Notes under the pieces: model-generated
What the model was told of the DNA's origin: nothing
Database searches by the model: none
What the model saw: the letters and a program-made list of their open reading frames with translations, nothing else
In this document: positions 1 to 64,000 of the stretch, one piece after another
How the letters are laid out: each line of letters starts with the position of its first letter
Position numbering within the stretch: position 1 is the stretch's first letter
Translations under genes and position numbers: made by a program
DNA from: an uncultured Spirochaetota bacterium
GTDB lineage: Bacteria > Spirochaetota > Spirochaetia > SZUA-6 > Fen-1364
Assembly (NCBI GenBank): GCA_963734545.1
Contig: CAVTHO010000010.1
Span: forward strand, 64,001-128,000
Direction of reading: 5' to 3'
Length of the DNA: 64,000 nucleotides

Positions 1-2
1 AC

Positions 3-530
3 AAGACACGCTCGACGCACCGACAGTTCAGGCCGGGCATGTTGAGCTGGAATTACTGGGTCGCGGACGGCTTCATCCTCCCCGCGAGCCCCGACGGCCG
101 GCCCAAGGGCCGGTTCCTCTCCAACGCCCTGTGTCCTTCCAATGGCGCGGACATCAATGGTCCCACGGCAAACGTCAATTCGGTCGGTACAGTGCTCGCC
201 GGAGAGATCACCAGAAACGGAGAGCGGGAATGGCAGGATAATCTGCTGCCCAACGGGGGGAGCCATACGATCACTTTCAATCCTTCCCTCATCCGGGATG
301 CCGAGCACCGCGCGAAGTTCAAGGCATTCCTGCGCGGATATGACCGAAACGGCGGCACGGCCCTGCAGGTCAACATGATCGACGCGGCCATGCTGCGCGA
401 CGCGCAGGCGCATCCCGAAGACTACCGGCATCTCCTGGTGCGGGTGACCGGATACAACGCGTATTTCACGACAGTCGGCAGGGAGCTGCAGAACGAGATC
501 ATCGCGCGCGAGTCACACGGTCTGGGATAG
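3..530 (+). CDS. Glycyl radical enzyme (PFL-like/GRE superfamily), C-terminal part, truncated by window edge
   Basis: Glycyl-radical loop LLVRVTGYNAYF (canonical RVxGYSAYF), plus ASPDGR and LQVN...LRDAQAHPEDY...LQNEIIAR motifs; frame is open back to the window start; followed directly by an activase. Confidence 0.95.
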   Translation, partial: KTRSTHRQFRPGMLSWNYWVADGFILPASPDGRPKGRFLSNALCPSNGADINGPTANVNSVGTVLAGEITRNGEREWQDNLLPNGGSHTITFNPSLIRDAEHRAKFKAFLRGYDRNGGTALQVNMIDAAMLRDAQAHPEDYRHLLVRVTGYNAYFTTVGRELQNEIIARESHGLG

Positions 531-536
531 CCCGCG

Positions 537-1511
537 ATGACGGACGCCGAAGGACGCACCGGTCTCATCCTCCACGTGCAGCGGTTGTCCACCGAGGACG
601 GCCCCGGTATACGGTCCACCGTGTTCTTCAAGCAGTGCCCCCTTGCCTGCCGCTGGTGCCACAATCCCGAGAGCATCTCCCCGCGGCCCGAGCTGCAGTG
701 GTTTTCGACCCGCTGCATCGGTTGCCGATCGTGCGAAGAGGCCTGCCCGTTCGCGTGCATCAGGCTGACCGGCGAGCTGCGGATCGATCGAACGCGCTGC
801 GACGGGTGCGGCGCCTGTGCCGCCGCCTGTCCTTCCAATGCCCTGGAGATCCTGGGAAGAACGGTCAGCGTCGATGCTCTCGCCCGGGAGCTGGTCAGAG
901 ACCGCGCATACTACGAGTCCTCCGATGGCGGGGTGACACTCTCGGGCGGCGAGCCTCTGGCGCAGCCGGCTTTTGCCGCCGCGCTGCTTCGCAGTCTCAA
1001 GGATCTCGGCATCGCCACCGCGGTGGACACCTGCGGATTCGCCTCAGTGGACGGCCTTGCGCGGATCCTGCCGGATATCGACCTGCTTCTCTACGACCTG
1101 AAGGCGATCGATCCCGGCGTCCACCGGATCCTTACCGGCCAGACCAATGAGATCATCCTGCGCAACCTCCTTCAAATCCAGGCGATGCGACAGGCGCGGA
1201 ACGGCGGGCCGCGTCTCTGGATCCGCACGCCATTGATTCCCGGAGCCACGGCAACGGAAGCCAACCTGCGTGCCATCGGCTCCTTTCTCGCTCAACGCAT
1301 GGACGGCATGCTGGAGCGGTGGGAGCTGTGCGCGTTCAACAACCTGTGCCGTGACAAGTACAGGAGGCTGGGTATCGCGTGGGCGTACGCAGAGACACCG
1401 CTGATGAGACGAGGCGAGCTCGATGCCCTGGCCGGGTCGGCGAGATCATCCGGCATCGACCCCGCGCTCGTGACGGTCACCGGAGCTGCTCGGAGTGAAG
1501 AAGTCGAATGA
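537..1511 (+). CDS. Glycyl-radical enzyme activating protein (radical SAM, with 2x[4Fe-4S] ferredoxin insert)
   Basis: EDGPGIRSTVFFK, CPLACRWCHNPES (CxxxCxxC), CIGCRSCEEACP and CDGCGACAAACP, GGVTLSGGEPL. Confidence 0.96.
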   Translation: MTDAEGRTGLILHVQRLSTEDGPGIRSTVFFKQCPLACRWCHNPESISPRPELQWFSTRCIGCRSCEEACPFACIRLTGELRIDRTRCDGCGACAAACPSNALEILGRTVSVDALARELVRDRAYYESSDGGVTLSGGEPLAQPAFAAALLRSLKDLGIATAVDTCGFASVDGLARILPDIDLLLYDLKAIDPGVHRILTGQTNEIILRNLLQIQAMRQARNGGPRLWIRTPLIPGATATEANLRAIGSFLAQRMDGMLERWELCAFNNLCRDKYRRLGIAWAYAETPLMRRGELDALAGSARSSGIDPALVTVTGAARSEEVE

Positions 1512-1527
1512 GGAGGAGGCAGGCACC

Positions 1528-2385
1528 ATGAGCGATACAATGCGGCTGACGACTTTCACCGGCTCAGATATCGAAGGTCTTGCGCCTGCCATGAAAATCG
1601 GCGTGCTTGCAACGGTGAGCGAGAATGGCCTGCCGCATATGACCCTCCTGAGCAGTCTGCGCGCATCCTCACCGACCCAGCTCACCTTCGGCCAGTTCAC
1701 CGAGGGACTCAGCAAGACGAATGTCCGGCGGAATCCGCGCACCGGATTCCTGGCAATGACGCTCCAGAAGGAGCTGTGGCGAGGCACGGCGAAATTCAGT
1801 CATGTCCAGAAGGGCGGCCCGGAGTATGATGCATACAACAACGAACCCCTGTTCCGCTACAATTCGTATTTCGGTATCCATACCGTCTACTATCTGGACC
1901 TGATCGCCCACACCGGCCGGGAGAGCCTTCCCCTGGGGGGCATAGCTGCCGCTTCGCTTGCCACGGCGGCTGCGCGCGCCGCCGCGGGGACGGCGAGAGA
2001 ATGCCATGCGCTCAATCATTGGACGCGCGGGGTCATGAGTGCCATGGGTAACTTGAAGTTCGCCGCCTCTGTTGCGCCGGACGGTTATCCCAGAATCATC
2101 CCCGTTCTGCAGGCCCAGGCTGCCTCGAGGGACAGGATCCTTTTTTCTCCCCTGGTCTATGGTGACGAGCTTGAGGCCATTCCTGCCGGCGCCTGCCTTG
2201 CCGTATTCGGCATGACATTGAAAATGGAAGACGTGCTGGTGCGGGGAACCTACACGGGGATTCGAAGGATCTGCGGCATCCGCTGCGGCCAATTGGAAGT
2301 CGATTGGGTGTACAATTCCATGCCCCCGGTACCCGGCCAGATCTATCCGCCCACCGAGTGCGCGGCGGTCCGCGCATTCGAATGA
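1528..2385 (+). CDS. Tandem pyridoxamine-5'-phosphate-oxidase-like (split-barrel flavin-binding) protein
   Basis: Two similar halves: IGVLATVSENGLPH...SKTNVRRNP and KFAASVAPDGYPRIIP; ATG at 1528 follows an AGGAGGAGG RBS; co-oriented with the activase. Confidence 0.75.
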   Translation: MSDTMRLTTFTGSDIEGLAPAMKIGVLATVSENGLPHMTLLSSLRASSPTQLTFGQFTEGLSKTNVRRNPRTGFLAMTLQKELWRGTAKFSHVQKGGPEYDAYNNEPLFRYNSYFGIHTVYYLDLIAHTGRESLPLGGIAAASLATAAARAAAGTARECHALNHWTRGVMSAMGNLKFAASVAPDGYPRIIPVLQAQAASRDRILFSPLVYGDELEAIPAGACLAVFGMTLKMEDVLVRGTYTGIRRICGIRCGQLEVDWVYNSMPPVPGQIYPPTECAAVRAFE

Positions 2386-2504
2386 GGATCGCGCGGCGGC
2401 CACTCGCCTCCATTTGATCCGGGTATTGCGCCAGTTCTACGGCAACTGAGCGCTGGCCGGTGCTCCGGCGTGGCCCGGCGGCGACGCACAGCGTATCTTG
2501 GTGC

Positions 2505-4725
2505 ATGACACACACACACGGCAATCATTCAGGGCATGGCGAAGGCCACAAGGAAAACAGGGCCACGAGCGGCGTTGCCGCACACGGCCGCCATGACCAC
2601 GCGCCGGCCGATCATGGAACCGGCCGCATGGCGCCGGGTCACACAGCGGACCACGGGATGAGCGCGCATGCCGGACACGGCGGGGCGCACGTCGATCACA
2701 CCGGGCACGAACAGATGTTCCGCACGCGCTTCTTCGTGTCACTGCTGCTGTCGGTCCCTGTGCTGCTCTTCAGCCAGATGCTCCAGCGCCTGCTGGGTTT
2801 CTCAATGCCTGCTTTCCCCGGCAGCGGCTGGATAGAGCCGTTCTTCTCGGTTCTCATATTCCTGTACGGGGGGCTGCCCTTCCTGCAGATGGCCCTGCCG
2901 GAGCTGCAGAACCGCAGTCCCGGGATGATGACACTCATCTCGCTCGCGATTTCCGTGGCCTTCATCTACAGCCTGGTGGCGCTGTTTCTGCCCGGTCAAA
3001 TGGGCTTTTTCTGGGAATTGGCAACCCTGATCGACATCATGCTGCTGGGTCACTGGATCGAGCAGCGCTCTGTCCGCCAGGCCTCGGGGGCTCTCAATGA
3101 GCTGGCAAAGCTCATGCCTGATACGGCCGAGCGCCTGAATACCAATGGGGGGGGTGGAGACTGTGCCCCTGGACATGCTGAGGGCCCCGGACCTGGTACT
3201 GGTACGACCGGGCGCGAGCGTCCCGGCCGACGGCGAGGTGGTCGAAGGCAGCTCGGAGGTCAGCGAGGCCATGATTACCGGGGAGTCGAAGCCGGTAAGC
3301 AAGGCTGCGGGAGACCATGTCATCGCCGGCACGATCAACGGCGACGGAAGCCTGCGGGTGCGCGTGACCGCCACCGGTGGAGACACTGCCCTGGCCGGCA
3401 TCATGCGCCTGGTGGAGCAGGCCCAGCAGAGCAAGAGCCGCACCCAGGTGCTGGCTGACAAGGCGGCCGGCTGGCTGTTCTATGTGGCCCTGGCGGTCGC
3501 GGCGCTTACCGCCGTGGCCTGGACGCTCGCCATCGGTTTCAACGTGGAGGTGATTGCGAGGGTGGCGACGGTCCTGGTCATCGCCTGCCCGCACGCCCTG
3601 GGTCTGGACATTCCGCTGGTAGTGGCGATCACGACCGCCCTTGGCGCCCGCAACGGCATCATGGTTCGGGACCGTCTGGCCATGGAAACGGCTCGTGACA
3701 TCGACACCGTCGTCTTCGACAAGACGGGAACCCTGACACAGGGCGAGTTCGCGGTTGTGGATGCCGCCCTGGCGGACAACTGGGACCAGGACCGGGCCCT
3801 TGCGCTCACTGCCGCACTGGAAGGAGATTCGGAGCATACCATCGCGAAGGGTGTCCGACGCAGCGCCGAGGAGCGCGGCCTTGCGCTCCCCGAGGTGCGC
3901 GAGTTCGAAGCGCTGAAAGGCAGAGGGGTCCGGGCGCGCTGGGAAGGAAAAACAGTGCACGTAGGCGGACCTCGGCTGCTGGAGAGCCTGGGCCTGGCGC
4001 TGCCCGAGCCCCTGGCGCGATTTGAGCGAGAGGCCAGCAGCAAGGGGAGGAGCGTCGTTCACCTGGTGGTGGACAGCCGTCCCGTTGCCAGCCTCGCGCT
4101 GAGTGACGTCATTCGACCGGAGAGCCGCGAGGCCGTGGAGCGTCTGCATCGGATGGGCGTGCAGGTCGCCATGCTCACCGGCGACAGCCAGGCGGTGGCA
4201 AGGACAGTGGCCGAGGACCTGGGCATTGACACCTGGTTTGCCGAGGTGCTGCCGGAGCACAAGGACCAGAAGGTGGCCGAGCTGCAGCGCCAGGGACGGC
4301 GGGTGGCGATGGTGGGAGACGGCGTGAACGACGCGCCCGCGCTCACCCGGGCCGATGTGGGGATTGCCATCGGCAGCGGCACCGATGTGGCGGTCGAGTC
4401 TGCCGGGATCATCCTGGTGAAGAGCAACCCGCTGGACGTGGTCAAAATCATCGCCCTCAGCAGGGCCAGCTACCGCAAGATGATCCAGAACCTGCTGTGG
4501 GCCGCCGGCTACAATGTGGTGGCCCTGCCGCTCGCGGCAGGCGTCCTTGCCCCGTGGGGGATCCTGCTCTCGCCGGCGATCGGCGCCGTGCTCATGTCGG
4601 TCAGCACCATCGTCGTGGCGCTCAACGCCCAGCTGCTGCGAAGGCAGCGTCTTGCCGCGCGCTCAGTCAGAGGCCGCGCGACGAACCCTCTCGCTTTTCC
4701 TGGCAGTCGCGACTTTCGCCCTTGA
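2505..4725 (+). CDS. copB: P1B-3 type heavy-metal (copper) exporting P-type ATPase with His-rich N-terminus; +1 frameshift in G8 run 3147-3154
   Basis: His-rich N-tail, TGES, ACPHALG (CPH), [24 protein letters not shown] and MSxS motifs; ORFs 2460..3458 and 3145..4725 join into ~739 aa if one G is removed. Confidence 0.88.
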
Positions 4726-5149
4726 ACGACGAGATCGCGAGGATACCGTTACCGCTTCCATGGGCAGCGCGGGCTGCGTCCCGGCCAAGGGCTTCCTCCT
4801 GGAGCGGACCAGCACCGCGAGCGCGACGCAGTTGACGAGGGAAGCAGCCGCTGCCAGCGCCGACTGCTTCGGTCCCGTCCGCCCGTAGAGCTCGACGAGT
4901 CGCTACTTGCCCCTGTCGTTCGGCTGCAGGTTGGCAATGGTAAAGCTGCGCCCGCCCTGAGTGTTTCGCCTGTTCCGTGACGAAAAAACGCATGGCCGAG
5001 TGGACCGTCCGGTGCGGGTCGTGCCAATCGCGGCGCCCTCCGGGCGATACCTTCGCATCCGCAGATAGTCCTTCCGCAAATAGGTGTTTTCCCCGATACT
5101 CCGCGCTCCCCCGGCCGTATATCCTGTCCGGGAAAAAGGAGAGACAGTC

Positions 5150-6775
5150 ATGACGTCTTCCCGTCGGCTCTGCGTGATACCGGTTGCTCTGGGGCTGCTC
5201 CTTGCGGCACCCGGCTGCGTCATTGCCCAGGACACGGGCACTGCCATCCTCAGCGCGGGATTCGAAACCGGCACGACGGAGGGCTGGACGCCGCGCGGCA
5301 CCGAGACTGTCAGCGTTGCCAGCGACGTCAAGAGAACGGGAGCGTACAGCCTCCGTGTCTCAAACCGCACTTTGACGTGGAATGGCGCCCTGCACGAGCT
5401 TCCCGAGCCGCCGGCACGCGGAGTGACATACCGCATCAGCGCATGGGTCACTTACACGCAGGGTCTGGCTGCGAGACCCATCATGCTGTCCGTGGAGAAG
5501 TCCTATGCCGATCCGGAGACCCCCCACAGTTACGAGAACGTGAAGTCGGTCGTCGTGACCAAAGGTGAGTGGACTCTCCTCCAGGCGGACTATGCCGTCC
5601 CGGGCGATGGAGGCCTCAAGAGGATCGATGTATACTTCGAGACGCCGTACAAGCAGGATAGCCGGGTCACCCCGGATGACATCCACGATATCTATGTTGA
5701 CGACATCAGCATTGTCAGGCTTTCCGCCGCGGACACTGCAGCTATCCAGCAGGACATCCCCGATCTTCATTCCCTGCTTGACCGGTACTTCCCCATCGGA
5801 GCAGCCGTGCCCCCGAAGTTCGTGGATCCCGACAACATTCACTCCCGCCTGCTCCTGAAACACTTCACGGCTCTCGTGGCAGGCAATGCGATGAAGCCGG
5901 ACGCGCTGCAGCCGGCGGAAGGGGCCTTCCGCTGGACCGATGCGGACAGGATAGTCCGGTTCGGCAACTCAACGGGCATGAAGGTCCGCGGCCACACCCT
6001 TGTCTGGCACAACCAGGTCCCCGCATGGTTCTTCACCGATCCGACTGACCCGCAGAAGCCGGCATCGAGAGATCTCCTCCTGTCCCGGATGAAGACGCAT
6101 ATCCGGACGGTCATGGAGCATTTCAAGGGAGACATCGATTCGTGGGACGTCGTCAACGAGGTCCTGTCGGACCGCAGGGGACTCCGGGGCGAGGATGAGG
6201 GGTCCCGATGGCTCGCCATCATCGGGCCGGACTACATCGACAGGGCGTTCCAGCTTGCCCGGGAGGCGGATCCAAAGGCAAAGCTCGTGATCAATGACTA
6301 CAACCTGGAATCCGATCCGCGGAAGCGGAACGAGATGGCACGCCTCGTGAAGGGTCTGCGGGCGAGGAAGGTTCCGGTGGATGCGGTGGGCATGCAGATG
6401 CACATCTCGGTCACCTCCCCTTCCATTGCGGAGATCCGGAACGCAATCGAGCTGTTCGGCTCCCTCGGGGTCAAGGTGCAGGTCACCGAGATGGACGTGT
6501 CCATCTACACCGGGCCTGCGGAGGCGATGAAGAGCCCCGACAGGCAAATGCTTCTTGCGCAGGGCAGGAGATACAAGGAGCTGTTCGACCTGTTCAAGGA
6601 GGAGGCAGAGAAAGGCATCCTCGACATGGTCGTGATGTGGGGCGCCGCTGATGATGACACGTGGCTGGACGACTTCCCCGTACCGGGCAGGGCTGACGCG
6701 CCCCTTTTGTTCGACAGGCACCTGCAGGCCAAGCCGGCCTACTGGGCAATCGTCGACCCCGCGAGGATGCGATAG
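5150..6775 (+). CDS. Secreted endo-1,4-beta-xylanase, GH10 with N-terminal CBM4/9/22-type module
   Basis: Signal peptide; GFETGTTEGWTPRG CBM start; NAMKP, RGHTLVWHNQ, WDVVNE (acid/base), INDYN, QMH and VTEMD (nucleophile); AAGGAG RBS before ATG 5150. Confidence 0.95.
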   Translation: MTSSRRLCVIPVALGLLLAAPGCVIAQDTGTAILSAGFETGTTEGWTPRGTETVSVASDVKRTGAYSLRVSNRTLTWNGALHELPEPPARGVTYRISAWVTYTQGLAARPIMLSVEKSYADPETPHSYENVKSVVVTKGEWTLLQADYAVPGDGGLKRIDVYFETPYKQDSRVTPDDIHDIYVDDISIVRLSAADTAAIQQDIPDLHSLLDRYFPIGAAVPPKFVDPDNIHSRLLLKHFTALVAGNAMKPDALQPAEGAFRWTDADRIVRFGNSTGMKVRGHTLVWHNQVPAWFFTDPTDPQKPASRDLLLSRMKTHIRTVMEHFKGDIDSWDVVNEVLSDRRGLRGEDEGSRWLAIIGPDYIDRAFQLAREADPKAKLVINDYNLESDPRKRNEMARLVKGLRARKVPVDAVGMQMHISVTSPSIAEIRNAIELFGSLGVKVQVTEMDVSIYTGPAEAMKSPDRQMLLAQGRRYKELFDLFKEEAEKGILDMVVMWGAADDDTWLDDFPVPGRADAPLLFDRHLQAKPAYWAIVDPARMR

Positions 6776-6818
6776 CTGAAGCGCCACCTCGTTGTCGATG
6801 CCTCGTGGCCGCGGCTGC

Positions 6819-9075
6819 CTACCGACCGGGCAGTGTGCCGTTCACGCTATCGAGCAGCCAGTCGATGCCCGCCCCAAACTCCCATGTGCCCTTTGCCACG
6901 CCCGCGGGCAGCCTGAGCCGGCCCTGCTGATCCTTGATCGGCCCGGTGAAGGGTGTGTAGCCGCCTTGACGGAGTTGTTCGAAACGCCGCATGACAAAGT
7001 CGTAGGTGTTCATTTCACCGAGATCGGGTGCCCGCACGCGCTTCATGCGGAGCGCAGCGGTCACCTCTGGATTGACTGGGTCTCGTCCCGCTTTCAGCCG
7101 CACCGCCCCGTCGCGGATGCCCATCCACATATCGCGCGGGACCTCCCTGCCTTCGCGCGACATGTCTGCCAGGACACGCTCAAAGAGGACGCCGAGATTC
7201 TGCATCTGGCTCGAGATTAGAGATATCAGGATAGGCCTCGTATGGCGTCGAGCTGCCGAAGGCGTAGATGCGTCTCCCCCGTGAAGCTGTGGCCTTGAGA
7301 TACTCGAGGATAGCGTCCGAGTCCGCAGCGTCGTTGAAGACATCACAGCCTTCGGCGATCAGGGCTTTTGCGGCTTCCAGGGGGTTGCCCTCGGCGAAGC
7401 GAAGGAAAACCCGGGCTTTCGGATTCGTGGCCCGGACCCCGAGGGCAAAAAGGTTGACCTTGACGATCTGCCAGCTCTCCGCAACCCAGCCGATGAAGCC
7501 GATTCTGCCGCTTTGCGTAATCCCCCCGGCGATCGCCCCCATGAGGTACTGCGCCTCGCTGTCGTCGACGCCACAGGTTCGCAAATTGGAGGGCCGCGCG
7601 TCCCCGCCCGCCTGCGGCGCCTCGAACAGAACGTTCGGGTACCGGCGTGCCGCGTCGAGCACCTGTTGGTCGTAGCCGGGATATGCATTGGTAAAGATCG
7701 CCGTGCAGCCTTCCTGACGGACCAGGCGGTCGACTGCCTTCCCGAAACGCGACAACTCGACGCCTCGGACCGGTACAGACTCGAGCCAGTCACCGAGCTT
7801 CTCCTGGACGGAGCGCCTTGCCGCCTCGAAGGAAGAAAACGCGCCTCCTTGCTGGCCGAAGCCATAGTCGATGAAGCCGACTTTCATCTTCCCGGCAGGA
7901 GCAACTGGAACGTCGATTTTTGCAGCGACGCGCGGGAAGTTGACGTCGTCCCGCGTGGCCACCAATGGGTCGCTCATCAACTCCTCGGCATAAGGCAGGT
8001 CGACCATTGCCATGAAACCGTCCGGGTCCCACGAGGACCAGCTGTACCAGAACAGAGCGGCAGGATAGCGCTCCTTGATCGCGCGGATAATTCTCCTCTG
8101 GTCCCAATGCCGCGAATCAGGTGTGGGGGGCACATTACTGCCCGTTTCGCCGAAACCGAACGGCTTTCCGAAGGCGAGCATTTCCTCGTATACCCGGATT
8201 GGCATCGTTTGAGGATCATCGAAATAAAGGCTCAGGCCAACGATGTCGACGCAGTCGGCTCCCGGGTAGTAGTCCCACGGGCTGTTCTCCCAGGGCCAGG
8301 CGGGGTACGTGCTGTCGAGCCTGGGCGGGGCGCTGGGCGAAAATACAAATAGCAGGTTGTGGACGTGTTTCTGCGCGGTCAGGTAGGAATACCAGCAGCG
8401 CCAGAGGTTCTTGAACTGCGCGGGGTCCTTGTGGTGCCACCAGAACCAATTCCCGTTCACCTCGTGGAACGGGCGGAACAGGACGGCGACCCCTGCGCTC
8501 TGCAGGTCGAGGAATATCCCGGCAAGACGATCGAATGCCTCCTTGAGGTTTGCGTAGGCGGGTGTTCCCGGAGTGTAAGCGTCGGAGTAGCTGCCGGAGC
8601 CGTACGAAGTATCCCACGCATCGCCGCCCGTCCATGGATTGCCGAGATGAGCGTAGACAGTGACGAGCCCGCCGGCCCTCCAATAGTCCGCGAGTATCCG
8701 GGTTTTGCGGTCGACGTCAAGGAAAGAGGTGCTGCCATGATGGATCAGGTAGTCGGCGCCGATTATCGCCGGCCATTTCCCGGTCCGCTCGTGCAAACCG
8801 AGCACGTAATCGTAGTAGCCCTGGGGCCCGTCGGCGTGACCGATGTCCTGGCCGCTCAGAACTCTCCGGCCGCTTTGTGACGGGAGCGAATACATCCATT
8901 TGAGAAGCTCGCGCGCGTTGTCGATCGCCAGGGGGTCGGCGGGAGCCGTGCTCCTGGCGCCCGATGCCAGCGCTGCCTGGGCGAATGCCGGGAACCCCGC
9001 GCAACCGAAGACAATCGTCGCGATGACGACCAGGAATGCTGATATCGCGCTGAAGGAACCGCTGCGTCTCGCCAA
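6819..9075 (-). CDS. Exported GH26 beta-mannanase-like hydrolase fused to a BMP/PnrA-family substrate-binding domain; +1 frameshift near 7221
   Basis: TTG start after GGAGG; signal peptide with possible lipobox VFGC; GH26 motifs LFRPFHEVNGNWFWW and KPFGFGETG; BMP motifs KVGFI, AARRYPNVLF, YLMGAIAGGITQSGRIGFIG, NLFALGVRATNP; the BMP C-terminus PFTGPIKDQQG...DWLLDSVNG is in the next frame (6819..7346); ~751 aa when joined. Confidence 0.85.
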
Positions 9076-9091
9076 TCTCTTCCTCCAGATC

Positions 9092-10496
9092 TTATTCGCG
9101 TGTCCGTTGCCGCAGCCTTTTGTTGAACGCCTGGTGCGAGATGCCCAGCATCCTTGCTGCGATGCTCTGGTTGCCGTCCGCGCGTTTCAGCGCCTCGTCG
9201 ATCAGCAGCTCTGCCGCCTCGTCAAGGGTGGGCAGCCTTTCCGAGAAGCCAAGGAGGGCCGGGGCCGATTCGCCCGGCTCCCGGGGGGTCTCCCGCGGGA
9301 TGCCCGCCTTGCCATCCATGAGGACAAGGTTGGGAGAGGATTGCCGTGACACGGCATCGTAGCACCATCGAGCGGAGCTCGCGGACGTTGCCGGGAAAAT
9401 CGTAGGCCTCGAGACGCTTCATCTCCTGCGGCGTCACGGATGGCTTCTTCTTTTCGAGCTTCGCGCACGCCTCATCGAGAAAATGGTCCAGCAGAAGCGG
9501 CAGGTCGTCCTTCCTGTCCCGCAGCGGGGGCACCCGAAGCTCGTGCGTGGAAAGACGATAGTACAGGTCCTTTCGAAACTTCCCTTCCGAGATGAGGGCG
9601 GCGAGGTCGTGGTTGGTGGCGACAAGGATCCGGGCCGCGGAGCGTCTCGGGAGATCCGAGCCAAGGGGATAGTATTCGCCGGTATCCAGCAGGCGCAGGA
9701 GCTTCACCTGCGACTGGATGGACAGGTCCCCGATCTCGTCGAGAAAAAGCGTTCCGCCTCCGGCCTGCTGCACGTGCCCGGCCCGGTCTTCCTTGGCGTC
9801 GGTGAACGCGCCCTTGCGGTGCCCGAACAGCGTGTCCGAGAACATGTCATCATTCACACCCGCAACATTTTCCTCGAGGAGGGTTCCCTCCCGGCCGCTC
9901 GCCGCATGAACTGCAGCGGCGAGCAGGCCTTTGCCGGTGCCCGTCTCGCCCGTGATCAGTATCGGCTCGGCGGTTTTCGCAACGGATTCGACGATCCGGA
10001 AAAGCGACATCATCACGCTGTTCCGCGTGACCAGGCCAGAGAAGATCTCCGGATGGGCCAGGTGCGGGGAAAGCATTCCCTCCTTCAGGCGCCGGTAGTC
10101 ACGAGAGAGCTTCCTGATCTCGATGGCCCTGCGGACCCCGCTCACCAGGCGGCTTTCCTCCACCGCTTTCACCATGTAGTCGACCGCGCCGGCTTTCATG
10201 CACTCCACGGCAGCGCTCACGTCGTTCGAGCCCGTGACCACGATGACCGGGACCTGCGGCATCTCCTCGTGGATCGCCGCCAGGAGCTTTTCCCCGGGCA
10301 GGTGGGGCATGGTGAGGTCCAGGAGAACGAGCTCGATCTCCCTGCCGCGAAGGATGCTCATGGCCTCACGGCTGTCGGTGCACGCGACGAGGTTGTCGAT
10401 CCCGTTGGACCTGAGCCCGAGGCTCAGGCTGTCGATGACCGGCTGCTCGTCGTCGATGAGCAGGATCGGGTTCTCAGGGTTTCCACGTGCGCTCAT
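9092..10496 (-). CDS. NtrC-family sigma54-dependent response regulator (REC-AAA+-Fis HTH); +1 frameshift near 9362
   Basis: REC domain (IDDE, LLDLTMP, K), [37 protein letters not shown]; the [22 protein letters not shown] is in the next frame (9092..9352); removing one base gives ELRSMVYDAVSRQ. Confidence 0.92.
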
Positions 10497-13426
10497 TGTT
10501 CCGCCTCCGCGGGAAGGATCACCGTCGCCTCGGTGCCGACCCCCACTTTCGATTTCAGCTCCAGCGTCCCGTTGTGAGCGGTGACGATGGCCTTGGACAC
10601 GTGCAACCCGAGGCCGGTGCCTCCGCTCGCCTCGCGGGTGGTGACGAACGCTTCCCCCATACGGGGCAGGATCTCCGCCGGGATGCCGACGCCCTCGTCG
10701 CAGACGATGACCCGCAGCGTGGCGGCCGTCTCGCCGGGGCAGCTGCGGACCGTGATCGCCTTGTCCCTGCCGCCAAGAGACTGGCAGGCGTTCAGGATGA
10801 GATTGATGAACACCTGCTCGAGTCTCTGCGCGCTGCCGCGCGTCCGGGGCAGGCCGGGGCGCAGCTCCAGCGCGAAGCGGTCCGTGGACCTCTTGATGTG
10901 GCCGCCCAGGAGGTCGACCGCATTGCGGATTGCGGTGTTGACGTCGAACAACGCCGCGCCCCGGCCCGGTGCGTCCGCGCTGAAATCCCGCAGATTCTTG
11001 ATGATCCCGTCGATGAGGGCAGAGCTGTTCACGATCCCGGCGAGGATCCCGGGCAAACTGGCGCGGAACTCCACGGCGTCCAGTCCCCCGATCAGAAGCC
11101 CCTCGGTCCCGGCCGTTGCTGCTTCGAGCAGGGCGGCAAGCTGGGGCGACGCGTTCGCGAGCAGCGTCGCGTTGAGAAGAATCACCTGGTTGGGCACGTT
11201 GATCTCGTGCGCCAGGCCCGCGGCGAGCACACCGAGGGAGGTGAGCTTGTCCATGCGCATGAAGTTCTGCTGCTGCAGCCGGGCCATTTCCTCTTCGCGT
11301 TTCCTGCGTGTGATGTCACGGATGAGAACAGCGACTGCCGGTCTGCCGCGCCAGAGGGTGGGCCAATACACCAGCTCCACGGGCAGCTCGGCACCCGCCG
11401 CTGTGGCAGCGAGCGCTTCGGCGGGCGCGTCGGGCTGTACGCCGTAGGGGGGGAGCACGGCGGATCGGAAGAGCGCATCGAACCGAACCCGTGTCAGCCC
11501 GGGGGCCGCATAGCCCGTCATCTCGACGGCCCGCCGGTTCGCATAGACGGCGAAGTCATCGCTGAACACGATGATCCCGTCCTGGGCGTCCTCTGCCAGG
11601 GTGCGGAAGCTCGATTCAGCGCGCCCGATCGACTCTACCATCCGGTTGAACGAGCTCGCCAGGATGCCGATCTCGTCGTGGAAGTACACCCTGACCGCCG
11701 CGTCAAGGTCTCCGCTTTCCACCTGCCGCATTCCTCGGGACAGGGCTCGCAGGGGTATGAAGAGACTCGCCCGAAGAAGGAGTGGGATGAAGAAGAGCAC
11801 GAGGAGGCTCGCCCCGACTGTGAGCGCGGCGAGCACAGCGATCCTTTGGTTCAGGTAGCGCACAAAGCCTGCCTCATGCGACTCGAAAATCACGGCCGGG
11901 CGGGTGCCGAACCACGGGAGGCCGCGCGTGAAGCTGATCGGTTCCAGTGGCGCGGTGGAGCCCCCGGGATGAATGCCCGTCAGCCGGGGCGGAAACAGCG
12001 CCGGCCTGTCGCTCGAGGCAGGGTCTGCCCCGGTCGTGCTCGCGGCCGCGTAGTTGCGCAGCTGCTCGACTGAGGGGCCATGAGCGGGGGAAAGCGCCTC
12101 GAAGGACATCTCGATGGTGCCGTCCGCGCGAAGGACGAGCTGGATCGTGTTCTCGTTCTCGGCTCCCAGTTCAGGGAGGCGGAACCAGGTGATTGTCATC
12201 GAGTCCGGACGGGACTTGATATGCACCCCTCCGCTCCTCGAAGGGTCCAGGTTCATGATGAGCGGCGCGATGGCCGGTTGCGGGTTGTACCCTCCCCACC
12301 CGTTCTCCGGCGCGCTCTCCCCGAGATAGATCATCGGGCCGTTGAGGATGCGGACCAGGCGGTAGCGGGAAGAGAAAAAGGGAAAATCGAAGTCGAGCAC
12401 TGCAAAACGGGGGCGTCCGTAGACAATGTCCACCTTCGGCCCCAGGTCCGGATCGAAGGCGTCCGGCGCGCCCCTGATGTCGTAGCTTCCGAAGTCGTTC
12501 CGAGTGAAACGGATCGTCGAATGCTCCGGCGGCAGCGAGACAAGCGGATAGTCGCTCGCCGCAGTCTCTCCCACGAAAAGGGAGACGAGCCCCATGGTGC
12601 TCAGAATCAGGACAAGGGTGACCCCGATCAGCTTCACCTGCAGGGTCATGGGATCGGCGCTGTGGTTCAGATATGTGACGACGAATCCGAGATAGAACAG
12701 GAGAAGACCGAGCCAGGTGAGATAGTTCGCCAGGGAGAAGGGAAGGACGCCGTAGGTCACGGCGAACGCCGCGCCGATGGCCAGCACGGGAAGAAGGAGA
12801 ATCTCGGCGAGGGCCCGCGCCGACTCGGCATCGCGGCCGTGCGGCCGGACGATCCTGTCCAGAAAGGAGCGGGACGCACGGCCGGCGAGGTTCGCCGCCT
12901 TTCGGAACAGCAGGACGATCGCCCCGAGGAACTGTATCCCGAGGCTGACGTAGAACGTGTACCAATAGATGTTCCAGAGCCGCATGTCGCTGAAGTGCCA
13001 CTGCAGCAGGAAATGGTTGTACACATTGAGACCGAGGACGCCCGCGTTGAGGATGATCGAAAGAGTGAGGACGATCCTGAACTCTTTCCTCTCCACCCGC
13101 CTGAAACGCGGGAAATAGTAGGCAAAGAACAGAAGAAACACCATGGCGAGCGACAGGCCGATGTCACTCGCAAGGAGCACGAGCACTGTTTTGAGTGTGC
13201 GGGGCTGCCAGTAATATGGCCCGGCGAGCTCGAGGAACAAGGCGATGTTGAACAGGAACGCCCCGGAGAAAGCCCCTGCGAGGAACAGCGTGGCGAGTGT
13301 CTTCTTTGGCACCAGGAAGAGGTAGACGGCGATGACAAGGGAGAGCAGAAGGGCGGCCAGCCGTATGATTGAGAGTGAATCGAGATTCAACCAACCCGGC
13401 AGGAGTGTGATCGCAGCCTCCTCCAA
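10493..13426 (-). CDS. Membrane sensor histidine kinase: multi-TM N-terminus, NIDO-like extracytoplasmic domain, HAMP, PAS, HisKA, HATPase
   Basis: About 8 hydrophobic segments, HAMP DEIGILASSFNRM, PAS, H-box LAHEIN, N-box QVFINLILNA, DEGVGI, GTGLGL; stop overlaps the regulator ATG (ATGA). Exact start uncertain because the GGAGGAGG lies just downstream of TTG 13426. Confidence 0.93.
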   Translation of the reverse strand: MEEAAITLLPGWLNLDSLSIIRLAALLLSLVIAVYLFLVPKKTLATLFLAGAFSGAFLFNIALFLELAGPYYWQPRTLKTVLVLLASDIGLSLAMVFLLFFAYYFPRFRRVERKEFRIVLTLSIILNAGVLGLNVYNHFLLQWHFSDMRLWNIYWYTFYVSLGIQFLGAIVLLFRKAANLAGRASRSFLDRIVRPHGRDAESARALAEILLLPVLAIGAAFAVTYGVLPFSLANYLTWLGLLLFYLGFVVTYLNHSADPMTLQVKLIGVTLVLILSTMGLVSLFVGETAASDYPLVSLPPEHSTIRFTRNDFGSYDIRGAPDAFDPDLGPKVDIVYGRPRFAVLDFDFPFFSSRYRLVRILNGPMIYLGESAPENGWGGYNPQPAIAPLIMNLDPSRSGGVHIKSRPDSMTITWFRLPELGAENENTIQLVLRADGTIEMSFEALSPAHGPSVEQLRNYAAASTTGADPASSDRPALFPPRLTGIHPGGSTAPLEPISFTRGLPWFGTRPAVIFESHEAGFVRYLNQRIAVLAALTVGASLLVLFFIPLLLRASLFIPLRALSRGMRQVESGDLDAAVRVYFHDEIGILASSFNRMVESIGRAESSFRTLAEDAQDGIIVFSDDFAVYANRRAVEMTGYAAPGLTRVRFDALFRSAVLPPYGVQPDAPAEALAATAAGAELPVELVYWPTLWRGRPAVAVLIRDITRRKREEEMARLQQQNFMRMDKLTSLGVLAAGLAHEINVPNQVILLNATLLANASPQLAALLEAATAGTEGLLIGGLDAVEFRASLPGILAGIVNSSALIDGIIKNLRDFSADAPGRGAALFDVNTAIRNAVDLLGGHIKRSTDRFALELRPGLPRTRGSAQRLEQVFINLILNACQSLGGRDKAITVRSCPGETAATLRVIVCDEGVGIPAEILPRMGEAFVTTREASGGTGLGLHVSKAIVTAHNGTLELKSKVGVGTEATVILPAEAEQ

Positions 13427-13541
13427 TGGAAGACCATCGGAGCCTGACGTGCAGCCCGCGTCAACTGGACCGAGTATACCATATTGCGTTCAGCGAAACG
13501 AGGGCCGCAATCCGGCCGCAGCAGCCGTTAATTCGTTCCAT

Positions 13542-13574
13542 CAACCTGCGTTGCAGGCGGCAACGCTGGTTGCA
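13542..13574. promoter_or_regulatory. Tandem palindromic enhancer (bEBP upstream activating sequence) candidates, CAAC-N4-GTTGCA x2
   Basis: CAACctgcGTTGCA at 13542-13555 and CAACgctgGTTGCA at 13561-13574, 19 bp apart, ~80-110 bp upstream of a sigma54 -24 box and next to a bEBP operon. Confidence 0.65.
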
Positions 13575-13651
13575 GCCTGACTCGAGCATGGCACGGGCGG
13601 ACTTCGACGCTAATTCCCTGTTCTATAATGAATTATGCTTCGGACGTGACC

Positions 13652-13667
13652 TGGCATCTCGATTGCA
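13652..13667 (+). promoter_or_regulatory. Sigma54 (-24/-12) promoter
   Basis: TGGCATCTCGATTGCA has exact GG-N10-GC spacing with TGGCA and TTGCA boxes; an AT-rich IHF-like tract lies at ~13611-13637. Confidence 0.8.
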
Positions 13668-13740
13668 TTGCAGGAGGTAGAGATGCGCGTGGGCGGAATT
13701 GCATGAAGACGAGCCACGCACTCGGGCATGGGAGGTGCGT

Positions 13741-14199
13741 ATGAGACAGGCCCTGAGAATCCTGATCCTGCTTGCGGCGTCCGCGACAGTCATGAGTGCG
13801 TGCGATCTTCTGCCTGAAAACTGGGAATGGGCGACGGTGAGCGGACATGTCACATCATCTCTCGCCATAGTGGTCCGCCCCACTATCAAGGTCTCCGGGG
13901 CGGACGAAGCCGGGTGGGCCGACCTGACCGGCCTCGACCGTGAAAAAGGCTACTACGAAATTCGATGGATCGAGCCGGGGACCCATACGATCACCCTGAC
14001 ATATTCCGGCCCGCAGGGACACTCCGCAACCTGCTACAACGGCGCAACGCACGAGCACGTACCGGTCACGGCCGTGCGAGGACAAGAGTACTTCGACCCC
14101 CTGCGCGACGCCTACTACAATGAGTGGACGATCACCATCGAAGGCGTGTCCATCAAGGAAAACACGGAAATAGACTTCTTCCTGGGCTACGCCGGTTGA
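13741..14199 (+). CDS. Small lipoprotein, beta-rich (Ig/transthyretin-like fold plausible), function unknown
   Basis: GGAGGT RBS; MRQALRILILLAASATVMSA-C lipoprotein signal; ATVSGHVT...GYYEIRWIEPGTHTITL resembles carboxypeptidase-regulatory-like domains. Confidence 0.75.
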   Translation: MRQALRILILLAASATVMSACDLLPENWEWATVSGHVTSSLAIVVRPTIKVSGADEAGWADLTGLDREKGYYEIRWIEPGTHTITLTYSGPQGHSATCYNGATHEHVPVTAVRGQEYFDPLRDAYYNEWTITIEGVSIKENTEIDFFLGYAG

Positions 14200-14205
14200 C
14201 AACTT

Positions 14206-14232
14206 CCGCCTGTGCGAAGGAGGCGGCTTTAT
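14206..14232. terminator. Possible intrinsic terminator between the convergent lipoprotein and MCP genes
   Basis: CCGCCT-N9-AGGCGG stem followed by CTTTAT; the U-tract is short. Confidence 0.35.
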
Positions 14233-16010
14233 GATTGCTCTCTCGCTGTGTCTCCGGTCGACAAAGCCGTGCTGCTGTTCTCAATCTTGAACTGGGCCAC
14301 CTGGCGCTGGAGCCCCTGCGCCATGCTGGACAGCTCCTCGGTTGCCGCCGACATCTGCTCCGCGGAAGAGGCGGCCGCCTGCGTGAGCTCGTTGACATTT
14401 TCCACCGCCCGCGAGACCTGCCGGGCGTTGGCGTTCTGCTCCTCTGTGGCCGTCGAGATGTTCTGACTCATCTGGTTGATGTTGACCAGCGCCTTTGCCA
14501 GGTCCCTGCTGGCCACCGTCTGCCGCGACATCGATCCGGACAGCTCCCCGATCATCTGCTGCACCTTCTGCGAGAAGACTCGAATCTGCTCCATTGCATC
14601 CTGGGAGCCGTGGGCGATCTCCACCTCCTGGGCCACGCTCTTCACGCTTTCCCTGATCAGCCCCGTGATTTCCTTGGTCGAGGCGGAGGAGCGGTCGGCC
14701 AGCTTGCTGACCTCGTCCGCCACCACCGCGAAGCCCCGCCCGTGCTCCCCGGCGCGCGCCGCCTCGATGGCGGCGTTCAGCGCCAGCAGGTTCGTCTGGT
14801 CGGCGATATCGGAGATCACGTCGATGATCCCCCCGATCTTCTCCGAGCTGCCGGCAATTCGGGTAATACCGGCGACCACCTCGCTGACCGCCTGGGCCCC
14901 TTCCTTCGACTTCTCCACCGACTGGTTGGCCAGCGTCGAAATCTCCCCAAGGCTTCGCGCAACCTCCTCTATTGATTTCTGCACCAGCTCCATCGAGCCG
15001 GTGCCCAGCTTGACCGCGGAAACCTGCGTCTGGGCGTGCTCGCTGACCTGGTCTACGCTGGAGGACAACTGCTCCACCGAGGCGGAGGTCTCTTCCAGGG
15101 TGGATGCCTGGCTCTGAGCCCCGTCTGCCAGGTTCTTCGCGCTCTCTGATATCTGCTCGCTGGAGGCCGCCAGATGCCGGGCGCTTTGTTGAACGGCGGC
15201 CACCATCTCCCTCAGCCGCACCGACATGTCGTTGAGCGCCTGCGCAAGCTTCCCGATCTCGTCTTTTTGGCTGATGGCAAGCTGATGCGTGAGATCGCCT
15301 TCAGCAATCCGGAGCGCAAGCGCGACGCTCTTGCTCAGGGGCCGGGTGATCGCCGCGGAAATGATGAAGCACAGGAGAAGCGCACACACGAGGATGGCTC
15401 CCGCAACGGCGAAAAGAAGGATCATGGACCTCGATTCTATGACGGCAACCATGCTTTCGATCCTCTGCGACTCCTCGTTCGCCATCTGCGCGACCTTCTC
15501 GGTGCTCGTGCGGTGGCTTTCGTAAAGGGGCGTCAGCTTTTCGTCGAAGAGCGTCGAGGCAAGCTCCTTGTTGCCCGCCTTGACCGCAGGAACGAATTCC
15601 GACTCGAGGATGGTGAAGTACTGGCTCGCGGTATCATAGGCTTCCTGGGTCATGGTGGCCTTGATGGGGCCCTCGGGAAGGTGTGTCGACCAGTACGTGT
15701 GCCTTGCTTCGAAGTCGATTCGCAGAGCCTGTACCTTCAGGCCGAGGCCCTCGATCTCCGCATCGCTCTTCGCGTCCCGCAGCTTGATCGTTGACAGATA
15801 GGTTTCAATGATGAATTCCATCGGCGGCAGGAGATCCGCGGCAAGATCCTTCTGCGTGATGATCTGGCGATAGAGGGGGCCCTTCACCTTGATCGTGGAG
15901 ATCATGAAGAGCGAGTACCCGCCGAGACCAAGGAAACCGAGTATGAAAACGACGCTGAGCATGATGAGTTTTCCGCGCATGCGGAGGTTCGCAATGAACC
16001 CTGCTTTCAT
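14229..16010 (-). CDS. Methyl-accepting chemotaxis protein (TM-4HB sensor-TM-HAMP-MA)
   Basis: [33 protein letters not shown] signalling hairpin, [17 protein letters not shown], two TM helices; ATG 16010 after GAAGGAG. Confidence 0.96.
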
Positions 16011-16159
16011 TGGCCCGTCTCCTTCCCCCCCGCCGCCTTCTCGCCATATAAAGGAATGATAAATTATAGTATAGCGTTTCGGCTGGATTCTTCCAGCGAA
16101 AGAATCAGGGCGGGAGATTCGTTTGACATGCGCGGCCGCACGGAGTCGAGGAGAAGACA

Positions 16160-17290
16160 ATGAAGACCAGAACTCTCGGGAGAACAGATCTTGAAGTCAG
16201 CGTCATCAGCCTGGGCACGGAGTATCTCATCAACCTTCCCCGGCACCATGTCGTGGAGGTGATTCACAGGGCCATTGAGCGTGGAATCAACTATTTCGAT
16301 CTCTTTTGGGCTCAGGCGGCGTTCCGCGATACCATGGGAGCGGCTTTCAAGGGCTGCCGGGAGAAAGTTCTTCTCGCCGCCCACCTGGGATCCGCCGATA
16401 TCAACGGGCAATATGAACGAACCCGGGATCCTGCGCTCTGCGAACGTTTCTTCCTGGACTTCCTGGCGAGGTATCAGATCGACTGCGTGGACATTCTCTT
16501 CCTCCATAACAGTGAATCTCAGGAAGACTATGATGGTCTGATGAGGCCCGGCGGCCTGCTGGAAATGGCAACCCGCTATCAACGGGAAGGAAAAACCCGA
16601 TACATCGGGTTCAGCGGCCACAATGCTTCGACCTCCCGGCAAGCGGCTGAGTGCGGCGCCATTGACGTGCTCATGTTTCCCCTGAGTTTCACGAACCATG
16701 CCATGCCCGGCAGGCCGGAGTTGCTCGAGGCCTGTCTCACGCACAACGTGGGGCTGGTCGCAATGAAACCGTTTGCCGGAGGAAATCTGCTCAGAAAAGA
16801 ACCCACAATTGAGGTCACCGACTATCAGATGGGAAGAGCAGAGGCAGCCGGGTCACCGACGCAATTCACGAAATCCAGGGAGATAACCCCGGTGCAGTGT
16901 CTTTCATACGTCCTGGACCTGCAGGGCGTTTCAACTGTCGTGCCGGGCTGTGCCAATATCGAGCAGTTGGAGGCGGCATTGGCCTGCTGTGATGCGAGTA
17001 CCGAGGATCAAAAGTATGCCGCGCTCCTGCCGGATTTTGACCGCTACAGAACCGGGGTCTGCATCCACTGCAATCACTGTCTGCCTTGTCCGGCACACAT
17101 CGATATTGGCCATGTCCTGCGACTGCTCCAAATGGCGCACAATAACCGGAGATCGGAGGCTCGGACCGCTTACCACACCCTTTCCGCCGATGCCTCGGAC
17201 TGCATCCGGTGCGGTGACTGCGCGGGACGCTGCCCCTTTGGCGTTGAGGTCATCGCCCGGATGGAAGAGGCGGTCGCGATTCTTGGATGA
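16160..17290 (+). CDS. Aldo/keto reductase with C-terminal 4Fe-4S dicluster domain
   Basis: [49 protein letters not shown] and [12 protein letters not shown]. Confidence 0.93.
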
Positions 17291-17350
17291 GCGGAAGCAG
17301 GGCGGGTAGAGATGCGTCGCGTGTGATGTGCGCGGGCCCGGCCGGGCGCT

Positions 17351-17500
17351 TTACCGCCTTCCCATACCCGGGTGCTTTGGCGCGATCTTGAAATGCTCCT
17401 CGAAACGCAGGATGTCCCGTCCTCGCTTCACTACCGACTTCTGCGGGCGCAGATCTTTCGGGTGCTTCGCCGGCCTCCTGGACTTTCCGTTCCTGCTCAT
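17351..17500 (-). CDS. Small basic protein, 49 aa (not in ORF track)
   Basis: GGAGG 6 nt before ATG 17500; MSRNGKSRRPAKHPKDLRPQKSVVKRGRDILRFEEHFKIAPKHPGMGRR*; co-oriented, 87 bp downstream of the giant gene. Confidence 0.5.
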   Translation of the reverse strand: MSRNGKSRRPAKHPKDLRPQKSVVKRGRDILRFEEHFKIAPKHPGMGRR

Positions 17501-17587
17501 CGTCCGCCTCCTGCCTGGGAGAGGTTCTCAAGGAAGGCTACCACGATTCGGCTGCGGGCGCTACTCGATCCAGGCCTGGAAGCCCGG

Positions 17588-20500
17588 CTAGCGGGCAATT
17601 TCGTCAAGCCACCAGGTCAGGCGCGCAAGGACCTTCTTCCGCAGGTCGCTCGGGCAATTCTGTCCCTGGTCAGCCTGGTCCCTCCCGGGTCCGCCGTCCA
17701 GCGTGTCGTGCCCGTCCCCGCCCACCAGCCAGTCATCGCCCGCGCCGCCTCGCAGGATGTCGCTCCCGTCCTGCCCGAACAGGATGTCATCCCCATCCCC
17801 ACCCTGCATGGTGTCCTGGTCGAAGGGGCCACCCGGGCAGCCCTCGTGCCTGCTCAGGTACAGCCCGCTGCCTCGTTCGCCCGTGGAGGCCCAGAGCCAG
17901 AAGCTCTCCTGGGCCAGGCCCATGTCCAGAAGGTCTTCGGCCAGCTCCTCCGCGTCGTATCGCACCCGGCAATAGCTCTTCTGGCTCAGTCCCTCGCCGG
18001 CAACCACCAGCGGCGCAGCGAATGCGGCGCTGTCCCCGAAAGCCAGGTCATTTCCCGCACCCGCGTCAAATAAATCGTTTCCAGCGGACCTGGCATCCGC
18101 CAGACCGTCCCCGCCATGCTCGTCACTGCAGCAGCTCCTGCCACCGTCGTGATCGCCGCGGGAATCATGACCCGAGTCGTAGTGGTTGCCCCAGAAATCA
18201 TGGCCCCAGTTGTCGTGGCTGCCCCAGGAATCATGGCCCCAGTTGTCGTGGCCGCCCCAGAAATCATGGCCGCAGTTGTCGTGCCCGCCCCAGCCGCAGC
18301 CGTTGTGCCGCGGAGCAGGTGACTCGTCAGGCACCAGGGTGATCACCGGGACGAGAGAGCTCCACCGGTCGCCCACCAGGACGTCGTCACCCTCCCCGCC
18401 GGCCAGGGAATCGTTGCCCGAGACAATGAGGTCGATATGATACACGAGATTGATCCGCGGCTTCCTGCCGGCTGTCACGGTCACGAACGTCTTTCTGAGG
18501 TCGTGGGAAACATCGTCGATCTCCCGCAGCACCCCGCCTGCCATGCACGCGATGTCCTCCGCCTCCTCCACGAAGTCATCCAGGGAGAGCACCAGGCCCA
18601 CGGGGACCGTCAAGGATGGCGCCGCTATCGTCATGTCGTCGCCCACCAGGAAGTCCCTGCCCGTGCCGCCGTCGAGCTGGTCACAGCCGATCCTGAAGGT
18701 ATGGTCCACGACGGTGTCGCGGGAAGCGAAGCAGCCGCCATCAACCCACTTGCCGATCGCCTTATCTATCCGATCCAGGAAATGTGACAGCTCATCGATC
18801 GCCGCGGAGAGATCCTGCCCCATTCCCGTCGCAGTTCCCAGAATCCCCGCGGTAACCTTGAGCGTGGGGGCGAAAACGACCCGGTTGTCGCCCACCAGGA
18901 CATCGTCTCCGGCTCCGCCGCGGAGCGTGTCATTGCCGGCAACGAGGCCGAGGTGGTGCGCCACGTCCGTGACGAACGAGGCCAGCGGCGCCAGGCGGAC
19001 GCCGTCGAGACGATCGAGAGTGTTCGTGCTCGGGAGAATCGAAAGGTCGCAGCCGGCATGGGTAAGGACGGCCGCGAAGGGATCCACGGCCTGGCCGGGA
19101 ACAACCGAGAGCACCGGCACGATCGTGGTGCCGGCGGCGGCCACCCTGATATCTCCCGCCGGCCCGTTCCCCGCGTCGCCCGGGATCAGCAGCAGCCCGC
19201 GGAGAACGTTCGGCAGCGGGGAAGCGGAAGCGACCTGCACCGCGTCATCGCCGACCAGGACGTCGGCGTCGTCACCGCCGTCCAGCAAGTCGTCCCCCGC
19301 GCCTCCGACCAGGAAATCAATGCCCAGCCCGCCGGTGAGCCAGTCGTCCCCACGGCCGCCGAACAGGGCATCGTCCCCGGCGCCTCCGTCCAGGACGTCA
19401 TTGCCGTCCGCACGCAGCGATACGAGGATGAGCTCCGTCTCCCACTTCTGGCATCCCCACGCGTTACGGACGAGGTGTCGGCTCCCGTCGGCGTTGTAGG
19501 CGCCGACCACGAGCACGAGGTCAGCGTTCAGAAGATCGGAAATCACGTCCGGGTCCAGGTCACCCCACCAGAGGCTGCTCGGGTGATACACGCCTGTGAT
19601 GACGCCCACGTCCGTCAGCAGGACATCCGAGTGCCAGGAGCCGTTCGGATCGAGCCGTGGCGTCCCATCCGGGTTGTATGCGGGCGTGATGATCCCCACG
19701 TCGCCCAGCAGGACATCGTTGCCCTCGCCGCCGCTCACCTCATCGCTTCCCAGCCCCGCGACGATCAGGTCATCACCCGCGTTCCCGCTGATCAGGTCAT
19801 TCCCTGACCCGCCCGCGATCCTGTCGTTGCCATTGTCACCCGTAATGACCAGGTCTGTCGTCACAACGGCCGCGTCGATAACGTCGCACCCTCCCTCACC
19901 GTGGATGATCAGGGCGATGGGGTCCGTCTCGGTGACGGTGACCAGGTCATCTCCCTCTCCCGACCACAGCGTCGTTGTCGTGCCGATGCTCTCGTGGGTG
20001 GAGCGTACCTCGATCGTGTTTCCGCCCGAGCCGCATTCTATGTTGATCCCGCCGCCGAACGTGCCATCCGTGGCCGCGTAGTATATATTCGCGGGCGAGA
20101 GTCCCGTGAGGGAGCTGCTGGTGATGACGACGTTCGAATCCGGCGTCCCGTCAGCCTCGTCACTCACGTTCAGCGAGTTGACTCCTCCCCCTGCTTCGAT
20201 TTCGAGCACCCCGAGGATGCCGTCCAGCGTCCCTCCGTTGGCAGGAGCATCGGAGGAGACATTGACTGTGTCGTTTCCAGTGCCCGTGACCATGCGCGTG
20301 TGGGCCGACGTGGATTGGACATTGACCGTATTCCCGCCCGAGCCCAGGGCGATGTTCAGGCTCTCCACGCCGCTGTAGCCGATCCCGTCGCTCATCCCCA
20401 GGCCCGTGATGCTGTCCGCGGTGAGGGTGAGGCTGTTTGGCTCGCTGTCTCCGCTGTCGTCCACGTTCAGGGTGTCCTCGCCCTCCCCGCCGATGAGGGT

Positions 20501-20692
20501 CAGGGGGGCCAGGATGAGGTTCACCGTGCCGCCTGCATCAGGCGCCATGGAACCGACGTTGATCGTGTCGGCCCCCGGCCCCGCGTTCACCGTAGTTGCT
20601 GAGCCGATGGACTGGATGTTCAGTATGTCACCGCCCGAGCCCAGGGCGATGTTCAAGCTCTCCACGCTGCTGTAGCCGATCCCGCCGCTCAT
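17588..20692 (-). CDS. C-terminal segment of the giant protein: RTX Ca-binding repeats, His/Trp-rich repeat, probable T1SS signal
   Basis: Many GGxGxDxL nonamers (GGAGDDAL, GGLGIDFL, GGDGDDIL, GGPGRDQA); ends DLRKKVLARLTWWLDEIAR*. Confidence 0.88.
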   Translation of the reverse strand: MSGGIGYSSVESLNIALGSGGDILNIQSIGSATTVNAGPGADTINVGSMAPDAGGTVNLILAPLTLIGGEGEDTLNVDDSGDSEPNSLTLTADSITGLGMSDGIGYSGVESLNIALGSGGNTVNVQSTSAHTRMVTGTGNDTVNVSSDAPANGGTLDGILGVLEIEAGGGVNSLNVSDEADGTPDSNVVITSSSLTGLSPANIYYAATDGTFGGGINIECGSGGNTIEVRSTHESIGTTTTLWSGEGDDLVTVTETDPIALIIHGEGGCDVIDAAVVTTDLVITGDNGNDRIAGGSGNDLISGNAGDDLIVAGLGSDEVSGGEGNDVLLGDVGIITPAYNPDGTPRLDPNGSWHSDVLLTDVGVITGVYHPSSLWWGDLDPDVISDLLNADLVLVVGAYNADGSRHLVRNAWGCQKWETELILVSLRADGNDVLDGGAGDDALFGGRGDDWLTGGLGIDFLVGGAGDDLLDGGDDADVLVGDDAVQVASASPLPNVLRGLLLIPGDAGNGPAGDIRVAAAGTTIVPVLSVVPGQAVDPFAAVLTHAGCDLSILPSTNTLDRLDGVRLAPLASFVTDVAHHLGLVAGNDTLRGGAGDDVLVGDNRVVFAPTLKVTAGILGTATGMGQDLSAAIDELSHFLDRIDKAIGKWVDGGCFASRDTVVDHTFRIGCDQLDGGTGRDFLVGDDMTIAAPSLTVPVGLVLSLDDFVEEAEDIACMAGGVLREIDDVSHDLRKTFVTVTAGRKPRINLVYHIDLIVSGNDSLAGGEGDDVLVGDRWSSLVPVITLVPDESPAPRHNGCGWGGHDNCGHDFWGGHDNWGHDSWGSHDNWGHDFWGNHYDSGHDSRGDHDGGRSCCSDEHGGDGLADARSAGNDLFDAGAGNDLAFGDSAAFAAPLVVAGEGLSQKSYCRVRYDAEELAEDLLDMGLAQESFWLWASTGERGSGLYLSRHEGCPGGPFDQDTMQGGDGDDILFGQDGSDILRGGAGDDWLVGGDGHDTLDGGPGRDQADQGQNCPSDLRKKVLARLTWWLDEIAR

Positions 20693-23600
20693 CCCCAGGC
20701 CCGTGATGCTGTCCGCGGTGAGGGTGAGGCTGTTTGGCCTCGCCGTCTCCGCTGTCGTCCACGTTCAGGGTGTCCTCGCCCTCCCCGCCGATGAGGGTCA
20801 GGGGGGCCAGGATGAGGTTCACCGTGCCGCCTGCATCAGGCGCCATGGAACCGACGTTGATCGTGTCGGCCCCCGGCCCCGCGTTCACCGTAGTTGCTGA
20901 GCCGATGGACTGGATGTTCAGTATGTCACCGCCCGAGCCCAGGGCGATGTTCAGGCTCTCCACGCCGCTGTAGCCGATCCCGTCGCTCATCCCCAGGCCC
21001 GTGATGCTGTCCGCGGTGAGGGTGAGGCTGTTGGGCTCGCTGTCTCCGCTGTCGTCCACGTTCAGGGTGTCCTCGCCCTCCCCGCCGATGAGGGTCAGGG
21101 GGGCCAGGATGAGGTTCACCGTGCCGCCTGCATCAGGCGCCATGGAACCGACGTTGATCGTGTCGGCCCCCGGCCCCGCGTTCACCGTAGTTGCTGAGCC
21201 GATGGACTGGATGTTCAGTATGTCACCGCCCGAGCCCAGGGCGATGTTCAAGCTCTCCACGCTGCTGTAGCCGATCCCGCCGCTCATCCCCAGGCCCGTG
21301 ATGCTGTCCGCGGTGAGGGTGAGGCTGTTTGGCCTCGCCGTCTCCGCTGTCGTCCACGTTCAGGGTGTCCTCGCCCTCCCCGCCGATGAGGGTCAGGGGG
21401 GCCAGGATGAGGTTCACCGTGCCGCCTGCATCAGGCGCCATGGAACCGACGTTGATCGTGTCGGCCCCCGGCCCCGCGTTCACTGTGGTTGCTGAGCCGA
21501 TGGACTGGATGTTGACCGTATTCCCGCCCGAGCCCAGGGCGATGTTCAGGCTCTCCACGCCGCTGTAGCCGATCCCGTCGCTCATCCCCAGGCCCGTGAT
21601 GCTGTCCGCGGTAAGGACGAGGCTGTTTGGCTCGCCGTCTCCGCTGTCGTCCACGTTCAGGGTGTCCTCGCCCTCCCCGCCGTTGAACACAACCCCACCG
21701 ATGGGAACGGGGATCCCTCCGACAAAGTCGACAGTCAAAGTGTCCCCGTCGTCGGACCCGTTGAACGTGAGGAAAGGCGCCTCAGCGGCCGTGATGATAT
21801 AGACGACCGTTCCGTTCAGAGACACCTGGATATTCCCTCCGTCGCGGAACAGCCGGAAGGTGTCCTGCTCGCCATCATTCATTCTCGGGCCGGCGTCGAT
21901 GACGGAATCTTCCCACACCGTGACAGCGAAGGACTGTTCGTCACTGGCAGCGGGGTCGGCGTTGTCCGTGACCCGCACGGTGAAGGTGTACACGAAGGGC
22001 CCCTGTGCCTCCGTGGGAATCCAGGTCAGCTCACCGGTGGAGGCGTCGAGGAAAACGAATGCCGGCGCCTGGTCCAGGTGGAAGGTCAGGACGTCCGTCC
22101 CGTCCGGGTCGGTCGCGACGATTGTCAACCGCAGCTCGACGCCTTCCGTGGCAGACTGATCACCGATGAAACCCAGGACCGGGGCATCGTTGACGCCCTG
22201 CACGATCACCACGACCCGGGCTGTCGCCGTCCCGGCCTTGCCGTCGGAAACGGTATAGGTGAAGGCGTCTGAGGCGGATTCGTCGAAAGCCAGATAGTCG
22301 AACACGCCGCGGGGGTCATAGGTATAGGTGCCATCACCGTTATCCGTCACGGTCCCCAGGGTCCCGGTGGTGTCAATGGAAACGATGGAGAGGATGTCGC
22401 CCGGGTCGGGATCGTGGTCGTTGGAAAGGAGGAAAGACGCCTGGATGATCAGCGCCGTGTCCTCGTCCGTCAACAGTTCGTCGTCCACCGCCATCGGCAA
22501 TGACTCCACCAGGACGCTGAGGGTGCCCTCGAACACCGCATCGTCCGCCCCGGACATCGTCACGGTCACGACATAGGTACCGCCCAGCTCCCACGTGTGG
22601 GAGATATCGGCCGTGACCGGGGTGTCCGCGCCCTCAGTGAAGGGCACGGTCCGGGTTTCGGTGGGCGAGCCATCGCCGAAGTCGAAGACCAGCCGGGCGT
22701 CCGCCCCGTTCATGGAATAGGACCCCAGGGGATCGCGGATGTCCACGTGGATGAGCGCGGGCCTTCCCTCGTACGCGCCGCCGGTGAGGGTCGGCTCCAC
22801 CACGAGATAGTGCTCGATGCCGGAGACGACCCCGCCGCTCAAGGCGGTCTCGACCCGCTGACCGATGATGACGCGATCCACGAACAGGTCCCCGCCGGCC
22901 TCGAGCTGAAGCATATTGGAGTACCGGTCGGCGGCCAGGAGGACGCGCGTGCTGACGATGTTCCCCGGGGAATGCACAATGAGCGATCCGTCGCTCACCG
23001 TCGCATTCCTGAGCTCGATGGACCCTGCGGCATTGATCTCGAGATCGCCCGCACCGCGCACGAAGGCCTCGATCCGGCGGACGTTCACGTCCGCGCGGAA
23101 CCCGTTCTGGGCCGTCATCTTGAGCGTATCCGCGCTGATGAGGGCGCCGACAGCCTGTGAAATGGTCCCGGCATCCAGATCGATGCGGCTCCCCTGAAGC
23201 GCCGTTCCGCCGAGGGTATTCAGCCGCAGCTCGTTTGTCGCCGTCAGCGCGATCCCCGCGCCCGAAGACTCGGCCAGGGAGCCCCGGTTCGTGAAAATGA
23301 TGTTTTCAGCACGCAGATCCACCGCGCCGCGGGCAACGAGGGCGGCGTCAACGATGATGTCCCGCTCTGCAACGATGTTCCACGGTCCCTGGTAATCGGC
23401 GCCGAGAAGGACGCTGAGGTTATCCCGGGAGACAAGGGTCCCCACCGGCCAGGCGCCCGTGTCGACCTGGATCGCGAGCCCCGCCGTAAGCTCGGCCTGA
23501 CCGCCGGTGAGAAGAGCCCCCGCTGCCTCCCGGATGCTCCGCGCCGAATCGAGGCGGATGGCCCCGTCGTTGTTTCCGGTCGAGCCCCGGGCCGTCAGGG

Positions 23601-26600
23601 CCCCGAGGACCAGGCCCCCGTCTCCACGGGAGACGATGTCAATGGCGTCGGCCTCGACCAGGGAGGCGACGATGCCGGCATCGGAGACGATGGACAGGGC
23701 CCCGGTGTGCGTTCGGACGTTCTCCAGCACCAGCGTCTTGCCGCTCCCGGCGAGATCCTTGTCCGACACGAAGAGGCTCTTCCCCGCCTCCACGACCAGC
23801 TCTTCCACGTCCGTGTAAAGGACCGCCTTGCCGGAGGAAGACGTGGCGACCGTCAGCCGCTTGCCCTGGACCAGGCTGCCCGGGTCTCCCATGACCGAAC
23901 CCAGCCCGGAGGCGAGACGGACATCGGCGCTGCCGACCACGGCTCCCGACAGGAGCATGACACCGTCCGGAGAGATGATCCGCACGAAGTCTGTCCCCGA
24001 CAGGCTCGCGCCCAGGATCAGGTCCGTGCCGGTTTGAATCAGGATGTCCCTGGCCGTGAAGGCGCTTCCGGCCTTCAGGCCTTCGATCGAGCCCGCCGCC
24101 AGGAAGGAGATCGAGCCCTGCGCATCGAAGGAAACATCCTTCATCGCGATGTCGCCGCCCGTGACGATGGAAACGGGCAGGAGGCGCAGGCCGTTGTGCG
24201 TCACCTCGACGAACAGGTCGGGAACGGTCTCCACCTCCGCGTTCGAATAGGTGGCGGGATCCGCAATGAGGATCTCTGCCCTCGGCACCTCGGTGTAGAC
24301 GGGGGTGAGCTCCGCGAAGCTGACCAGGATATCCTCGGGTTCCAGCTTCGCGACGCCATGGTCAGCGAGGGTCTCGCCCGGGTAGAGGACGATCAACCGT
24401 CCGTTCGGCAGCAGCTGGGTCTCGAGCGTGGAGAGCACGGTATCGAAGTTGACGATCCTTCCCGTGGTCTCATCCAGGAAATAGAGGCTTTCCTCCCCGG
24501 CGCCGGCTTCTGCCGACGTCGTCAGGAAGCGGTAGCGGTAGCTGTCCACGGCAAAGAGAGGGCTCTGGATGGTGACATCACGATCATTTCCAGTGTCCAG
24601 CCAGGTTTCCTTGTGAGTCTCGGTAGTCCACTGCAGGAACCGCCGCACGGTGAAAGCGCCGTCAAAGAGGAAGAGGTCCGCGGGCCGTTCGCCGGATTCA
24701 TTCCAGGCGTAGAGGCGGCTCCCCAGGGACCCGTCCCGATTCTGCCGATAGTCAACGAACACCCACGCGCTGCCGCTGTTCTCCAGTCCCCTGGTCCACG
24801 TGTAGAACACATCGTCGCTCGGGTCGTCCGGCGTGCCCTTCGTGTCACGGTAGAACGTGCGGCCGGTCCCGTCCTCCTGGTAGATGAAGAGCCCGGAGAA
24901 CTCGTCCTGGGCAACGAGAACGGCCTCGTCCTTGGTGGGGGCATCGAGCGTCACCCCGTCCAGCAGCTCGTCCACGGGGAGCTTCCGCAGCCTGTCCTCG
25001 ATGGAAAGACGGCCCGACTTCAGGCTCTCGATGCTGTCCTTGAGCGACTGGATCCGCACATCGCCCAGGCGCAGCTGGTCCCTGAACCCTTCCAAGGCGA
25101 CGGTAAGGGCGAGCCGGTTCTGGGAGAAGGCCAGGTCGTGCGTGAAGACCAGGCGTTCGGCCTCGATCGCCTGCGCGTTGATCTGGGCTGCCCCGAGATC
25201 GGACCGCTCGGTCTGCTTCGTCTGGAGGATCGCGGCCAGGCCCTCTTTCAGCCCCGTCTCCCGCAGGTCCAGCTCACCCAGGCGGCTGTCCAGTCCCGCT
25301 TTGTTCGCCGTCAACGTGATACGTGCGGTGTTCAGATCCCCCAGCTCCTTGGTCAGAACGCTCAGCGCCCCGTTGAGGTTGGAGCGCTCAGCAAGGTCGG
25401 CCTGATAGACCAGGTTAAGATCGGCGCGCTGGTTCTGCAGAGTGGAGATCTCCCCCGTGACCCGGGTTGCCTCGGACGGAAGCGAGGCCACGGCCTGGTT
25501 CAGCAATTCCTCGAGGCTGAGCTGCTGGCTCAGAAGAGCGGTCTGGGAGGACTGAAGCTCGGCGAGCGAAGCCTCCTGCAGGCCCAGGGCGGCGAGGGAG
25601 GCCGAAAGCGAATTCTTCTGTGTCGTGAGAGTCGTCTCCTGCGACTGAAGGGCTGCGATGTCCGTTTCCAGGGACTGCTTCTGCGCCTGCAGCCCGAGGA
25701 TCGTCGCCTTTTCCGTCTCGAGAGCCGTCTCCTGGCTCCGGTAGCCGGAGAGAGCCGAGGAATAGTCGGAGCGAAGGGCGGCCAGGGCCGAGTGGGTACC
25801 GGGCAAGGTCGCGTCCAGCGGCTGGTTGGCGCCCTTCTGCGCGAGAGCGGTCCCCACCTGGGTCAGGTCCGTGCGCATGCCGGAGACGGACGCAAGGATG
25901 TCGCGGAGGTCCTCGAGGTCGGCCCGGGTGAGGCCGTCCAGCATGGCCGGGGTGATATCGGTCAGGGACTTCGTCTGTCCCTTGTACTGGATCTGGCCCA
26001 GGTTGAAGGTGCTGAGAGACAGCTTTCTTCCGTCTGAAAGGGTGAACTGGAGGGTCTCGAGGTCGAAATCGTTGTTGAAGAGGGTCGCTGCGGCGGGCTC
26101 ACCCGGCAGGATCGACCGCGGAATTGCTCCGATCCTCTCGTTCACCTGCCCGAGCAGGGCGTCCACCTGGTTCAGGTTGCCGATCCCGGTCACCAGGGTC
26201 TGGTAGGCGACCTTTTGAAGCTGCGTGTTCACCGCGCCGATCTGACTGGAGGTGGAGCTGATGGCGGACCCGACTGAGCTCAAATCGCCTTCCACCAGGC
26301 TCAGGCTCCGCTGTCCAGACAGGCTGGTCGAAACGGTGCCCAGGGTCTGCTGATCCGAGAGGATGGACGACTGCACCGACGTCAACTGGGACTGCGTGAA
26401 ATCGAGGTCCTGCCGCAGCCCGATGCCGGCCTGGATCGTGCCCAGCTGGGTTTGAAGCGCGGTCAGTCCCGTCCGGGTGATCAGGTCCCCGACATATCCC
26501 CGAAGGGTTTCGCCCAGCACATTCGAATAGCCCGAGAGGTCGCGGAGAGACTGCTCGATCACGGCGAGGTCGGTCACGCCGTTCAGGGACGAGATGATGG

Positions 26601-29600
26601 CCAGGGCCGATTGCCGCGCGGTCACCTGGGAGTCGATGGCGCCCATCTGGCCGACAGTGGCATCGATCCGGCCTGTCACGGCCTGGATGCCGTCCTGGGT
26701 CTGGGCCAGGGAACCCTTGTTGGCGTCGATCTGAACGAGGAGGGCAGACTCCTGCCCGGCCAGCCCTGACAACCGCGTGGTCGTGGAGGCGGTCTCGTTC
26801 TGGAGGCCGTTGAAGAGCTGGCTCAGCTCAGCGTCGCTCATCGTGCTCACGTCGAGCGCCGTCACCCAGCCCGCGTCCAGCGTCGCCGGGAACTCGGTCG
26901 CTCCGCCGGACAGCTTGAAGCCCTGCCGCGCGCTCATTTCCGCCGTCACGTCTGCGAGGACCCCGCTCAAGGCGGCCTTGTAGCCGGTCGTGGCGTCCAT
27001 CGTGTCCCGCACACCCTGGAGCACGGTCGTGAGGTCTGAAACGTTGCCGGAAATGGCCAGGATGCCGGCTTCGTTGGCTCCCAGGAGCGATTGCACCTGA
27101 TCGCGATCCTGAAGCACGCCCGTCCTCTCCGTCACGAGGTCGTCATAGCCCGCCATGTCTTCGAGCACGTCGGGGAGAAGCGCCTGCGCCTGGACGAGGT
27201 CCCTGAACGCCCCGGTCTGGACCTGCACCTGCAGATCCCGAACGAGTGAGGGAGTCTGTATGAGGTTCTGCAGGCGATCCTGCTCCATCAGCCTCAGCAG
27301 GGCGTCCTGTCCGAGGCGTCGGTCCGCCTGCAGCCGCAGGGATTCCTGAAGCTCGAGATCCAGCGCTGCCTGGAGCCGGAGGTTCTCCTCCAGCTCCATG
27401 GTCAGCTGCTCCCGTTCGGTCAAGGGTACAACGACGGTCAGCCCCTCCCAATCGCTGACGTCGGAAATAAGGTTCACATTTCCGCCGGAGACCACGCCGA
27501 ACTCGGTGAGACCGCTCAGGCGACCGCCGAGGGTCACGCTGCTTGCGGCCTCCACTGTCAGCCCTCGAACGGATATGTCCACGGCGCGGCCCAGCGCGCT
27601 GAGGCTCCCGCCGGCTTCGAGCTCGAGCGTCCTTGCAGCCTCCAGGCGCCCCGTGAGGACGAGGTCGTTGTTCGCCTTGAGGACGATGTCTCCTCCCGAC
27701 AGGACCGACGAGCCGGAGACCGCCTCGCGGACGAAGAGGCTGCCGCCCGTTGACTGGAGGGTCAGGGCCGCGCCGCTCAGCAATCCCTCGACCTTGCCGA
27801 CCACCAGCCCGCCGTCAGCGGTGACCGTGAGGGCGCCCCCCCGTGCCGCCGCGAGCTCCAGCCCCGTGCTGGCCTCGCCGATTCCGTCTCGATCAGTGAG
27901 GTTCACGAGAGCCGAGGCTCCGGCGCGGAGATCCTCCACCGTCCTGACCGCGGTGTGCACCCCGTTGATTGAGCCCTTGGCGGCGAGGCGAACAGCGTCC
28001 GCCACGATGTGGACGCCGCCCAGGCTGCCGACCGGAACGATTGCGCCGTCACTGGATATTTCCACCCGGCCCTGGGAGGAGTACCCCTGGGTGAGGGTGA
28101 GGAGGGAGTTGGTCTCCCCCAGCGCCGCCGCGGCCGCCGCACCCTCGTCGCCGGGGAACACGGACGAGTAGGCAACCCCGAGGACATCAAGAACCCTGCC
28201 GTAGATGAGCGCGGCCACCTGCCTCGTCATGATCGTGCCGTCGTCGGCAAACGCGTGCGCGACGACCCACGCCAGGTCCTCGGCCTGGGTCAAAGTCAGC
28301 TCCACGAATGCGTCGGACACCACGATCACCGGCAGCCCGCCTGAAAGCGTTCCCCTGACGAGCCGGTTCGTCCGGGTCAGGAAATCCTCAGGGATACCTT
28401 CCGTGGAAATCTGCCGAAGCACGCCGTTCAGCGCATCGAGCCGGACCTGGGCTGCTTCCGCCTCGCTCGACGCATAGGTTCCGCCGCTCACCCAGCCCAC
28501 CATGACGCTCCCGCCGCTCCCCGGGGTCGTCTCCAGGACGATCATGTTCGGTCCGGGGACGCCGGGGTTCCAGTCGTTTCTCAGGACCACCCAGGTGGCG
28601 GTCAGGTTTCCGTTCTCGGTCACGCGGATGTCGCCGTTGGTGATCTCGATTTTCTCGAGCACCAGGTCGGGGCCCGCATCATGCACGGTCAGGTTGCCGT
28701 CTCCGCTGACGTCCACCGTCACGACGTTGGCGTTCGTCTGCAGGCTCGTGGCGCCGAAGGCGACCACGTCCAGGCGGTCCGCCGTGATCAGGCTTTCCGC
28801 GTCAAGGGGCGACATCGTTCCTTCCACCCGCACCTCGACATCCGCGGCGCCGGCCGCGTCGATCACGTCATAGACCAGGGATGCTCCGTCTGCCGTCAGC
28901 GCCCGCACCGCGATGGAGATATCGTTGTCATCGGAGCCTCCCGGGGACCGGACGCTGGTTGCCGTCACTCCGCTGCCCAGGGCACGGATCGTGATGGTGC
29001 CGGCGGCCGTTTCCACTTCCGTCAGGAGGAGTCCCGCCGTCTCCGTATCGCCCTCGGCGTCGACGTCGCGCAGGAGGATGTCGCCTGCGACGGTCACCCG
29101 CGCCCGAACCTCTGCCACGGCCAGATTGTCGAGGAGGACACCGGTCCCTGATGTGGCCTCGAGGTATGCCGCCGTGATGGTTCCGCCAAGGGCGGGAGGC
29201 GTGTCGCCCTCCTCGACGGCGTCCACCCATTCGCCGGTGAACTGGAAGACTGATCCCAGGGGCGCGTCCACCCTCACGCGGTCAGCCGTGAGAACGGCGT
29301 CGATGAGGGAAACGTCTCCGCCCTCGGTCCCGGCCTGCAGGTGGATCTCGGCATTCGCCCCCGTGGCAGCCAGGAAAGCGCCGATCGAGGTCCGGTCCGC
29401 CGTGCCGTCCAGCTCGACGTCGGAATCCGCGTGGGCGAACACGCTGCCGACCCCGGTCTCATCGGTTCCTGCAAGGACTTCGATACCAGTGACGGCGTTG
29501 ACGGCGTTTGTCATGCGGAGGTCCGTGCCTGCCGACAGGAGGACGCTGCCGGCGGCGAGGATCGCCCCGTCCACCCGGAGGCTTCCGCCCGCCGTGACCG

Positions 29601-32600
29601 CCACGTTGCCCGCCCCTGCGATCGCGCCCGGGACCGCAGTGATCAAGGAGGCTGTTTCGCCGATCAGAACGCTGCCGGTCGCAGAGATATCGATGGAAGC
29701 CGTTGCCTTCAGGTGGACGATGTCATAGATCTTCGGCTCCGCCGGCATTGCCCCGCCGACGGTCACGTCGCCGCCGACAGAGGTAATGGCGATGGCGCCG
29801 TTCTCTCCCTCCGCGCTCAGGTTGGCCCGCACCTCCACGTTCGCCCCGGAATGAATCGTGATGGTCCCCCGGGCCGTCAGGGTATCCAGATCGAAGATCG
29901 TCAGGTCCATGGGACCGTCGGCAGGAACAGCTTCACTGTCCCACACGGGCCGCGCCTGGACCACGGGCTCGAGCTTCCGGTTCGTGACCTGCTCGAACTT
30001 GATGACAGGGACCATGCTCGCGATGGTCTCGTAGCGGGGCCGCTTGTCCACGATGTCATGGGCGTCGGTGAAGACAAGGTAGGTGATGTCCGACCGGATG
30101 TCCTTGACTTCCTTCCATTGAGTCTTCAGCTTGTAGATGTAGTCGGTCTGCGTTTCGCCGACCGTGTAGGGGGCGGACCAGTAGGGATCTCTCTCCAGAA
30201 CGGCGATGAGACGGGAACCCGGATCCGCGTCGTTCCAGGTGCCGTTTGTCCACATTTGCAGGAAATCCTCGTCCCCGCCGGAATTGTTCGGCTCTCCCGA
30301 GGAGAAATTGCCGTATCCCCACGCACTGCCGTCCGAGAGCCTGCCGCTCCCCTCGCCGTTCACCCAATCCAGGGACCAGTTGGTGTGGCTCGTGCTGTTG
30401 ATGTTGTACCCGCCGAGCCACACGGTGCTCGAGATCAGGCTTTGGACGTAGTTGTTTTCCCCGGAGTCGTTGATGACGACCATGTGCCAGCCGTCTCCGA
30501 AAGCCGCGGCCAGGTCGTAGGCCTCGTACCAGGTGTAAGAACCGGCTGTCACGTAGTAGTCGCGGCCGTTGTATATCCTCTGCTCTCCAACGGTGCCCTC
30601 GGACCGGGTCCGAGCGGCGATTTCTTCCAGCGTCGCGCCGATCTGGGCGACCGCGAGGATGTTGTTGCCCACGTCTTCCTGGCCGTACACCCGGCGGCTG
30701 TTGACATCCAGTCCATAGTCCCAGTTGCCGCCGTCGAACCCCGACAGGTTCACGCCGTTATGGCCGGCATTCTGGGCGACGAGATTATCCAGCAGGTTCG
30801 TGTCGAGGTTCCACGCGTCCTTGGGGTCCCAGACCACCTTGACCGAGTTGTCCATGTCGAAGGCGGGCTGCAGGACGAATCCCGCCTGGGTCACACCGTA
30901 CAGGTAGTCGAAGTCGGACACCGCCATCAGGCCGGTCCCGGAGAGGGCAATGCTCTGCGCCACGGCGAGGTTCACCAGGCCGGTGTAGAGGGCGGGGACG
31001 TAGGGGAGCCCTTCCGAGGGCGCGCTGCGGCCGTCCTTGATGCTGTACTGCTCGTAGGCGGTGTACGCGTCCGTCCAGTTGGAGTCGGGCAGCGCGAGAT
31101 AGGTGACCACCCAGCGAGCCGCGCTGTCGTCGTAATCATCCAGCTTCCAGACGGCTCCGTCCACCGCTGCCGGCTGCGTCCCCGAGACGAAGGTCGACCA
31201 CTCCTGGGTGTACTTGAGCTGGGCCACTTCCCGCTTGTATCCCACCGTCTCGTCGTACGTATCGACGTTGCCCACGTACTGGAGCTTCTTGGCGTCGGGT
31301 TCGGTCCTGTCGTTGCCCAGCGTGGTCACCGTGTAGGTCTCCCACCATTCCCTGGGCGCGCGCAGGAATATCGAGGTTCCGTCGTCCAGCGTGTACGACA
31401 CCACGGCCCGGGCAGCGCCGGAGAAGTTCAGCTCCCAGACGTTGGCAGTGGGGATGCCCTCGATGTTGCGGTTGATCTTCCCCAGGCCTTCCATGGGCGA
31501 GTAGATCTTCTCCGAGTGGGTGTCGAGGAGGACCTGGTCCTCCCGGGCGGAGAAACTGGCCTTGTAGAGGGCCTTCGCCGGATTGCTGTAGTCCGCGTTG
31601 TAGTCCCGGCCGGCGATGTAGAACAGGTCGGCCAGCGCCTGGACCTGCTGGGGAGTCGGATTTTCCGGCAGGAGATGCGCGGGAGGCATGAACCATTGCT
31701 CGGCCGTCATGCCCGCAGTCAAAGGATCGTAGGGCCGGAACTCGGGGAACCAGAAGTCGAAGTATTTCTTGTACACGTACTGGGTGGTCACGGCCGTCCC
31801 GACGCCGACAGTGCCCACACCGGCGGGAACCGTCGCCTTGAACTTGCCGTTCACGAAGACCCCCGGCACGAACTCCGTGCCTCCGGTTTCCATCTGGTAG
31901 AAGAGCCCCTGCGCCTGGACGGAGGAGAGGGCCTGGGCGACCGTAAGGCCGGCGGACCCGGACGCGGCTGCCGTGAAGGTGCCGATGCCGTCGGCCAGCG
32001 AAAGAATGCCGCTCACCATTTCCGTCGCTCCGAGGACCCTGGCCTGCTCCAGGGTGAGCCCGTCGAACCTGGAATAGGTGGATGCGGCCGTGGCCATGGG
32101 CACAGCGGCGGGCAATGTCACGGTCATCCTGAACCCGGAGAGGAACCGCAGGTCGAACAGCTTCTTGTAGTGCAGGTGATCCATGATGGCATTCAGGCGT
32201 TCGGTATCTGTCAGGTCGCCCCAGCCCTTGTACTGCGTCTCGCCGTCGTCCGTGCCGGAAATCACCCTGTCCACGAGACCGGTATGGAGCTCCGTGTAGG
32301 TGTGGGCGGTATAGAGCTGCACGTCCTGCACCGCTGCGGCTCCCTCCACGGTCAACGCCGCGCTCATCGCCCCTCCGCCCATCAGCGACGCGGGCACGTA
32401 CAACGGCGGGTTCATGACTCCTCCCGTTGTGCCCGCCTGAGCGTCAAGAACCACGGCGTCGAGCGCGGCCCCCTCCGCCAGCGGACGGCCGAGGTCCAGG
32501 ATGAGGCCGGAGTAGTTGATGACCTCCGCTATCGCGTAGAGCAGGGCTTCATCCTCCACCAGGAGCCTGACGCCCGAAACCGGGTCCCGCATGTAGACAC

Positions 32601-35600
32601 TGTCCGTGTCGGGATGGTACTTGCCCGGCCAGTCCAGGTCTGCCACGTGGAAGTCAATGCCCTCGATGAAGTACTCCCGGAACCGGTTCGATTCCGCGAC
32701 GCCCGCCCAGTCTGACCAATACCCATCCTGGACGAGCCGGGTTTCTATGGAGGCGAACTCGCTGCCGACTTTCACGTCGTCAAAGCCCGTCTGCTCCGTC
32801 GTGAGGGTGGGGACCCAGTGGACGACCGGGCGCAGGATGTACCCGGCCTCCACCATCCGGTATCCCGTCACCACGTCCTTGTAGACGAGCTCGTAGGTCA
32901 CGTAGGGAGGAGCGAAGGAGAGATCTGCATTCATCGTGTCGTCATATGCCAGGAGGGACACGACGCCCGGGGCCTGCAGGGTGATGTTTCCGCTGAGCGT
33001 TCCTGGCCCGTAGCCGGCGGCGATCTTTCCTTCCTGGGAAACCACGATGCTCCCGTCAGCCTCGCTCTCCCCGGCCTGAACGGTCACATCACCCGCCGAA
33101 AGAATTTCACCCTGCACCAGTACATCGCTTCCGGCATGGAGGGTGACGGCGCCCCCCGCTTCCCCGACGGAAATGGTGCCGTACACCCCGATGTTCCGGC
33201 CGGTGAGCGTCACGTCCGCCCCTGCGGCAATCAGCGCGCGGAAGTAGTAGATGAGGCTCCGGGCGATGTAGATGCTGCCTTCCCCTTCTTCCGCACCGGA
33301 AGCTGTCAGGGAGACCGAAGAGCCGGATCCGCGGGCGATGACCACGCTCTCATCCAGCGCCCACACGTTGGTTCCGGTGACGGCAACCGCATGATGGGCG
33401 TTGGCCAGGGCGTCGCCCCTGAAATAGATCTCGGCGTCGCTCTCCAGGATGACGTCCTGCACGTCCACGGCAGGCAGGGACGTGGTCTCGTCCAGGTGCA
33501 CGCGTCCCACCATTCCGAGAAGCTCGAGATCCCCCGCGCCATCGATCGTGATTGTTCCGCCCTGTCCCGTGTTGAGGAGGCCGCCGCTCTTCCGCTCCGG
33601 CAGGCCTGCCACGACAAAGCCGGTTGTGGCCTTTGGCGCGAGGCCCGGCTGCGCGATGCCGTCCTTGAGGCTCCCGTCTTCATTGATGAGGGAGCCATAC
33701 TGGTTGATCCGATTGCCCCCCTGATCGAGGCGCAGACCGTCTTCCCCGATGACAAAGCCGGCTTCATCGAGGAGCTGGCCCGCCGCGTCCACCCGGTAGA
33801 AGCGGCCGCTGGCCTTCTTCTCCATTCTGTGTCCGAGCTTGTCCACGAATTGGAGGGCGTGTGCGCTGTCGTGGGTGATATAGACGGGCGTGGCCCCCAG
33901 GACCGGGTTTCCGCCGGTGCCCTCGACCAGGACAGGCAATCCATCCGCATCGACCACCACCCGGCCCTCCGCGTCGGTGGCGATGAGGAAGCCGGAATCG
34001 TTGATGAGCTGACCGTTGGCGTCAACCGTGAAGTCGCCCCAGGACCCGGCCGTGGTCTGTACCCGCAGGGTCTCCGTCACGTTGAGAAGCTTTGTCAGCA
34101 GCACGCTCACGGGCGATACCGAGCCGGCGTCAGCCCCGGTCAGGTGGAGATTGTGTCCCGCCTCGACGAACCCGCTGATTTCCAGAAGACCATGGCCGGA
34201 GCCGATCGTCACGTCCGAACCAGGATCCAGGGACTGGATGATCCCCTTGATCACGGCGCCGTCTCCGACGGCCAGGGTGACTCCGCTGGGCGAGCCGCCG
34301 GCCAGGACTTCCGTCCTGATAAAGCTCTTCTCGTTCAGGGAGAAGAATGGCGCCGTGCCGCCGGTCACCGTGATGGACACCAGGCCTGTTGCCTGGGCTG
34401 ACCCTCCCCACGCCAGCGCTTCTCCCGCCGCGGCGGCGTCTCCGTTGACCACGTCCAGGTCCGTGGAGGTCACGACCCCGCCAAAAGTAACCAGGTCGGA
34501 AGCGACGATGGTTATTCCGGCGCTGCCGGCGGTCCAGCTCAGGGCAGGCTCTTCTCCCAGATACGTCCTGCCCCGCTCGGCCCCCGCGATAAGCCCGCCC
34601 AGAACATCAACGTAGTCGGCTTCAAGACGAATCACGCCGCCGCCCAGGCGGGTCCTCACTTCGCCGGCCCGGGCCACGAGGATCCCGCCGTTCCCGGCAA
34701 TCAAGGCCACCCCGCTGGACGCGACGATCGAGGCTCCCAGCGGGTATGTCGCCCCGGGAGGAAGTGCCGGATGGCTTTCATCCGCCGTGCCCGTGGCGCC
34801 GGCGACCGTGATGGCGTCCGACAGGATCCGCACGTTCTCCCCGGCAGCGGAGAGGAAGGTCCGGTTCTCCGTCAGGAACTCGAAGGTCTCCACGCCGCCG
34901 GCCTCGATGTTCCCCTGGATAAGGACCCCGGTGGGTGCGGTGATGAGGAGAGAGCCCAGGGCGTCCAGGTCTCCGGTGGCGGAAATGGAAACGGAATCCC
35001 GGGCAGCAAGGACAACTTCGAAGTTGTCGGCGGTTGGATCACCGGCCGGTTCAGGGGCTGTGACGCCGGCGTTCTTCAGCACACCGGAAATGTCCAGGTT
35101 CTCCGCTGTCAGCACGATCCGGCCGTTGGTCTCGATCCAGCCGGATTCTTCGGTGACCGCGATGTCCGCGTGCAGGGAGGTGATCCGCACGTCGCCGTTC
35201 ATCCGGGGCTCGTCGTTCTGCAGGGAGCCGATGGGGCCGTCGACGATGACGTGATTGTATCCAACAATCTCAATGGCTTGAGAGCTCGACGCCGGTCCCG
35301 TCGTCTTCAGATACCCCGTCGGGTTGAGGACGACGCTGTTCCCGCTCGCGCCGGAACCCGCCGCAAGCCCGGCTTCGATGTGGACATTCCGATCGGCCTT
35401 GATCCGGCCGCTGATGGTCAGGGTGTCATTGGCGGTCAGGATGACGTCGCCCTCAGCACCACCGGCCGTGAGATCTCCCTTCAGCTCCCCGGTGTCCCCG
35501 AAATCGAGGACGATGGGCCCGTCCACCGTCTGGAGGAGGCTCGACCAATCCAGGTCCAGGAACGTCGCCGGCCCCTTCACCATGGAGATCTGGTGGTTCG

Positions 35601-38600
35601 ACAGGACAGACCCGGCGATGTACAGGGTGCCCACCGGGTTCTCCGGCGTTCCGAACTGGACCTCGGATCCGGCCGCGGCGGCGATGATGTTGAACGGCCG
35701 CGATGGAACGGCCACGGCTCCGCCTGCCACGGCGTCCAGGCCCAGGAGCTCGGCATGATGGCTCTGGAAGCCTGCCCCGCCGGACGGGTTGGCCGCTGAA
35801 GGCAGCACCTTGAACAGGTACTGGCTGGTCAGCAGGATCTTCCCGTTCTTCAGCTTCACCCTGATCAGGGGATCGGCGGCCCCGCCCGTGGTGACCGGGT
35901 CGTCGGCGAAATACCCCGGCTCCAGGGCGGTCCCGTCGAGAGCGTAGTAGTCGGCGCTGTTGAGCGCGTTCTGGATGTCCATGAGAAGGTCCATGATCCG
36001 GCCGTTGGAGTAGTTGTCAGTCGTCGCGGCCGCGGGAATTGTCACCTGGCCGACGATCTTCCTTTCCCCGAGGCTGATGAAGATGACGAGCGTCACGTCC
36101 TCGGGCAGCACGCCGGTGTTGGACGACCTGTTGGCGAGGATCGTGTCGTTGGGCATGCTCGTGAGGCCCAGGAGGTCTTCATGGACCGAGCTGTACTCGA
36201 TCTTGAACACTTCGCCGGACACGAAGGCTATTGAGCCGCCCATTTCGACCGCGCGGATTTCGGCCGGCATCACGTCGTTTACATCCGCCACCAGGTCGGC
36301 CAGGGTCGAATTGTCCGCGGCTGCCGCCGCCGGCACGGTGACCGTGTACTCGGAGGGGATCGTGCCCAGCACCCGCAGATCGAGGACTACGTCCCCGGCC
36401 AGCCCGCGGCTGGGAGGCAGGACGGCTTCCGCGGCCACGACCTGCAGCGGAACCGAGAGAACCGCGGAGACATCCGTCCCCGGTGCAGCGGCCATGCCCA
36501 GCTGTCCTGCCTCGAGGGAGTCGTCACCGATGACGGAGAAGGCCCGATTGCCCGTGAGCAGCAGCCGGTCGCCGCTGTTCCCCACCACGATGAGCTGGCC
36601 GGCGTAGGAGCCGGTGGGCACTCCGTCGTGGAACACAGGGGCCGCCACGAAAGCGGTCTCGATGTCCAGCAGGAGGTCCGCCCGTCCGGCGTTCGTGGCA
36701 GTGTCGGCCTGCCGGACGATGACAGTGGCCGTGAACCATCCGCCCGCCCCGTCATCCACCGCCAGGGCCAGCGTCACGTCTGCCGTGAGGATACCGGACG
36801 CGGGGAGGTCGGTCGTGCCGGTTATCTCGAAGCCCGGCGTCTCCAATCCTGAAGTCTTGATGCCTGCCGTGAAGCCGAGCTGGTCCAGGTGATCGACGAG
36901 CTCCACGGTCAGATGGAACACGCGCGAGCCGACGAGCACCACGACGCCGCGCCGATCCTGGGCCGTGATGTAGTCCCCGAAGTATTCACCGGAGAGGCCG
37001 GGCACCGGCGTGGCTGCCAGGGCATCGTTCAAGTCGCGCACCAGGTCGGCGATCCCGGCGTTTGCCGTGGTGCCTGACTGGGTCCCGTCCGTGGCCCCCT
37101 GCAGAACGATTACATCGCCGCCGAACGTTCCACCCATGCCGTCGTCGAAAGTGAGCTCCATTGTCAGGTCCGCCGAAAGCCTGCCGTTCACCATGCTGTT
37201 CAACGGGATGATCCTCTGGGTCGGCGGGGGCCGGACGGCCAGTTCTTCCGTCACACCGGCAAGCTCGGTCAGCCCGAGGAGATGACCATTCACCGAATCC
37301 CCGACCAGTGCGAAGGCCCGGGCGCTCGATATCACCAGCGTCCCGGCCTCGTTCAGGGCGGAAATCTCCTTGAACCCGCCGCGGATAAAGGCGAGGTTGA
37401 GATCAGCCACGAGGTCGTCCAGCCCGGCGTTGTCCCGCGTCTCGTCCCGGGAGAGAACCACCCGGCCCGTCGCCACTCCCTGGCGCTCGCCGGTCACGGG
37501 ATCCGCGGCCGGCAGGTCGGGATCCAGGGTCTTCGGGTCATCGTTGGGATCCACATTGGACATGACGATTGAAAGCTCCACGTTGTCCGGCAGGACGCCG
37601 GTCGTGGACAGCGGATCGTGGGGGACAACGTCGAAGATGGACGGATCCCTCACGGACTGCGAAACGCCGCCGGCAGCCGCGAGGGAAAGGCCGAGGAGGT
37701 CCGCGTTCTCCGACAGAGGATTGATCGCGATATCGAGGGTTGCGCTGGCAAGCACGAGGGTTCCGCTCACGTACCTTGCCGTGATGTCCAGGCCGGCAGC
37801 CTGGAGGGCGCGGGTGATGTCGGCTGCCAGGTCATCGAGCCCGGTATTGGCCGTCCCGTTCGTTCCGTCCGTGTCCCGGCGGCTGATTGCCACCAACGAG
37901 GAAATCATCACGTCAGCCGAATCCACGGTGGTGATGCTGAGCGTGACGTCCTGGGCCAGGATGCCTGTCGTGGGAACGGGCCGGGCGCCGACGAGCTCGT
38001 GGACGGACGGCGCCCTCGCCGAATCGAGCGCCGCGCCGCCCGAGACAGTGGTGAACCCCAGGAGGCCGGCCGAAACGGACGTGTTCTCGATTGTGAAGTC
38101 GTACAGGCTCGAGAACACTATCCTGTTTCCTTCCAGAGTCGCCCGGATATCACCGAAGCCGGCCAGGAGGAGATCTGCGTTGACGTCGAGGAGGAGGTCG
38201 GCAGCCCCGGTACGGGCCCCGTCCGAGGCTATGATGAAGGACCCTGAAGACGACTCGCCCAGCCGGTTGATGGCAAGCGCGAGTGTCACGTCGCCTCCAA
38301 GGATCCCGGTAGCCAGGACCCCCGAGTCCAGCTCGGTGTCGGCGACCACCCGGGCGTCATGGAAGAGCTCCACGGCCTCCAGGTCCTCGCCGGGGGTGAA
38401 GCCCATGAGGGCCACGTTCCGGGAAGCGCGCTTGATCTTGAAGGCGGAATCGCCGGTCAGGACGATCTTCCCGTCACGTATTCCTGCCGACACGTAGTGG
38501 CTGAAATGCAGTCCCTCCGTCTCGTAGCGGGGAATGAGAGTCGAGGCCAGGGCGTCGTTCACGTCCGAAGCCAGCTCGGGCAGCGTGGTATTGTCCGTGG

Positions 38601-41600
38601 TTGCCGCGGCCGGAACGACCACGGCGCCCAGGAGCACGTCCTCCAGGTCCGTGGCCTCGATGCGGATCACCAGCGTCACGTCGCGGACGAGCTGTCCCGT
38701 CACGGGCGCCGCGCTTTCAGCTTCCAGGATGGCCTCGTAGCGGGTCTCCGCGGTTTCCCACTCGTAGCGCATGCCCAGGAGATTCACGTTCTGGGAGGTC
38801 TTCTCGATCTCGAACTGGTACCCGAGACTCGTGAACACGAGCTTCCCGGCACGCAGCACGGCGTTGATCGGGGCAAAAGGACCGGCGTCCAGGGCGGCGT
38901 TGACATCGTCCACGAGGTCGTCCAGTCCCGCATTGTCCAGGGTCGAGGCCGCGGTGATGAGCACGGACGGAGCATCGACGACTGTTCCGCCGGCATCTTC
39001 CATGCGAATGTCCAGGGTCACGTCGGCCGCGAGCCGGCCGCCGGTGGGCAGCGGCTCGTCAGCTTCGATCTCCGCCGGCAAATAGTAGATGACCGAGCTC
39101 AGGACCGGCGCCAATCCCAGGAGGTCCAGGTTCCGCGAGCTCGGGAGGATTGCGAAGTCGTACGGAGCGTCAATGAGGATGCTGCGTCCCAGCCAGCTGA
39201 CATCCAGGTCGCCGAAGGATGCGCTGGCGTCCAGGAGACCGTTGATGTGCACGATGATCCCCACATCGGGCGCGACGGGGTATTCCGTCCGCACATCCAT
39301 GCCGGGGATGAGCACCGTTGCCGTGGTTTCGACCCCGTCCACGCGCTTCCACAGATCGAGCGTGACCGGCACCGGCAGGACGCCGCCCAGCAGGAAATCG
39401 CTCTCGCCGACGATTCGGGCCAGGGGACCCTTCACCCAGGTGTCTGGCTCGATTTCATAGAAGTGAGTCGGTGTCAGCACCTTGATGGGATCCGGCCCGC
39501 TCAGGACCACCCGGCCGTTCTCCCCCCAGGTCTCCACGAGGGCGGACCCGTATATCAGGACGCTCACGTTCGTGAAGTTGAAGGGATCCGCGGGGTCCCC
39601 TTCCGCAGGGTCATCACCGCCGGTGAGCTCGATCAATCCGCCCGCCCGGACCACGGTGCCGATCCTGACCTGGTGCCCCGCCGCAATGCGGATGGCCGTG
39701 TGGGAAGCGGCGGTCCCGAAATCGAGCAGCTCGGACCCGATGTAGCCCCCGGTCTCTGAGTCGCGGATATTCCTGACCTCGCCGCCTGCAATCAGGTGAC
39801 CCTCGATTTCGGCGTCGTTCACCGCGACGATCGATATCAGGCTGTAGTCCCGGCGGGTCGTGATCTCGCTTGCGCCCTGGATCCGGACCCCGATTTCTCC
39901 TGCAATGAAGGGATGCGCGGCCGTATCCACGTTTCGAAGCTCGATATTGTCCTTGGCAGTGATGTAGCCGCCCGTGACCAGGATGTCGCCGAAGAGGGAG
40001 TAGAGCGCCTGGATCTCGTAGCGGGAGGAGCCGGGCAGGGTTTCATTGGCCTCCAGCTCCCCGCCTGCCAGCCCAAGAAGATCCTGGTGAACGGAGTCAG
40101 CGGTGATGGCGAAAGGATTCTCGGCCACGAACACCAGCCGGCTGTTGCGGATCTGGATGTCGATGACCCCGCCCGCCATTCCGGACAGGGCAGCAGAAAG
40201 CTGGTCACGCAGCTGCGCGAGTGAGGCGTTGTTTTTCGTCTGCGCCTTGGTGAGAGTGATGGATCCGAGCAGGGTCCCCTCCCCATCCTGGAAGAACAAT
40301 GTCACGTCTTCAGCAAGCTGGACCTGGCTCCTCATGTTCCGGGTCCACCCGCCGATGAACACCTGCCCCGGAGACTCGATCCTGACGTCGCCGCCCACGC
40401 TCGTGTCGAAGTCCACCGACTCCTTGATGAGGTTTCCTTCCGCGTCCAGGAGAAGGGACTTGCTGGCGCCGGAGTAGATGTGCCCCATCATCTCGACGCC
40501 GCTCTCGCCGTAGAGGGAGACCAGGCCGTGGGACCCGTCGGAGGTCCGACCCGCCGAGGTGATCCCGCCCGCCGTATTGATGATGACGCTGACCCGGCCG
40601 CCCTCCGAGCCCAGGCTCACGTCATCCGGCCCGGCAGCTCCGCCCGTCACGGTCACCGAATCGCTGGCCAGGAGCCCGGAATCCAGGTACACCTGCTCGC
40701 CGGCAGCGACCACGATGTCCGAATCCGTCCCGGACCAGATGACGCCGCAGGGGCCGATGGAGCCGCCCGCCACGACCGTGCCGAAGATATCAACGTCTTT
40801 GGCGCCCCAGATATGCACGTCGCTCCCGTTCTGGAATGAGGTGATGACGGCTGTGGCTTCCACCAGGACGCTGCTGACCAGGTCAAGGTCGAGGTCCCGG
40901 GTTTCTCCCCGGCCGTACACGTTGATGCCGTCCTCCACCTCGACAAATGAGGTGGCGAACTTCACCCGCTGGCCGGAATCGATCAGCAGGCCGGCGCCCT
41001 TCCCGCGAACGAAGATGCTTCCCTCGATGATGATGTCGTCGGGGCCCTCCAGCCGGAGCAGGCTGTTGTCGGCCAGGGACATCAACTGGCCGGTCAGGTG
41101 GATGCTGGCGCTCACCGGGTCGCGGTCGTTCCAGTCCTGGTCCACCGCGCCCCGCAGGTCCATGACGTCGCTGGAGGTGATGGCGCCGTAGATGCGCAGC
41201 TCGTGCGGTGTCCGGATGACCACGTCGGCACCGGGACCGGTCAGGGCCTTGACCCCTCCCTGCCACTCGACGCCGGCCAGGATCTCCCCATTGATGTAGA
41301 CCGCCTCGGGCGCCTCGATGTGGATCAGGCTCTCGGCGTCCCGGGAGGAAATGACCCCGGCGATCTGGACGAGCTCGAAGAAGGTGCCGGGAAGGATCGT
41401 GATCCGGGCGTTCTCGCCGCGCACGATGGTGTGGCCTTCCAGCACCACGGAGTTTTTCGTGATGATCTCGATGACGCCGCCGTCGAGCAAGGTCTCGATC
41501 GTGCCGGCGACGCCCTGGATGACGTTGTTGAGCCTGCGCGTGTCGTCCTCCACGCTGCTCATCATGGGAGAGACGTACGATTCACCGTCGCCCTGGATGT

Positions 41601-44600
41601 TGACGTAAATGCTGCCGTTGGTCCTCAGCCATCCGTCGACGATCATGCGGTTGCGGACGCCGTCCAGAACCAGCAGGTCGCCCGTGATCCCCGAATCTGT
41701 GCCGCCCAGGGGGTTGTTGATGTTCTTGGACTTGATGTGGAGCCGGTCGGTGTTGACCTCGAGCGTGACGGGGGGCTGGCCGGGCGTGGCGCAGGCCTGC
41801 ACCTCGCCTTCGATATAGATCCGCCGTGCGTTGAGGATCACGTCGTCCCGGAAGGAGGAATCGCGCACCCGCGGCCGGCCGTCGTACTTGACGACCGCTG
41901 CGTTCATGGCGTCACCGAAGGTCATCCTCTCCGTGGGGTTCAGGGCCAGCGGGTCCGCGTAGTCCTCGCCGATGGTGATGAGGGTGAACCCTTCCTTGAT
42001 GGCGGACAGGTCCCGGGTGGAGAGGTGGACCGTGTTGGCGAAGAGGCTGCCGTCGTTGTTGTATGTGGCCTCCAGTCCCTCGCCGGTGAAATTGCCGCCC
42101 ACGTGCGCGGGGAAGTTCGTGAAGCCGGGATAGGTGTCGTGGATATAGGTCCAGTCGTTCCCCAGCTCGTGCTCGGCAGCAGTCCCGAGGATGAAGTCGG
42201 TAGCCTGCATGGCCTTGAGGAACAGCCGGCCCGTCCCGATCACGCCGCCGCGCGCCCGAGCCGGGTCAGGGTCACGCTCATACGGGGCGCTCAGGAAGTC
42301 GAAATCGTCCGCGGTCAGGGTGATGTCCATCCCCGGCGCCCGGGTGATGATGCTCCCCGTGTGCAGCGTCAGCCGCGCCCCCACGCCGTTCAATGTGACC
42401 GTGATGATCCCGTGGGCGCTGGAAAGCCCCGCAGGGTTGAGCGCCGGGACATCCGCCACGGGCACGCCATAGACAACGAGACTGTCGGTTTCCTCGATGA
42501 CGATCTCGCTGCCGGCAACGGCTCCCTCATCGCGAGTGAACACGGTGATGCCGGCAACCGTCGTGATGATTGTGTTCACGCTGCCGGTCGAATAGTTGAG
42601 GATGTCGTCCGCCGCAATGATGAGGTGCGTGCCCGCGCCCAGGAACCTCATGTTGTTCCGCATATACAGGGAGCCTTCGGCCACCAGCTTGATGGTCCCC
42701 CCGCCCAGGTTGTCCGAGTTGTCTCCCGAACCGGAGGTGATGTCGGCCCGCAGATCGATGTCCGAGGGCAGGGCATTGTTGGCTGTGTGGATATCGAGCC
42801 GGCCGTTGTTGATCGCGTTGATCGGGACCGTGACCACCAGGCCGCTCACCCTGATGATCCAGTCAAGGTCGTGCGCGTCGATGCGGTGCGCGATGGTGCC
42901 CGCGGCGTCCGCGACGCCGTTCACGACCGTGGCGCTCGTGCCGACGCTGTCAGCCGTGATGTCGAAGTCACCCGTGGCGTGGACCGTTCCGTTCAGGATC
43001 ACGTCCTCTACAGCGGTGAACACGAAGCTGTCTCCGTCCAGCCGGGGCTCGACGGTCAGGTTCCGCGCGGTCACCACGAGATCCGTGGCCCCCATCACGA
43101 CCCCGGCAGGGCCGTTGGTGGAAACGATGGTCAGGTCGCGCAGGTGGGTGGTGGTCACGCCTGCCGCATCGATTTCGGACTCCTCCACCGGCAGCGTGAC
43201 CTGCTCCAGGCCGTCGGTGAACTGGATGATCTCGCGGCCGCTCACGATCTCGTGGTCGTTGAACTCGAGAATGTCCGGAAGCGTGTCATTCGGCTGGATC
43301 CCGGGGATGTTCCGCAGTATCAGCTCGTCGAAGGCCGTGTCGTTGTCCAGGAGCCGGATCGTGCCGTCTGCCTTGGTGGAGGTCTGACGGCCGAGCTCGA
43401 AGGTGATGGTCGAGGCTCCGCCTGCGTCCTCGATCTCGATGACCCGCTCCGGCGGCTCCTTGATGGTGACGATGTCGTTTCCCGTTCCCAGGACAATCCG
43501 GGTCACGTTCGAGCGCCCGGCCTTGAGCTCGACCCCGGCGGTTGCGACGGTGATTCCGGTCTTGTTGATCTGGACCGTCAAGCCCGTGGTCACTGCCGAG
43601 AAGTCGAGGACGGTAACGCCCTGGGCGTCGCGGAAGGTGTCCTCCCCGAAATCCGTGGCAAAGACATACGTATCGGCCCCGTCACCGCCGCTCAAGGAGT
43701 CGACGCCGGAGCCTCCGTCCAGGATGTCGTCCCCGCCCAGGCTGGTGAGCCGGTCGTCACCCGCGCCGCCGCTCATGGTGTTGTTCCCGGCTCCTCCGGT
43801 CAACCTGTCGTTGCCGGGACCGCCGTCCAGTGTCATGTCTCCCGTGGTGCCGGCGCCCAGCCCGGCCAGGGTGTCATCCCCGGGGCCGCCGATCAGGATT
43901 CCGCCTGCGTTCCCCGCGGTGAGCTTGTCGCTGCCTTCCCCGCCGTCGAACTCGACCGACACTCCCACCAGGCCAGACGCGTTGAACACGTCGTCACCCG
44001 CGCCGCCGTCCGCGATGACCTTGGTGAAGCTGCCGGTGCCGCTCTCCGGGAAACGGTGGCTCCATTCGCCGTACTCCACGGTGATGGCACTGGCATCCCC
44101 GGTCACTGTGAACTTCTCGCCGCCGTCCGTGGTATCCAGGTACTCGCGATCACCTGCCCGCTTGCCGGTATGGAGAATCAGGGTCCCGGCCTCCTCATGC
44201 GCCAGCACCGGCTGGACCTTGGGCGCCTTGTATTCCCATTCCGCCAGGGTGATGTCGAAGATCTCCCAGTCCACCACGCGCTTCATGATCTTGCCGACGA
44301 ACGGGATGGACACTCCCACGTCCACGAACACGTAGGCTTCGAAGTACGCGCGGCCGTGCAGGTTGAAGAGGTTCAGGAGCCCTCCGGGGGCGTCGTAGCC
44401 GGTGTAGTTCCACATGGTGATGAGCTCGGACACGCGGATCTTGCCGTCGTCGTTGATGTCCTGGAGGTCCAGGCCCGCCTCGAAGCCGATGTCCCCGCCC
44501 AGGCCCGCCTCCACGACGAGCGCCCAGATGGAGGCCTCCACGCCGATCTCGATGCCGAAGGTGAGCTCGTCCTTTTCCTTGCCCTTGTTGTCGCCGCTCA

Positions 44601-47600
44601 GGCTGTAGTCCGATATGAAGAATCCGTCGAAGGCTTCCCAGGCGTTCCCGGTCTGGATGGCGCGCCTGATGCCGTAGGTGTCGTAGCCGAAGCCCAGGTC
44701 TGCCGTGATGCGGAACCCGCCCTTTCCGTACACATTGATCACGACCGGGCCCGCGGTGATGGAAGCGATCTGCTGGAGGAAGCTGAGCTCATATCCGAGA
44801 AGGGGCATCTCGTAGGTCAGGAGCGTCGCGTCCCCGCCCGTCAGGAGCTTCATCCAGTTCCCGATGTCGGTGAGGTAGTCGATGATCTCGAAGCCGCTGC
44901 GCTGCTCCGAGATGGTCCCGCCGCCCGCGCCGGTCTGTATCGTCTCGCCGCCCAGGCTCATGTTCTTGATGTCGTCCAGGAAAGACTTGAAGTCGCTCAC
45001 CAGGGAGTTCTCCGCCTGGACGGCCGAAGGATGGTCGGTGCCGAGGCCGAGGATGTTGCCCAGGAGGATGTCCCCGTTCGTGCCGAGCATCTTGTCCACC
45101 GTGAGGGTGAGGTCGATCATGTTCTGCACTGCGTACAGGAAGGCGGGCGGCATCTCGGGATAGCCGAAGAGCGAGGCGATCTTGTTGATGAGGCCCAGCA
45201 GGCACGGCGGATCGACCAGCACGTCCAGCCCGGGGACAGGCGTCAGAAGGATGTCGACCACGATCCCGACGGGCTCCAGGATGTCGGCGATCTTGTCCAC
45301 GATGGGCTTCAGGATGTCGCTGATGAAGCTTCCCACCTCCAGGCGCAGGTTGTTCAGCCCGATTTCGGGCTCCTGAGCTCCGTCGTCCAGGCTCCAGCCC
45401 CAATTCGCCACGAGGTCGGCCCGCAGGCGCGGGAGGCCCTTTGCGCCCTCGATTTCCAGGATCAGGTCGAGCTTCAATGTCGCGTCCACGCCCAGGTTCA
45501 CGTTGAAGAGATCGTCCATGGGCGTGGAGAGGAGCCGGTTGAAGGTGAGCCGACCGGTGCCCGGCTCGCCCGACACGTCGATGGAGAGGAACCCGAAGAG
45601 GCCGCTGGGCTGGAACCCGTCCTTGGCCGGGTCGCGGTCCGCGTCCCGGGCGGTCACCTTGAAGAACAGCAGCACGCCTTCGGCGACGAACGGAGTGACC
45701 ACGGCGTTGTCCAGGGGCTTGCCGTCCAGGAAGGCGCCGATCTCGACCTCGATTTCAGGGTCGCCGGGATTGTGGGTATCGTTGGTGACGAGATAGAACC
45801 CGTCCGCCAGGCTCAGGCCCATGCCGAAGTCGAAGGTCCATGACATCTGCACCGCGAACCCGCCGTCCACCTGCAGCCCGAAGCCCGGCAGGTCTATGTC
45901 CAGGGGGATGTCCACCCCGGTCCCGAACACGATCCCGCCCAGGGACACCTCGAACTGGATGGCATCCGCGTCGGAGTCGTACCCGTCGCTCTCCTGGGGC
46001 ACCTCGTCGCCCAGGACCCACGCTTTCAGCAGGTTTCCGTTCTCGTCGTACCAGCCGACCATGATGTCGGAGATATCGATCCGCCCGTCTCCGTTCCCGT
46101 CCAGGACGATGTCCAGACCCGAGGGGCCGAATACATCCCAGATCGCGTCGCGAATGTACTGGATGGCCGCCCCGGGCCTTTCCAGCTTGGCCCGCAGCTC
46201 CGCCAGGAACCCGAGGCGCAGATCCCGGATGAAGGTCGCGGCCTGTGCCAGCTTGTTCCCCACGATGGGCAGGTCGACCGCCAGGTTGGAGCCCAGCACG
46301 TCCTGCACCGCGCCCAGGGCAAAGTCCACGCCGTCCAGGATGTAGCCGGGGTCGTTGAGGATGCTCAGAAGCGAGAAGTCGGGCAGCTCGAGATTCGGAA
46401 GCACCACGATGACCGCGTCCACGGTGCCCGTGGGGGATCCGGCGAGCCTGCGGAACACCTCCAGGAGAGCCTGCTCACCGTACCCTGCCGGGCTCGGCGC
46501 GGCGTTGGTGTAGACGTGGACCGGGTCCAGGTCGAAGAGGCCGGGGATTTCGACCGGCAGGAGAATGTCGAACCCGCCCTTCAGGTCGTAGTCGAGATTG
46601 TCGAGGATGCCTTCGTCCAGGAAGTGGAACCGGCCGTCGTCCGCGACAGGGCCCGACCGCTGGTTGATGGACAAGGTGAACGTGGCGAAGTCCACGGCGG
46701 TGACGACCGCGCCCTCCGTGTAGAAGGCGCCCCCGGCCCCGTAGGTGAGCCTCCCCAGATACGCCGAGCCGCCCCGCACGCCGATCCCGAAGGGCTGGAA
46801 CAGCAGCTCGAGGTTTGTCCCCTCCACCTTCAGGCCGATGGTGACTCGCGTTCCCGTGTCGTCGGCGGGGGAAGAGTTGCCCTGATCCTCAAAGTCGAAG
46901 AGGAAGAAGTCCACGTTCCCGTTTTCGATGTCGCCGAAGTCGATCCCCACGTCGACGACCATCTCGACGAAAGCGTCCCAGGAGATGTCGGCCCCGGCAG
47001 ATACCAGCTCGTCGATGAACCCCCAGCCGGTCCCCGTGCTTCCCGTGAACATGCCGATGATATCGCCCAGGTTGAAGGAGAAGCTGACGTTCATCATGTC
47101 TTCGGAGAGGATGTCCGAGAGGACCTTGTCCCACTCGATGTGCAGCTTGAGGACCGTCATGTCGGCCAGTGACAGGGAGAAGACCTGCTGGTCCGGCGCG
47201 AGGCTGTTGTTGTCGTGAATGCCCAGCGCGTCCTCGATGATCACTTCGACTTCCTGGATGGCTGCCGCGGGGTTCTCCGCCGCCGTCTCGAGCTTGTTCA
47301 GGAGGTTATCGACGAAATTGAAGGCGTCGCTCACCCTGCGGTTGATGATGGGGATTTCCTGCTCGTAGAAAGGAGTTTCCTTCAGCGCCGCCTCGATGAA
47401 CTGCACGCCGGAGCGGATGGCCTCGATGATGTTCTCGAAGCTCAGGTCCTTGAAGCCGAACGAGCTCCCGAAGTCGGGAAGAACGAGGACCACGTGCTTC
47501 GCCGCGATCCACTGATCGAACTGCGCCTGGTTGTACTCGGTGTCGAGGACCGTTTCGATATTCGACCACTCGGTGAGGTCGGGAATGGTGAGGGAGATCT

Positions 47601-50600
47601 CCTTGCCGGCCAGGGCGCTCGTGTCGAGGAGAGGAATTTCCGGCTCCACCGCGAGGCCTTTCAGCTTCGCCTGGGCGTAGCCTTCAAAGTCGAAGTCGAG
47701 GGCGTCGATGAGGTCACCGCTCACGAGATCCAGGAGAGAGAAGGTCCGGTCGTTCTCCGTGGCAAGGTTGCCGTCCGCGTCGAGAGTCAGGGTGGCCCGG
47801 GCCAGGAGGTGCACCCCGCTGCCCGTTCCCGGGCCGCCCGCCGTGAGGCTTACGAACCCGAGCCGGGCAAAGAAGGCGAGGTTCTCGAGGTCCAGGGACG
47901 CCCGGCCGGAAACGTGGGCATTGTTGATGAGCACGCTCAGCCCCTCGCTCCCGGTCAGGCCGTCGAAATCCACGATCCATTCGAAACCGCCTTCCACGGT
48001 GACCTTCAGGTCGGCGACGGCGGAGGTGCCCAGCTCCAGCACGTCCCCCAGATCGAACCCGAGGTTCAGCGGGAGGCCCTTGATGTTGAAGAGGTCGACC
48101 TCGAAGGAGGCCACGTCGCTTTGCGTGAGCAGCCCCACGTCCACCAGCTCGTACAGGTCGAATCCGTCGAAGCTCAGTTTCCCGGCCTCCACCAGGTCGA
48201 GGTCGGAGAGGTTGGACCGGCCCAGGAGCCCCGCGCCGATCAGGTCTGCCAGGGTGACGCCGAGGGTATCCGACGCCAGGAGGTCAACGAGGTTTATTGA
48301 CGATTCGGGGATGACACCGGCCCCGATGAGCCCCTTGCCGACAAGGTCGGCCACGGCGAGGCTCACGTTGGTGAACTCGGATCCCCCGATGAAGCTCATG
48401 TCGATGAGGTCGGACAGGCTGTACAGTTTCAGCCCGGTCAGCGCGGTCATGTCCACCCAGTCGGCCTGCTGGAGCTCCGTCGTCAGCGCCAGGCTGCCGT
48501 CGGGTTTGGTCGCGTACAGCGAAACGTGCAGCTTCAGCAGGTCCGCCCCTGTCATGAGACGGGAAGCGATCAGGGCGTCATAGGGGATTTTCAGGCCGGT
48601 CTTCAGGCTCGTCGCGGAAACAAGGTCGGCGTCCAGGAGATCGGTCAGACGGACCTTCACGGCAGTCGAGGAAAGGAGCGCGGACAGGGAGATCGTCGAC
48701 CCGGTCAGCGCGCCGGGGGAAACGAGCTTGAGGCTCTCCAGGGACGAAATCGACAGGGAGGTGGCGGGGGCGAAGGAATCGGCCGTGATCAGGTCCCACT
48801 GTGCCAGATCGCGCAGTTTCACCAGGGGCAGGTTCAAAAGCCCGTCCAGGAGAACGTCCTTGTCAAACTCCTGCGACGGGTTGATGGCGCCAAGCTCGAG
48901 AAGCTTCGCGAAATCCGCCCGGCCCAGGTTGTTCAGGTTCCGAAGGTTGAAGCTGTTCAGGAGGAAGTTGAAATCCACCGGCAGGTGAAGGCTTCGCGTT
49001 GCAGGATCGTAGACGGCGTCAAGGCCGGCAGGCAGGATTCCCGCCCTGGTGAACTCTTCAACAAAGCCCTGGACGGTGTTGATCCTGGCCAGGTCGATCC
49101 TGGAGAATACCTGCTCGTTGAAGGTGGTGGCGAAGTCGAAGATATCGCCCAGGGTCTTGTTGACGATGGGGATTTCGGTGGACATGAAATCCGAACCGCT
49201 CACGGACTCCAGCCAGTCCAGGGTGTTCTGGATCATTGCAATCAGTGAGCCGAGGTTGAAATCGCTGAAATCAAGGAGGGATTCGAGGTTCTCGTGGGTG
49301 AGAGCGAGCGAAGGGCCGCCCGCTTCGGGGAAGAGAGTGCCGCTCAAGCCCACGCGGGGCGGCGCGCGGGGATCACCGAAACTGACGCCGCCAAGGTTCG
49401 CGAAGACGGGAAGGTCCACCTCGATGTAGTTGTTCCGCGTTCCGGCGCTGTTCATGGTCGGGGCAAAATCAATGCCCGCGCTCTCGTGGTAGGAAACGGT
49501 CGCTCCCAGGTCCAGGGACAGATTTCCTTTTTCTCCGTCGGCCTTGCCTATCGAGATGTCCAGGGGCCCGATGGCGGCGCCCAGGACCAGGTCATCAACG
49601 GACGCGTGACCCTGGAAGGTCAGATGGTTTATGGAGAAGGAAGCTTCGTCGGTTTCCCAATTGAAGGAGAAGCTCAAGGACAGATCCATTGCCAGAACGA
49701 GATTCACCTGGGCATCGCCGTCCAGGACCAGGCCGATGGTCTGGGCCGGCTCACCCAGATTGATGCCCATGGTGCGCTGATAGGTCGACGCAGCATCGAA
49801 GGTGACGCTGACCCCGACAATGGCGTCCGAAGCGTTCCGCTGGGGCTCCCAGGCCAGCAGGCCGTTACCCCCGGCCAGGCTGGGGAGCCAGTACTTCTCG
49901 AGGTACGTGAAGAGGCCGCCGATGGTGGGGCCTCCCGCACTGTAGAAATCCTTCTCCGGGTTCCCCGCCTCCTCCTGCCCCAGGGGGATGCTCAGGTCCC
50001 GCTCGAATGTCCCTGTCGTCAGGTACGGACGCAGGTAGTGCTTGATGTACTGGCCGAGCTGCAGCAGGTTGTCGAGCCCCAGGAGGCCCACGAGCGAGGA
50101 ATCGGTGCCGGGAATGGTCTTGTTGAGGAACGCGTTTCCCTCCGCGACGACGTTTCCCCGGTTGTCGTAGCGCGTGATGAACTGGTCTTTCAGGTCGAGG
50201 ATCTGGTCACCGAGCAGGTCCAGGGCCGCGAAGGCCAGGTCGTTCAGGATCCCGCCGATTTCCCTCAAGTCTGCCGTGAACCCGGGGGAAAGCTCACCGT
50301 CGTAGAGGTCAGTGTCCCCGAATCCGATGCTTCCGAGCGCCACGCCCGTTCCGCCCACCGAGGCGTAGAGGGGCAGGAAAACGAGCACACGGTTCTGGAA
50401 GGCATTGTGGGCCTTGTCCTCCTGGTGGTTGAAGCTGAAGGCCCCGGCGTCAAAGGTTACGCTTCCACCCAGCTCAATCTCCACCCGGCCGGCGTGGTTG
50501 GTGTGCAGGTCGATTGCCTCGTAGCCCAGGCCGATCTCGATGTCGGGGGCACTGAACGATCCTGAGAACTTGAACTCGTCGAAGTTGAACGCGAACTCCC

Positions 50601-53600
50601 CGGTAGAGAGATCCACCCCGAAGTCGAACCTCAAGGCCGTGGAGACGGACACTGCGAGGTCGACCTCGGCGTCGAGCGCGAGCCCCACGCCGCCCAGGTT
50701 CTCCGCGATGGCGAGGGTCACAACGTCGGCAAAGGAATAGGCCCCGTTGAAGGAGATTCCCAGGTGGCTGCCGGCCATCGTCACGGTCAGGAAGTCACCG
50801 CCCACGCCGGTCGAAATCCCCGGCAGTGTCGGGACCCAATGGGCGGTCAGGAAGGACGCCAGGCCGTTCCAGATGTCCGCCGGCGTGACATCTCCCGTGG
50901 CCACCGAGCCCGGCCCGATCCAGGACACCGTGTCGAGGTAGGCGAACACATGGGTGTCGATGTCGAGAAGGGCCTCGATCCCATTTCCCGCGCCGAAGAA
51001 GCTGTTCAGGTCACGGTCGATCCCGGGGATCGTCAGGTCGAAGAACCCCGAGCCGAGCAGGTCCTGCTTCAGGCCCCGAATGAGCCCTGCCAGGTCTTCC
51101 AGGAGTCCCCGGATCACGCTGTCCGCCAGGTTGCCGAGGGCGCCGGCGATGTCGGGAGTCGTGATGATCACGGGATCATAGGGGCCCGGGTTGAGGTTCA
51201 CGATGTGCCGGAAGACCTCCTCCAATCCCGTGTTGATGCTCCCCTGATAGAGAGGATTGGTCCGAATGCTCAGATCCGGCGACAGGGGTATCACGGTCCC
51301 GAACACGTCCAGGGTCAGGGGCAGAACGACTTCCAGGCCGCCGTTCACGCCCGCGAACTGGACGTTGTCCAGGAGGTTCTCCGTGGCGAAGTGGAACCTC
51401 CCGTCCGACAACGGATCTGCCGGATCCAGCACGAAGGCAATGGTAACAAAGTCCGACCGGTCGGCGGGATCCGTCGCCTCCGGGTTCGTGGACGCGTCCC
51501 CGTCGGCGTCCATGGTCATCGTTCCCGCTGTTACGCTCAGACCGATGGAATCGAAAATGCTGAACGACAGGTCGAGGTTCTCCGCGAGCAGCTTGAACCC
51601 GGCATCCACGCGCGTGCCCGTCTGCTCGGCGTCGTTCCAGTCGTAGAGGAACTTGTCGGCCGACCCGCCCGATGCCCGGGGCCCAAGGTCAATTCCGGCC
51701 TCGATTCGAACCCGGGCGAATGCGCTCACGCGGACGGTCCCGCTGCCCTCCAGGGCCACCAGGTCGTCGATCCCTTCCAGGCCGGGGAGACTCCCGCCGA
51801 CGAGACCCTTGAACAGACCGAGATCGAAATTGAAGGGCGTGCTTTCCTCCACGTCCTCTTCCAGCTTGAACCGCAGGCGAAGGACTGTGCCCTCCATGAA
51901 GACGGCGAAAACTGCCCCTGCTGTCTCGAAGTTCAGACCCAGCTTGTTCAGGATCAACCCTATCAGTTTCTGGATGTCGTTCTCCGGGTTGTACAGCTCA
52001 CGCTCCACGGCGTTCACGGCATCATTCATCATTCCGATGAAGGCCAGGATCTCGCGCGGGGATTTGTCGATCAGGGGGATCCTGAGGTCCTTGAAGGCAT
52101 CGTAGATCGGGGAGTTGGGATCCGTGACCCAGAAGGGAAGCCGGTCAAAAGCCTTGAACGCGTAATCCCGGGCCCTCAGGATCATGGACAGTATGTCCTC
52201 GATATGGAGGTACTGGTAGAAAGTGAAAGCAGCGGGGAGGTTTGTCAGGTCGAGGGTCATGTAGCCGGGGGCGGTCCGGGCACGGGCCAGATCGCTCACC
52301 ATGAGCGTGACTCCGCCATCGTCCGACGCGGGGATCCCGCCTATGCCCGTGTTCACCTTGATTCCGAGCAGCGTCGCCTGCGCCTCGCCGGTCACAGCGC
52401 CGTGAAGGATGGAAGCGACATCCAGCCCCGAGAGGGACGAGATCAGGAATTGCCGATCGCCGGCGGTCGCAAGGTCACCGTCCTGGTCGGGCACCAGGGT
52501 CTGCGACACGTTCACCCGGACAAGGCTTCCCGGTGCGTATCCCAGTGTCACCCCCACGAATCCGAGCCGACCCGCGGCCTCGAAGTCCGTCACCTCGAAA
52601 GATACCGACCGTGTGAGGGACGCCGCGTCCACGGAGTACGTCAGCTCCCCTTCGGTCGGACCGCCGGTCTCCCCGTCAAAATCCACGACATAGTCGAGCT
52701 GTCCGGACACCTCGACCAGGAGGTCTGCCAGCGCCGTTGTCCTCAGACCCACCAGGTCGAGGCCGTAGTCACCTGAAAGGTCGAGGGCCGCACCGTTCAA
52801 GCCGAAGTATTGCAGGGCGTGGCTGTCCACCTCGGCGTCCCCCACAAGACCCAGGCTCACGAATGACGCCAGGCTGTCCAGGTCGTTCAGGTTCAGGAGG
52901 CCGCGGTCGCCGAGCTCGTTAAGGGAGAAAGACGGGGTCTTGAGATCTGCTGAGACGAGCAACCCATGGGCAGCCAGGCTCCTCAGAGAAACCAGTTCCT
53001 GATCGAGAAGGGCGTCCTTGTCCACGGTGGCCGAGGCGCCGAGATAGGAGGGATCCACCACGCCCGCCTTGACCAGATCGCTGAACCCGGCAAGTCCGAG
53101 GGAGAGAAGGCTCCCGGCCCCGTTCAAGAGAACCTCGTCGTTTCCGGCGCCCGTGATGACGGCGGCCTCCTGGAGGATTGCCCGGTCGAACATCCGGGAC
53201 GAGGCCACATCGTCCAGCGACCGGGCCGTCACAGACCGGCTCAGGTCGCCGAACCCGACCAACCCGTCCGCAACGAGTCCCTTCAGGGACACGAGTCCGG
53301 ATCCGAGCAGCGCCTGGAGGGACACCATACCGTCCGGTCGGATCAACCCCAGGGCGTTCAAGGCCGCCGTTGTGACCAATCCCGAGCCCGTGAGAGCGGC
53401 AGGGCTCAAGGCCTTGTTATTGAAGCGGCTCTTGCCCACGAGGCCTTGATCCACCAGCTGGGGAAGCTCCGCGCCGTGGCGAATGATCAGATCGCCGGGA
53501 TTCAAGAATCCCCAGTCGATCAGGTCCCCCAGGTAGATCGTCTCCAGGACATCGTAGAGAAACACCTGATGCGCGCTGATGTAGTTGTTGAGGTCCCCGT

Positions 53601-56600
53601 TCTCGAACAGGACGGATTCCTCGAGCTTCACGATATCCAGGCCCATGCCGGGGTCAGCCAGGTCGGCGGCATCCACGAAGTCCCGGCGAATCAAGGACAG
53701 GAGCGTCACGCCCTCCAGGTCCAGCGCCACCAGGGTCCGCACGGGCACCGCGGCACCCAGGGTGTCGGGGACATCCACCGCGAAGGCAGTCTCGATGTCG
53801 GCCGCGTTCAAACCGACGTCGACGAAATCATCCAGACCGACAAACTCGTAGCCGACATACTCGGCGAGGGTCAGGTCGTAGAGAATGGAGCTCAGGAGCG
53901 TGCTGAGAGGGACCGTGCCCAGGTGAACGATGCCATCGAACTGACCGTCCGTGAAATGGGCGGATCCCTCCAGGTCGCTTTGCTCGAACACCTTGTTGAC
54001 GAAGTCCTGCCGGGAAAGAAGGCCGCAATCCACCAGGGATGCCAGCGTCACGTGACTGTCGGCAAGAAGGTCCTCGAGGGAAACGAAGCCATCGGTGCCC
54101 ACAAGATCCTGCTCAACGATGTACTTCTTTCCCACCACGCCGGAATCCAGGAGCTTCTCCAGGGGTACATGCCCGTTCGCTGCCAGGTCCCCGGCGTCCA
54201 CGAGCCCCGCGTGCACAAGCTGCCACAGGCTGACGGCGCTCTGCTTGTAGAACTGGGCCGGGTCCACCAGGCCTTTCTCGACAAGGGCGTCAATGGAAAC
54301 CAGGTTTTCAGCGAGGAATGTTTCAAGGTCTATGGGGCCTGAGTCACCGTATCCGAGAGTTGAAAGGGCATTGCGAGCGACGATATCCGAGGTCAGAAGG
54401 TCCGGCAGAGGAAGGGTGGGTACGAGTAGAGGCAGCGCCGAGGGCGGCCCGCGAGCAAGCTCGTGCAGGCTCACCATATCCAGCGCCAGCAGGTCCGACA
54501 CGCGCACATAGTCCGGCGCCCCTCCCTCGCCCTCCTGAACCAGGTTATTCTGCTCGAGCTCCCGGATCGAGACCTTCGCCGCGGCCAGAAGGTCGTCCAC
54601 GGTGATCGTCGCCGCGCTCAGGTCCACGTCGTCGGCCGTCACGAGACCGGCAGAAACCAGGTCCTCCATGGTCAGAAGGCTTCCACTCAAGAGATCGGAG
54701 ACGGCGACAACATCGTTTCCCGCGCTGTCCTGTGTCACCAGCCCGTCCAGGAGGGCCAGCTCGAGGAGGTCCGACTCAAGGAGAGCCTGCCGGTCCAGGC
54801 TGCCCTGCACGAAAAGATCGGCAAGCAGCACTTCGGGCAGGTCATCGTTCAGGTCATTCACGGTGATGAGCCCCACCCGGACCAGGTCTTCCATGGTGAC
54901 GGAGGTGTTGGCCAGCAGCAGGGCCGCGGTGACCCGGTCACCGTGACGAATAAAGCCCAGGCCGTCGAGCTGTTCGGTGATGGTACGGTCAAAACCGAAC
55001 AGGCGCAAATCCGCGGCCGGAAGGTCAGCCAGGCGACCGCGCTCAAGCAGTCCCTGGTCGACCAGGTCTCCCATGGTCAAAGAGCCGGCGGACACGATTT
55101 CGGGTATGGACCTGCGTGTCGTCATGCTCTTGTCGATGACCCGGGAGCTCAGGAGAGCGGCTTTATCCGCTTCACCCAGCGGACGGAGGTTGTCGTGGGT
55201 GAGGATCTGGAAGTATACGAGCTGGCTCAGGGTGATGGGGCTTTGCTCCAGCAGCGCACCGAGGTCGATGATGGAGCCCGGGCCGATCAGCCCGCCGTGC
55301 GCCGTGATCGCGGTGAAAAGGGAAGAGGCCTTGGCCATGATGTCCGAGGTGCGCAGCTTGTCCAGCAGCACCTCGGCCGGCAGGATAAGATTGCTCCGGG
55401 CCAGGTCTCCCAGATCGGCGAGGCCAGAATCGACAAGGGCGCTCAGGTCGATGTCCTCGATGTTCAGCGCGGAGATACCCACGAGCCCCGCGTTCACAAG
55501 ATCGTCGATTCCCGCCAGACCGGAGCCCAGGACAGCCCCCAGGTCGAGGGACTCCGTGGCCAGGGCGGACACGTTGAGCAGGCTTTCGCCGACCAGCTCG
55601 GCCACGTTCGTCAACCCCGATCCAAGAAGGGACGAAAGGGAAAGCTGGCTCAAGGTCAGATTGCCGGCGGAAACAAATCCGGCCCCGATCAGCTCTTCCA
55701 GCGTGATTACCCCGGAAGCGGCCAGCGCGTGCAGGGAAACGCTGCCGGAATTGTTGAGACCCTTGTAGTCCAGCTCGAACTGGGTTGCCAGCCCTGCCGC
55801 AACGAGACTCGCCGTGCTCAAGGTCGCGTCCGCGAAATCAGCGGCCTGGACCAGGTTCTTCTTCACGAGCTCGGTTAAGGTGGCGACCCCGCGGGAGAGG
55901 ATGCCGCTGACGGGCAGGAGGGTTGACGGAGTGAAATCGGAGGCGGCAATCAATCCTTCCCGGACAAGATCATTGAGCTGGACAGCGGCCCCGGAAATCA
56001 GGTTCTGGATGTTCACGAGGGCCGCTCCGGCAAAATCCCCGGCCTGCAGCAGCCCTTCGCTCACCAGGTCCCCCAGCGCCACCACGCCCGAGGAGAGAAG
56101 CTCGGTCAGCGACAGCTTGTCCAGGCCGATGCTCCCCAGGTTCAGCAGCCCCTGGTCGAAAAGGCTCCCGAGCGAGGTGACTCCGCTGCTCAGGAGATTC
56201 TGCAGGTCCACCAGATCCGTGGTTTCTATCATGCTTGTCAGGTCGATGCCGTAGTCGGCGAGCCTGGCCGCCAGGGCGTTGATGTCGCTGACAAATCCCA
56301 GCTTCGCGATAACACTGTCATAGGTAACGAACCCGGCATCCACCAGGTCCCCGAGGGTGACGAGCCCGGAATCTATGAGCTCATCCATGTCCACCGTGCT
56401 GCCGTAGGAGGCCAGGCTCCGTGTGCCGATGATCCCCGCGTCCGCCAGCGCGTTCAGGTTCAGGCCGCCCCAGTTCGCGACGGATTCAGGAGAGAGCAAC
56501 CCCAGCTCGGCAAGCCGGGAGAGGGTGACGAATCCATGGTCAAGGAGGTCATCCATGTCCACCAGGTCGCTGACCTGGACGAGGCCTTCCTCGACCAGGA

Positions 56601-59600
56601 GGTCCACGTTGACCCAGCCCAGGGCGTCCAGATCGCGAAGCCCCAGCTGGTCCAGCTCAACGTCGAAAGCCAGGGGAAGAGTGAGCGCCTGGGCGGCAGG
56701 ATCGTATGTGGCGGCTTCCCCCGACTTGAGGAGACCGGACGCATCCACGGCAGCCACGAAGTCCTGGAGTGTCTCGACGCCCTCGATATCGAGCTTCGAG
56801 AGCATCGCCGCTTCAAAAGCCGCGCCGAGATCAACCACCTCGGACAAGGAGCGGCCCAGGAACGGCACGGCGACGTCGAGCCCGGCGGAGCCGGCAGAGG
56901 CATCCAGCCAATCCAGGAAATCCGCGATGCCGCCAACTGCCGCGGAAAGGTCGAACCTGCCGAGGCTCGCAAGCTGGGCAAAGTCTCCGGAACCTGTGAT
57001 GGCGGGATCAGCCCCGCCGAAGAGCGTCCCGCTCACATGGATGGTCGGCCGCGCGCTCCCGCCGCCCGTGACGTCGGCCTGGTCCGCCAGTGCCGCGTAC
57101 ATCGGGAGGACAACGTCGAGGGTGTTGGCGGTGAGGCCAAAGGGATTCGACGTGACTGCGCTCGGCGTGAATACGAATTGATCTCCGCTCAGCGCAACAT
57201 CACCGCACACGTTCAGGGTCGCTGTTCCCAGGGTGCTGCCGACGCCTCGTCTCCCGACACTCGTCTCCAATGTTCCCACCCGGGCAGCGGAAAGCAGCTC
57301 CGTTGCACTCGCCCCGGAATCAATGTGCAGCCCGGTGAGGATGAACTGCGTCCCGCCGCCGGCCAGGTCCACCTGCAGCGTGAAGTCCACGTCACTGTCT
57401 CCGACAATCGGAACGGCGATTGTTCCTGTCAGGTCCAGCCCCAGTGCCTCGCCATAGCGGCTCAAGTCAAGGACAAGCTCTTCGTTCTTGATGCTCAAGT
57501 CCGTGCCGGTGAAGTGGATGCTGAGCCGGCCGTCGCTGACCCCTACAGTGATTGTCTTCGTGCTGTTGGAGAGGGTCGGGAGCCAGTTCGTTTCCAGATG
57601 GAGCTTCAAGCCGCTCAAGGTGGGCACGCCGCCCGTTGCGATGTAGTCACCGGCCGGAAGGAGACCGGCCGCGGCGCCCTCCCCGGCAGGATGCAGATAA
57701 GGTCTCAGGTAGGATTGAACGTAGTCACCGATGGACAACAGATTGTCCATCTGGGCCAGCTCGCTGAGGGAGAGACCGACCCCCGGGATCTCCCGCGTCA
57801 AAGCCTCGTCGCCGCGCGCATTTACCCCGAGGGCGGTCACGAATTGCCCCAGGGACTCGATGTACGTGGCCATCCTGGTCAGTCCTATCTCAGCCGGCCG
57901 GAACTTGACCACCAGGCTCTCGCCGACAGCCGGAATGACCTTGACGTCCGCGGAAGGCACGGCGCTGCGAACGGACAACGCAAGGGACTCGTCCTTGACC
58001 AGGACCTGGGCTACTGTTGCCCCGCCGGCTCCCCCGCTCAAGGCAGATATGAAGGACGCCTTGACGGCGGCATCGGTTACGCCAATCGTCTGGAATTCCA
58101 CGGTCAGTCCGGGCTGGGACTTGAACCCCGCAAGCTCGTCCCCCGCAGAATCGGTCTGCGCCAGGCTGCTGACTCTCAGTATCGTGGCATGGTACACCGT
58201 CGCTGCTGCTTCGAAGGCGCTGTTCAGCCAGTGCACACCGTATCCCGAAGCGCCGGCGCTCACGGTATGGCCCGACGGCGAGATGGCAACCCAACGGGGA
58301 GCGTTGACGTGGTTGAACCACTCCACGGTCAACAGGGCGTCCAGCGAAAGCCTGTACTGCGAATAGTCGGTGGGGTCAGCGGGGAAATCCAGCTGAATGC
58401 CGATGGCCCGCTGGAACGCGGCAAAAGAGGACGCTGTCAGGTCCTGGAAGATGCCGTCCACCTCGAGGAAGTTCCCCTGGTGGTCCCGGTACCCCAGGTA
58501 GTTGAGCCTTTGCTGGATCTTGGCGACCTGGAGCGGGGTCAACTGAGAGATCTGCTCCGGGCCGTCGATGGCCATGGCCCCGGTTCTGGAATCAGCCGGA
58601 CAACACGTCGAGGGGGACCCTCGTCTGGCTTTCCCCTGTCCCGTAGACTATCCAGATCCGTCCCTGGAATCCCGGGCTGCTCGCGCAATCGTCTCCGGGC
58701 AAGCCGTCCCGGACGCCGGGAGCCAGATAGAGCATTCCGCTCGTTGCGAAATCCACCGGCAGGTCCCAGTCGTTTCTGTCCGCGAAGATCACGTAGCCGA
58801 AGTTCACCGTTTGAACGGTCGCCGGATCGATCACCGTCAACGTCCAATCTCCGCGGAGCGGGTTTTCGCTCCTGGCAACGGTCACGACTTCTATGCCGCG
58901 CATCACCTCGAATGCGAGCTGCGTCTTGTCAAAGCTCGTCGCGTTCGTGCAATCCGACAGGTCGATCGGGATCATGTCGCCGGTCCGGGGGCCGTTGTCC
59001 GTGACGATCAGGCGGACACCCGGCTCAAGGGGCGCGGCCATTACGGCCAGCTCACAGCTCGCGCCAAGACCCAGCACAACGCCCATCTCGCGCATGACGA
59101 CCGAAAGCAGATCAGGGCGATCCATGGCGTCGGTCCCCTGGCTTGCCCTCAGGGCTGTTCCGAAGGGCTGGAGCGTAAACTCCAGATCGTCAGCCGGGGT
59201 TGGATCGACGAACCAGCCTGTCTGGCCGCCCCAGGGATCCAGCCTCACGCGACGGGCCGCTGCGTCTGTTGATGCAAGATCGTCGCCCAGGGCGGCGATC
59301 TGGAAAGTCACTCCCTCCAACAGCGTCCGAGGATCGGTTCCCGAAGGTCTGAAGGCACTCCACCGGTTGATGGCTTCCGCCACGATGGGGGAAAGCCTTG
59401 CGGCATTGATCGCGAACATGAGCCGCGCACACTGGATCGACGTCCCGGGGAGTTGTACGAGCTCCCCTGCAGCGTCGACTCTCACCACCTCACCCGTGCC
59501 GGGGACCCCGCCGAGGCCGGGCGCTCCGCCGCTGCAGTCGACATTCCCGCTTGTGATCGATCCGCTGTGGCTCGTCAGCGTGACCGCGCCCCCGTTCCCT

Positions 59601-61552: not shown

Positions 61553-61586
61553 CTTTCATTCACTTTTGGATTGGCAAACTTGATCT

Positions 61587-61615
61587 ATTAAATCCCCGTG
61601 CCCCGGTCCTGTCAA
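61587..61615 (-). promoter_or_regulatory. Near-consensus sigma70 promoter for the giant gene
   Basis: Minus strand TTGACA (61615-61610), 17-bp spacer, TTTAAT (61592-61587), with an AT-rich UP-like tract at 61616-61638. Confidence 0.8.
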
Positions 61616-61686
61616 TAAAAATGTTTCTTCTATTATAAGCGACGACACGTTGCGGATCGGAAATGCAGGCGCTGGCGGTCAGCGGC

Positions 61687-62640
61687 CTATGGGATGGCGG
61701 CGATCCGACCTGCCTCCTCCGACAGGCTCCTCAGGGCGTCACGCAGCTCCGGCGGCTCCTTCACCACGAAGCGCAGGCTCAAGCCCATGAGGTAGCGTGA
61801 CGCGTAGTCCAGGTCATCGATCGGCCAGTCGAATGCCACGCCCTCCGCAATCTTCGTGAGGATCCCCCAGGAGGAGGGGATCCTCCTGCGCAGCCGGGCA
61901 AGCTCCGTTTCGAAAACCACCCTGATCCGCCACCTGGCCCGCGTGTTTTCCAGGTACTCGATGGCATAGGCGCGGAAATCGAACTTTTCGTTCTTGTGAA
62001 AGCGTTCCTCGAGAGGACGGGTCTTTCTCATCCGGTCCAGCCGAAATGTCCGGTAGTCCTCCCGCAGGCGACAGTATCCGACGAGGTACCATCTGCCCCG
62101 CCTGCCGACGAGACCGTACGGCTCCACGACCCTGTGAGTGAGCTGGTCATTCTCCGAGCGATAGGTGATCTGCACGCATTGCCGTGCCTGGATGCTCTCG
62201 CTCAGGAGGATGAGCAGGGAGGCATCGGGCCGGGGCTCGTCCCGGTAGGGCGAGAGAATCGCCAGGGAGGAAATTCCGTTCACGACCTGTCGCGCCCCCT
62301 GGGGCAGGACCCGGGTGATCTTGGAGAGCGCCGCCTCGACAACTGCCGGGGACTGCCCGATCTCCAGCCATGAGCTTCCCAGCAGCCCGAGCACGATGGC
62401 GGCTGCCTCCTCCTCGCTGAACATGAGCGGCGGCAGCTTGTAGCCTGCCCGCAGCCGGTAGCCGCCATACCGGCCGCGTGTCGCCTCGACCGGTATCCCC
62501 ACGTCCTGCAGCTTGGTGACGTATCGGCGCACGGTGCGCACGTCGGTTTCCAGCCGTGCGGCGAGCTCCGGGCCGGTCAGGTTCGGCCGTGATTGCAGGA
62601 GCTCGAGAACCGTCAGGACCCGGCCTGTCGGATGGTACAT
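61687..62640 (-). CDS. HTH-WYL-WCX transcriptional regulator (YafY/PafB-like)
   Basis: HTH_11 (ELAARLETDVRTVRRYV), GRYGGYRL, LPPLMF, RVVEPYGLV...WYLVGYCRLREDYRTFRLDR. Confidence 0.96.
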   Translation of the reverse strand: MYHPTGRVLTVLELLQSRPNLTGPELAARLETDVRTVRRYVTKLQDVGIPVEATRGRYGGYRLRAGYKLPPLMFSEEEAAAIVLGLLGSSWLEIGQSPAVVEAALSKITRVLPQGARQVVNGISSLAILSPYRDEPRPDASLLILLSESIQARQCVQITYRSENDQLTHRVVEPYGLVGRRGRWYLVGYCRLREDYRTFRLDRMRKTRPLEERFHKNEKFDFRAYAIEYLENTRARWRIRVVFETELARLRRRIPSSWGILTKIAEGVAFDWPIDDLDYASRYLMGLSLRFVVKEPPELRDALRSLSEEAGRIAAIP

Positions 62641-62689
62641 GTCAGGCGGCCTCCCGGGCTCTACGGATTCTTTTCATGCCCGATTAATA

Positions 62690-62722
62690 AGGACCGATTC
62701 TGTCCTCTTTCAACAGTACACT
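62690..62722 (+). promoter_or_regulatory. Palindromic WYL-regulator operator plus -10 box of the divergent gene
   Basis: AGGAC-N7-GTCCT at 62690-62706, followed by TACACT at 62717-62722, in the gap between the WYL gene and the divergent ORF. Confidence 0.65.
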
Positions 62723-62755
62723 CTCACCGGATGCCGGTCAAGAAGGGGGATCGCG

Positions 62756-62977
62756 ATGTACCACAACTGGTACGAGGTCTACATGAATGCCAGGCAGAAG
62801 CAGGAGGATCTCTACCGGCGATCGGACGAAGCGCGGCGCGCCGATGAGGCCCGCAGGAGCCGGAAGGAGCAGAGAAAGCAGGCGCGCGCGCGGCGGTTGC
62901 ACTCGCGCACGGCCTCGGCCGCGCGCGAACCGACCATCTTCGACCGCCTCCAGAGTGTGGAAAAGCACATGGAATAG
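62756..62977 (+). CDS. Small Arg-rich helical protein, 73 aa, function unknown
   Basis: AAGGGGGA RBS; MYHNWYEVYMNARQKQEDLYRRSDEARRADEARR...; divergent from the WYL gene. Confidence 0.65.
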   Translation: MYHNWYEVYMNARQKQEDLYRRSDEARRADEARRSRKEQRKQARARRLHSRTASAAREPTIFDRLQSVEKHME

Positions 62978-62980
62978 CCG

Positions 62981-63898
62981 CTATGGGGCGCTATCCCATT
63001 GATCTCCAAGGACTTGATCGATTGCGTACCTGGATATGGCGGCAAGCGGGGGGTGAGTGTTCTGGTAGTAGGGCAGCGCAATTGCTCCGATGGACAGCGC
63101 CCAGCCGCGACCACGAGCCCACATTGCCTCATCGACCGCCAATTCCCGGCGAAATGTCCGCCGGGCCCTGGTGGAGAGGAAATTCCACGCTACCGCCAGG
63201 TCGCATGCGGGATCACCCACGCCCAGACAGCCAAAGTCGATGACGGCACAGAGCCGGCCTCTCCGCGCGAGCAGATTGCCGGTTTGCAGGTCTCCATGGA
63301 TCCAGACGGGTGGACCACTCCATGCAGGTGCCTGGAGTGCGGCTTTCCACGCCGTGATCGCCGCGTCGGCATCGAGCGTGCTGCGAAGCGCCTCGATCGC
63401 CGCTCGCGTCGAAGAGTCCCTCGTTCGCAGCGACACTCCGCGGAAAGAGTTGTGAGGACCGGGGACGGGTCCATCGGCGGTATCAATCCGTCGGAGGGCA
63501 GCAATGAACCCTGCCAGGTCCGTCGCGACCTGGCTCGAATTCGCCATGCTCTCGACGGCAGCGTTCTGGCCCTCGAGCCACCTGTAGACGGACCAGCGCC
63601 AGGGGTAGCCCTCGCCCGGTATCCCCTTCCCGAGCGGCACGGGGACAGCAAGAGGCAGGAGCGGGCCGAGCCTCGGAAGCCACTTGAGCTCCTTGTCCAC
63701 CTGCCCCACGGCCGAGGGTATTCGGGGCAGTCGCACTACCTTGTCGTCTCCGAGACGATAAAGCGCATTATCGGTTCCCGCGGATTGCACGGGCTCGATG
63801 GGAAGGTCCGCCCACTGAGGAAACTGCGCCGCAAGCAGACTGCGCACAAGAGATGGATCGGTGTCCTGCTCGTCAACGTGCATCCTGCCGGGAGGCAT
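62981..63898 (-). CDS. Aminoglycoside phosphotransferase (APH)/choline kinase-like family protein
   Basis: SAGTDNALYRLG, VVRLPR, WIHGDL..GNLL, AVIDFG..GVGDPACDL. Confidence 0.93.
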   Translation of the reverse strand: MPPGRMHVDEQDTDPSLVRSLLAAQFPQWADLPIEPVQSAGTDNALYRLGDDKVVRLPRIPSAVGQVDKELKWLPRLGPLLPLAVPVPLGKGIPGEGYPWRWSVYRWLEGQNAAVESMANSSQVATDLAGFIAALRRIDTADGPVPGPHNSFRGVSLRTRDSSTRAAIEALRSTLDADAAITAWKAALQAPAWSGPPVWIHGDLQTGNLLARRGRLCAVIDFGCLGVGDPACDLAVAWNFLSTRARRTFRRELAVDEAMWARGRGWALSIGAIALPYYQNTHPPLAAISRYAIDQVLGDQWDSAP

Positions 63899-63916
63899 AG
63901 CGGCCGTCCGTGCCGT

Positions 63917-64000
63917 CTAGGAACCGGCGGTAATCCGCACAGAGATCTCCTTTTCGAAGCGTCCGGTCACCATCAAGACAAGATCATCACCGCGGGTAGC
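63917..64000 (-). CDS. Possible 3' end of an upstream gene, truncated by window edge
   Basis: Open frame ATRGDDLVLMVTGRFEKEISVRITAGS* ending 18 bp before the APH start; too short to identify. Confidence 0.35.
   Translation of the reverse strand, partial: ATRGDDLVLMVTGRFEKEISVRITAGS

Follow-up and report, generated by a model that had tools for sequence, protein, structure and literature searches.

The minus strand of the window (the whole stretch of 64,000 nucleotides that was analysed) carries at 17588-61552 what is almost certainly one gene, for a very long LEPR-XLL protein of about 14,650 residues that is probably secreted and binds calcium. Four reading frames cover this region, and they very probably represent a single 44-kb gene that has been split by single-base assembly errors. 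The gene is a real and very large member of a family already named in databases, that of the LEPR-XLL domain-containing giant proteins (NCBIfam NF012209, "LEPR-8K"), with its motif scoring above the family cut-off. Members of this family are very long and commonly carry RTX repeats. Proteins of more than 10,000 residues are rare, and to our knowledge the export of a 1.5 MDa polypeptide is understood only for the type I RTX adhesins. The analysis offers a testable pairing between the N-terminal LEPR-XLL tag and a secretion-like module described in 2015.

Gene layout and domain composition

The listing of open reading frames reproduced the four collinear minus-strand frames of the preliminary description, which cover 17588-61552 and are each shifted by one base from the last:

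61687..62640 (-): gene for a WYL/HTH regulator, same strand, immediately upstream
58592..61552 (-): frame 1, 986 aa
21223..58575 (-): frame 2 (the long frame), 12,450 aa; stop-to-stop from 58647
20628..21287/21359 (-): frame 3, 219/243 aa
17588..20692/20764 (-): frame 4 (the last frame), 1,034/1,058 aa
17588..61552 (-): whole gene, read through, 14,653 codons plus stop, provided that the three extra bases are assembly errors

The end coordinates of frames 1 to 4, taken modulo 3, are 2, 1, 0 and 2, so three one-base shifts separate the frames, all in the same direction. None of the four pieces contains a stop when read in its own frame, and the read-through amounts to 986 + 12,419 + 198 + 1,049 aa plus one broken codon, that is 14,653. 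This agrees with the single gene of about 14,650 aa that had been proposed from the sequence, with its LEPR-XLL N-terminus (NF012209) and RTX C-terminus (PF00353). The uninterrupted core of 12,450 aa was likewise recovered; it is coding throughout, since its GC3 is 0.79-0.91 in 25 out of 25 tiles of 500 codons each. The WYL/HTH gene upstream is a possible candidate regulator.

The features recognised along the protein are the following:

61496..61534 (-): LEPR-XLL motif, frame 1 residues 7-19; NF012209 17.9 bits against a cut-off of 17
58973..59410 (-): matrixin-like region, frame 1 residues ~715-860; Atlas score 0.77 to Peptidase_M10 clusters, below the tool's mark of 0.9 and so a lead only
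58393..58530 (-): PG_binding_1 (PF01471), long frame 16-61; 24.4 bits against a cut-off of 23, Atlas 0.85
52825..56778 (-): probably helical region of Leu/Asp-rich repeats, long frame ~600-1917; self-matches
43996..46398 (-): long frame 4060-4860, a conserved module that matches no Pfam family
43456..44007 (-): internal RTX block, long frame ~4857-5040; 7 GGxGxD motifs
35596..39228 (-): divergent internal repeats without a Pfam family, long frame ~6450-7660
30196..30492 (-): C-type-lectin-like segment, long frame ~9362-9460; Lectin_C 21.7 bits
24976..25878 (-): coiled-coil-like stretch, long frame ~10,900-11,200; weak SMC-type rows, low Pro+Gly, high AELKQR
21916..22722 (-): PKD, Cadherin_5/Big_9 and He_PIG cluster, long frame ~11,952-12,220; tandem-95 and VCBS rows
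19187..19849 (-): RTX block, last frame ~306-526
18146..18293 (-): 11-aa repeats rich in His, Trp, Asp and Gly; sequence repeats
17591..17818 (-): last RTX block and final ~28 residues, ~983-1046 of the stop-to-stop last frame, overlapping the tail

Both ends of the protein are as the preliminary description had them. The N-terminal LEPR-XLL motif scored 21.7 bits for this gene in the genome search, and its residues E10, L12, E13, R15, L18 and S19 are invariant in 11/11 aligned N-termini. The RTX repeats of the C-terminus match PF00353 in 7 stretches with an E-value of 1.2e-37, and 14 GGxGxD motifs occur in the last frame. The PG-binding domain, found at 24.4 bits on a 560-aa tile and at 21.8 bits on a 4,500-aa tile, and the His/Trp repeat were also confirmed, as was the Leu/Asp-rich repeat, which is seen in the sequence and in self-matches and is probably helical. 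A shorter copy of this repeat region lies at long frame ~3165-3540, and self-comparison shows that long-frame blocks 244-800 and 1832-2399 were anciently duplicated at 2798-3379 and 3409-3988. The lectin is borderline: a phmmer search against the PDB matched the surfactant protein D lectin domain (E 2.3e-6), while Lectin_C (PF00059) stayed below its cut-off of 22.6 bits. As for the long coiled coil, a stretch of only about 300-400 aa resembles one.

Two other elements of the earlier domain mosaic were not borne out. Instead of two dead peptidases there is one matrixin-like lead; HExxH (the zinc site being HExxHxxGxxH) is absent from all four frames, and a search past the PG-binding domain did not find a second peptidase. 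For the flagellin-IN-like repeats, the best Pfam row was FlgE D1, with an E-value of 0.078. A haemagglutinin-repeat row was seen in frame 1 below threshold (17.6 bits, cut-off 21.5).

Most of the length of the protein has no domain recognised by Pfam, and about 85% of it falls in no family. The module at 4060-4860 is common to many RTX proteins of 2-8 thousand aa, and its structural model suggests N-terminal helices followed by long beta-hairpins. When the 931-residue model was searched with Foldseek and VIA-align, only its RTX/beta-helix end (730-931) was matched (best Z 14.3, 3p4g); residues 1-730 gave no clear match in these searches, with TM below 0.2 and a single porin row (Z 7.5). Taken as a whole, the protein is very likely extracellular; its most likely form is a fibre, on the cell surface or in a matrix, that bears binding domains.

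The closest collinear homologue, in genome G041 (contig C2), is a single uninterrupted frame of 13,796 aa with a LEPR motif, collinear with long-frame residues 254-11,979 at 38-47% identity in four long matches; the refuting condition named beforehand, homologues consistently encoded as separate genes at the breaks, does not hold for it. L037 is an uninterrupted 6,331-aa frame bounded by its contig, and several blocks are shared with P0007 (7,008 aa), which NCBI names LEPR-XLL domain-containing. Frame 1 had a match in none of the three genomes G041, G042 and G043. The C-termini vary: that of the G041 protein is dockerin-like, and those of G042 and G305 have an extra domain of ~220 aa past the RTX repeats. 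The suggestion of an undescribed system goes too far for the protein family, which is already annotated by NCBI. No functional study of a LEPR-XLL protein was found in the literature searched; a Vibrio genome paper (PMC10868602) mentions in passing a protein of ~8,000 aa that begins with LEPR-XLL and ends in RTX repeats.

A candidate export route

The genome of the window gene (G000) carries OEP, GAF-HlyD, M50-HlyD and a second SecA at C3:348320-356904, directly upstream of a LEPR paralogue. Such a secondary SecA_DEAD / Peptidase_M50-HlyD / GAF-HlyD / OEP module was described by Kamneva, Poudel and Ward (2015; PMC4452313), whose main text names no cargo, calls the biological role completely unknown, and does not contain "RTX", "giant" or "large protein"; Methylobacterium extorquens AM1 is a carrier that the paper names. 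Relative to that text, the LEPR-XLL link, the PqqD-like domain and the Spirochaetales-related carrier lineage are new here. The order GAF-HlyD, M50-HlyD, SecA was found in all nine loci fetched, with OEP in five of them. A LEPR gene lies immediately downstream of SecA in G000 (the paralogue), G014, G012 and G305, which represent two phyla; in G305, a relative of a Phycisphaerae MAG, this gene reads as one frame of 12,376 aa, and the DNA has a GC content of 43%. The window gene itself is not beside the module, which is on a different contig, and no secretion genes lie within about 7-17 kb of the giant gene of G041.

The module and the LEPR-XLL motif also tend to be found in the same genomes, in counts where kin are not independent. 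Of 40 relatives of G000, 7 have a SecA2 orthologue, 8 have an NF012209 match and 7 have both; the eighth NF012209 genome, G006, has a weak match (19.9 bits, 120-aa frame) and no SecA2 orthologue. In the phylum sample, neither SecA2 nor NF012209 was found (0/250 each). For G042 and its 40 relatives, M50-HlyD was used as the module marker in place of SecA, which is a poor marker there because most of these relatives have a short SecA of 35-42% identity. NF012209 was present in 16 of these 41 genomes, all 16 within the 25 having M50-HlyD, and in none of the 16 lacking it. Nine genomes of the Phycisphaerae sample, in which module presence tracks relatedness, have M50-HlyD and no LEPR match.

The M50-HlyD protein, encoded at G000:C3:352757-354922, itself points to a way in which a leader could be recognised. 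Its HExxH and NPxxxxDG motifs (H215, E216, H219, N311, P312, D317) are invariant in 10/10 orthologues; the Peptidase_M50 Pfam row is weak (19.9 bits), and most homologues carry a precomputed PF02163 match. A weak PqqD (PF05402) row, 19.8 bits against the Pfam cut-off of 23.4, spans profile positions 2-67 of 67, and PF05402 is precomputed on the homologues P0194 and P0203. A model of residues 1-135 (pLDDT 81.4) was matched best in Foldseek by TbiB1, PqqD and lasso B1 (probability 1.00, TM by target 0.66-0.68); E was about 0.01, with no row at E 0.001. When M50-HlyD was predicted in complex with residues 1-40 of the window protein, the scores were 0.63, 0.63 and 0.68, and the best of 3 controls reached 0.11. 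A score of 0.63 is met by 58/80 solved complexes and 2/110 mismatched pairs, which is a rough guide here, where custom alignments were used. At least 47% of the contacts agreed between runs, and with a pLDDT of 46-48 the partner's own fold is uncertain. The predicted interface joins M50-HlyD residues 44-63 and 89-104 to residues 5-14 of the window protein, with the cargo stretch placed on strand 52-56 and helix 91-103. The PqqD-like domain of M50-HlyD is thus predicted to bind residues 5-14 of the window protein. The complex score may reflect likeness to solved RRE-leader complexes, and a different peptide from a neighbouring gene might be what the RRE domain binds.

Adjacency in two phyla, co-occurrence, a modelled leader-binding fold and the predicted interface together lead us to pair the module with LEPR-XLL proteins. 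In the route that we propose, the conserved N-terminal LEPR-XLL stretch would act as a leader, bound by the PqqD-like (RRE) domain of M50-HlyD, the module being encoded in trans at G000:C3:348-357 kb. The leader would possibly be clipped by the site-2-protease domain of the same protein. The SecA-like ATPase would drive N-to-C threading of the cargo, the HlyD-type adaptors and TolC-like OEP would bridge to the outside as a type-I-like periplasmic conduit, and calcium outside the cell would prompt the RTX blocks to fold. We consider that export of the window protein by the secondary-SecA/M50-HlyD module has close to an even chance of being correct. The general proposal, that LEPR-XLL is the leader of a distinct secretion route and that an orphan diderm module exports LEPR-XLL giants via its RRE domain, is a tentative one, a little short of even likelihood. 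If it is true, the module gains its first cargo class and the LEPR-XLL tag gains a function, and spirochaete-related bacteria, Planctomycetota and other phyla would share a previously undefined way of exporting giant surface proteins.

The preliminary description had treated the protein as a classical type I substrate, which would be exported C-terminus first by an ABC exporter, a HlyD adaptor and TolC through recognition of its tail, and anchored at the cell surface in the manner of LapA or MpIBP. The strong RTX blocks close to the C-terminus fit such a route, and the ~28 residues past the final nonapeptide could, from their sequence, form an amphipathic helix. The genome has 20 matches to the TolC-like OEP family (PF02321), 19 of them over cut-off, and six ABC exporters with E-values of 1e-82 to 1e-116 against the HlyB model. 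However, the curated models for HlyB, PrtD, LssB and HlyD had no match over cut-off in this genome, which is 89% complete so that a missed gene is possible: the best rows for TIGR01842, TIGR01846, TIGR03375 and TIGR01843 reached 243, 389, 323 and 43 bits, against cut-offs of 510, 726, 693 and 209. The single ABC exporter next to an OEP gene adjoins the split AcrB and belongs with it to an RND efflux set, and no type I exporter genes adjoin the window gene. What is conserved in the homologues is the N-terminal motif and not the C-terminus, and the protein has no long array of Ig-like extenders. The type I assignment was accordingly not upheld, and we regard this route as unlikely.

Origin of the three breaks

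The breaks and the repeats around two of them are located as follows:

58593..58593 (-): break 1, base absent from contigs of the public runs X1 and X2
21333..21333 (-): break 2, extra G relative to in-frame repeat units
20738..20738 (-): break 3, same extra G as at break 2, in an identical repeat copy
20334..21686 (-): tandem 297/298-nt (99-aa) repeats, 4.5 copies, from sequence self-comparison

The positions 21333 and 20738 had been given exactly, and the first break, earlier put at 58596, lies at 58593. At this position contigs of X1 (220 nt, with 1 other letter) and of X2 (89 nt), runs that belong to different studies, are one base shorter, and with one base fewer frame 1 runs into frame 2; X1 is possibly the source sample of the assembly and so perhaps not independent of it. 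Run X3 does not cover break 1, and the X4 contigs end at 58576 and 58582 in loose ends that do not bridge it. The 14 runs listed for this DNA included none of RNA. Break 1 is a single extra base in an indel-prone assembly. In the same assembly, copA is split likewise at TIGR01511 position 87, AcrB is split at profile position about 566-571, and two further LEPR giant genes sit in collinear frames.

Breaks 2 and 3 fall in repeat units starting at 21354 and 20759, which are identical 298-nt copies, each holding one identical extra G in mid-repeat. We consider it likely that these are assembly errors as well. If the frameshifts at 21333 and 20738 were real, the product would be a ~13,400-aa protein without the C-terminal RTX part, or the gene a recent pseudogene. 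An identical extra G in both copies is expected if a mutation arose first and a 595-nt double unit was then duplicated, but also from a systematic consensus error, which produces the same error wherever the sequence context is identical. Two scans of metagenome contigs gave no close relative that could bear on the matter: a DNA pattern built on repeat units 1 and 3 as they read in frame matched 0 contigs, and a protein scan with last-frame residues 280-800 returned 16 loci at 30-52% identity (best segment), none of them close. Real frameshifts are nevertheless quite improbable, given that break 1 is contradicted by the contigs of two runs, that conserved genes of the assembly (copA, AcrB) are split in the same way, and that the 1,049-aa piece past the last break is stop-free, with a GC3 of 0.82 and intact RTX domains. 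Four separate genes, with the frames taken as they stand, are hardly credible: the ATG of frame 2 does come 17 nt past the stop of frame 1 and the 986-aa product has its own entry in the protein collection, but frames 1 and 2 are fused in the contigs of two runs, paralogues have a frame-1-like N-terminus on frames of 3,154-3,762 aa, the starts of frames 3 and 4 fall inside a 99-aa repeat, and the G041 homologue is a single frame. Frames 3 and 4 as started at ATG have no such entry of their own in the collection.

The whole explanation, that is one LEPR-XLL giant gene, breaks due to assembly errors and export by the module, is evenly poised in our estimation. The case is also a warning that long-read assemblies break such genes into several "proteins".

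Relation to known systems

At 14,653 aa the window protein is about twice as long as P0007 and the ~8,000-aa Vibrio protein, and compared with the G041 homologue it adds the 986-aa N-terminal part and PG_binding_1. LapA, MpIBP, SiiE and FrhA are giant RTX adhesins of the type I system. The window protein resembles them in its giant size, its RTX beta-roll blocks, its lectin-type and cadherin/PKD-type binding domains, and its probable surface or adhesion role. It differs from LapA and MpIBP, which have tens to hundreds of Ig-like extender repeats, as the analysis found in it only a single PKD/cadherin/He_PIG cluster and some six 99-aa repeats. It also differs from the RTX adhesins in having an RTX block in its interior, roughly a third of the way along, and a conserved tag that is N-terminal, and in that its genome (89% complete) has no cognate HlyB/HlyD-type genes at curated cut-offs.

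The module of G000 has the same set of genes, in the same order, as that of Kamneva et al. (2015). M50-HlyD, in which protease and export component form one protein, resembles in this the leader-cleaving, peptidase-containing ABC transporters that export bacteriocins. Unlike in these exporters, the proposed cargo is a 1.5-MDa protein and not a peptide, and the module has a membrane-embedded M50 protease and a SecA-like motor in place of an ABC exporter. Among the leader binders of the RRE/PqqD type, the N-terminal domain of M50-HlyD best matches TbiB1, PqqD, lasso B1 and the heterocyclase RREs, and the predicted contact would likewise be with a short N-terminal stretch of the cargo.

Coding span and frame breaks of the giant gene

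The region 17588-61552 on the minus strand holds four collinear open frames, whose phase shifts by one base at each transition and always in one direction:

58592..61552, minus strand: first frame, 986 aa
21223..58575, minus strand: long frame, 12,450 aa (open from 58647)
20628..21359, minus strand: third frame, 243 aa stop to stop
17588..20764, minus strand: last frame, 1,058 aa stop to stop

Third-position GC (GC3) is 0.79-0.91 in every one of the 25 500-codon tiles that make up the long frame, 0.74 in the first piece and 0.82 in the last, and therefore the region is coding over its entire length. The pieces are stop-free, each in its own frame, and with one broken codon they amount to 14,653 residues (986 + 12,419 + 198 + 1,049 aa). 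The first frame opens with the LEPR-XLL motif of giant proteins (residues 7-19; NCBIfam NF012209, 17.9 bits against a cut-off of 17), and the last frame carries strong RTX repeats (PF00353, E 1.2e-37). Antisense to the gene there are also numerous long open frames, the longest of 1,630 aa (21496-59004, plus strand); these are not genes and are explained by the high third-position GC. The flanking genes encode a WYL regulator, a phosphotransferase, an aldo-keto reductase and a chemoreceptor. The WYL/HTH_11/WCX regulator gene (61687-62640, minus strand) is directly upstream on the same strand, with 90%-identity relatives on short JGI contigs.

For a single-base indel, short-read contigs are the better witness. 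Contigs of four public sequencing runs (X1-X4) were aligned to 57400-59800, around the first break. One base at 58593, inside the stop codon of the first frame, is missing from one X1 contig (220 nt, with one other difference) and from one X2 contig (89 nt), the two runs belonging to different studies. Once this base is removed, the first frame runs on into the second, so that the break placed near 58596 by the preliminary description disappears. X1 may be the sample behind the assembly, so that the independence of the two runs from it is not assured. The X3 contigs do not cover the break, and those of X4 end just beside it. At about 95% likeness, the X4 contigs break off in dissimilar loose ends at 58576/58582 and start again at 58660, and for this reason the linker between the two frames seems to differ among strains.

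The other two breaks, at 21333 and 20738, fall inside a tandem repeat of 4.5 copies with units of 297/298 nt. Two of the units, which start at 21354 and 20759, are identical over their 298 nt; compared with the in-frame units each has one extra G, at 21333 and 20738 respectively. Each break lies midway through a 99-aa repeat and therefore cannot be a gene boundary. No close relative turned up when metagenome contigs were scanned twice. A systematic consensus error will produce the identical error wherever the context is identical. Since this is the pattern seen here, and since two ordinary genes of the same genome are likewise split and two of its other LEPR-XLL giant genes lie in collinear overlapping frames, we infer that both breaks are probably assembly errors:

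Window 2460-4725, plus strand: copper P-type ATPase gene, two overlapping frames (TIGR01511 positions 2-87 in the first, 87-542 in the second), another single-base shift
Contig 5, 442262-445314 (L044:8262-11314), minus strand: AcrB-type RND pump gene, two overlapping frames split at profile position ~566-571
Contig 8, 6965-41352, minus strand: LEPR-XLL giant gene, collinear overlapping frames of 3,154 + 3,056 + 3,789 aa
Contig 3, 357615-367521, plus strand: LEPR-XLL giant gene, collinear overlapping frames of 1,814 + 1,547 aa

An indel of this kind probably also split the last two. The genome has a fourth LEPR-XLL frame, at 183841-195126 of contig 10 (3,762 aa). The housekeeping SecA on contig 7 has a frame of only 473 aa. 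The source assembly consists of 10 contigs (5.14 Mb, 89% complete, 4.9% contaminated).

Domain anatomy

Pfam and NCBIfam searches recognised little of the giant protein.

Parts of the long and last frames (long-frame residues)
~600-1917: Leu/Asp-rich repeat region (self-comparison)
~4857-5040: internal RTX block (Pfam/NCBIfam)
~6450-7660: divergent repeats (self-comparison)
~9362-9460: borderline C-type lectin
~11,952-12,220: one PKD/cadherin/Big_9/He_PIG cluster (Pfam/NCBIfam)
Last frame: C-terminal RTX blocks (Pfam/NCBIfam)

Self-comparison also made the 99-aa repeats visible and revealed an ancient duplication in the long frame (244-800 resembling 2798-3379, and 1832-2399 resembling 3409-3988). 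Of the parts proposed from the sequence alone, the peptidoglycan-binding domain was recovered (PG_binding_1, 24.4 bits), as was the tail, in the form of His/Trp-rich 11-aa repeats close to the protein's end. The lectin is borderline, with a further match to the surfactant protein D lectin domain (E 2.3e-6), and the long coiled coil shrinks to a coiled-coil-like stretch of about 300 aa (~10,900-11,200). What is left of two dead peptidases is a weak likeness to matrixin clusters at the end of the first frame (Atlas 0.77); none of the four frames has an HExxH motif. The protein is probably extracellular, and its ligands would be calcium, sugars and perhaps peptidoglycan.

Conservation is highest in residues 4060-4860, a part also present in many proteins of 2,000-8,000 aa. 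A search with this conserved module gave 88,623 proteins at E 0.001 or better, a raw figure that the RTX end of the query inflates. An AlphaFold model of the conserved module (21 sequences; pLDDT 79.9, pTM 0.53) has N-terminal helices and long beta-hairpins, with structural matches for its RTX end only.

Homologues and distribution

A word-indexed search of proteins of 5,500-17,500 aa scored 454 candidates, 30 of which matched at E 1e-5 or better. The best two, P0001 (6,013 aa) and P0002 (6,204 aa), align in one piece to long-frame residues 534-6181 at 55-56% identity and start with their own LEPR-XLL motif. Scanning one genome per species gave three loci, in a Gammaproteobacteria MAG (69%; here too the gene is spread over four shifted frames), in another MAG (G041), and in Phycisphaerae bacterium SM23_30 (G042; an uninterrupted 6,331-aa frame bounded by its contig). 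The G041 locus (contig 2, 6767-48154) is a single uninterrupted frame of 13,796 aa with a LEPR motif near its start, collinear with long-frame residues 254-11,979 at 38-47% identity over four long matches. Therefore a homologue with the same part order exists as a single gene, which agrees with the single-gene claim of the preliminary description. It differs in having neither the body of the first frame nor the PG-binding domain, and in carrying a dockerin-like C-terminal segment in place of RTX. In G042 and in G305 (43% GC, related to the Phycisphaerae MAG), one frame holds the 99-aa repeats and RTX together with an additional C-terminal domain.

The gene is missing from most genomes of its own genus, and the first frame was matched in only 7 of 40 genomes of the genus and order (31-42% identity). 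The closest relatives of the conserved module (L035, L036, L037; 60-71% identity) are in MAGs labelled Gammaproteobacteria and Phycisphaerae. This patchy distribution, with closest relatives in other phyla, suggests lateral transfer of the giant gene, or else mis-binning. The host is probably a free-living relative of spirochaetes. Its second 16S rRNA match (contig 4, 10929-13019; L002) has 2,091 bases against 1,548 for the contig 8 copy, and so contains an insertion. Some 540 nt long, it may be an intervening sequence or an intron.

A candidate export route and its relation to known systems

The protein had been described as a type I secretion substrate. This reading lacks one of its defining signs, since PrtD, HlyB, LssB and HlyD models gave no match at curated cut-off, with the caveat that the genome is 89% complete; TolC-like genes are present, and no secretion gene was found among the genes flanking the giant gene. 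Directly upstream of the LEPR-XLL paralogue on contig 3 lie a TolC-like outer membrane gene (OEP), a GAF-HlyD gene, a gene for a 722-aa protein (M50-HlyD) that matches Peptidase_M50, HlyD_3 and PqqD weakly, and a second SecA (SecA2, 709 aa). This is the module of Kamneva, Poudel and Ward (PMC4452313), whose account of it describes a relation to type I secretion and a role "completely unknown", and whose main text names no cargo.

The order GAF-HlyD, M50-HlyD, SecA is kept in all nine fetched loci, and OEP was seen in five. A LEPR-XLL gene starts just downstream of SecA in the source genome and in G014 and G012 (one genus), and G305 has a 12,376-aa LEPR frame in this position. Between the two genes, the three congeners share a frame of ~209 aa without a Pfam family (55-75% identity), which is absent from the same place in G305:

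Contig 3, 356908-357534 (L043:12908-13534), plus strand: source genome
L048:11433-12449 and L049:9876-10550: the corresponding frames

Among 40 relatives of the source genome, SecA2 orthologues (59-91% identity) occur in 7 and NF012209 in 8, with 7 shared; the eighth NF012209 match (19.9 bits) is in a 120-aa frame. Neither was found in a phylum-wide sample of 250. In G042 and 40 relatives (n=41), M50-HlyD occurs in 25 genomes and NF012209 in 16, all within the 25 and none in the 16 genomes without M50-HlyD; nine have M50-HlyD without a LEPR match. These counts are consistent with a link rather than proof of it, since kin are not independent and module presence follows relatedness in the G042 sample. 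SecA2-like genes are present in G041 and G042, and the incomplete G043 gave a canonical-type match only. Most closer G042 relatives have two SecA-like genes, one short (533-801 aa) and one long (765-1,337 aa), with the match of the long one confined to the second nucleotide-binding region. PMC4452313 mentions a rearrangement of SecA domains in Planctomycetes, of which this may be an instance.

The site-2 protease motifs HExxH and NPxxxxDG are invariant in 10 of 10 M50-HlyD orthologues. The first 135 residues are predicted to form a domain (pLDDT 81.4) that Foldseek matches best to TbiB1 with leader peptide, PqqD, lasso-peptide B1 with leader, and heterocyclase RREs (TM 0.66-0.68 by target, probability 1.00, E only about 0.01). 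In three complex predictions of this domain with residues 1-40 of the giant protein, scores were 0.63, 0.63 and 0.68, whereas the highest-scoring of three controls gave 0.11. Of 80 solved complexes 58 attain this mark, as do 2 of 110 mismatched pairs, a calibration that is rough because own alignments were used. Contact agreement was at least 47%, partner pLDDT was 46-48, and the confident predicted interface joins domain residues 44-63 and 89-104 to cargo residues 5-14. As predictions, the models support binding of the LEPR-XLL N-terminus by the M50-HlyD domain, and part of the score may come from likeness to solved RRE-leader complexes. We infer that the secondary-SecA module may export the protein once its N-terminal leader has been recognised; by reasoning rather than as a result, an N-terminal address would let export begin before the 14,653-residue chain is finished.

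Our literature searches found no publication that links the LEPR-XLL tag to this module, described in 2015, and the proposed pairing is the part worth testing. Proteins of more than 10,000 aa have been reported in several phyla (bioRxiv 10.1101/2023.11.21.568195) and LEPR-XLL giants are already annotated in databases; the kind is thus known, though unstudied, and this gene is a very large variant of it with unusually little repetition.

Follow-up and report, generated by a model that had tools for sequence, protein, structure and literature searches.

Adhesins whose ligand-binding domains branch off the fibre are known from the RTX family, according to excerpts of two papers (PMC12077191, PMC10865825). 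As these excerpts describe Vibrio cholerae FrhA, Aeromonas hydrophila AhLap and Marinomonas primoryensis MpIBP, a binding domain interrupts the fibre in such a way that its two chain ends sit next to each other and the domain stands away from the long axis; it is supported by a small Ig-like sandwich, of which one strand precedes the insert and the others follow. In AhLap, a vWFA domain is also described as budding from a beta-roll solenoid. The locus analyzed here shares with the RTX adhesins, as portrayed in the excerpts, a giant host protein with Ca2+-repeats, and sugar-binding heads are frequent. Collectin-type domains (surfactant protein D, mannose-binding proteins A and C) offer another comparison. 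The lectin of this locus resembles them in its fold and its EPN...E...WND motif, here a predicted site, but it has no cysteines and hence no disulfides; and whereas collectin-type domains ride on a collagen/coiled-coil neck, this lectin sits in a bacterial fibre between a base and a ribbon arm.

Results

A lectin-bearing module in the shaft of a giant fibre protein

The window (the whole 64-kb stretch of DNA analyzed here) carries on its minus strand a giant ORF (21223..58575) encoding a 12,450-aa fibre protein with five cysteines in total. Searches against Pfam placed PG_binding_1 at its N-terminus (24.6 bits, cut-off 23), Cadherin_5/Big_9/He_PIG/PKD matches close to its C-terminus and an RTX repeat match at the C-terminal end. 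No secretion genes were found within the window. A type 1 system probably exports the protein, and both the fibre and its lectin module are predicted to be surface-exposed. Ig-like or cadherin-like domains were detected by Pfam only near the C-terminus and not in the shaft, which is Gly-rich, beta-rich text, in contrast to the tandem Ig-like extender domains that the excerpts describe for RTX adhesins.

The shaft flank preceding the module (32902..33228, minus strand; ORF aa 8450-8558) contains GDVTVQAG at aa 8495 and GNITLQA at aa 8529, and the flank following it (29656..29922, minus strand; aa 9552-9640) returns to Gly-rich, beta-rich text, with GTITIHSGANVEV at aa 9570. Both flanks are composed of short strands in the AlphaFold2 model of the window copy (residues 1-90, block pLDDT 78-93; residues 1121-1190, block pLDDT mostly 84-92). 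No fold match was obtained for the shaft flank; the shaft is presumably a beta-solenoid. Since ~2,900 residues of protein and shaft text lie C-terminal to the insert, the module is lateral rather than terminal.

Between the flanks lies an insert of 973 aa (first arm to end of second, aa 8559-9531) without a single cysteine, in agreement with the first-pass annotation, which had described Gly-rich shaft text interrupted by ~990 aa that enclose a Cys-free lectin and then resuming. The strings quoted there were each found exactly once, all in the minus-strand ORF 21223..58575. The opening stretch (VTYELVYKDVV...FDDVKVG) is indeed present, at aa 8559-8604 and window 32901-32764 instead of 32915-32715, as is the closing stretch (TDYIYKLKTQ...VIKFEQVT), at aa 9477-9531 and window 30147-29983 instead of 30160-29940; the coordinates had been shifted by 13-49 nt. 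The paired part of the arms extends beyond this quoted text, covering aa 8559-8620 and 9490-9551.

In the window copy, the module runs in one frame, inside the long beta-rich protein, from N-arm to base, head and C-arm. The N ribbon arm (32716..32901, minus strand; aa 8559-8620) is followed by the rest of the N-arm and the conserved base (30580..32715, minus strand; aa 8621-9332), whose fold is unmatched, and then by a C-type lectin domain without cysteine (30187..30579, minus strand; aa 9333-9463). The first part of the C-arm leaves the lectin (30109..30186, minus strand; aa 9464-9489) as model strand E1021-1035 (pLDDT ~75-89) and leads into the C ribbon arm (29923..30108, minus strand; aa 9490-9551). 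HMMs of the two arms, built from relatives but containing the window's own sequence, each match once in the ORF, the N-arm HMM with an E value of 1.3e-45 and the C-arm HMM at aa 9457-9548 with 3.3e-35. Family profile A3, which is built from 55 compact modules and does not contain the window's sequence, matches ORF aa 8506-8649, 8778-8813 and 9033-9609.

No Pfam family and no PDB sequence match were found for the base. Its conserved part comprises ~300 residues, and four lineage-specific insertions (aa 8655-8767, 8838-8879, ~8913-9032, to 9104 by hmmalign, and 9214-9289) largely overlap segments of the window model with pLDDT <50. The ribbon would not carry the lectin alone: ~710 residues of base and insertions separate the N ribbon arm from it.

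Distribution of the module and exchange of its head

When the insert was used as query, 967 proteins were retrieved at E<=1e-3, most of which match the lectin only, while some have both arms around a different central region. The N-arm alignment was scanned against one genome per species, yielding 89 relatives; the 80 retained are from Planctomycetota, Burkholderiales, Marinomonas, Oceanospirillum, roseobacters, Verrucomicrobia, Sulfurovum, Kuenenia, Magnetococcales, Anaerolineae and KSB1. A C-arm lies downstream of the N-arm in 70 of the 80 loci, in the same frame in 69. Among the ten loci without one, nine have <1000 nt of DNA left past the N-arm; in the other, L079, the C-arm is absent despite ~3,970 nt after the N-arm.

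The head of the module is exchangeable among relatives. C-type lectins occupy this position in 24 of 77 modules, all 24 of them Cys-free, and elsewhere it is taken by an L-type lectin (L064), Laminin_G_3 with CBM_35 (L080), DUF5648 (P0052) or, in one case, a crystallin. Judged from sequence, the module is widespread, so far unnamed by Pfam, and probably serves for display.

Support for antiparallel pairing of the arms

The first-pass annotation had proposed that the two end stretches pair as antiparallel strands, a claim to be checked by coevolution and structure prediction. Covariation was calculated as mutual information with average-product correction over 68 non-redundant modules. Pairs of N-arm and C-arm columns at Ncol+Ccol = 98-102, an antidiagonal window five wide that was picked post hoc, account for 8 of the top 20, 10 of the top 30 and 17 of the top 100 pairs (expected: 0.9, 1.4 and 4.6, respectively). 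In a permutation test scanning all such windows, the observed counts were equalled by none of 2000 column permutations, whichever antidiagonal was considered, and no parallel diagonal holds more than 3-4 of the top 20-50 pairs. The covarying pairs span N columns 6-72, placing both arms in one antiparallel register over ~65 residues, and the paired part of both arms is nearly indel-free in 77 modules. The mean hydropathy of facing columns fails to single out this register (r = -0.07 at sum 100; between -0.25 and 0.30 for registers 88-112).

AlphaFold2 models were obtained for the window copy (mean pLDDT 64.5, pTM 0.39) and for a compact relative, the 708-aa module of Thioclava sp. SK-1 (mean pLDDT 82.4, pTM 0.54). 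Long strands appear in the N arm (E110-126, E130-171) and the C arm (E1039-1054, E1057-1082, E1085-1100) of the window model, and the compact model has strand 80-131 (52 residues) and strands 579-583, 586-593, 597-630 and 633-641. Their ends and breaks agree with the covariation register to ~2 residues, at residue sums of 712 (compact) and 1212 (window), although models and covariation, which draw largely on the same family sequences, do not count as independent. Arm-arm contacts, ribbon straightness and shaft angle are predicted solely from the secondary-structure strings and the register. Structure prediction fits the antiparallel register in its strand boundaries, but in both models pLDDT falls to <50 in the half of the ribbon nearer the shaft (window 101-130 and 1081-1100; compact 62-92 and 620-649); the distal half, which adjoins the base in the compact model, has pLDDT >=79 there. 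Taken together, co-occurrence in 70 of 80 loci, a single covariation antidiagonal and concordant strand boundaries support the pairing of the arms in one antiparallel register.

Between close homologues, no other part of the module is as well conserved as the arms. Against two of them, the N ribbon shows 84% and 77% identity and the C ribbon 65% and 71%, both without indels, as compared with 53% and 48% for the lectin. Such conservation is not explained by a passive exposed spacer, suggesting that the ribbon packs on something, e.g. the shaft, the base or another chain.

A Cys-free C-type lectin

Scanned alone, the 131-aa domain at aa 9333-9463 matches Pfam PF00059 Lectin_C with 25.3 bits (gathering score 22.6); Lectin_C was not detected at E<=0.01 when a 1591-aa piece was scanned whole. 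In its alignment with surfactant protein D (E 1.4e-8), the EPN motif (30286..30294, minus strand; aa 9428-9430), the N following it, the E and D of the ED pair and the WND motif (30229..30237, minus strand; aa 9447-9449) are all aligned. Foldseek searches with the window model returned MBP-C (1kza; target-normalised TM 0.81, E 5.2e-6) as well as CD23 and MGL (TM 0.70-0.75); pLDDT is mostly 70-91 in this domain and <50 in the long loop 944-971. A C-type lectin fold was likewise recognised in the compact relative (tetranectin Z 15.6, rmsd 2.1 over 111 residues; MBP-A TM 0.74). An EPN/WND C-type lectin enclosed by the insert, as first annotated, is thus backed by both sequence and fold.

The classical C-type lectin domain has four conserved cysteines, which form two disulfides. 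Both disulfides are absent from the window lectin, there being no cysteine in the insert. This feature had been correctly noticed, yet it is ordinary among relatives: 116 of 273 C-type lectin stretches among the database matches lack cysteine, and the window lectin is assigned by its sequence to this Cys-free subgroup. EPN and W[NSD]D are each kept in 18 of the 24 lectin-bearing modules. A Ca2+-dependent site for mannose/glucose/GlcNAc/fucose-type sugars is predicted, and since EPN...E...WND is kept, the most likely role of the module is to attach the fibre to such sugars on another surface.

Discussion

We consider it probable that the window holds one copy of a display module in the shaft of a giant fibre, in which a ribbon of two paired arms holds a base and a lectin off the shaft. 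The chain would exit the shaft as a ~62-residue strand (aa 8559-8620), pass through the conserved base, here enlarged by the four insertions, and then through the Cys-free lectin (aa 9333-9463). A return strand (aa 9490-9551) would then run antiparallel to the outgoing one, each residue paired with its counterpart, and lead back into the shaft. The resulting two-stranded ribbon would have a fixed length, up to ~20 nm if fully extended, and would keep base and lectin away from the shaft, with the lectin most likely gripping mannose/glucose/GlcNAc/fucose-type sugars on another surface. In a further-reaching and more tentative reading, to which we give somewhat less than even chances, the ribbon is a free-standing beta-ribbon outrigger of ~60 pairs, up to ~20 nm long, a conserved device that holds exchangeable heads off a beta-solenoid shaft in at least 10 bacterial phyla or orders. 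A ribbon of this kind would stand free and project sideways.

Whether paired arms act as a spacer depends on where the ribbon lies. It may instead run along the shaft or wrap the base, the module being a seated knob and the ribbon a clamp or folding seam. A packed surface of this kind would fit the conservation and lack of indels that set the ribbon apart between close homologues, and the well-modelled distal half beside the base and the poorly modelled proximal half also speak for it; unbroken strand states of 42-52 residues, however, would not easily follow the surface of a globular base, and we regard this arrangement as rather unlikely. The end stretches could also fold together into one compact domain divided by the insert, in the manner of the split Ig-like domains of RTX adhesins, with the long model strands arising as an artefact of shallow alignments. 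The low pLDDT of the proximal ribbon would agree with this, but a sandwich of short strands would require several registers, whereas a single antiparallel register runs from N column 6 to 72 with no second one, and hairpin-type long-range pairs are almost absent among the top intra-arm pairs, making such a domain highly improbable.

A separate question is what the lectin binds. Many C-type lectin-like domains have non-sugar ligands, and the fold could be kept here for a protein, mineral or ice ligand, or for structural Ca2+ only, as the loss of both classical disulfides and the poorly modelled long loop might indicate. The complete set of sugar-site residues aligned to surfactant protein D, the retention of EPN and of W[NSD]D in three quarters of the lectin-bearing modules and the presence of other lectin-type heads in other modules argue against this, and we find a non-sugar role unlikely.

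Compared with the RTX adhesins, the preferred display module has its chain ends side by side on a sequence-discontinuous support, as indicated by arm co-occurrence and covariation. A branched adhesin, as the first-pass annotation had read the locus, is a design already described for RTX adhesins in the excerpts (PMC12077191, PMC10865825), and the module is a variant of this split-domain display. Its new part would be the ribbon-type support: two ~62-residue arms in one antiparallel register plus a ~300-residue base, instead of a small Ig-like sandwich. The support strands measure 42-52 residues in the models and are not short sandwich strands, although the fold searches were filled by lectin matches. 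No sequence relation was found between the module and the RTX split-domain units, and the module suggests a support design unlike their split Ig-like domains.

The module marks the probable binding site of the fibre. Environmental bacteria commonly encode giant fibre proteins of >10,000 residues, hardly anything of which has been characterised, and the two arm profiles provide a sequence signature that locates such sites where Pfam finds nothing. Should the long ribbon prove real, it would rank with the longest two-stranded beta-ribbons yet put forward in any protein, and the 708-residue Thioclava version (pLDDT 82) would offer a compact object for solving its structure. If it stands free as an outrigger, the ribbon's high conservation would hint at a second role, e.g. 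as a force-bearing or force-sensing tether or an inter-fibre zipping site. The exchangeable heads (C-type lectin, L-type lectin, LamG/CBM, DUF5648 and crystallin) would let ligand specificity be read from sequence across many phyla.

Location of the insert in a giant fibre gene

The insert lies within a giant minus-strand open reading frame (ORF) of 12,450 aa (window 21223..58575), in which residue i begins at window position 58575-3(i-1). The strings from which the first-pass annotation had read a lectin-bearing interruption of a Gly-rich shaft are each present once, all in this ORF, confirming that observation: shaft texts GDVTVQAG (aa 8495) and GNITLQA (aa 8529), the opening stretch VTYELVYKDVV...FDDVKVG (aa 8559-8604) and the closing stretch TDYIYKLKTQ...VIKFEQVT (aa 9477-9531). 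The shaft text restarts with GTITIHSGANVEV at aa 9570. The annotated coordinates were 13-49 nt off. Between the start of the first arm and the end of the second, 973 residues in all, there is no Cys; the whole giant protein has five.

At the N-terminus of the giant protein, of which the first 500 aa were scanned, a PG_binding_1 match (aa 16-61, window 58395-58530; 24.6 bits, cut-off 23) marks a region that may anchor the fibre in the periplasm or cell wall. The C-terminal part contains PKD, cadherin-like, Big_9 and He_PIG domains as well as RTX-type repeats; no type 1 secretion genes were found within the window. The stop at 21223 comes after a frame change within near-identical ~97-aa tandem repeats (window 17588-21300, minus strand), and the reading continues on the minus strand through a second-frame ORF (20628-21287) and a third-frame ORF of 1034 aa (17588-20692) that has six RTX stretches (E 8.5e-38). 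The full gene thus probably encodes ~13,660 aa and carries two frameshifts, which may be genuine or may stem from misassembly. A 986-aa ORF with no Pfam match (window 58592-61552, minus strand) lies immediately upstream of it. Between aa ~10,250 and 11,250 (window 24828-27825), the giant ORF contains 13-19% Leu and 12-15% Gln plus Glu per 250 aa, and similar text is present in the close homologues P0002 and P0003; judged by composition only, this stretch may form a coiled coil inside the fibre.

The arms define a module with exchangeable heads

A search with the insert against 1.84 billion representatives returned 967 proteins at E<=1e-3, mostly lectin-only matches. Among the hits were partial sequences from close homologues of the entire insert (45-70% identity in the local domain table) and more distant proteins (P0052, P0062, P0076, P0079, P0094, P0106, P0110 and P0115) that have the first ~100 and last ~70-90 residues in common with the insert and differ in the middle; end alignments showed clear conservation at both ends. 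HMMs of the two arms, built from the window and seven of these proteins, each match the giant ORF once, the N-arm at aa 8560-8670 (E 1.3e-45) and the C-arm at aa 9457-9548 (E 3.3e-35). In an independent set, obtained by scanning the N-arm alignment against one genome per species, 89 relatives were found and 80 kept, spread over many phyla and orders. A C-arm lies downstream of the N-arm in 70 of these 80 loci, in the same frame in 69, and in nine of the ten loci that lack one the sequence ends within 1000 nt of the N-arm, the exception being locus L079 with ~3,970 nt. A protein homologue search with the N-arm alone gave only 5 matches, and a metagenome scan added only 12 loci, of which two were used for identity comparison and none for covariation. 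The insert query matched 0 of 20 same-genus genomes and 1 of 40 relatives overall, that one over the lectin part only; the module thus went undetected among close relatives in this search, in which many of the genomes are incomplete.

Two variants of the arrangement were also observed. In P0058 (470 aa), a C-arm (273-322) runs straight into an N-arm (319-379), any intervening shaft being absent, suggesting that modules may also stand in tandem. In the close relatives L008, L009, L010, P0005 and P0019, ~120-125 extra residues split the N-arm match past column 63, where the ribbon has its distal end, which makes this a second insertion slot.

A family profile made from 55 compact modules matches the window ORF at aa 8506-8649, 8778-8813 and 9033-9609, that is, over the entire family core. 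Outside this core are four lineage-specific insertions of ~113, 42, 120-190 and 76 residues, which largely overlap low-confidence segments of the structural model of the window insert. A ribbon carrying the lectin alone was rejected, since the profile shows a conserved core and four insertions besides the lectin. No named Pfam family was found in the module outside the heads, including the base between N-arm and head; a PDB sequence search with the insert minus the lectin gave nothing below E 0.24, and the ESM Atlas yielded no usable match for the whole insert minus lectin clusters or for the compact-module base. Because the fold-search lists of both structural models were filled with C-type lectins, so that base and ribbon were barely probed, no new fold is claimed for the base.

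The head of the module is exchangeable. An HMM was made from lectin stretches outside the module family (120 of the 159 that qualified), and it detected a C-type lectin in 24 of 77 modules, 18 of these lectins having EPN. The compact-module profile itself weakly matches collectin lectin domains (E 1e-4), and a lectin fold is clear in the model of the compact module L027 from Thioclava sp. SK-1 (Z 15.6). Other heads are an L-type lectin (L064), Laminin_G_3 with CBM_35 (L080), DUF5648 (P0052) and, in another module, a crystallin.

In the window module, the head (aa 9333-9463) scored 25.3 bits against Pfam Lectin_C when searched alone (gathering score 22.6); scanning of a 1591-aa piece gave no Lectin_C match at E<=0.01. 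A search of PDB sequences aligned the head with surfactant protein D (E 1.4e-8), and its EPN, acidic pair and WND line up with the equivalent residues there, in agreement with the EPN and WND lectin initially annotated. The domain as modelled by AlphaFold2 resembles MBP-C 1kza (TM 0.81, normalised to the target). From these sequence features we infer that the lectin would bind sugar. Its freedom from Cys was rejected as a special feature, because Cys is likewise absent from 116 of the 273 lectin stretches in the database hits (198 of the 273 have EPN) and from all 24 lectin-bearing modules. A second C-type lectin stretch is present in the same genome (L002, G000:C3:247229-247528; E 7.9e-6), within a 770-aa open frame, and is 32% identical to that of the window.

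The arms covary in a single antiparallel register

For covariation analysis, 77 modules (that of the window plus those of 68 loci and 8 proteins) were aligned to both arm HMMs, rows more than 90% identical were dropped, leaving 68, and mutual information with average-product correction was calculated. Pairs of N-arm and C-arm columns on the antidiagonal with a column sum (Ncol+Ccol) of 98-102 account for 8 of the 20 strongest pairs (0.9 expected), 10 of the 30 strongest (1.4 expected) and 17 of the 100 strongest (4.6 expected), and span N-arm columns 6 to 72. The best parallel diagonal holds 3-4 of the top 20-50 pairs, and when the C-arm columns were permuted 2000 times, no 5-wide antidiagonal ever held as many pairs as observed. 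Across all 77 modules, indels are nearly absent from the paired stretches of the two arms. Within each arm, almost all of the strongest pairs are local, giving no sign that either arm folds back on itself. The hydropathy of facing columns, correlated over registers 88-112, has no peak at the covariation register, making that test uninformative, and a complex prediction of N-arm versus C-arm (a 65-row alignment each, controls absent), which gave no answer and scored 0.04 against a mark of 0.32, counts neither way. The two-stranded pairing of the arms that had been proposed from the window sequence is supported by covariation in a single register, and we regard antiparallel pairing as probable.

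Structure prediction was performed with AlphaFold2 for the insert and its flanks (ORF aa 8450-9640, 39-row alignment; mean pLDDT 64.5, pTM 0.39) and for the 708-aa Thioclava module (alignment of 55 modules; mean pLDDT 82.4, pTM 0.54). The window model has strands at model residues 110-126 and 130-171 in the N-arm and at 1021-1035, 1039-1054, 1057-1082 and 1085-1100 in the C-arm; the compact model has one long strand of 52 residues (80-131) and others at 579-583, 586-593, 597-630 and 633-641. A column sum of 100 corresponds to residue sums of 1212 and 712 in the window and compact models, respectively, and the arm strand ends and breaks match these sums within ~2 residues, as in the window model, where the N-arm break at 127-129 lies opposite the C-arm break at 1083-1084. 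Both models thus hold the ribbon in the register found by covariation, an agreement that is not independent evidence since the same family sequences underlie both. The predicted arm strands fit the antiparallel part of the original proposal; in both models pLDDT is <50 over the half of the ribbon nearer the shaft, and the distal half, adjoining the base, is confident (pLDDT >=79 in the compact model). The ribbon may form a free-standing stalk projecting sideways.

When the window module was compared segment by segment with L085 and L086, two close homologues from metagenome contigs, identity varied along its length. The N ribbon (window 32716-32901) is 84% and 77% identical, respectively, the C ribbon (window 29923-30108) 65% and 71%, the lectin 53% and 48%, and the insertions 12-52% and 29-58%. 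The ribbon arms are thus the best-conserved part of the module in these comparisons, which would not be expected of a passive spacer.

Relation to known display designs and ecological setting

In RTX adhesins, as described in two papers (PMC12077191, PMC10865825), ligand-binding domains bud from 'split' Ig-like domains and project off the adhesin axis, and in one case the budding is from the RTX beta-roll in place of a split Ig-like domain. Display of a head off the fibre axis, as proposed for the present module, is common to both. Unlike the split-domain units as described there, the module is supported by a conserved base and two matched arms of ~62 residues that share one register; the shaft is also unlike that of those adhesins, and no sequence relation was found. 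A full-text search of one literature library with the terms tried found no description of the module or of a ribbon stalk, nor do passages from a preprint dealing with giant beta-helix proteins describe the module. The display design is already known, and the ribbon-armed module is a variant that departs from it in support, shaft and sequence.

In addition, the window encodes a GH10 xylanase with CBM_4_9 (5084-6775, plus strand) and a GH26 mannanase-type enzyme (7180-9075, minus strand). These neighbours hint at a polysaccharide-degrading lifestyle, which a fibre-borne mannose-type lectin would fit.

Follow-up and report, generated by a model that had tools for sequence, protein, structure and literature searches.

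A rare leucine-rich repeat (~33 residues) in a giant protein of an uncultured Spirochaetota bacterium: a probable portable binding module

We found that two tracts of a single giant protein are built of a leucine-rich repeat of about 33 residues, which by all the searches described below is rare and uncatalogued. The tracts lie at the same place in two copies of a large duplicated module. According to profile matches, a 215-aa stretch of the longer tract is a self-contained domain that also occurs alone in the blade hairpins of FG-GAP propellers. Because this cassette is found on its own in the propeller domains of other large proteins, the repeat piece is probably a portable binding module.

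The window, that is, the whole 64-kb stretch of DNA analysed, holds the entire repeat region within the coding sequence of one minus-strand ORF, where its features are arranged as follows (window positions, then residues of the giant protein).

21223..58575, minus strand: giant ORF, 12,450 aa, containing both modules and both tracts
51022..57846, minus strand: module A (aa 244-2518), with four collinear BLAST segments to module B
57571..57795, minus strand: IPG...DNLL...YLRPYL...WLP.L block, copy A (aa 261-335), within the first of these segments
56626..57159, minus strand: pre-flank A (aa 473-650), ending in YDPA..L.LP..F; 36-43% identity in five loci, 31% to pre-flank B
52876..56643, minus strand: tract A (aa 645-1900), about 27 units in about 1,255 aa, by unit HMM and motif counts
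55435..56076, minus strand: discrete cassette domain within tract A (aa 834-1047), by FG-GAP-cassette HMM
51976..52803, minus strand: post-flank A (aa 1925-2200), with A.ADL.V.V.G.....VDFDG.TG; 42-49% identity in five loci, 33% to post-flank B
50314..51054, minus strand: partial third copy of the module start, without a tract (aa 2508-2754), similar to aa 2813-3068 (E 2.6e-10)
46258..50184, minus strand: module B (aa 2798-4106), by BLAST against module A
49876..50118, minus strand: IPG...DNLL...YLRPYL...WLP.L block, copy B (aa 2820-2900), by translation and BLAST
48931..49464, minus strand: pre-flank B (aa 3038-3215)
48091..48963, minus strand: tract B (aa 3205-3495), about 6 units in about 290 aa, by unit HMM, motif counts and profile comparison
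47251..48078, minus strand: post-flank B (aa 3500-3775)

The unit consists of two 11-residue elements, [D/S/T]-L-x-[D/E]-L-[V/L/I]-x-x-G-L-V, and a third part that varies except for a conserved D-[L/F]. Among 142 distinct units, the core leucines (92% at position 5 and 98% at position 16) and glycines (70% at position 9 and 65% at position 20) are the most strongly conserved; position 1 is typically D or S, position 12 T or S, positions 4 and 15 D or E, and proline is confined to positions 24 and 29. We infer that each 11-mer forms a short helix, capped and closed by a glycine turn, so that the array would be an all-helical repeat structure. In the solved structure of MshEN the glycine of a similar motif, h-G-x-x-h-h-x-x-G-h-h, is described as turning between two helices (PMC5013675). 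Hydrophobic moments gave no distinction between helix and strand.

The first-pass annotation had noticed leucine-rich motif tracts of ~1280 and ~280 aa (52800-56650, corresponding to aa 642-1926, and 48110-48950, corresponding to aa 3209-3489), and the following counts confirm them. An iterated unit HMM gave 34 matches at domain E<=1, with 27 in aa 651-1899, six in aa 3243-3489 and one weak match at aa 3613; in a six-frame scan of the full 64 kb, all 30 matches at domain E<=0.01 fell within the two tracts. Of 33 occurrences of the strict motif L-h-x-x-G-[LIVF]-[LIVT] in the 12,450-aa protein, 32 lie in the tracts. Compared with 2,000 composition-preserving shuffles, tract A has 28 occurrences (1.48 +/- 1.24 shuffled) and tract B four (0.32 +/- 0.56 shuffled), counts that no shuffle reached. 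For tract B the signal was weaker with a looser motif (6 occurrences, 1.69 shuffled, reached by 6 of the 2,000). Autocorrelation peaks at 11, 16, 22 and 32-33 residues, and motifs are spaced by 11 residues in twelve cases and by 21-22 in nine. The expansion of one copy, put earlier at ~4.5-fold, agrees with the ratios obtained here (~4.3 in length, ~4.5 in units). Acidity, on the other hand, does not set the tract apart, since its composition (D+E 14.1%, K+R 4.7%) is close to that of the whole protein (13.5% and 5.6%).

Searches with the repeat against Pfam, NCBIfam, PHROGs, PADLOC and PDB sequences returned nothing significant; neither a full-length match to an existing Pfam repeat nor a match to the Pfam LRR profiles was found, and the literature searched yielded no description of the 33-residue repeat. 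The earlier impression that the repeat may belong to no described family is therefore upheld. The unit profile matched only 54 of 1,835,955,588 representative proteins (1.84 billion) at E<=1e-3, and BLAST likewise aligns 49 of these 54 with the giant protein.

BLAST of 400-aa chunks of the giant protein aligns modules A and B over four collinear segments at 28-31% identity: aa 244-431 with 2798-3000 (E 1e-10), 473-794 with 3038-3379 (E 4e-29), 1832-2197 with 3409-3769 (E 2e-22) and 2230-2518 with 3807-4106 (E 8e-20). Self-similarity between the modules had been set beforehand as the test of a large internal duplication; it is significant in all four segments, and by these alignments the two modules are collinear paralogues. 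Other elements of the original proposal also hold, namely the recurrence of the IPG...WLP.L block, with a looser third copy (E 3e-10), and the flanks YDPA..L.LP..F and A.ADL.V.V.G.....VDFDG.TG shared by the tracts, which are present in both modules as well as in orthologous loci. What is not supported is that the repeat was inserted twice. The tract was most likely already inside the module when the latter was duplicated, and was copied along with it, because the paralogous alignments cross the borders between flank and tract at both ends and the first block of tract A aligns with tract B in profile comparison. The repeats are old, since no DNA repeat longer than 46 nt is present in 46258-57846.

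Relatives of the giant protein are found in genome bins of Planctomycetota and Desulfobacterales. From one conserved flank to the other, tract A measures 1,274 aa here, 1,702, 1,702 and 1,705 aa in three other loci and 798 aa in a fourth, as expected of the variable-length insert suggested earlier, whereas tract B is constant at ~290 aa in four of four loci. The variation of tract A comes in blocks of 430-500 aa: three in most lineages, two here and one in a Pirellulales genome bin. Orthologues are collinear along the whole tract at 40-57% identity, and each 293-aa tract stretch has one clear orthologous match (45-49% identity, against ~30% elsewhere). Core unit positions are 61-63% identical between orthologues and 45% between paralogous units.

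FG-GAP repeats are present in 11 of 19 scanned proteins. In such proteins a single cassette of ~6.5 units in 215 aa lies between '...DLNGDG..DLVVGN.GFDL' and '..RIY.N.G.G.F', where an ordinary FG-GAP blade has ~5 residues. The DxDxDG loop is described as the 1,2-loop of the propeller blade (PMC3192720), and therefore the cassette is inserted in the 2,3 hairpin. An HMM of 11 FG-GAP cassettes matches aa 834-1047 of the giant protein with 162.3 bits (E 3.8e-51, model positions 22-236 of 271); the corresponding stretch of four orthologues scores 154-169 bits, and tract B matches the HMM weakly (11 and 15 bits). A tree sets the FG-GAP cassettes (all 13) apart from the giant-protein cassettes (13 of 14), with SH-aLRT support of 87 and 88 for the two groups. 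In other large filamentous proteins the cassette stands alone, in single copy, within one propeller blade. The integrin alpha-I (vWA) domain is likewise an insert in an FG-GAP beta-propeller, and the cassette is so placed in at least 11 related proteins. However, the integrin domain is inserted between blades 2 and 3 and the cassette within a blade; the cassette has no vWA fold or MIDAS motif, and Pfam gives no FG-GAP match in the giant protein of the window itself.

The Pfam and NCBIfam content of the giant ORF is limited to a PG_binding_1-like match at the N-terminus (21.9 bits, under the cutoff of 23), RTX repeats at ~aa 4910-4943 (HemolysinCabind, 32.8 bits) and cadherin-like, Big_9, He_PIG and PKD domains close to the C-terminus; several thousand residues match no catalogued family. 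The ORF at 17588-20692 carries on the RTX repeat array (HemolysinCabind, 128 bits), and the 3' end of the giant gene may be disrupted. Upstream, the adjoining ORF at 58592-61552 has a LEPR-XLL signal (NF012209, 17.9 bits, cutoff 17); one relative (P0061) scores 20 bits with the same profile, and in two loci (L001 and L002) a LEPR-XLL-like motif was read by eye in the ORF that also encodes the modules. PMC8567305 describes PF07595 as a signal for the cell surface in planctomycetes. With these signals and the RTX repeats, export of the giant acidic protein to the cell surface is probable. Its size class, its taxa and the signal in its relatives recall the LEPR-XLL / Planc_extracel giant-gene proteins (PMC5177795), although here the signal is on a separate upstream ORF.

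How might the tracts function? Our preferred reading, to which we give about an even chance, is that they are self-folding helical inserts that stand out from a split host module and offer a surface for interaction, and not in-line spacers. The tract belongs to a host module of ~1,000 aa in a giant, probable surface protein; the module was most likely duplicated with the tract inside, tract B staying at ~290 aa and tract A varying by blocks. A domain inserted in a hairpin has to fold by itself and bring its own two ends together, so the tracts may be read as appendages that bud from the split module and present unit-specific surfaces to a partner or ligand. The reasoning applies directly only to the 215-aa cassette of the FG-GAP proteins and extends to the 1,255-aa and 290-aa tracts by analogy.

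A precedent is provided by RTX adhesins, in which ligand-binding domains are reported to bud from split domains with adjacent N and C termini (PMC12077191). Like such adhesins (e.g. Aeromonas hydrophila AhLap), the giant protein is repeat-rich, carries RTX repeats and has an insert that interrupts the host module at a fixed site, the split-domain geometry here being drawn by analogy. The adjacent termini given there as the hallmark of projecting domains must also be a property of the related cassette. There are differences too: the host module cannot be recognised as Ig-like, a long array of helical type takes the place of the compact CBM, vWFA or beta-roll inserts, and none of the 17 neighbouring ORFs scanned matches type I secretion families (ABC transporter, membrane-fusion, TolC). 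More tentatively, one might speculate that the 11+11+11-residue unit represents a new helical repeat fold, which would make up an insertion domain that is portable and closes on itself. In giant surface proteins of planctomycete type this domain would then serve, either as a single FG-GAP cassette or in block-expandable arrays (up to ~1,700 aa), as a modular platform that binds prey, partner cells or polymers.

It is possible, if rather doubtful, that the tracts are instead in-line spacers, i.e. stiff or elastic helical rods that do no more than set the length or reach of the protein, with the number of blocks tuning the reach. The three length classes of tract A differ by whole blocks, and gain or loss of such blocks between lineages is also expected of a length-setting spacer. 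That conservation is strongest at the core leucines and glycines fits as well, and repeats are described as common extenders in giant surface proteins (PMC7493085). Nonetheless, the indirect evidence tilts against a simple spacer. The same repeat domain is found in the FG-GAP blade hairpin, where its two ends must meet; the length of tract B is fixed; and non-core positions are 36-39% identical between orthologues but 13% between paralogous units. Moreover, the units are not near-identical extender copies, as paralogous stretches are ~30% identical and long DNA repeats are missing.

We regard as unlikely a distant relationship or analogy to plakin (plectin) repeat domains, in which several repeats together form a globular structure with a groove for binding. 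The element h-x-h-x-x-h-h-x-x-G-h-h of our unit is similar to the consensus of the plakin repeat in its first-helix part, and both systems combine a short helix, a glycine and a hydrophobic element, with several repeats per compact domain. Plakin domains are described as globular with 4.5 repeats (PMC4782060; PMC8745463), and the FG-GAP cassette has ~6.5 units. However, the plakin repeat is given as 38 residues, an 11-residue beta-hairpin plus two antiparallel helices, and its groove as basic (PMC4782060), whereas our unit has 32-33 residues with an 11-residue sub-periodicity, leaves no room for the hairpin and belongs to an acidic tract. Four tract pieces gave no Plectin (PF00681) match in Pfam at E<=10, a threshold at which HMMER filters may still drop very weak matches, and PDB sequence/profile searches produced no plakin match for the tract.

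A slim chance is left to a calcium-dependent element, with conserved aspartates binding extracellular Ca2+ and stiffening or folding the tract as in RTX and extender domains. At unit positions 1, 4, 7, 15 and 26 aspartate is more frequent than any other residue, RTX repeats are present in the protein, and Ca2+ is reported to stiffen RTX adhesins (PMC7493085). Yet the unit has no DxDxDG-like or nonapeptide pattern, and Asp at 1 and 26 and D/E at 4 and 15 would fit helix N-caps and capping boxes equally well. Calcium binding could also be compatible with projecting inserts.

Cyclic di-GMP receptor sites of the MshEN type are close to refuted. The hydrophobic-Gly-hydrophobic helix-turn-helix pattern of the MshEN/GSPII motif is similar in shape, and one orthologue fragment (P0060) weakly matches NF053729 (16.1 bits, cutoff 38). 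Against this, the relaxed 24-residue motif, as given in PMC5013675, has no match in the 12,450 aa, the NF053729 and Pfam T2SSE_N profiles have none in the window, the element is shorter by one residue (a motif shortened accordingly has 11 matches, 8 of them in the tracts), the nucleotide-contacting Arg and Gln are absent from the unit consensus, and the setting is presumably extracellular. The first-pass annotation was thus right that the motif fits neither plectin nor MshEN well. Finally, Leu/Asp/Gly-rich low complexity without a real repeat, to which the leucine content (19.7% in tract A, 22.3% in tract B) might point, is refuted by the shuffles and the collinear orthologues, and the regular 11- and 33-residue periodicity also speaks against it.

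To our knowledge, Planctomycetota have many giant surface proteins, which are almost entirely without annotation. The finding has no bearing on a long-standing open question and is mainly for specialists, for whom a rare repeat domain is now defined, its clear boundaries being those of the 33-residue unit and of the 215-aa cassette; the domain occurs in two architectural settings and varies by blocks from lineage to lineage. The unit and the cassette offer a handle on these proteins both for annotation, in the form of a new profile, and for experiment.

Both of the Leu-rich tracts described in the first-pass annotation fall inside a single minus-strand ORF (the giant ORF), whose residue i begins at window position 58575-3(i-1). 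They correspond to aa 642-1926 (tract A) and aa 3209-3489 (tract B), and each lies within one of two modules, which emerged when the protein was cut into 400-aa chunks and these were compared with one another by BLAST:

Window 21223..58575, minus strand: giant ORF, 12,450 aa, holding both tracts entirely
aa 244-2518 of the giant ORF, minus strand: module A
aa 2798-4106 of the giant ORF, minus strand: module B

The two modules are collinear paralogues, linked in this comparison by four segments of 28-31% identity (E 1e-10 to 4e-29). The self-similarity is therefore significant, and the large internal duplication proposed earlier is borne out. The chunked comparison also revealed a partial third copy of the module's initial ~250 aa at aa 2508-2754. 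The quoted flank motifs were found in modules A and B and also in orthologous loci, and the recurring 'IPG...DNLL...YLRPYL...WLP.L' block was found at aa 261-335 and aa 2820-2900, with its looser copy at ~aa 2516. As an observation, the earlier description is thus confirmed as a whole, while its interpretation holds in part. What is not supported is the notion that the repeat was inserted twice. At either end of the tract, paralogous segments (aa 473-794 with 3038-3379, and aa 1832-2197 with 3409-3769) extend across its boundary with the flank, and the first block of tract A aligns to tract B by hhalign (probability 99.9%, E 7e-32, a score that includes the conserved stretch preceding the tract). 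This argues that the tract most likely came with the module at duplication and not through two insertions. Two other parts of the giant protein deserve mention. An unrelated internal repeat zone (window 35656-39228, minus strand, aa 6450-7640) consists of units of ~120-150 aa with 25-35% identity and had no Pfam match in the whole-protein scan. A Gln/Leu/Ser-rich stretch (window 25033-25788, minus strand, aa ~10930-11181) gave weak SMC-like matches of the coiled-coil type, the NCBIfam one (E 2.6e-4) being far under the cutoff.

The repeat itself is genuine. Tract A shows autocorrelation peaks at lags 11, 5, 16, 22 and 32-33. With an iterated HMM, 27 units were recovered between aa 651 and 1899 and another 6 between aa 3243 and 3489, plus one weak match at aa 3613; in a six-frame scan of the window, all 30 matches were inside the two tracts. 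A composition artefact can be rejected: tract A has 28 copies of the strict motif, where shuffled sequences average 1.48 +/- 1.24, and tract B has four, where they average 0.32; 0 of 2,000 shuffles reach the observed count in either tract. The looser motif is weakly enriched in tract B (6 of 2,000 shuffles reach the observed count). According to 142 distinct full-length units from the giant protein and its relatives, the unit starts with [D/S]-L-x-[D/E]-L-[LVI]-D-S-G-L-V, continues with [T/S]-L-x-[D/E]-L-[VI]-x-x-G-L-[VLI] and closes with x-x-x-[D/S]-[L/F] and a variable tail. The best conserved positions are L16 (98%) and L5 (92%), followed by G9 (70%) and G20 (65%), and Pro is restricted to positions 24 and 29. 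The S/T/D-x-x-D/E boxes, each with a Gly-hydrophobic pair 7-8 residues on, appear to resemble helix N-caps and Gly C-caps. In the solved MshEN domain, the Gly of a similar motif is described as forming a turn between two helices (PMC5013675). Hydrophobic-moment spectra do not separate the tract from the control, since the peak near 105 degrees is present in a cadherin-like control region too.

Four long homologues are collinear with the giant protein over >5,000 aa at 41-47% identity and have both tracts; one is named from Phycisphaerae and one is an 'OmpA family protein' from Desulfuromonadales. Among 226 pattern matches (one genome per species), we identified six orthologous loci (35-47% identity), all in genome bins: Phycisphaerae, Mucisphaera, two Planctomycetaceae, Pirellulales and Desulfobacterales. 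The units are orthologous one by one, as aa 786-1078 has a single best match per homologue (45-49% identity versus ~30% elsewhere). Between the flanks, tract A measures 1,274 aa in the window, 1,702, 1,702 and 1,705 aa in three of the orthologous loci (L001, L002 and L005) and 798 aa in another (L006). The insert is thus of variable length, as had been suggested, ranging from 798 to 1,705 aa between conserved flanks of five loci, window included. Mapping of homologues resolves this variation into blocks:

aa ~650-1158, tract A: block I, containing the cassette
aa 1159-1880, tract A: block II
~430 aa, tract A: block III, missing from the window

Block III is present in all five long homologues inspected (P0001 to P0005), and L006 is without blocks I and III. 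Across four loci, the region of module B aligns as one segment of 742-748 positions, and therefore the length of tract B has been kept. The module region has no DNA repeat >46 nt and therefore no sign of recent expansion. Several tract-matching metagenomic 'proteins' (P0019, P0033, P0034 and others) carry Arg/Gly/Pro-rich nonsense tails. Such database fragments look like frameshifted or truncated gene calls, which suggests that the gene family is often fragmented in assemblies.

The repeat is rare. When 1.84 billion representatives were searched with a profile built from 24 units, 54 proteins passed E<=1e-3, of which 26 also passed E<=1e-10. The giant protein was also matched through BLAST by 49 of the 54, most of them orthologue fragments; the five without such a match (P0022, P0031, P0047, P0049 and P0057) look unrelated. 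There is a second class of repeat carriers: 11 of 19 proteins scanned have FG-GAP or FG-GAP_3 repeats, and all eight FG-GAP carriers scanned against NCBIfam have a match at E<=0.01 to LktA_tand_53, a 'filamentous protein' repeat, five of them above the 50-bit cutoff. Single-cassette FG-GAP proteins with LktA_tand_53 tandem repeats are P0013, P0014, P0015, P0024, P0035, P0036, P0050, P0058 and P0062; around aa 530-580, P0050 additionally shows a weak resemblance to a metalloprotease. Each FG-GAP protein has one portable cassette of ~215 aa (~6.5 units), directly preceded by '...DLNGDG..DLVVGN.GFDL' and directly followed by '..RIY.N.G.G.F', at a site where an ordinary FG-GAP blade has ~5 residues. 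Since the DxDxDG Ca2+ loop is described as the 1,2-loop of the blade (PMC3192720), the cassette lies in the 2,3 hairpin. An HMM built from 11 of these cassettes has one full-length match in the giant protein (aa 834-1047, 162 bits, E 4e-51) and scores 154-169 bits at the equivalent place in four orthologues. Elsewhere in tract A the HMM aligns over part of its length at 17-61 bits, and in tract B it reaches just 11 and 15 bits. In a tree of 29 cassette-length segments, one branch (SH-aLRT 87) sets off all 13 FG-GAP cassettes and another (SH-aLRT 88) 13 of the 14 giant-protein cassettes; P0008 forms a long branch.

To sit in a hairpin, a domain has to be self-folding and its two ends have to meet. 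By analogy, the tracts would be helical appendages that leave, and then re-enter, a split host module. The main rival is that the tracts are spacers that set length. Gain and loss of blocks fits a spacer, but it fits appendages too. Against the spacer reading stand the hairpin context of the cassette in FG-GAP blades, the constant length of tract B and the conservation of non-core positions. The last point comes from a constraint test of 21 units against five orthologues. In that comparison, identity is 61-63% at core positions and 36-39% at non-core ones, whereas paralogous units within the same protein share 45% and 13%, respectively. Each unit thus keeps its own surface residues, a pattern easier to reconcile with a defined structure bearing specific surfaces than with a generic spacer.

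Further rivals are a plakin-like, a Ca2+-dependent and an MshEN-like reading. At E<=10 in Pfam, the tract pieces returned no Plectin, T2SSE_N or LRR row, and the LRR candidate was rejected accordingly. The MshEN site was rejected as well: its published relaxed motif has 0 matches across the whole giant protein, whose element is shorter by one residue. At the same threshold there were weak summed scores to Ribosomal_L27A (24.7 bits), RAMA and AF1548-like_C. These are motif-level resemblances; in the first tract piece no single stretch passed. The confident full-length Pfam repeat match that would have spoken against a new repeat was not found. Neither the first 4,150 aa of the giant protein (Pfam and NCBIfam) nor five module-B members (Pfam) had a confident or significant match, and there was none in PHROGs or PADLOC, or to plasmids and phages by tblastn. 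Sequence and profile searches of PDB with the unit, tract, cassette and flanks gave no match under E 0.09, the top ones (uL15 and a winged-helix protein) being motif-level. No description of this repeat was found in the literature, although a word search is blind to sequence motifs and is weak evidence for absence. By these comparisons, the repeat is outside the catalogued families, as had been surmised, and forms an uncatalogued family of its own, used for an insert domain within a protein of known kind.

As for cellular location, the giant ORF is one of several ORFs that may belong together:

58592-61552, minus strand: LEPR-XLL ORF, 986 aa, ending 14 nt ahead of the ATG of the giant ORF
20628-21287 and 17588-20692, minus strand: continuation ORFs, carrying on the same repeat as the end of the giant ORF

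A LEPR-XLL motif (NF012209, 17.9 bits, cutoff 17) opens the 986-aa ORF, whose first 270 aa are similar to the N-terminus of the L001 orthologue. In L001 and L002, a LEPR-XLL-like motif (seen by eye in the translation) is in one ORF with the modules, 450-550 aa ahead of module A, and P0061 bears the name of a LEPR-XLL protein. PF07595, a related motif in Pfam, has been described as a signal peptide for the planctomycete cell surface (PMC8567305). Between the 986-aa ORF and the giant ORF, the minus strand has no site resembling a promoter or terminator, and the one terminator-like match is on the plus strand (58850-58862), within the upstream ORF. The two ORFs may form an operon or be parts of a split gene. 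Upstream of them are a WYL/HTH regulator and an APH-family phosphotransferase (61687-62640 and 62981-63898, minus strand); downstream of the giant gene are glycoside hydrolases GH10 and GH26, a sigma-54 two-component pair and a chemoreceptor. None of these neighbours has an evident link to the giant gene.

The giant ORF ends within a 298-bp tandem DNA repeat (window 20334-21686, 4.5 copies, 96% matches) with a period not divisible by 3, and its final ~36 aa resemble a frameshifted copy of the unit before. Together with the continuation ORFs, it looks like one ~13,700-aa gene interrupted in two repeat copies by an identical 1-nt shift; candidate explanations of the break are assembly error, pseudogene and frameshifting. 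RTX repeats are found mid-protein and in the downstream continuation, and ORF 17588-20692 ends in strong ones (128 bits). The protein is probably exported to the surface and of the planctomycete 'giant gene' type described in PMC5177795. Its N-terminus (window 58393-58530, minus strand, aa 16-61) is PG_binding_1-like at a sub-threshold score (21.9 bits, cutoff 23), and the homologue P0003 is named OmpA family protein; both hint at cell-wall anchoring.

Planctomycete membrane-coat-like proteins combine a propeller with an alpha-solenoid (bioRxiv 10.64898/2026.10.26.761892), but a coat-like reading was set aside because those proteins are described as intracellular coats with a different propeller class. 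A parallel for helical appendages is provided by RTX adhesins, in which ligand-binding domains are reported to bud from split domains, with adjacent termini and the binding site far off the fibre axis (PMC12077191). The arrangement predicted here mirrors that rule of split-domain budding, and the tracts, as appendages, would present unit-specific surfaces to a partner.
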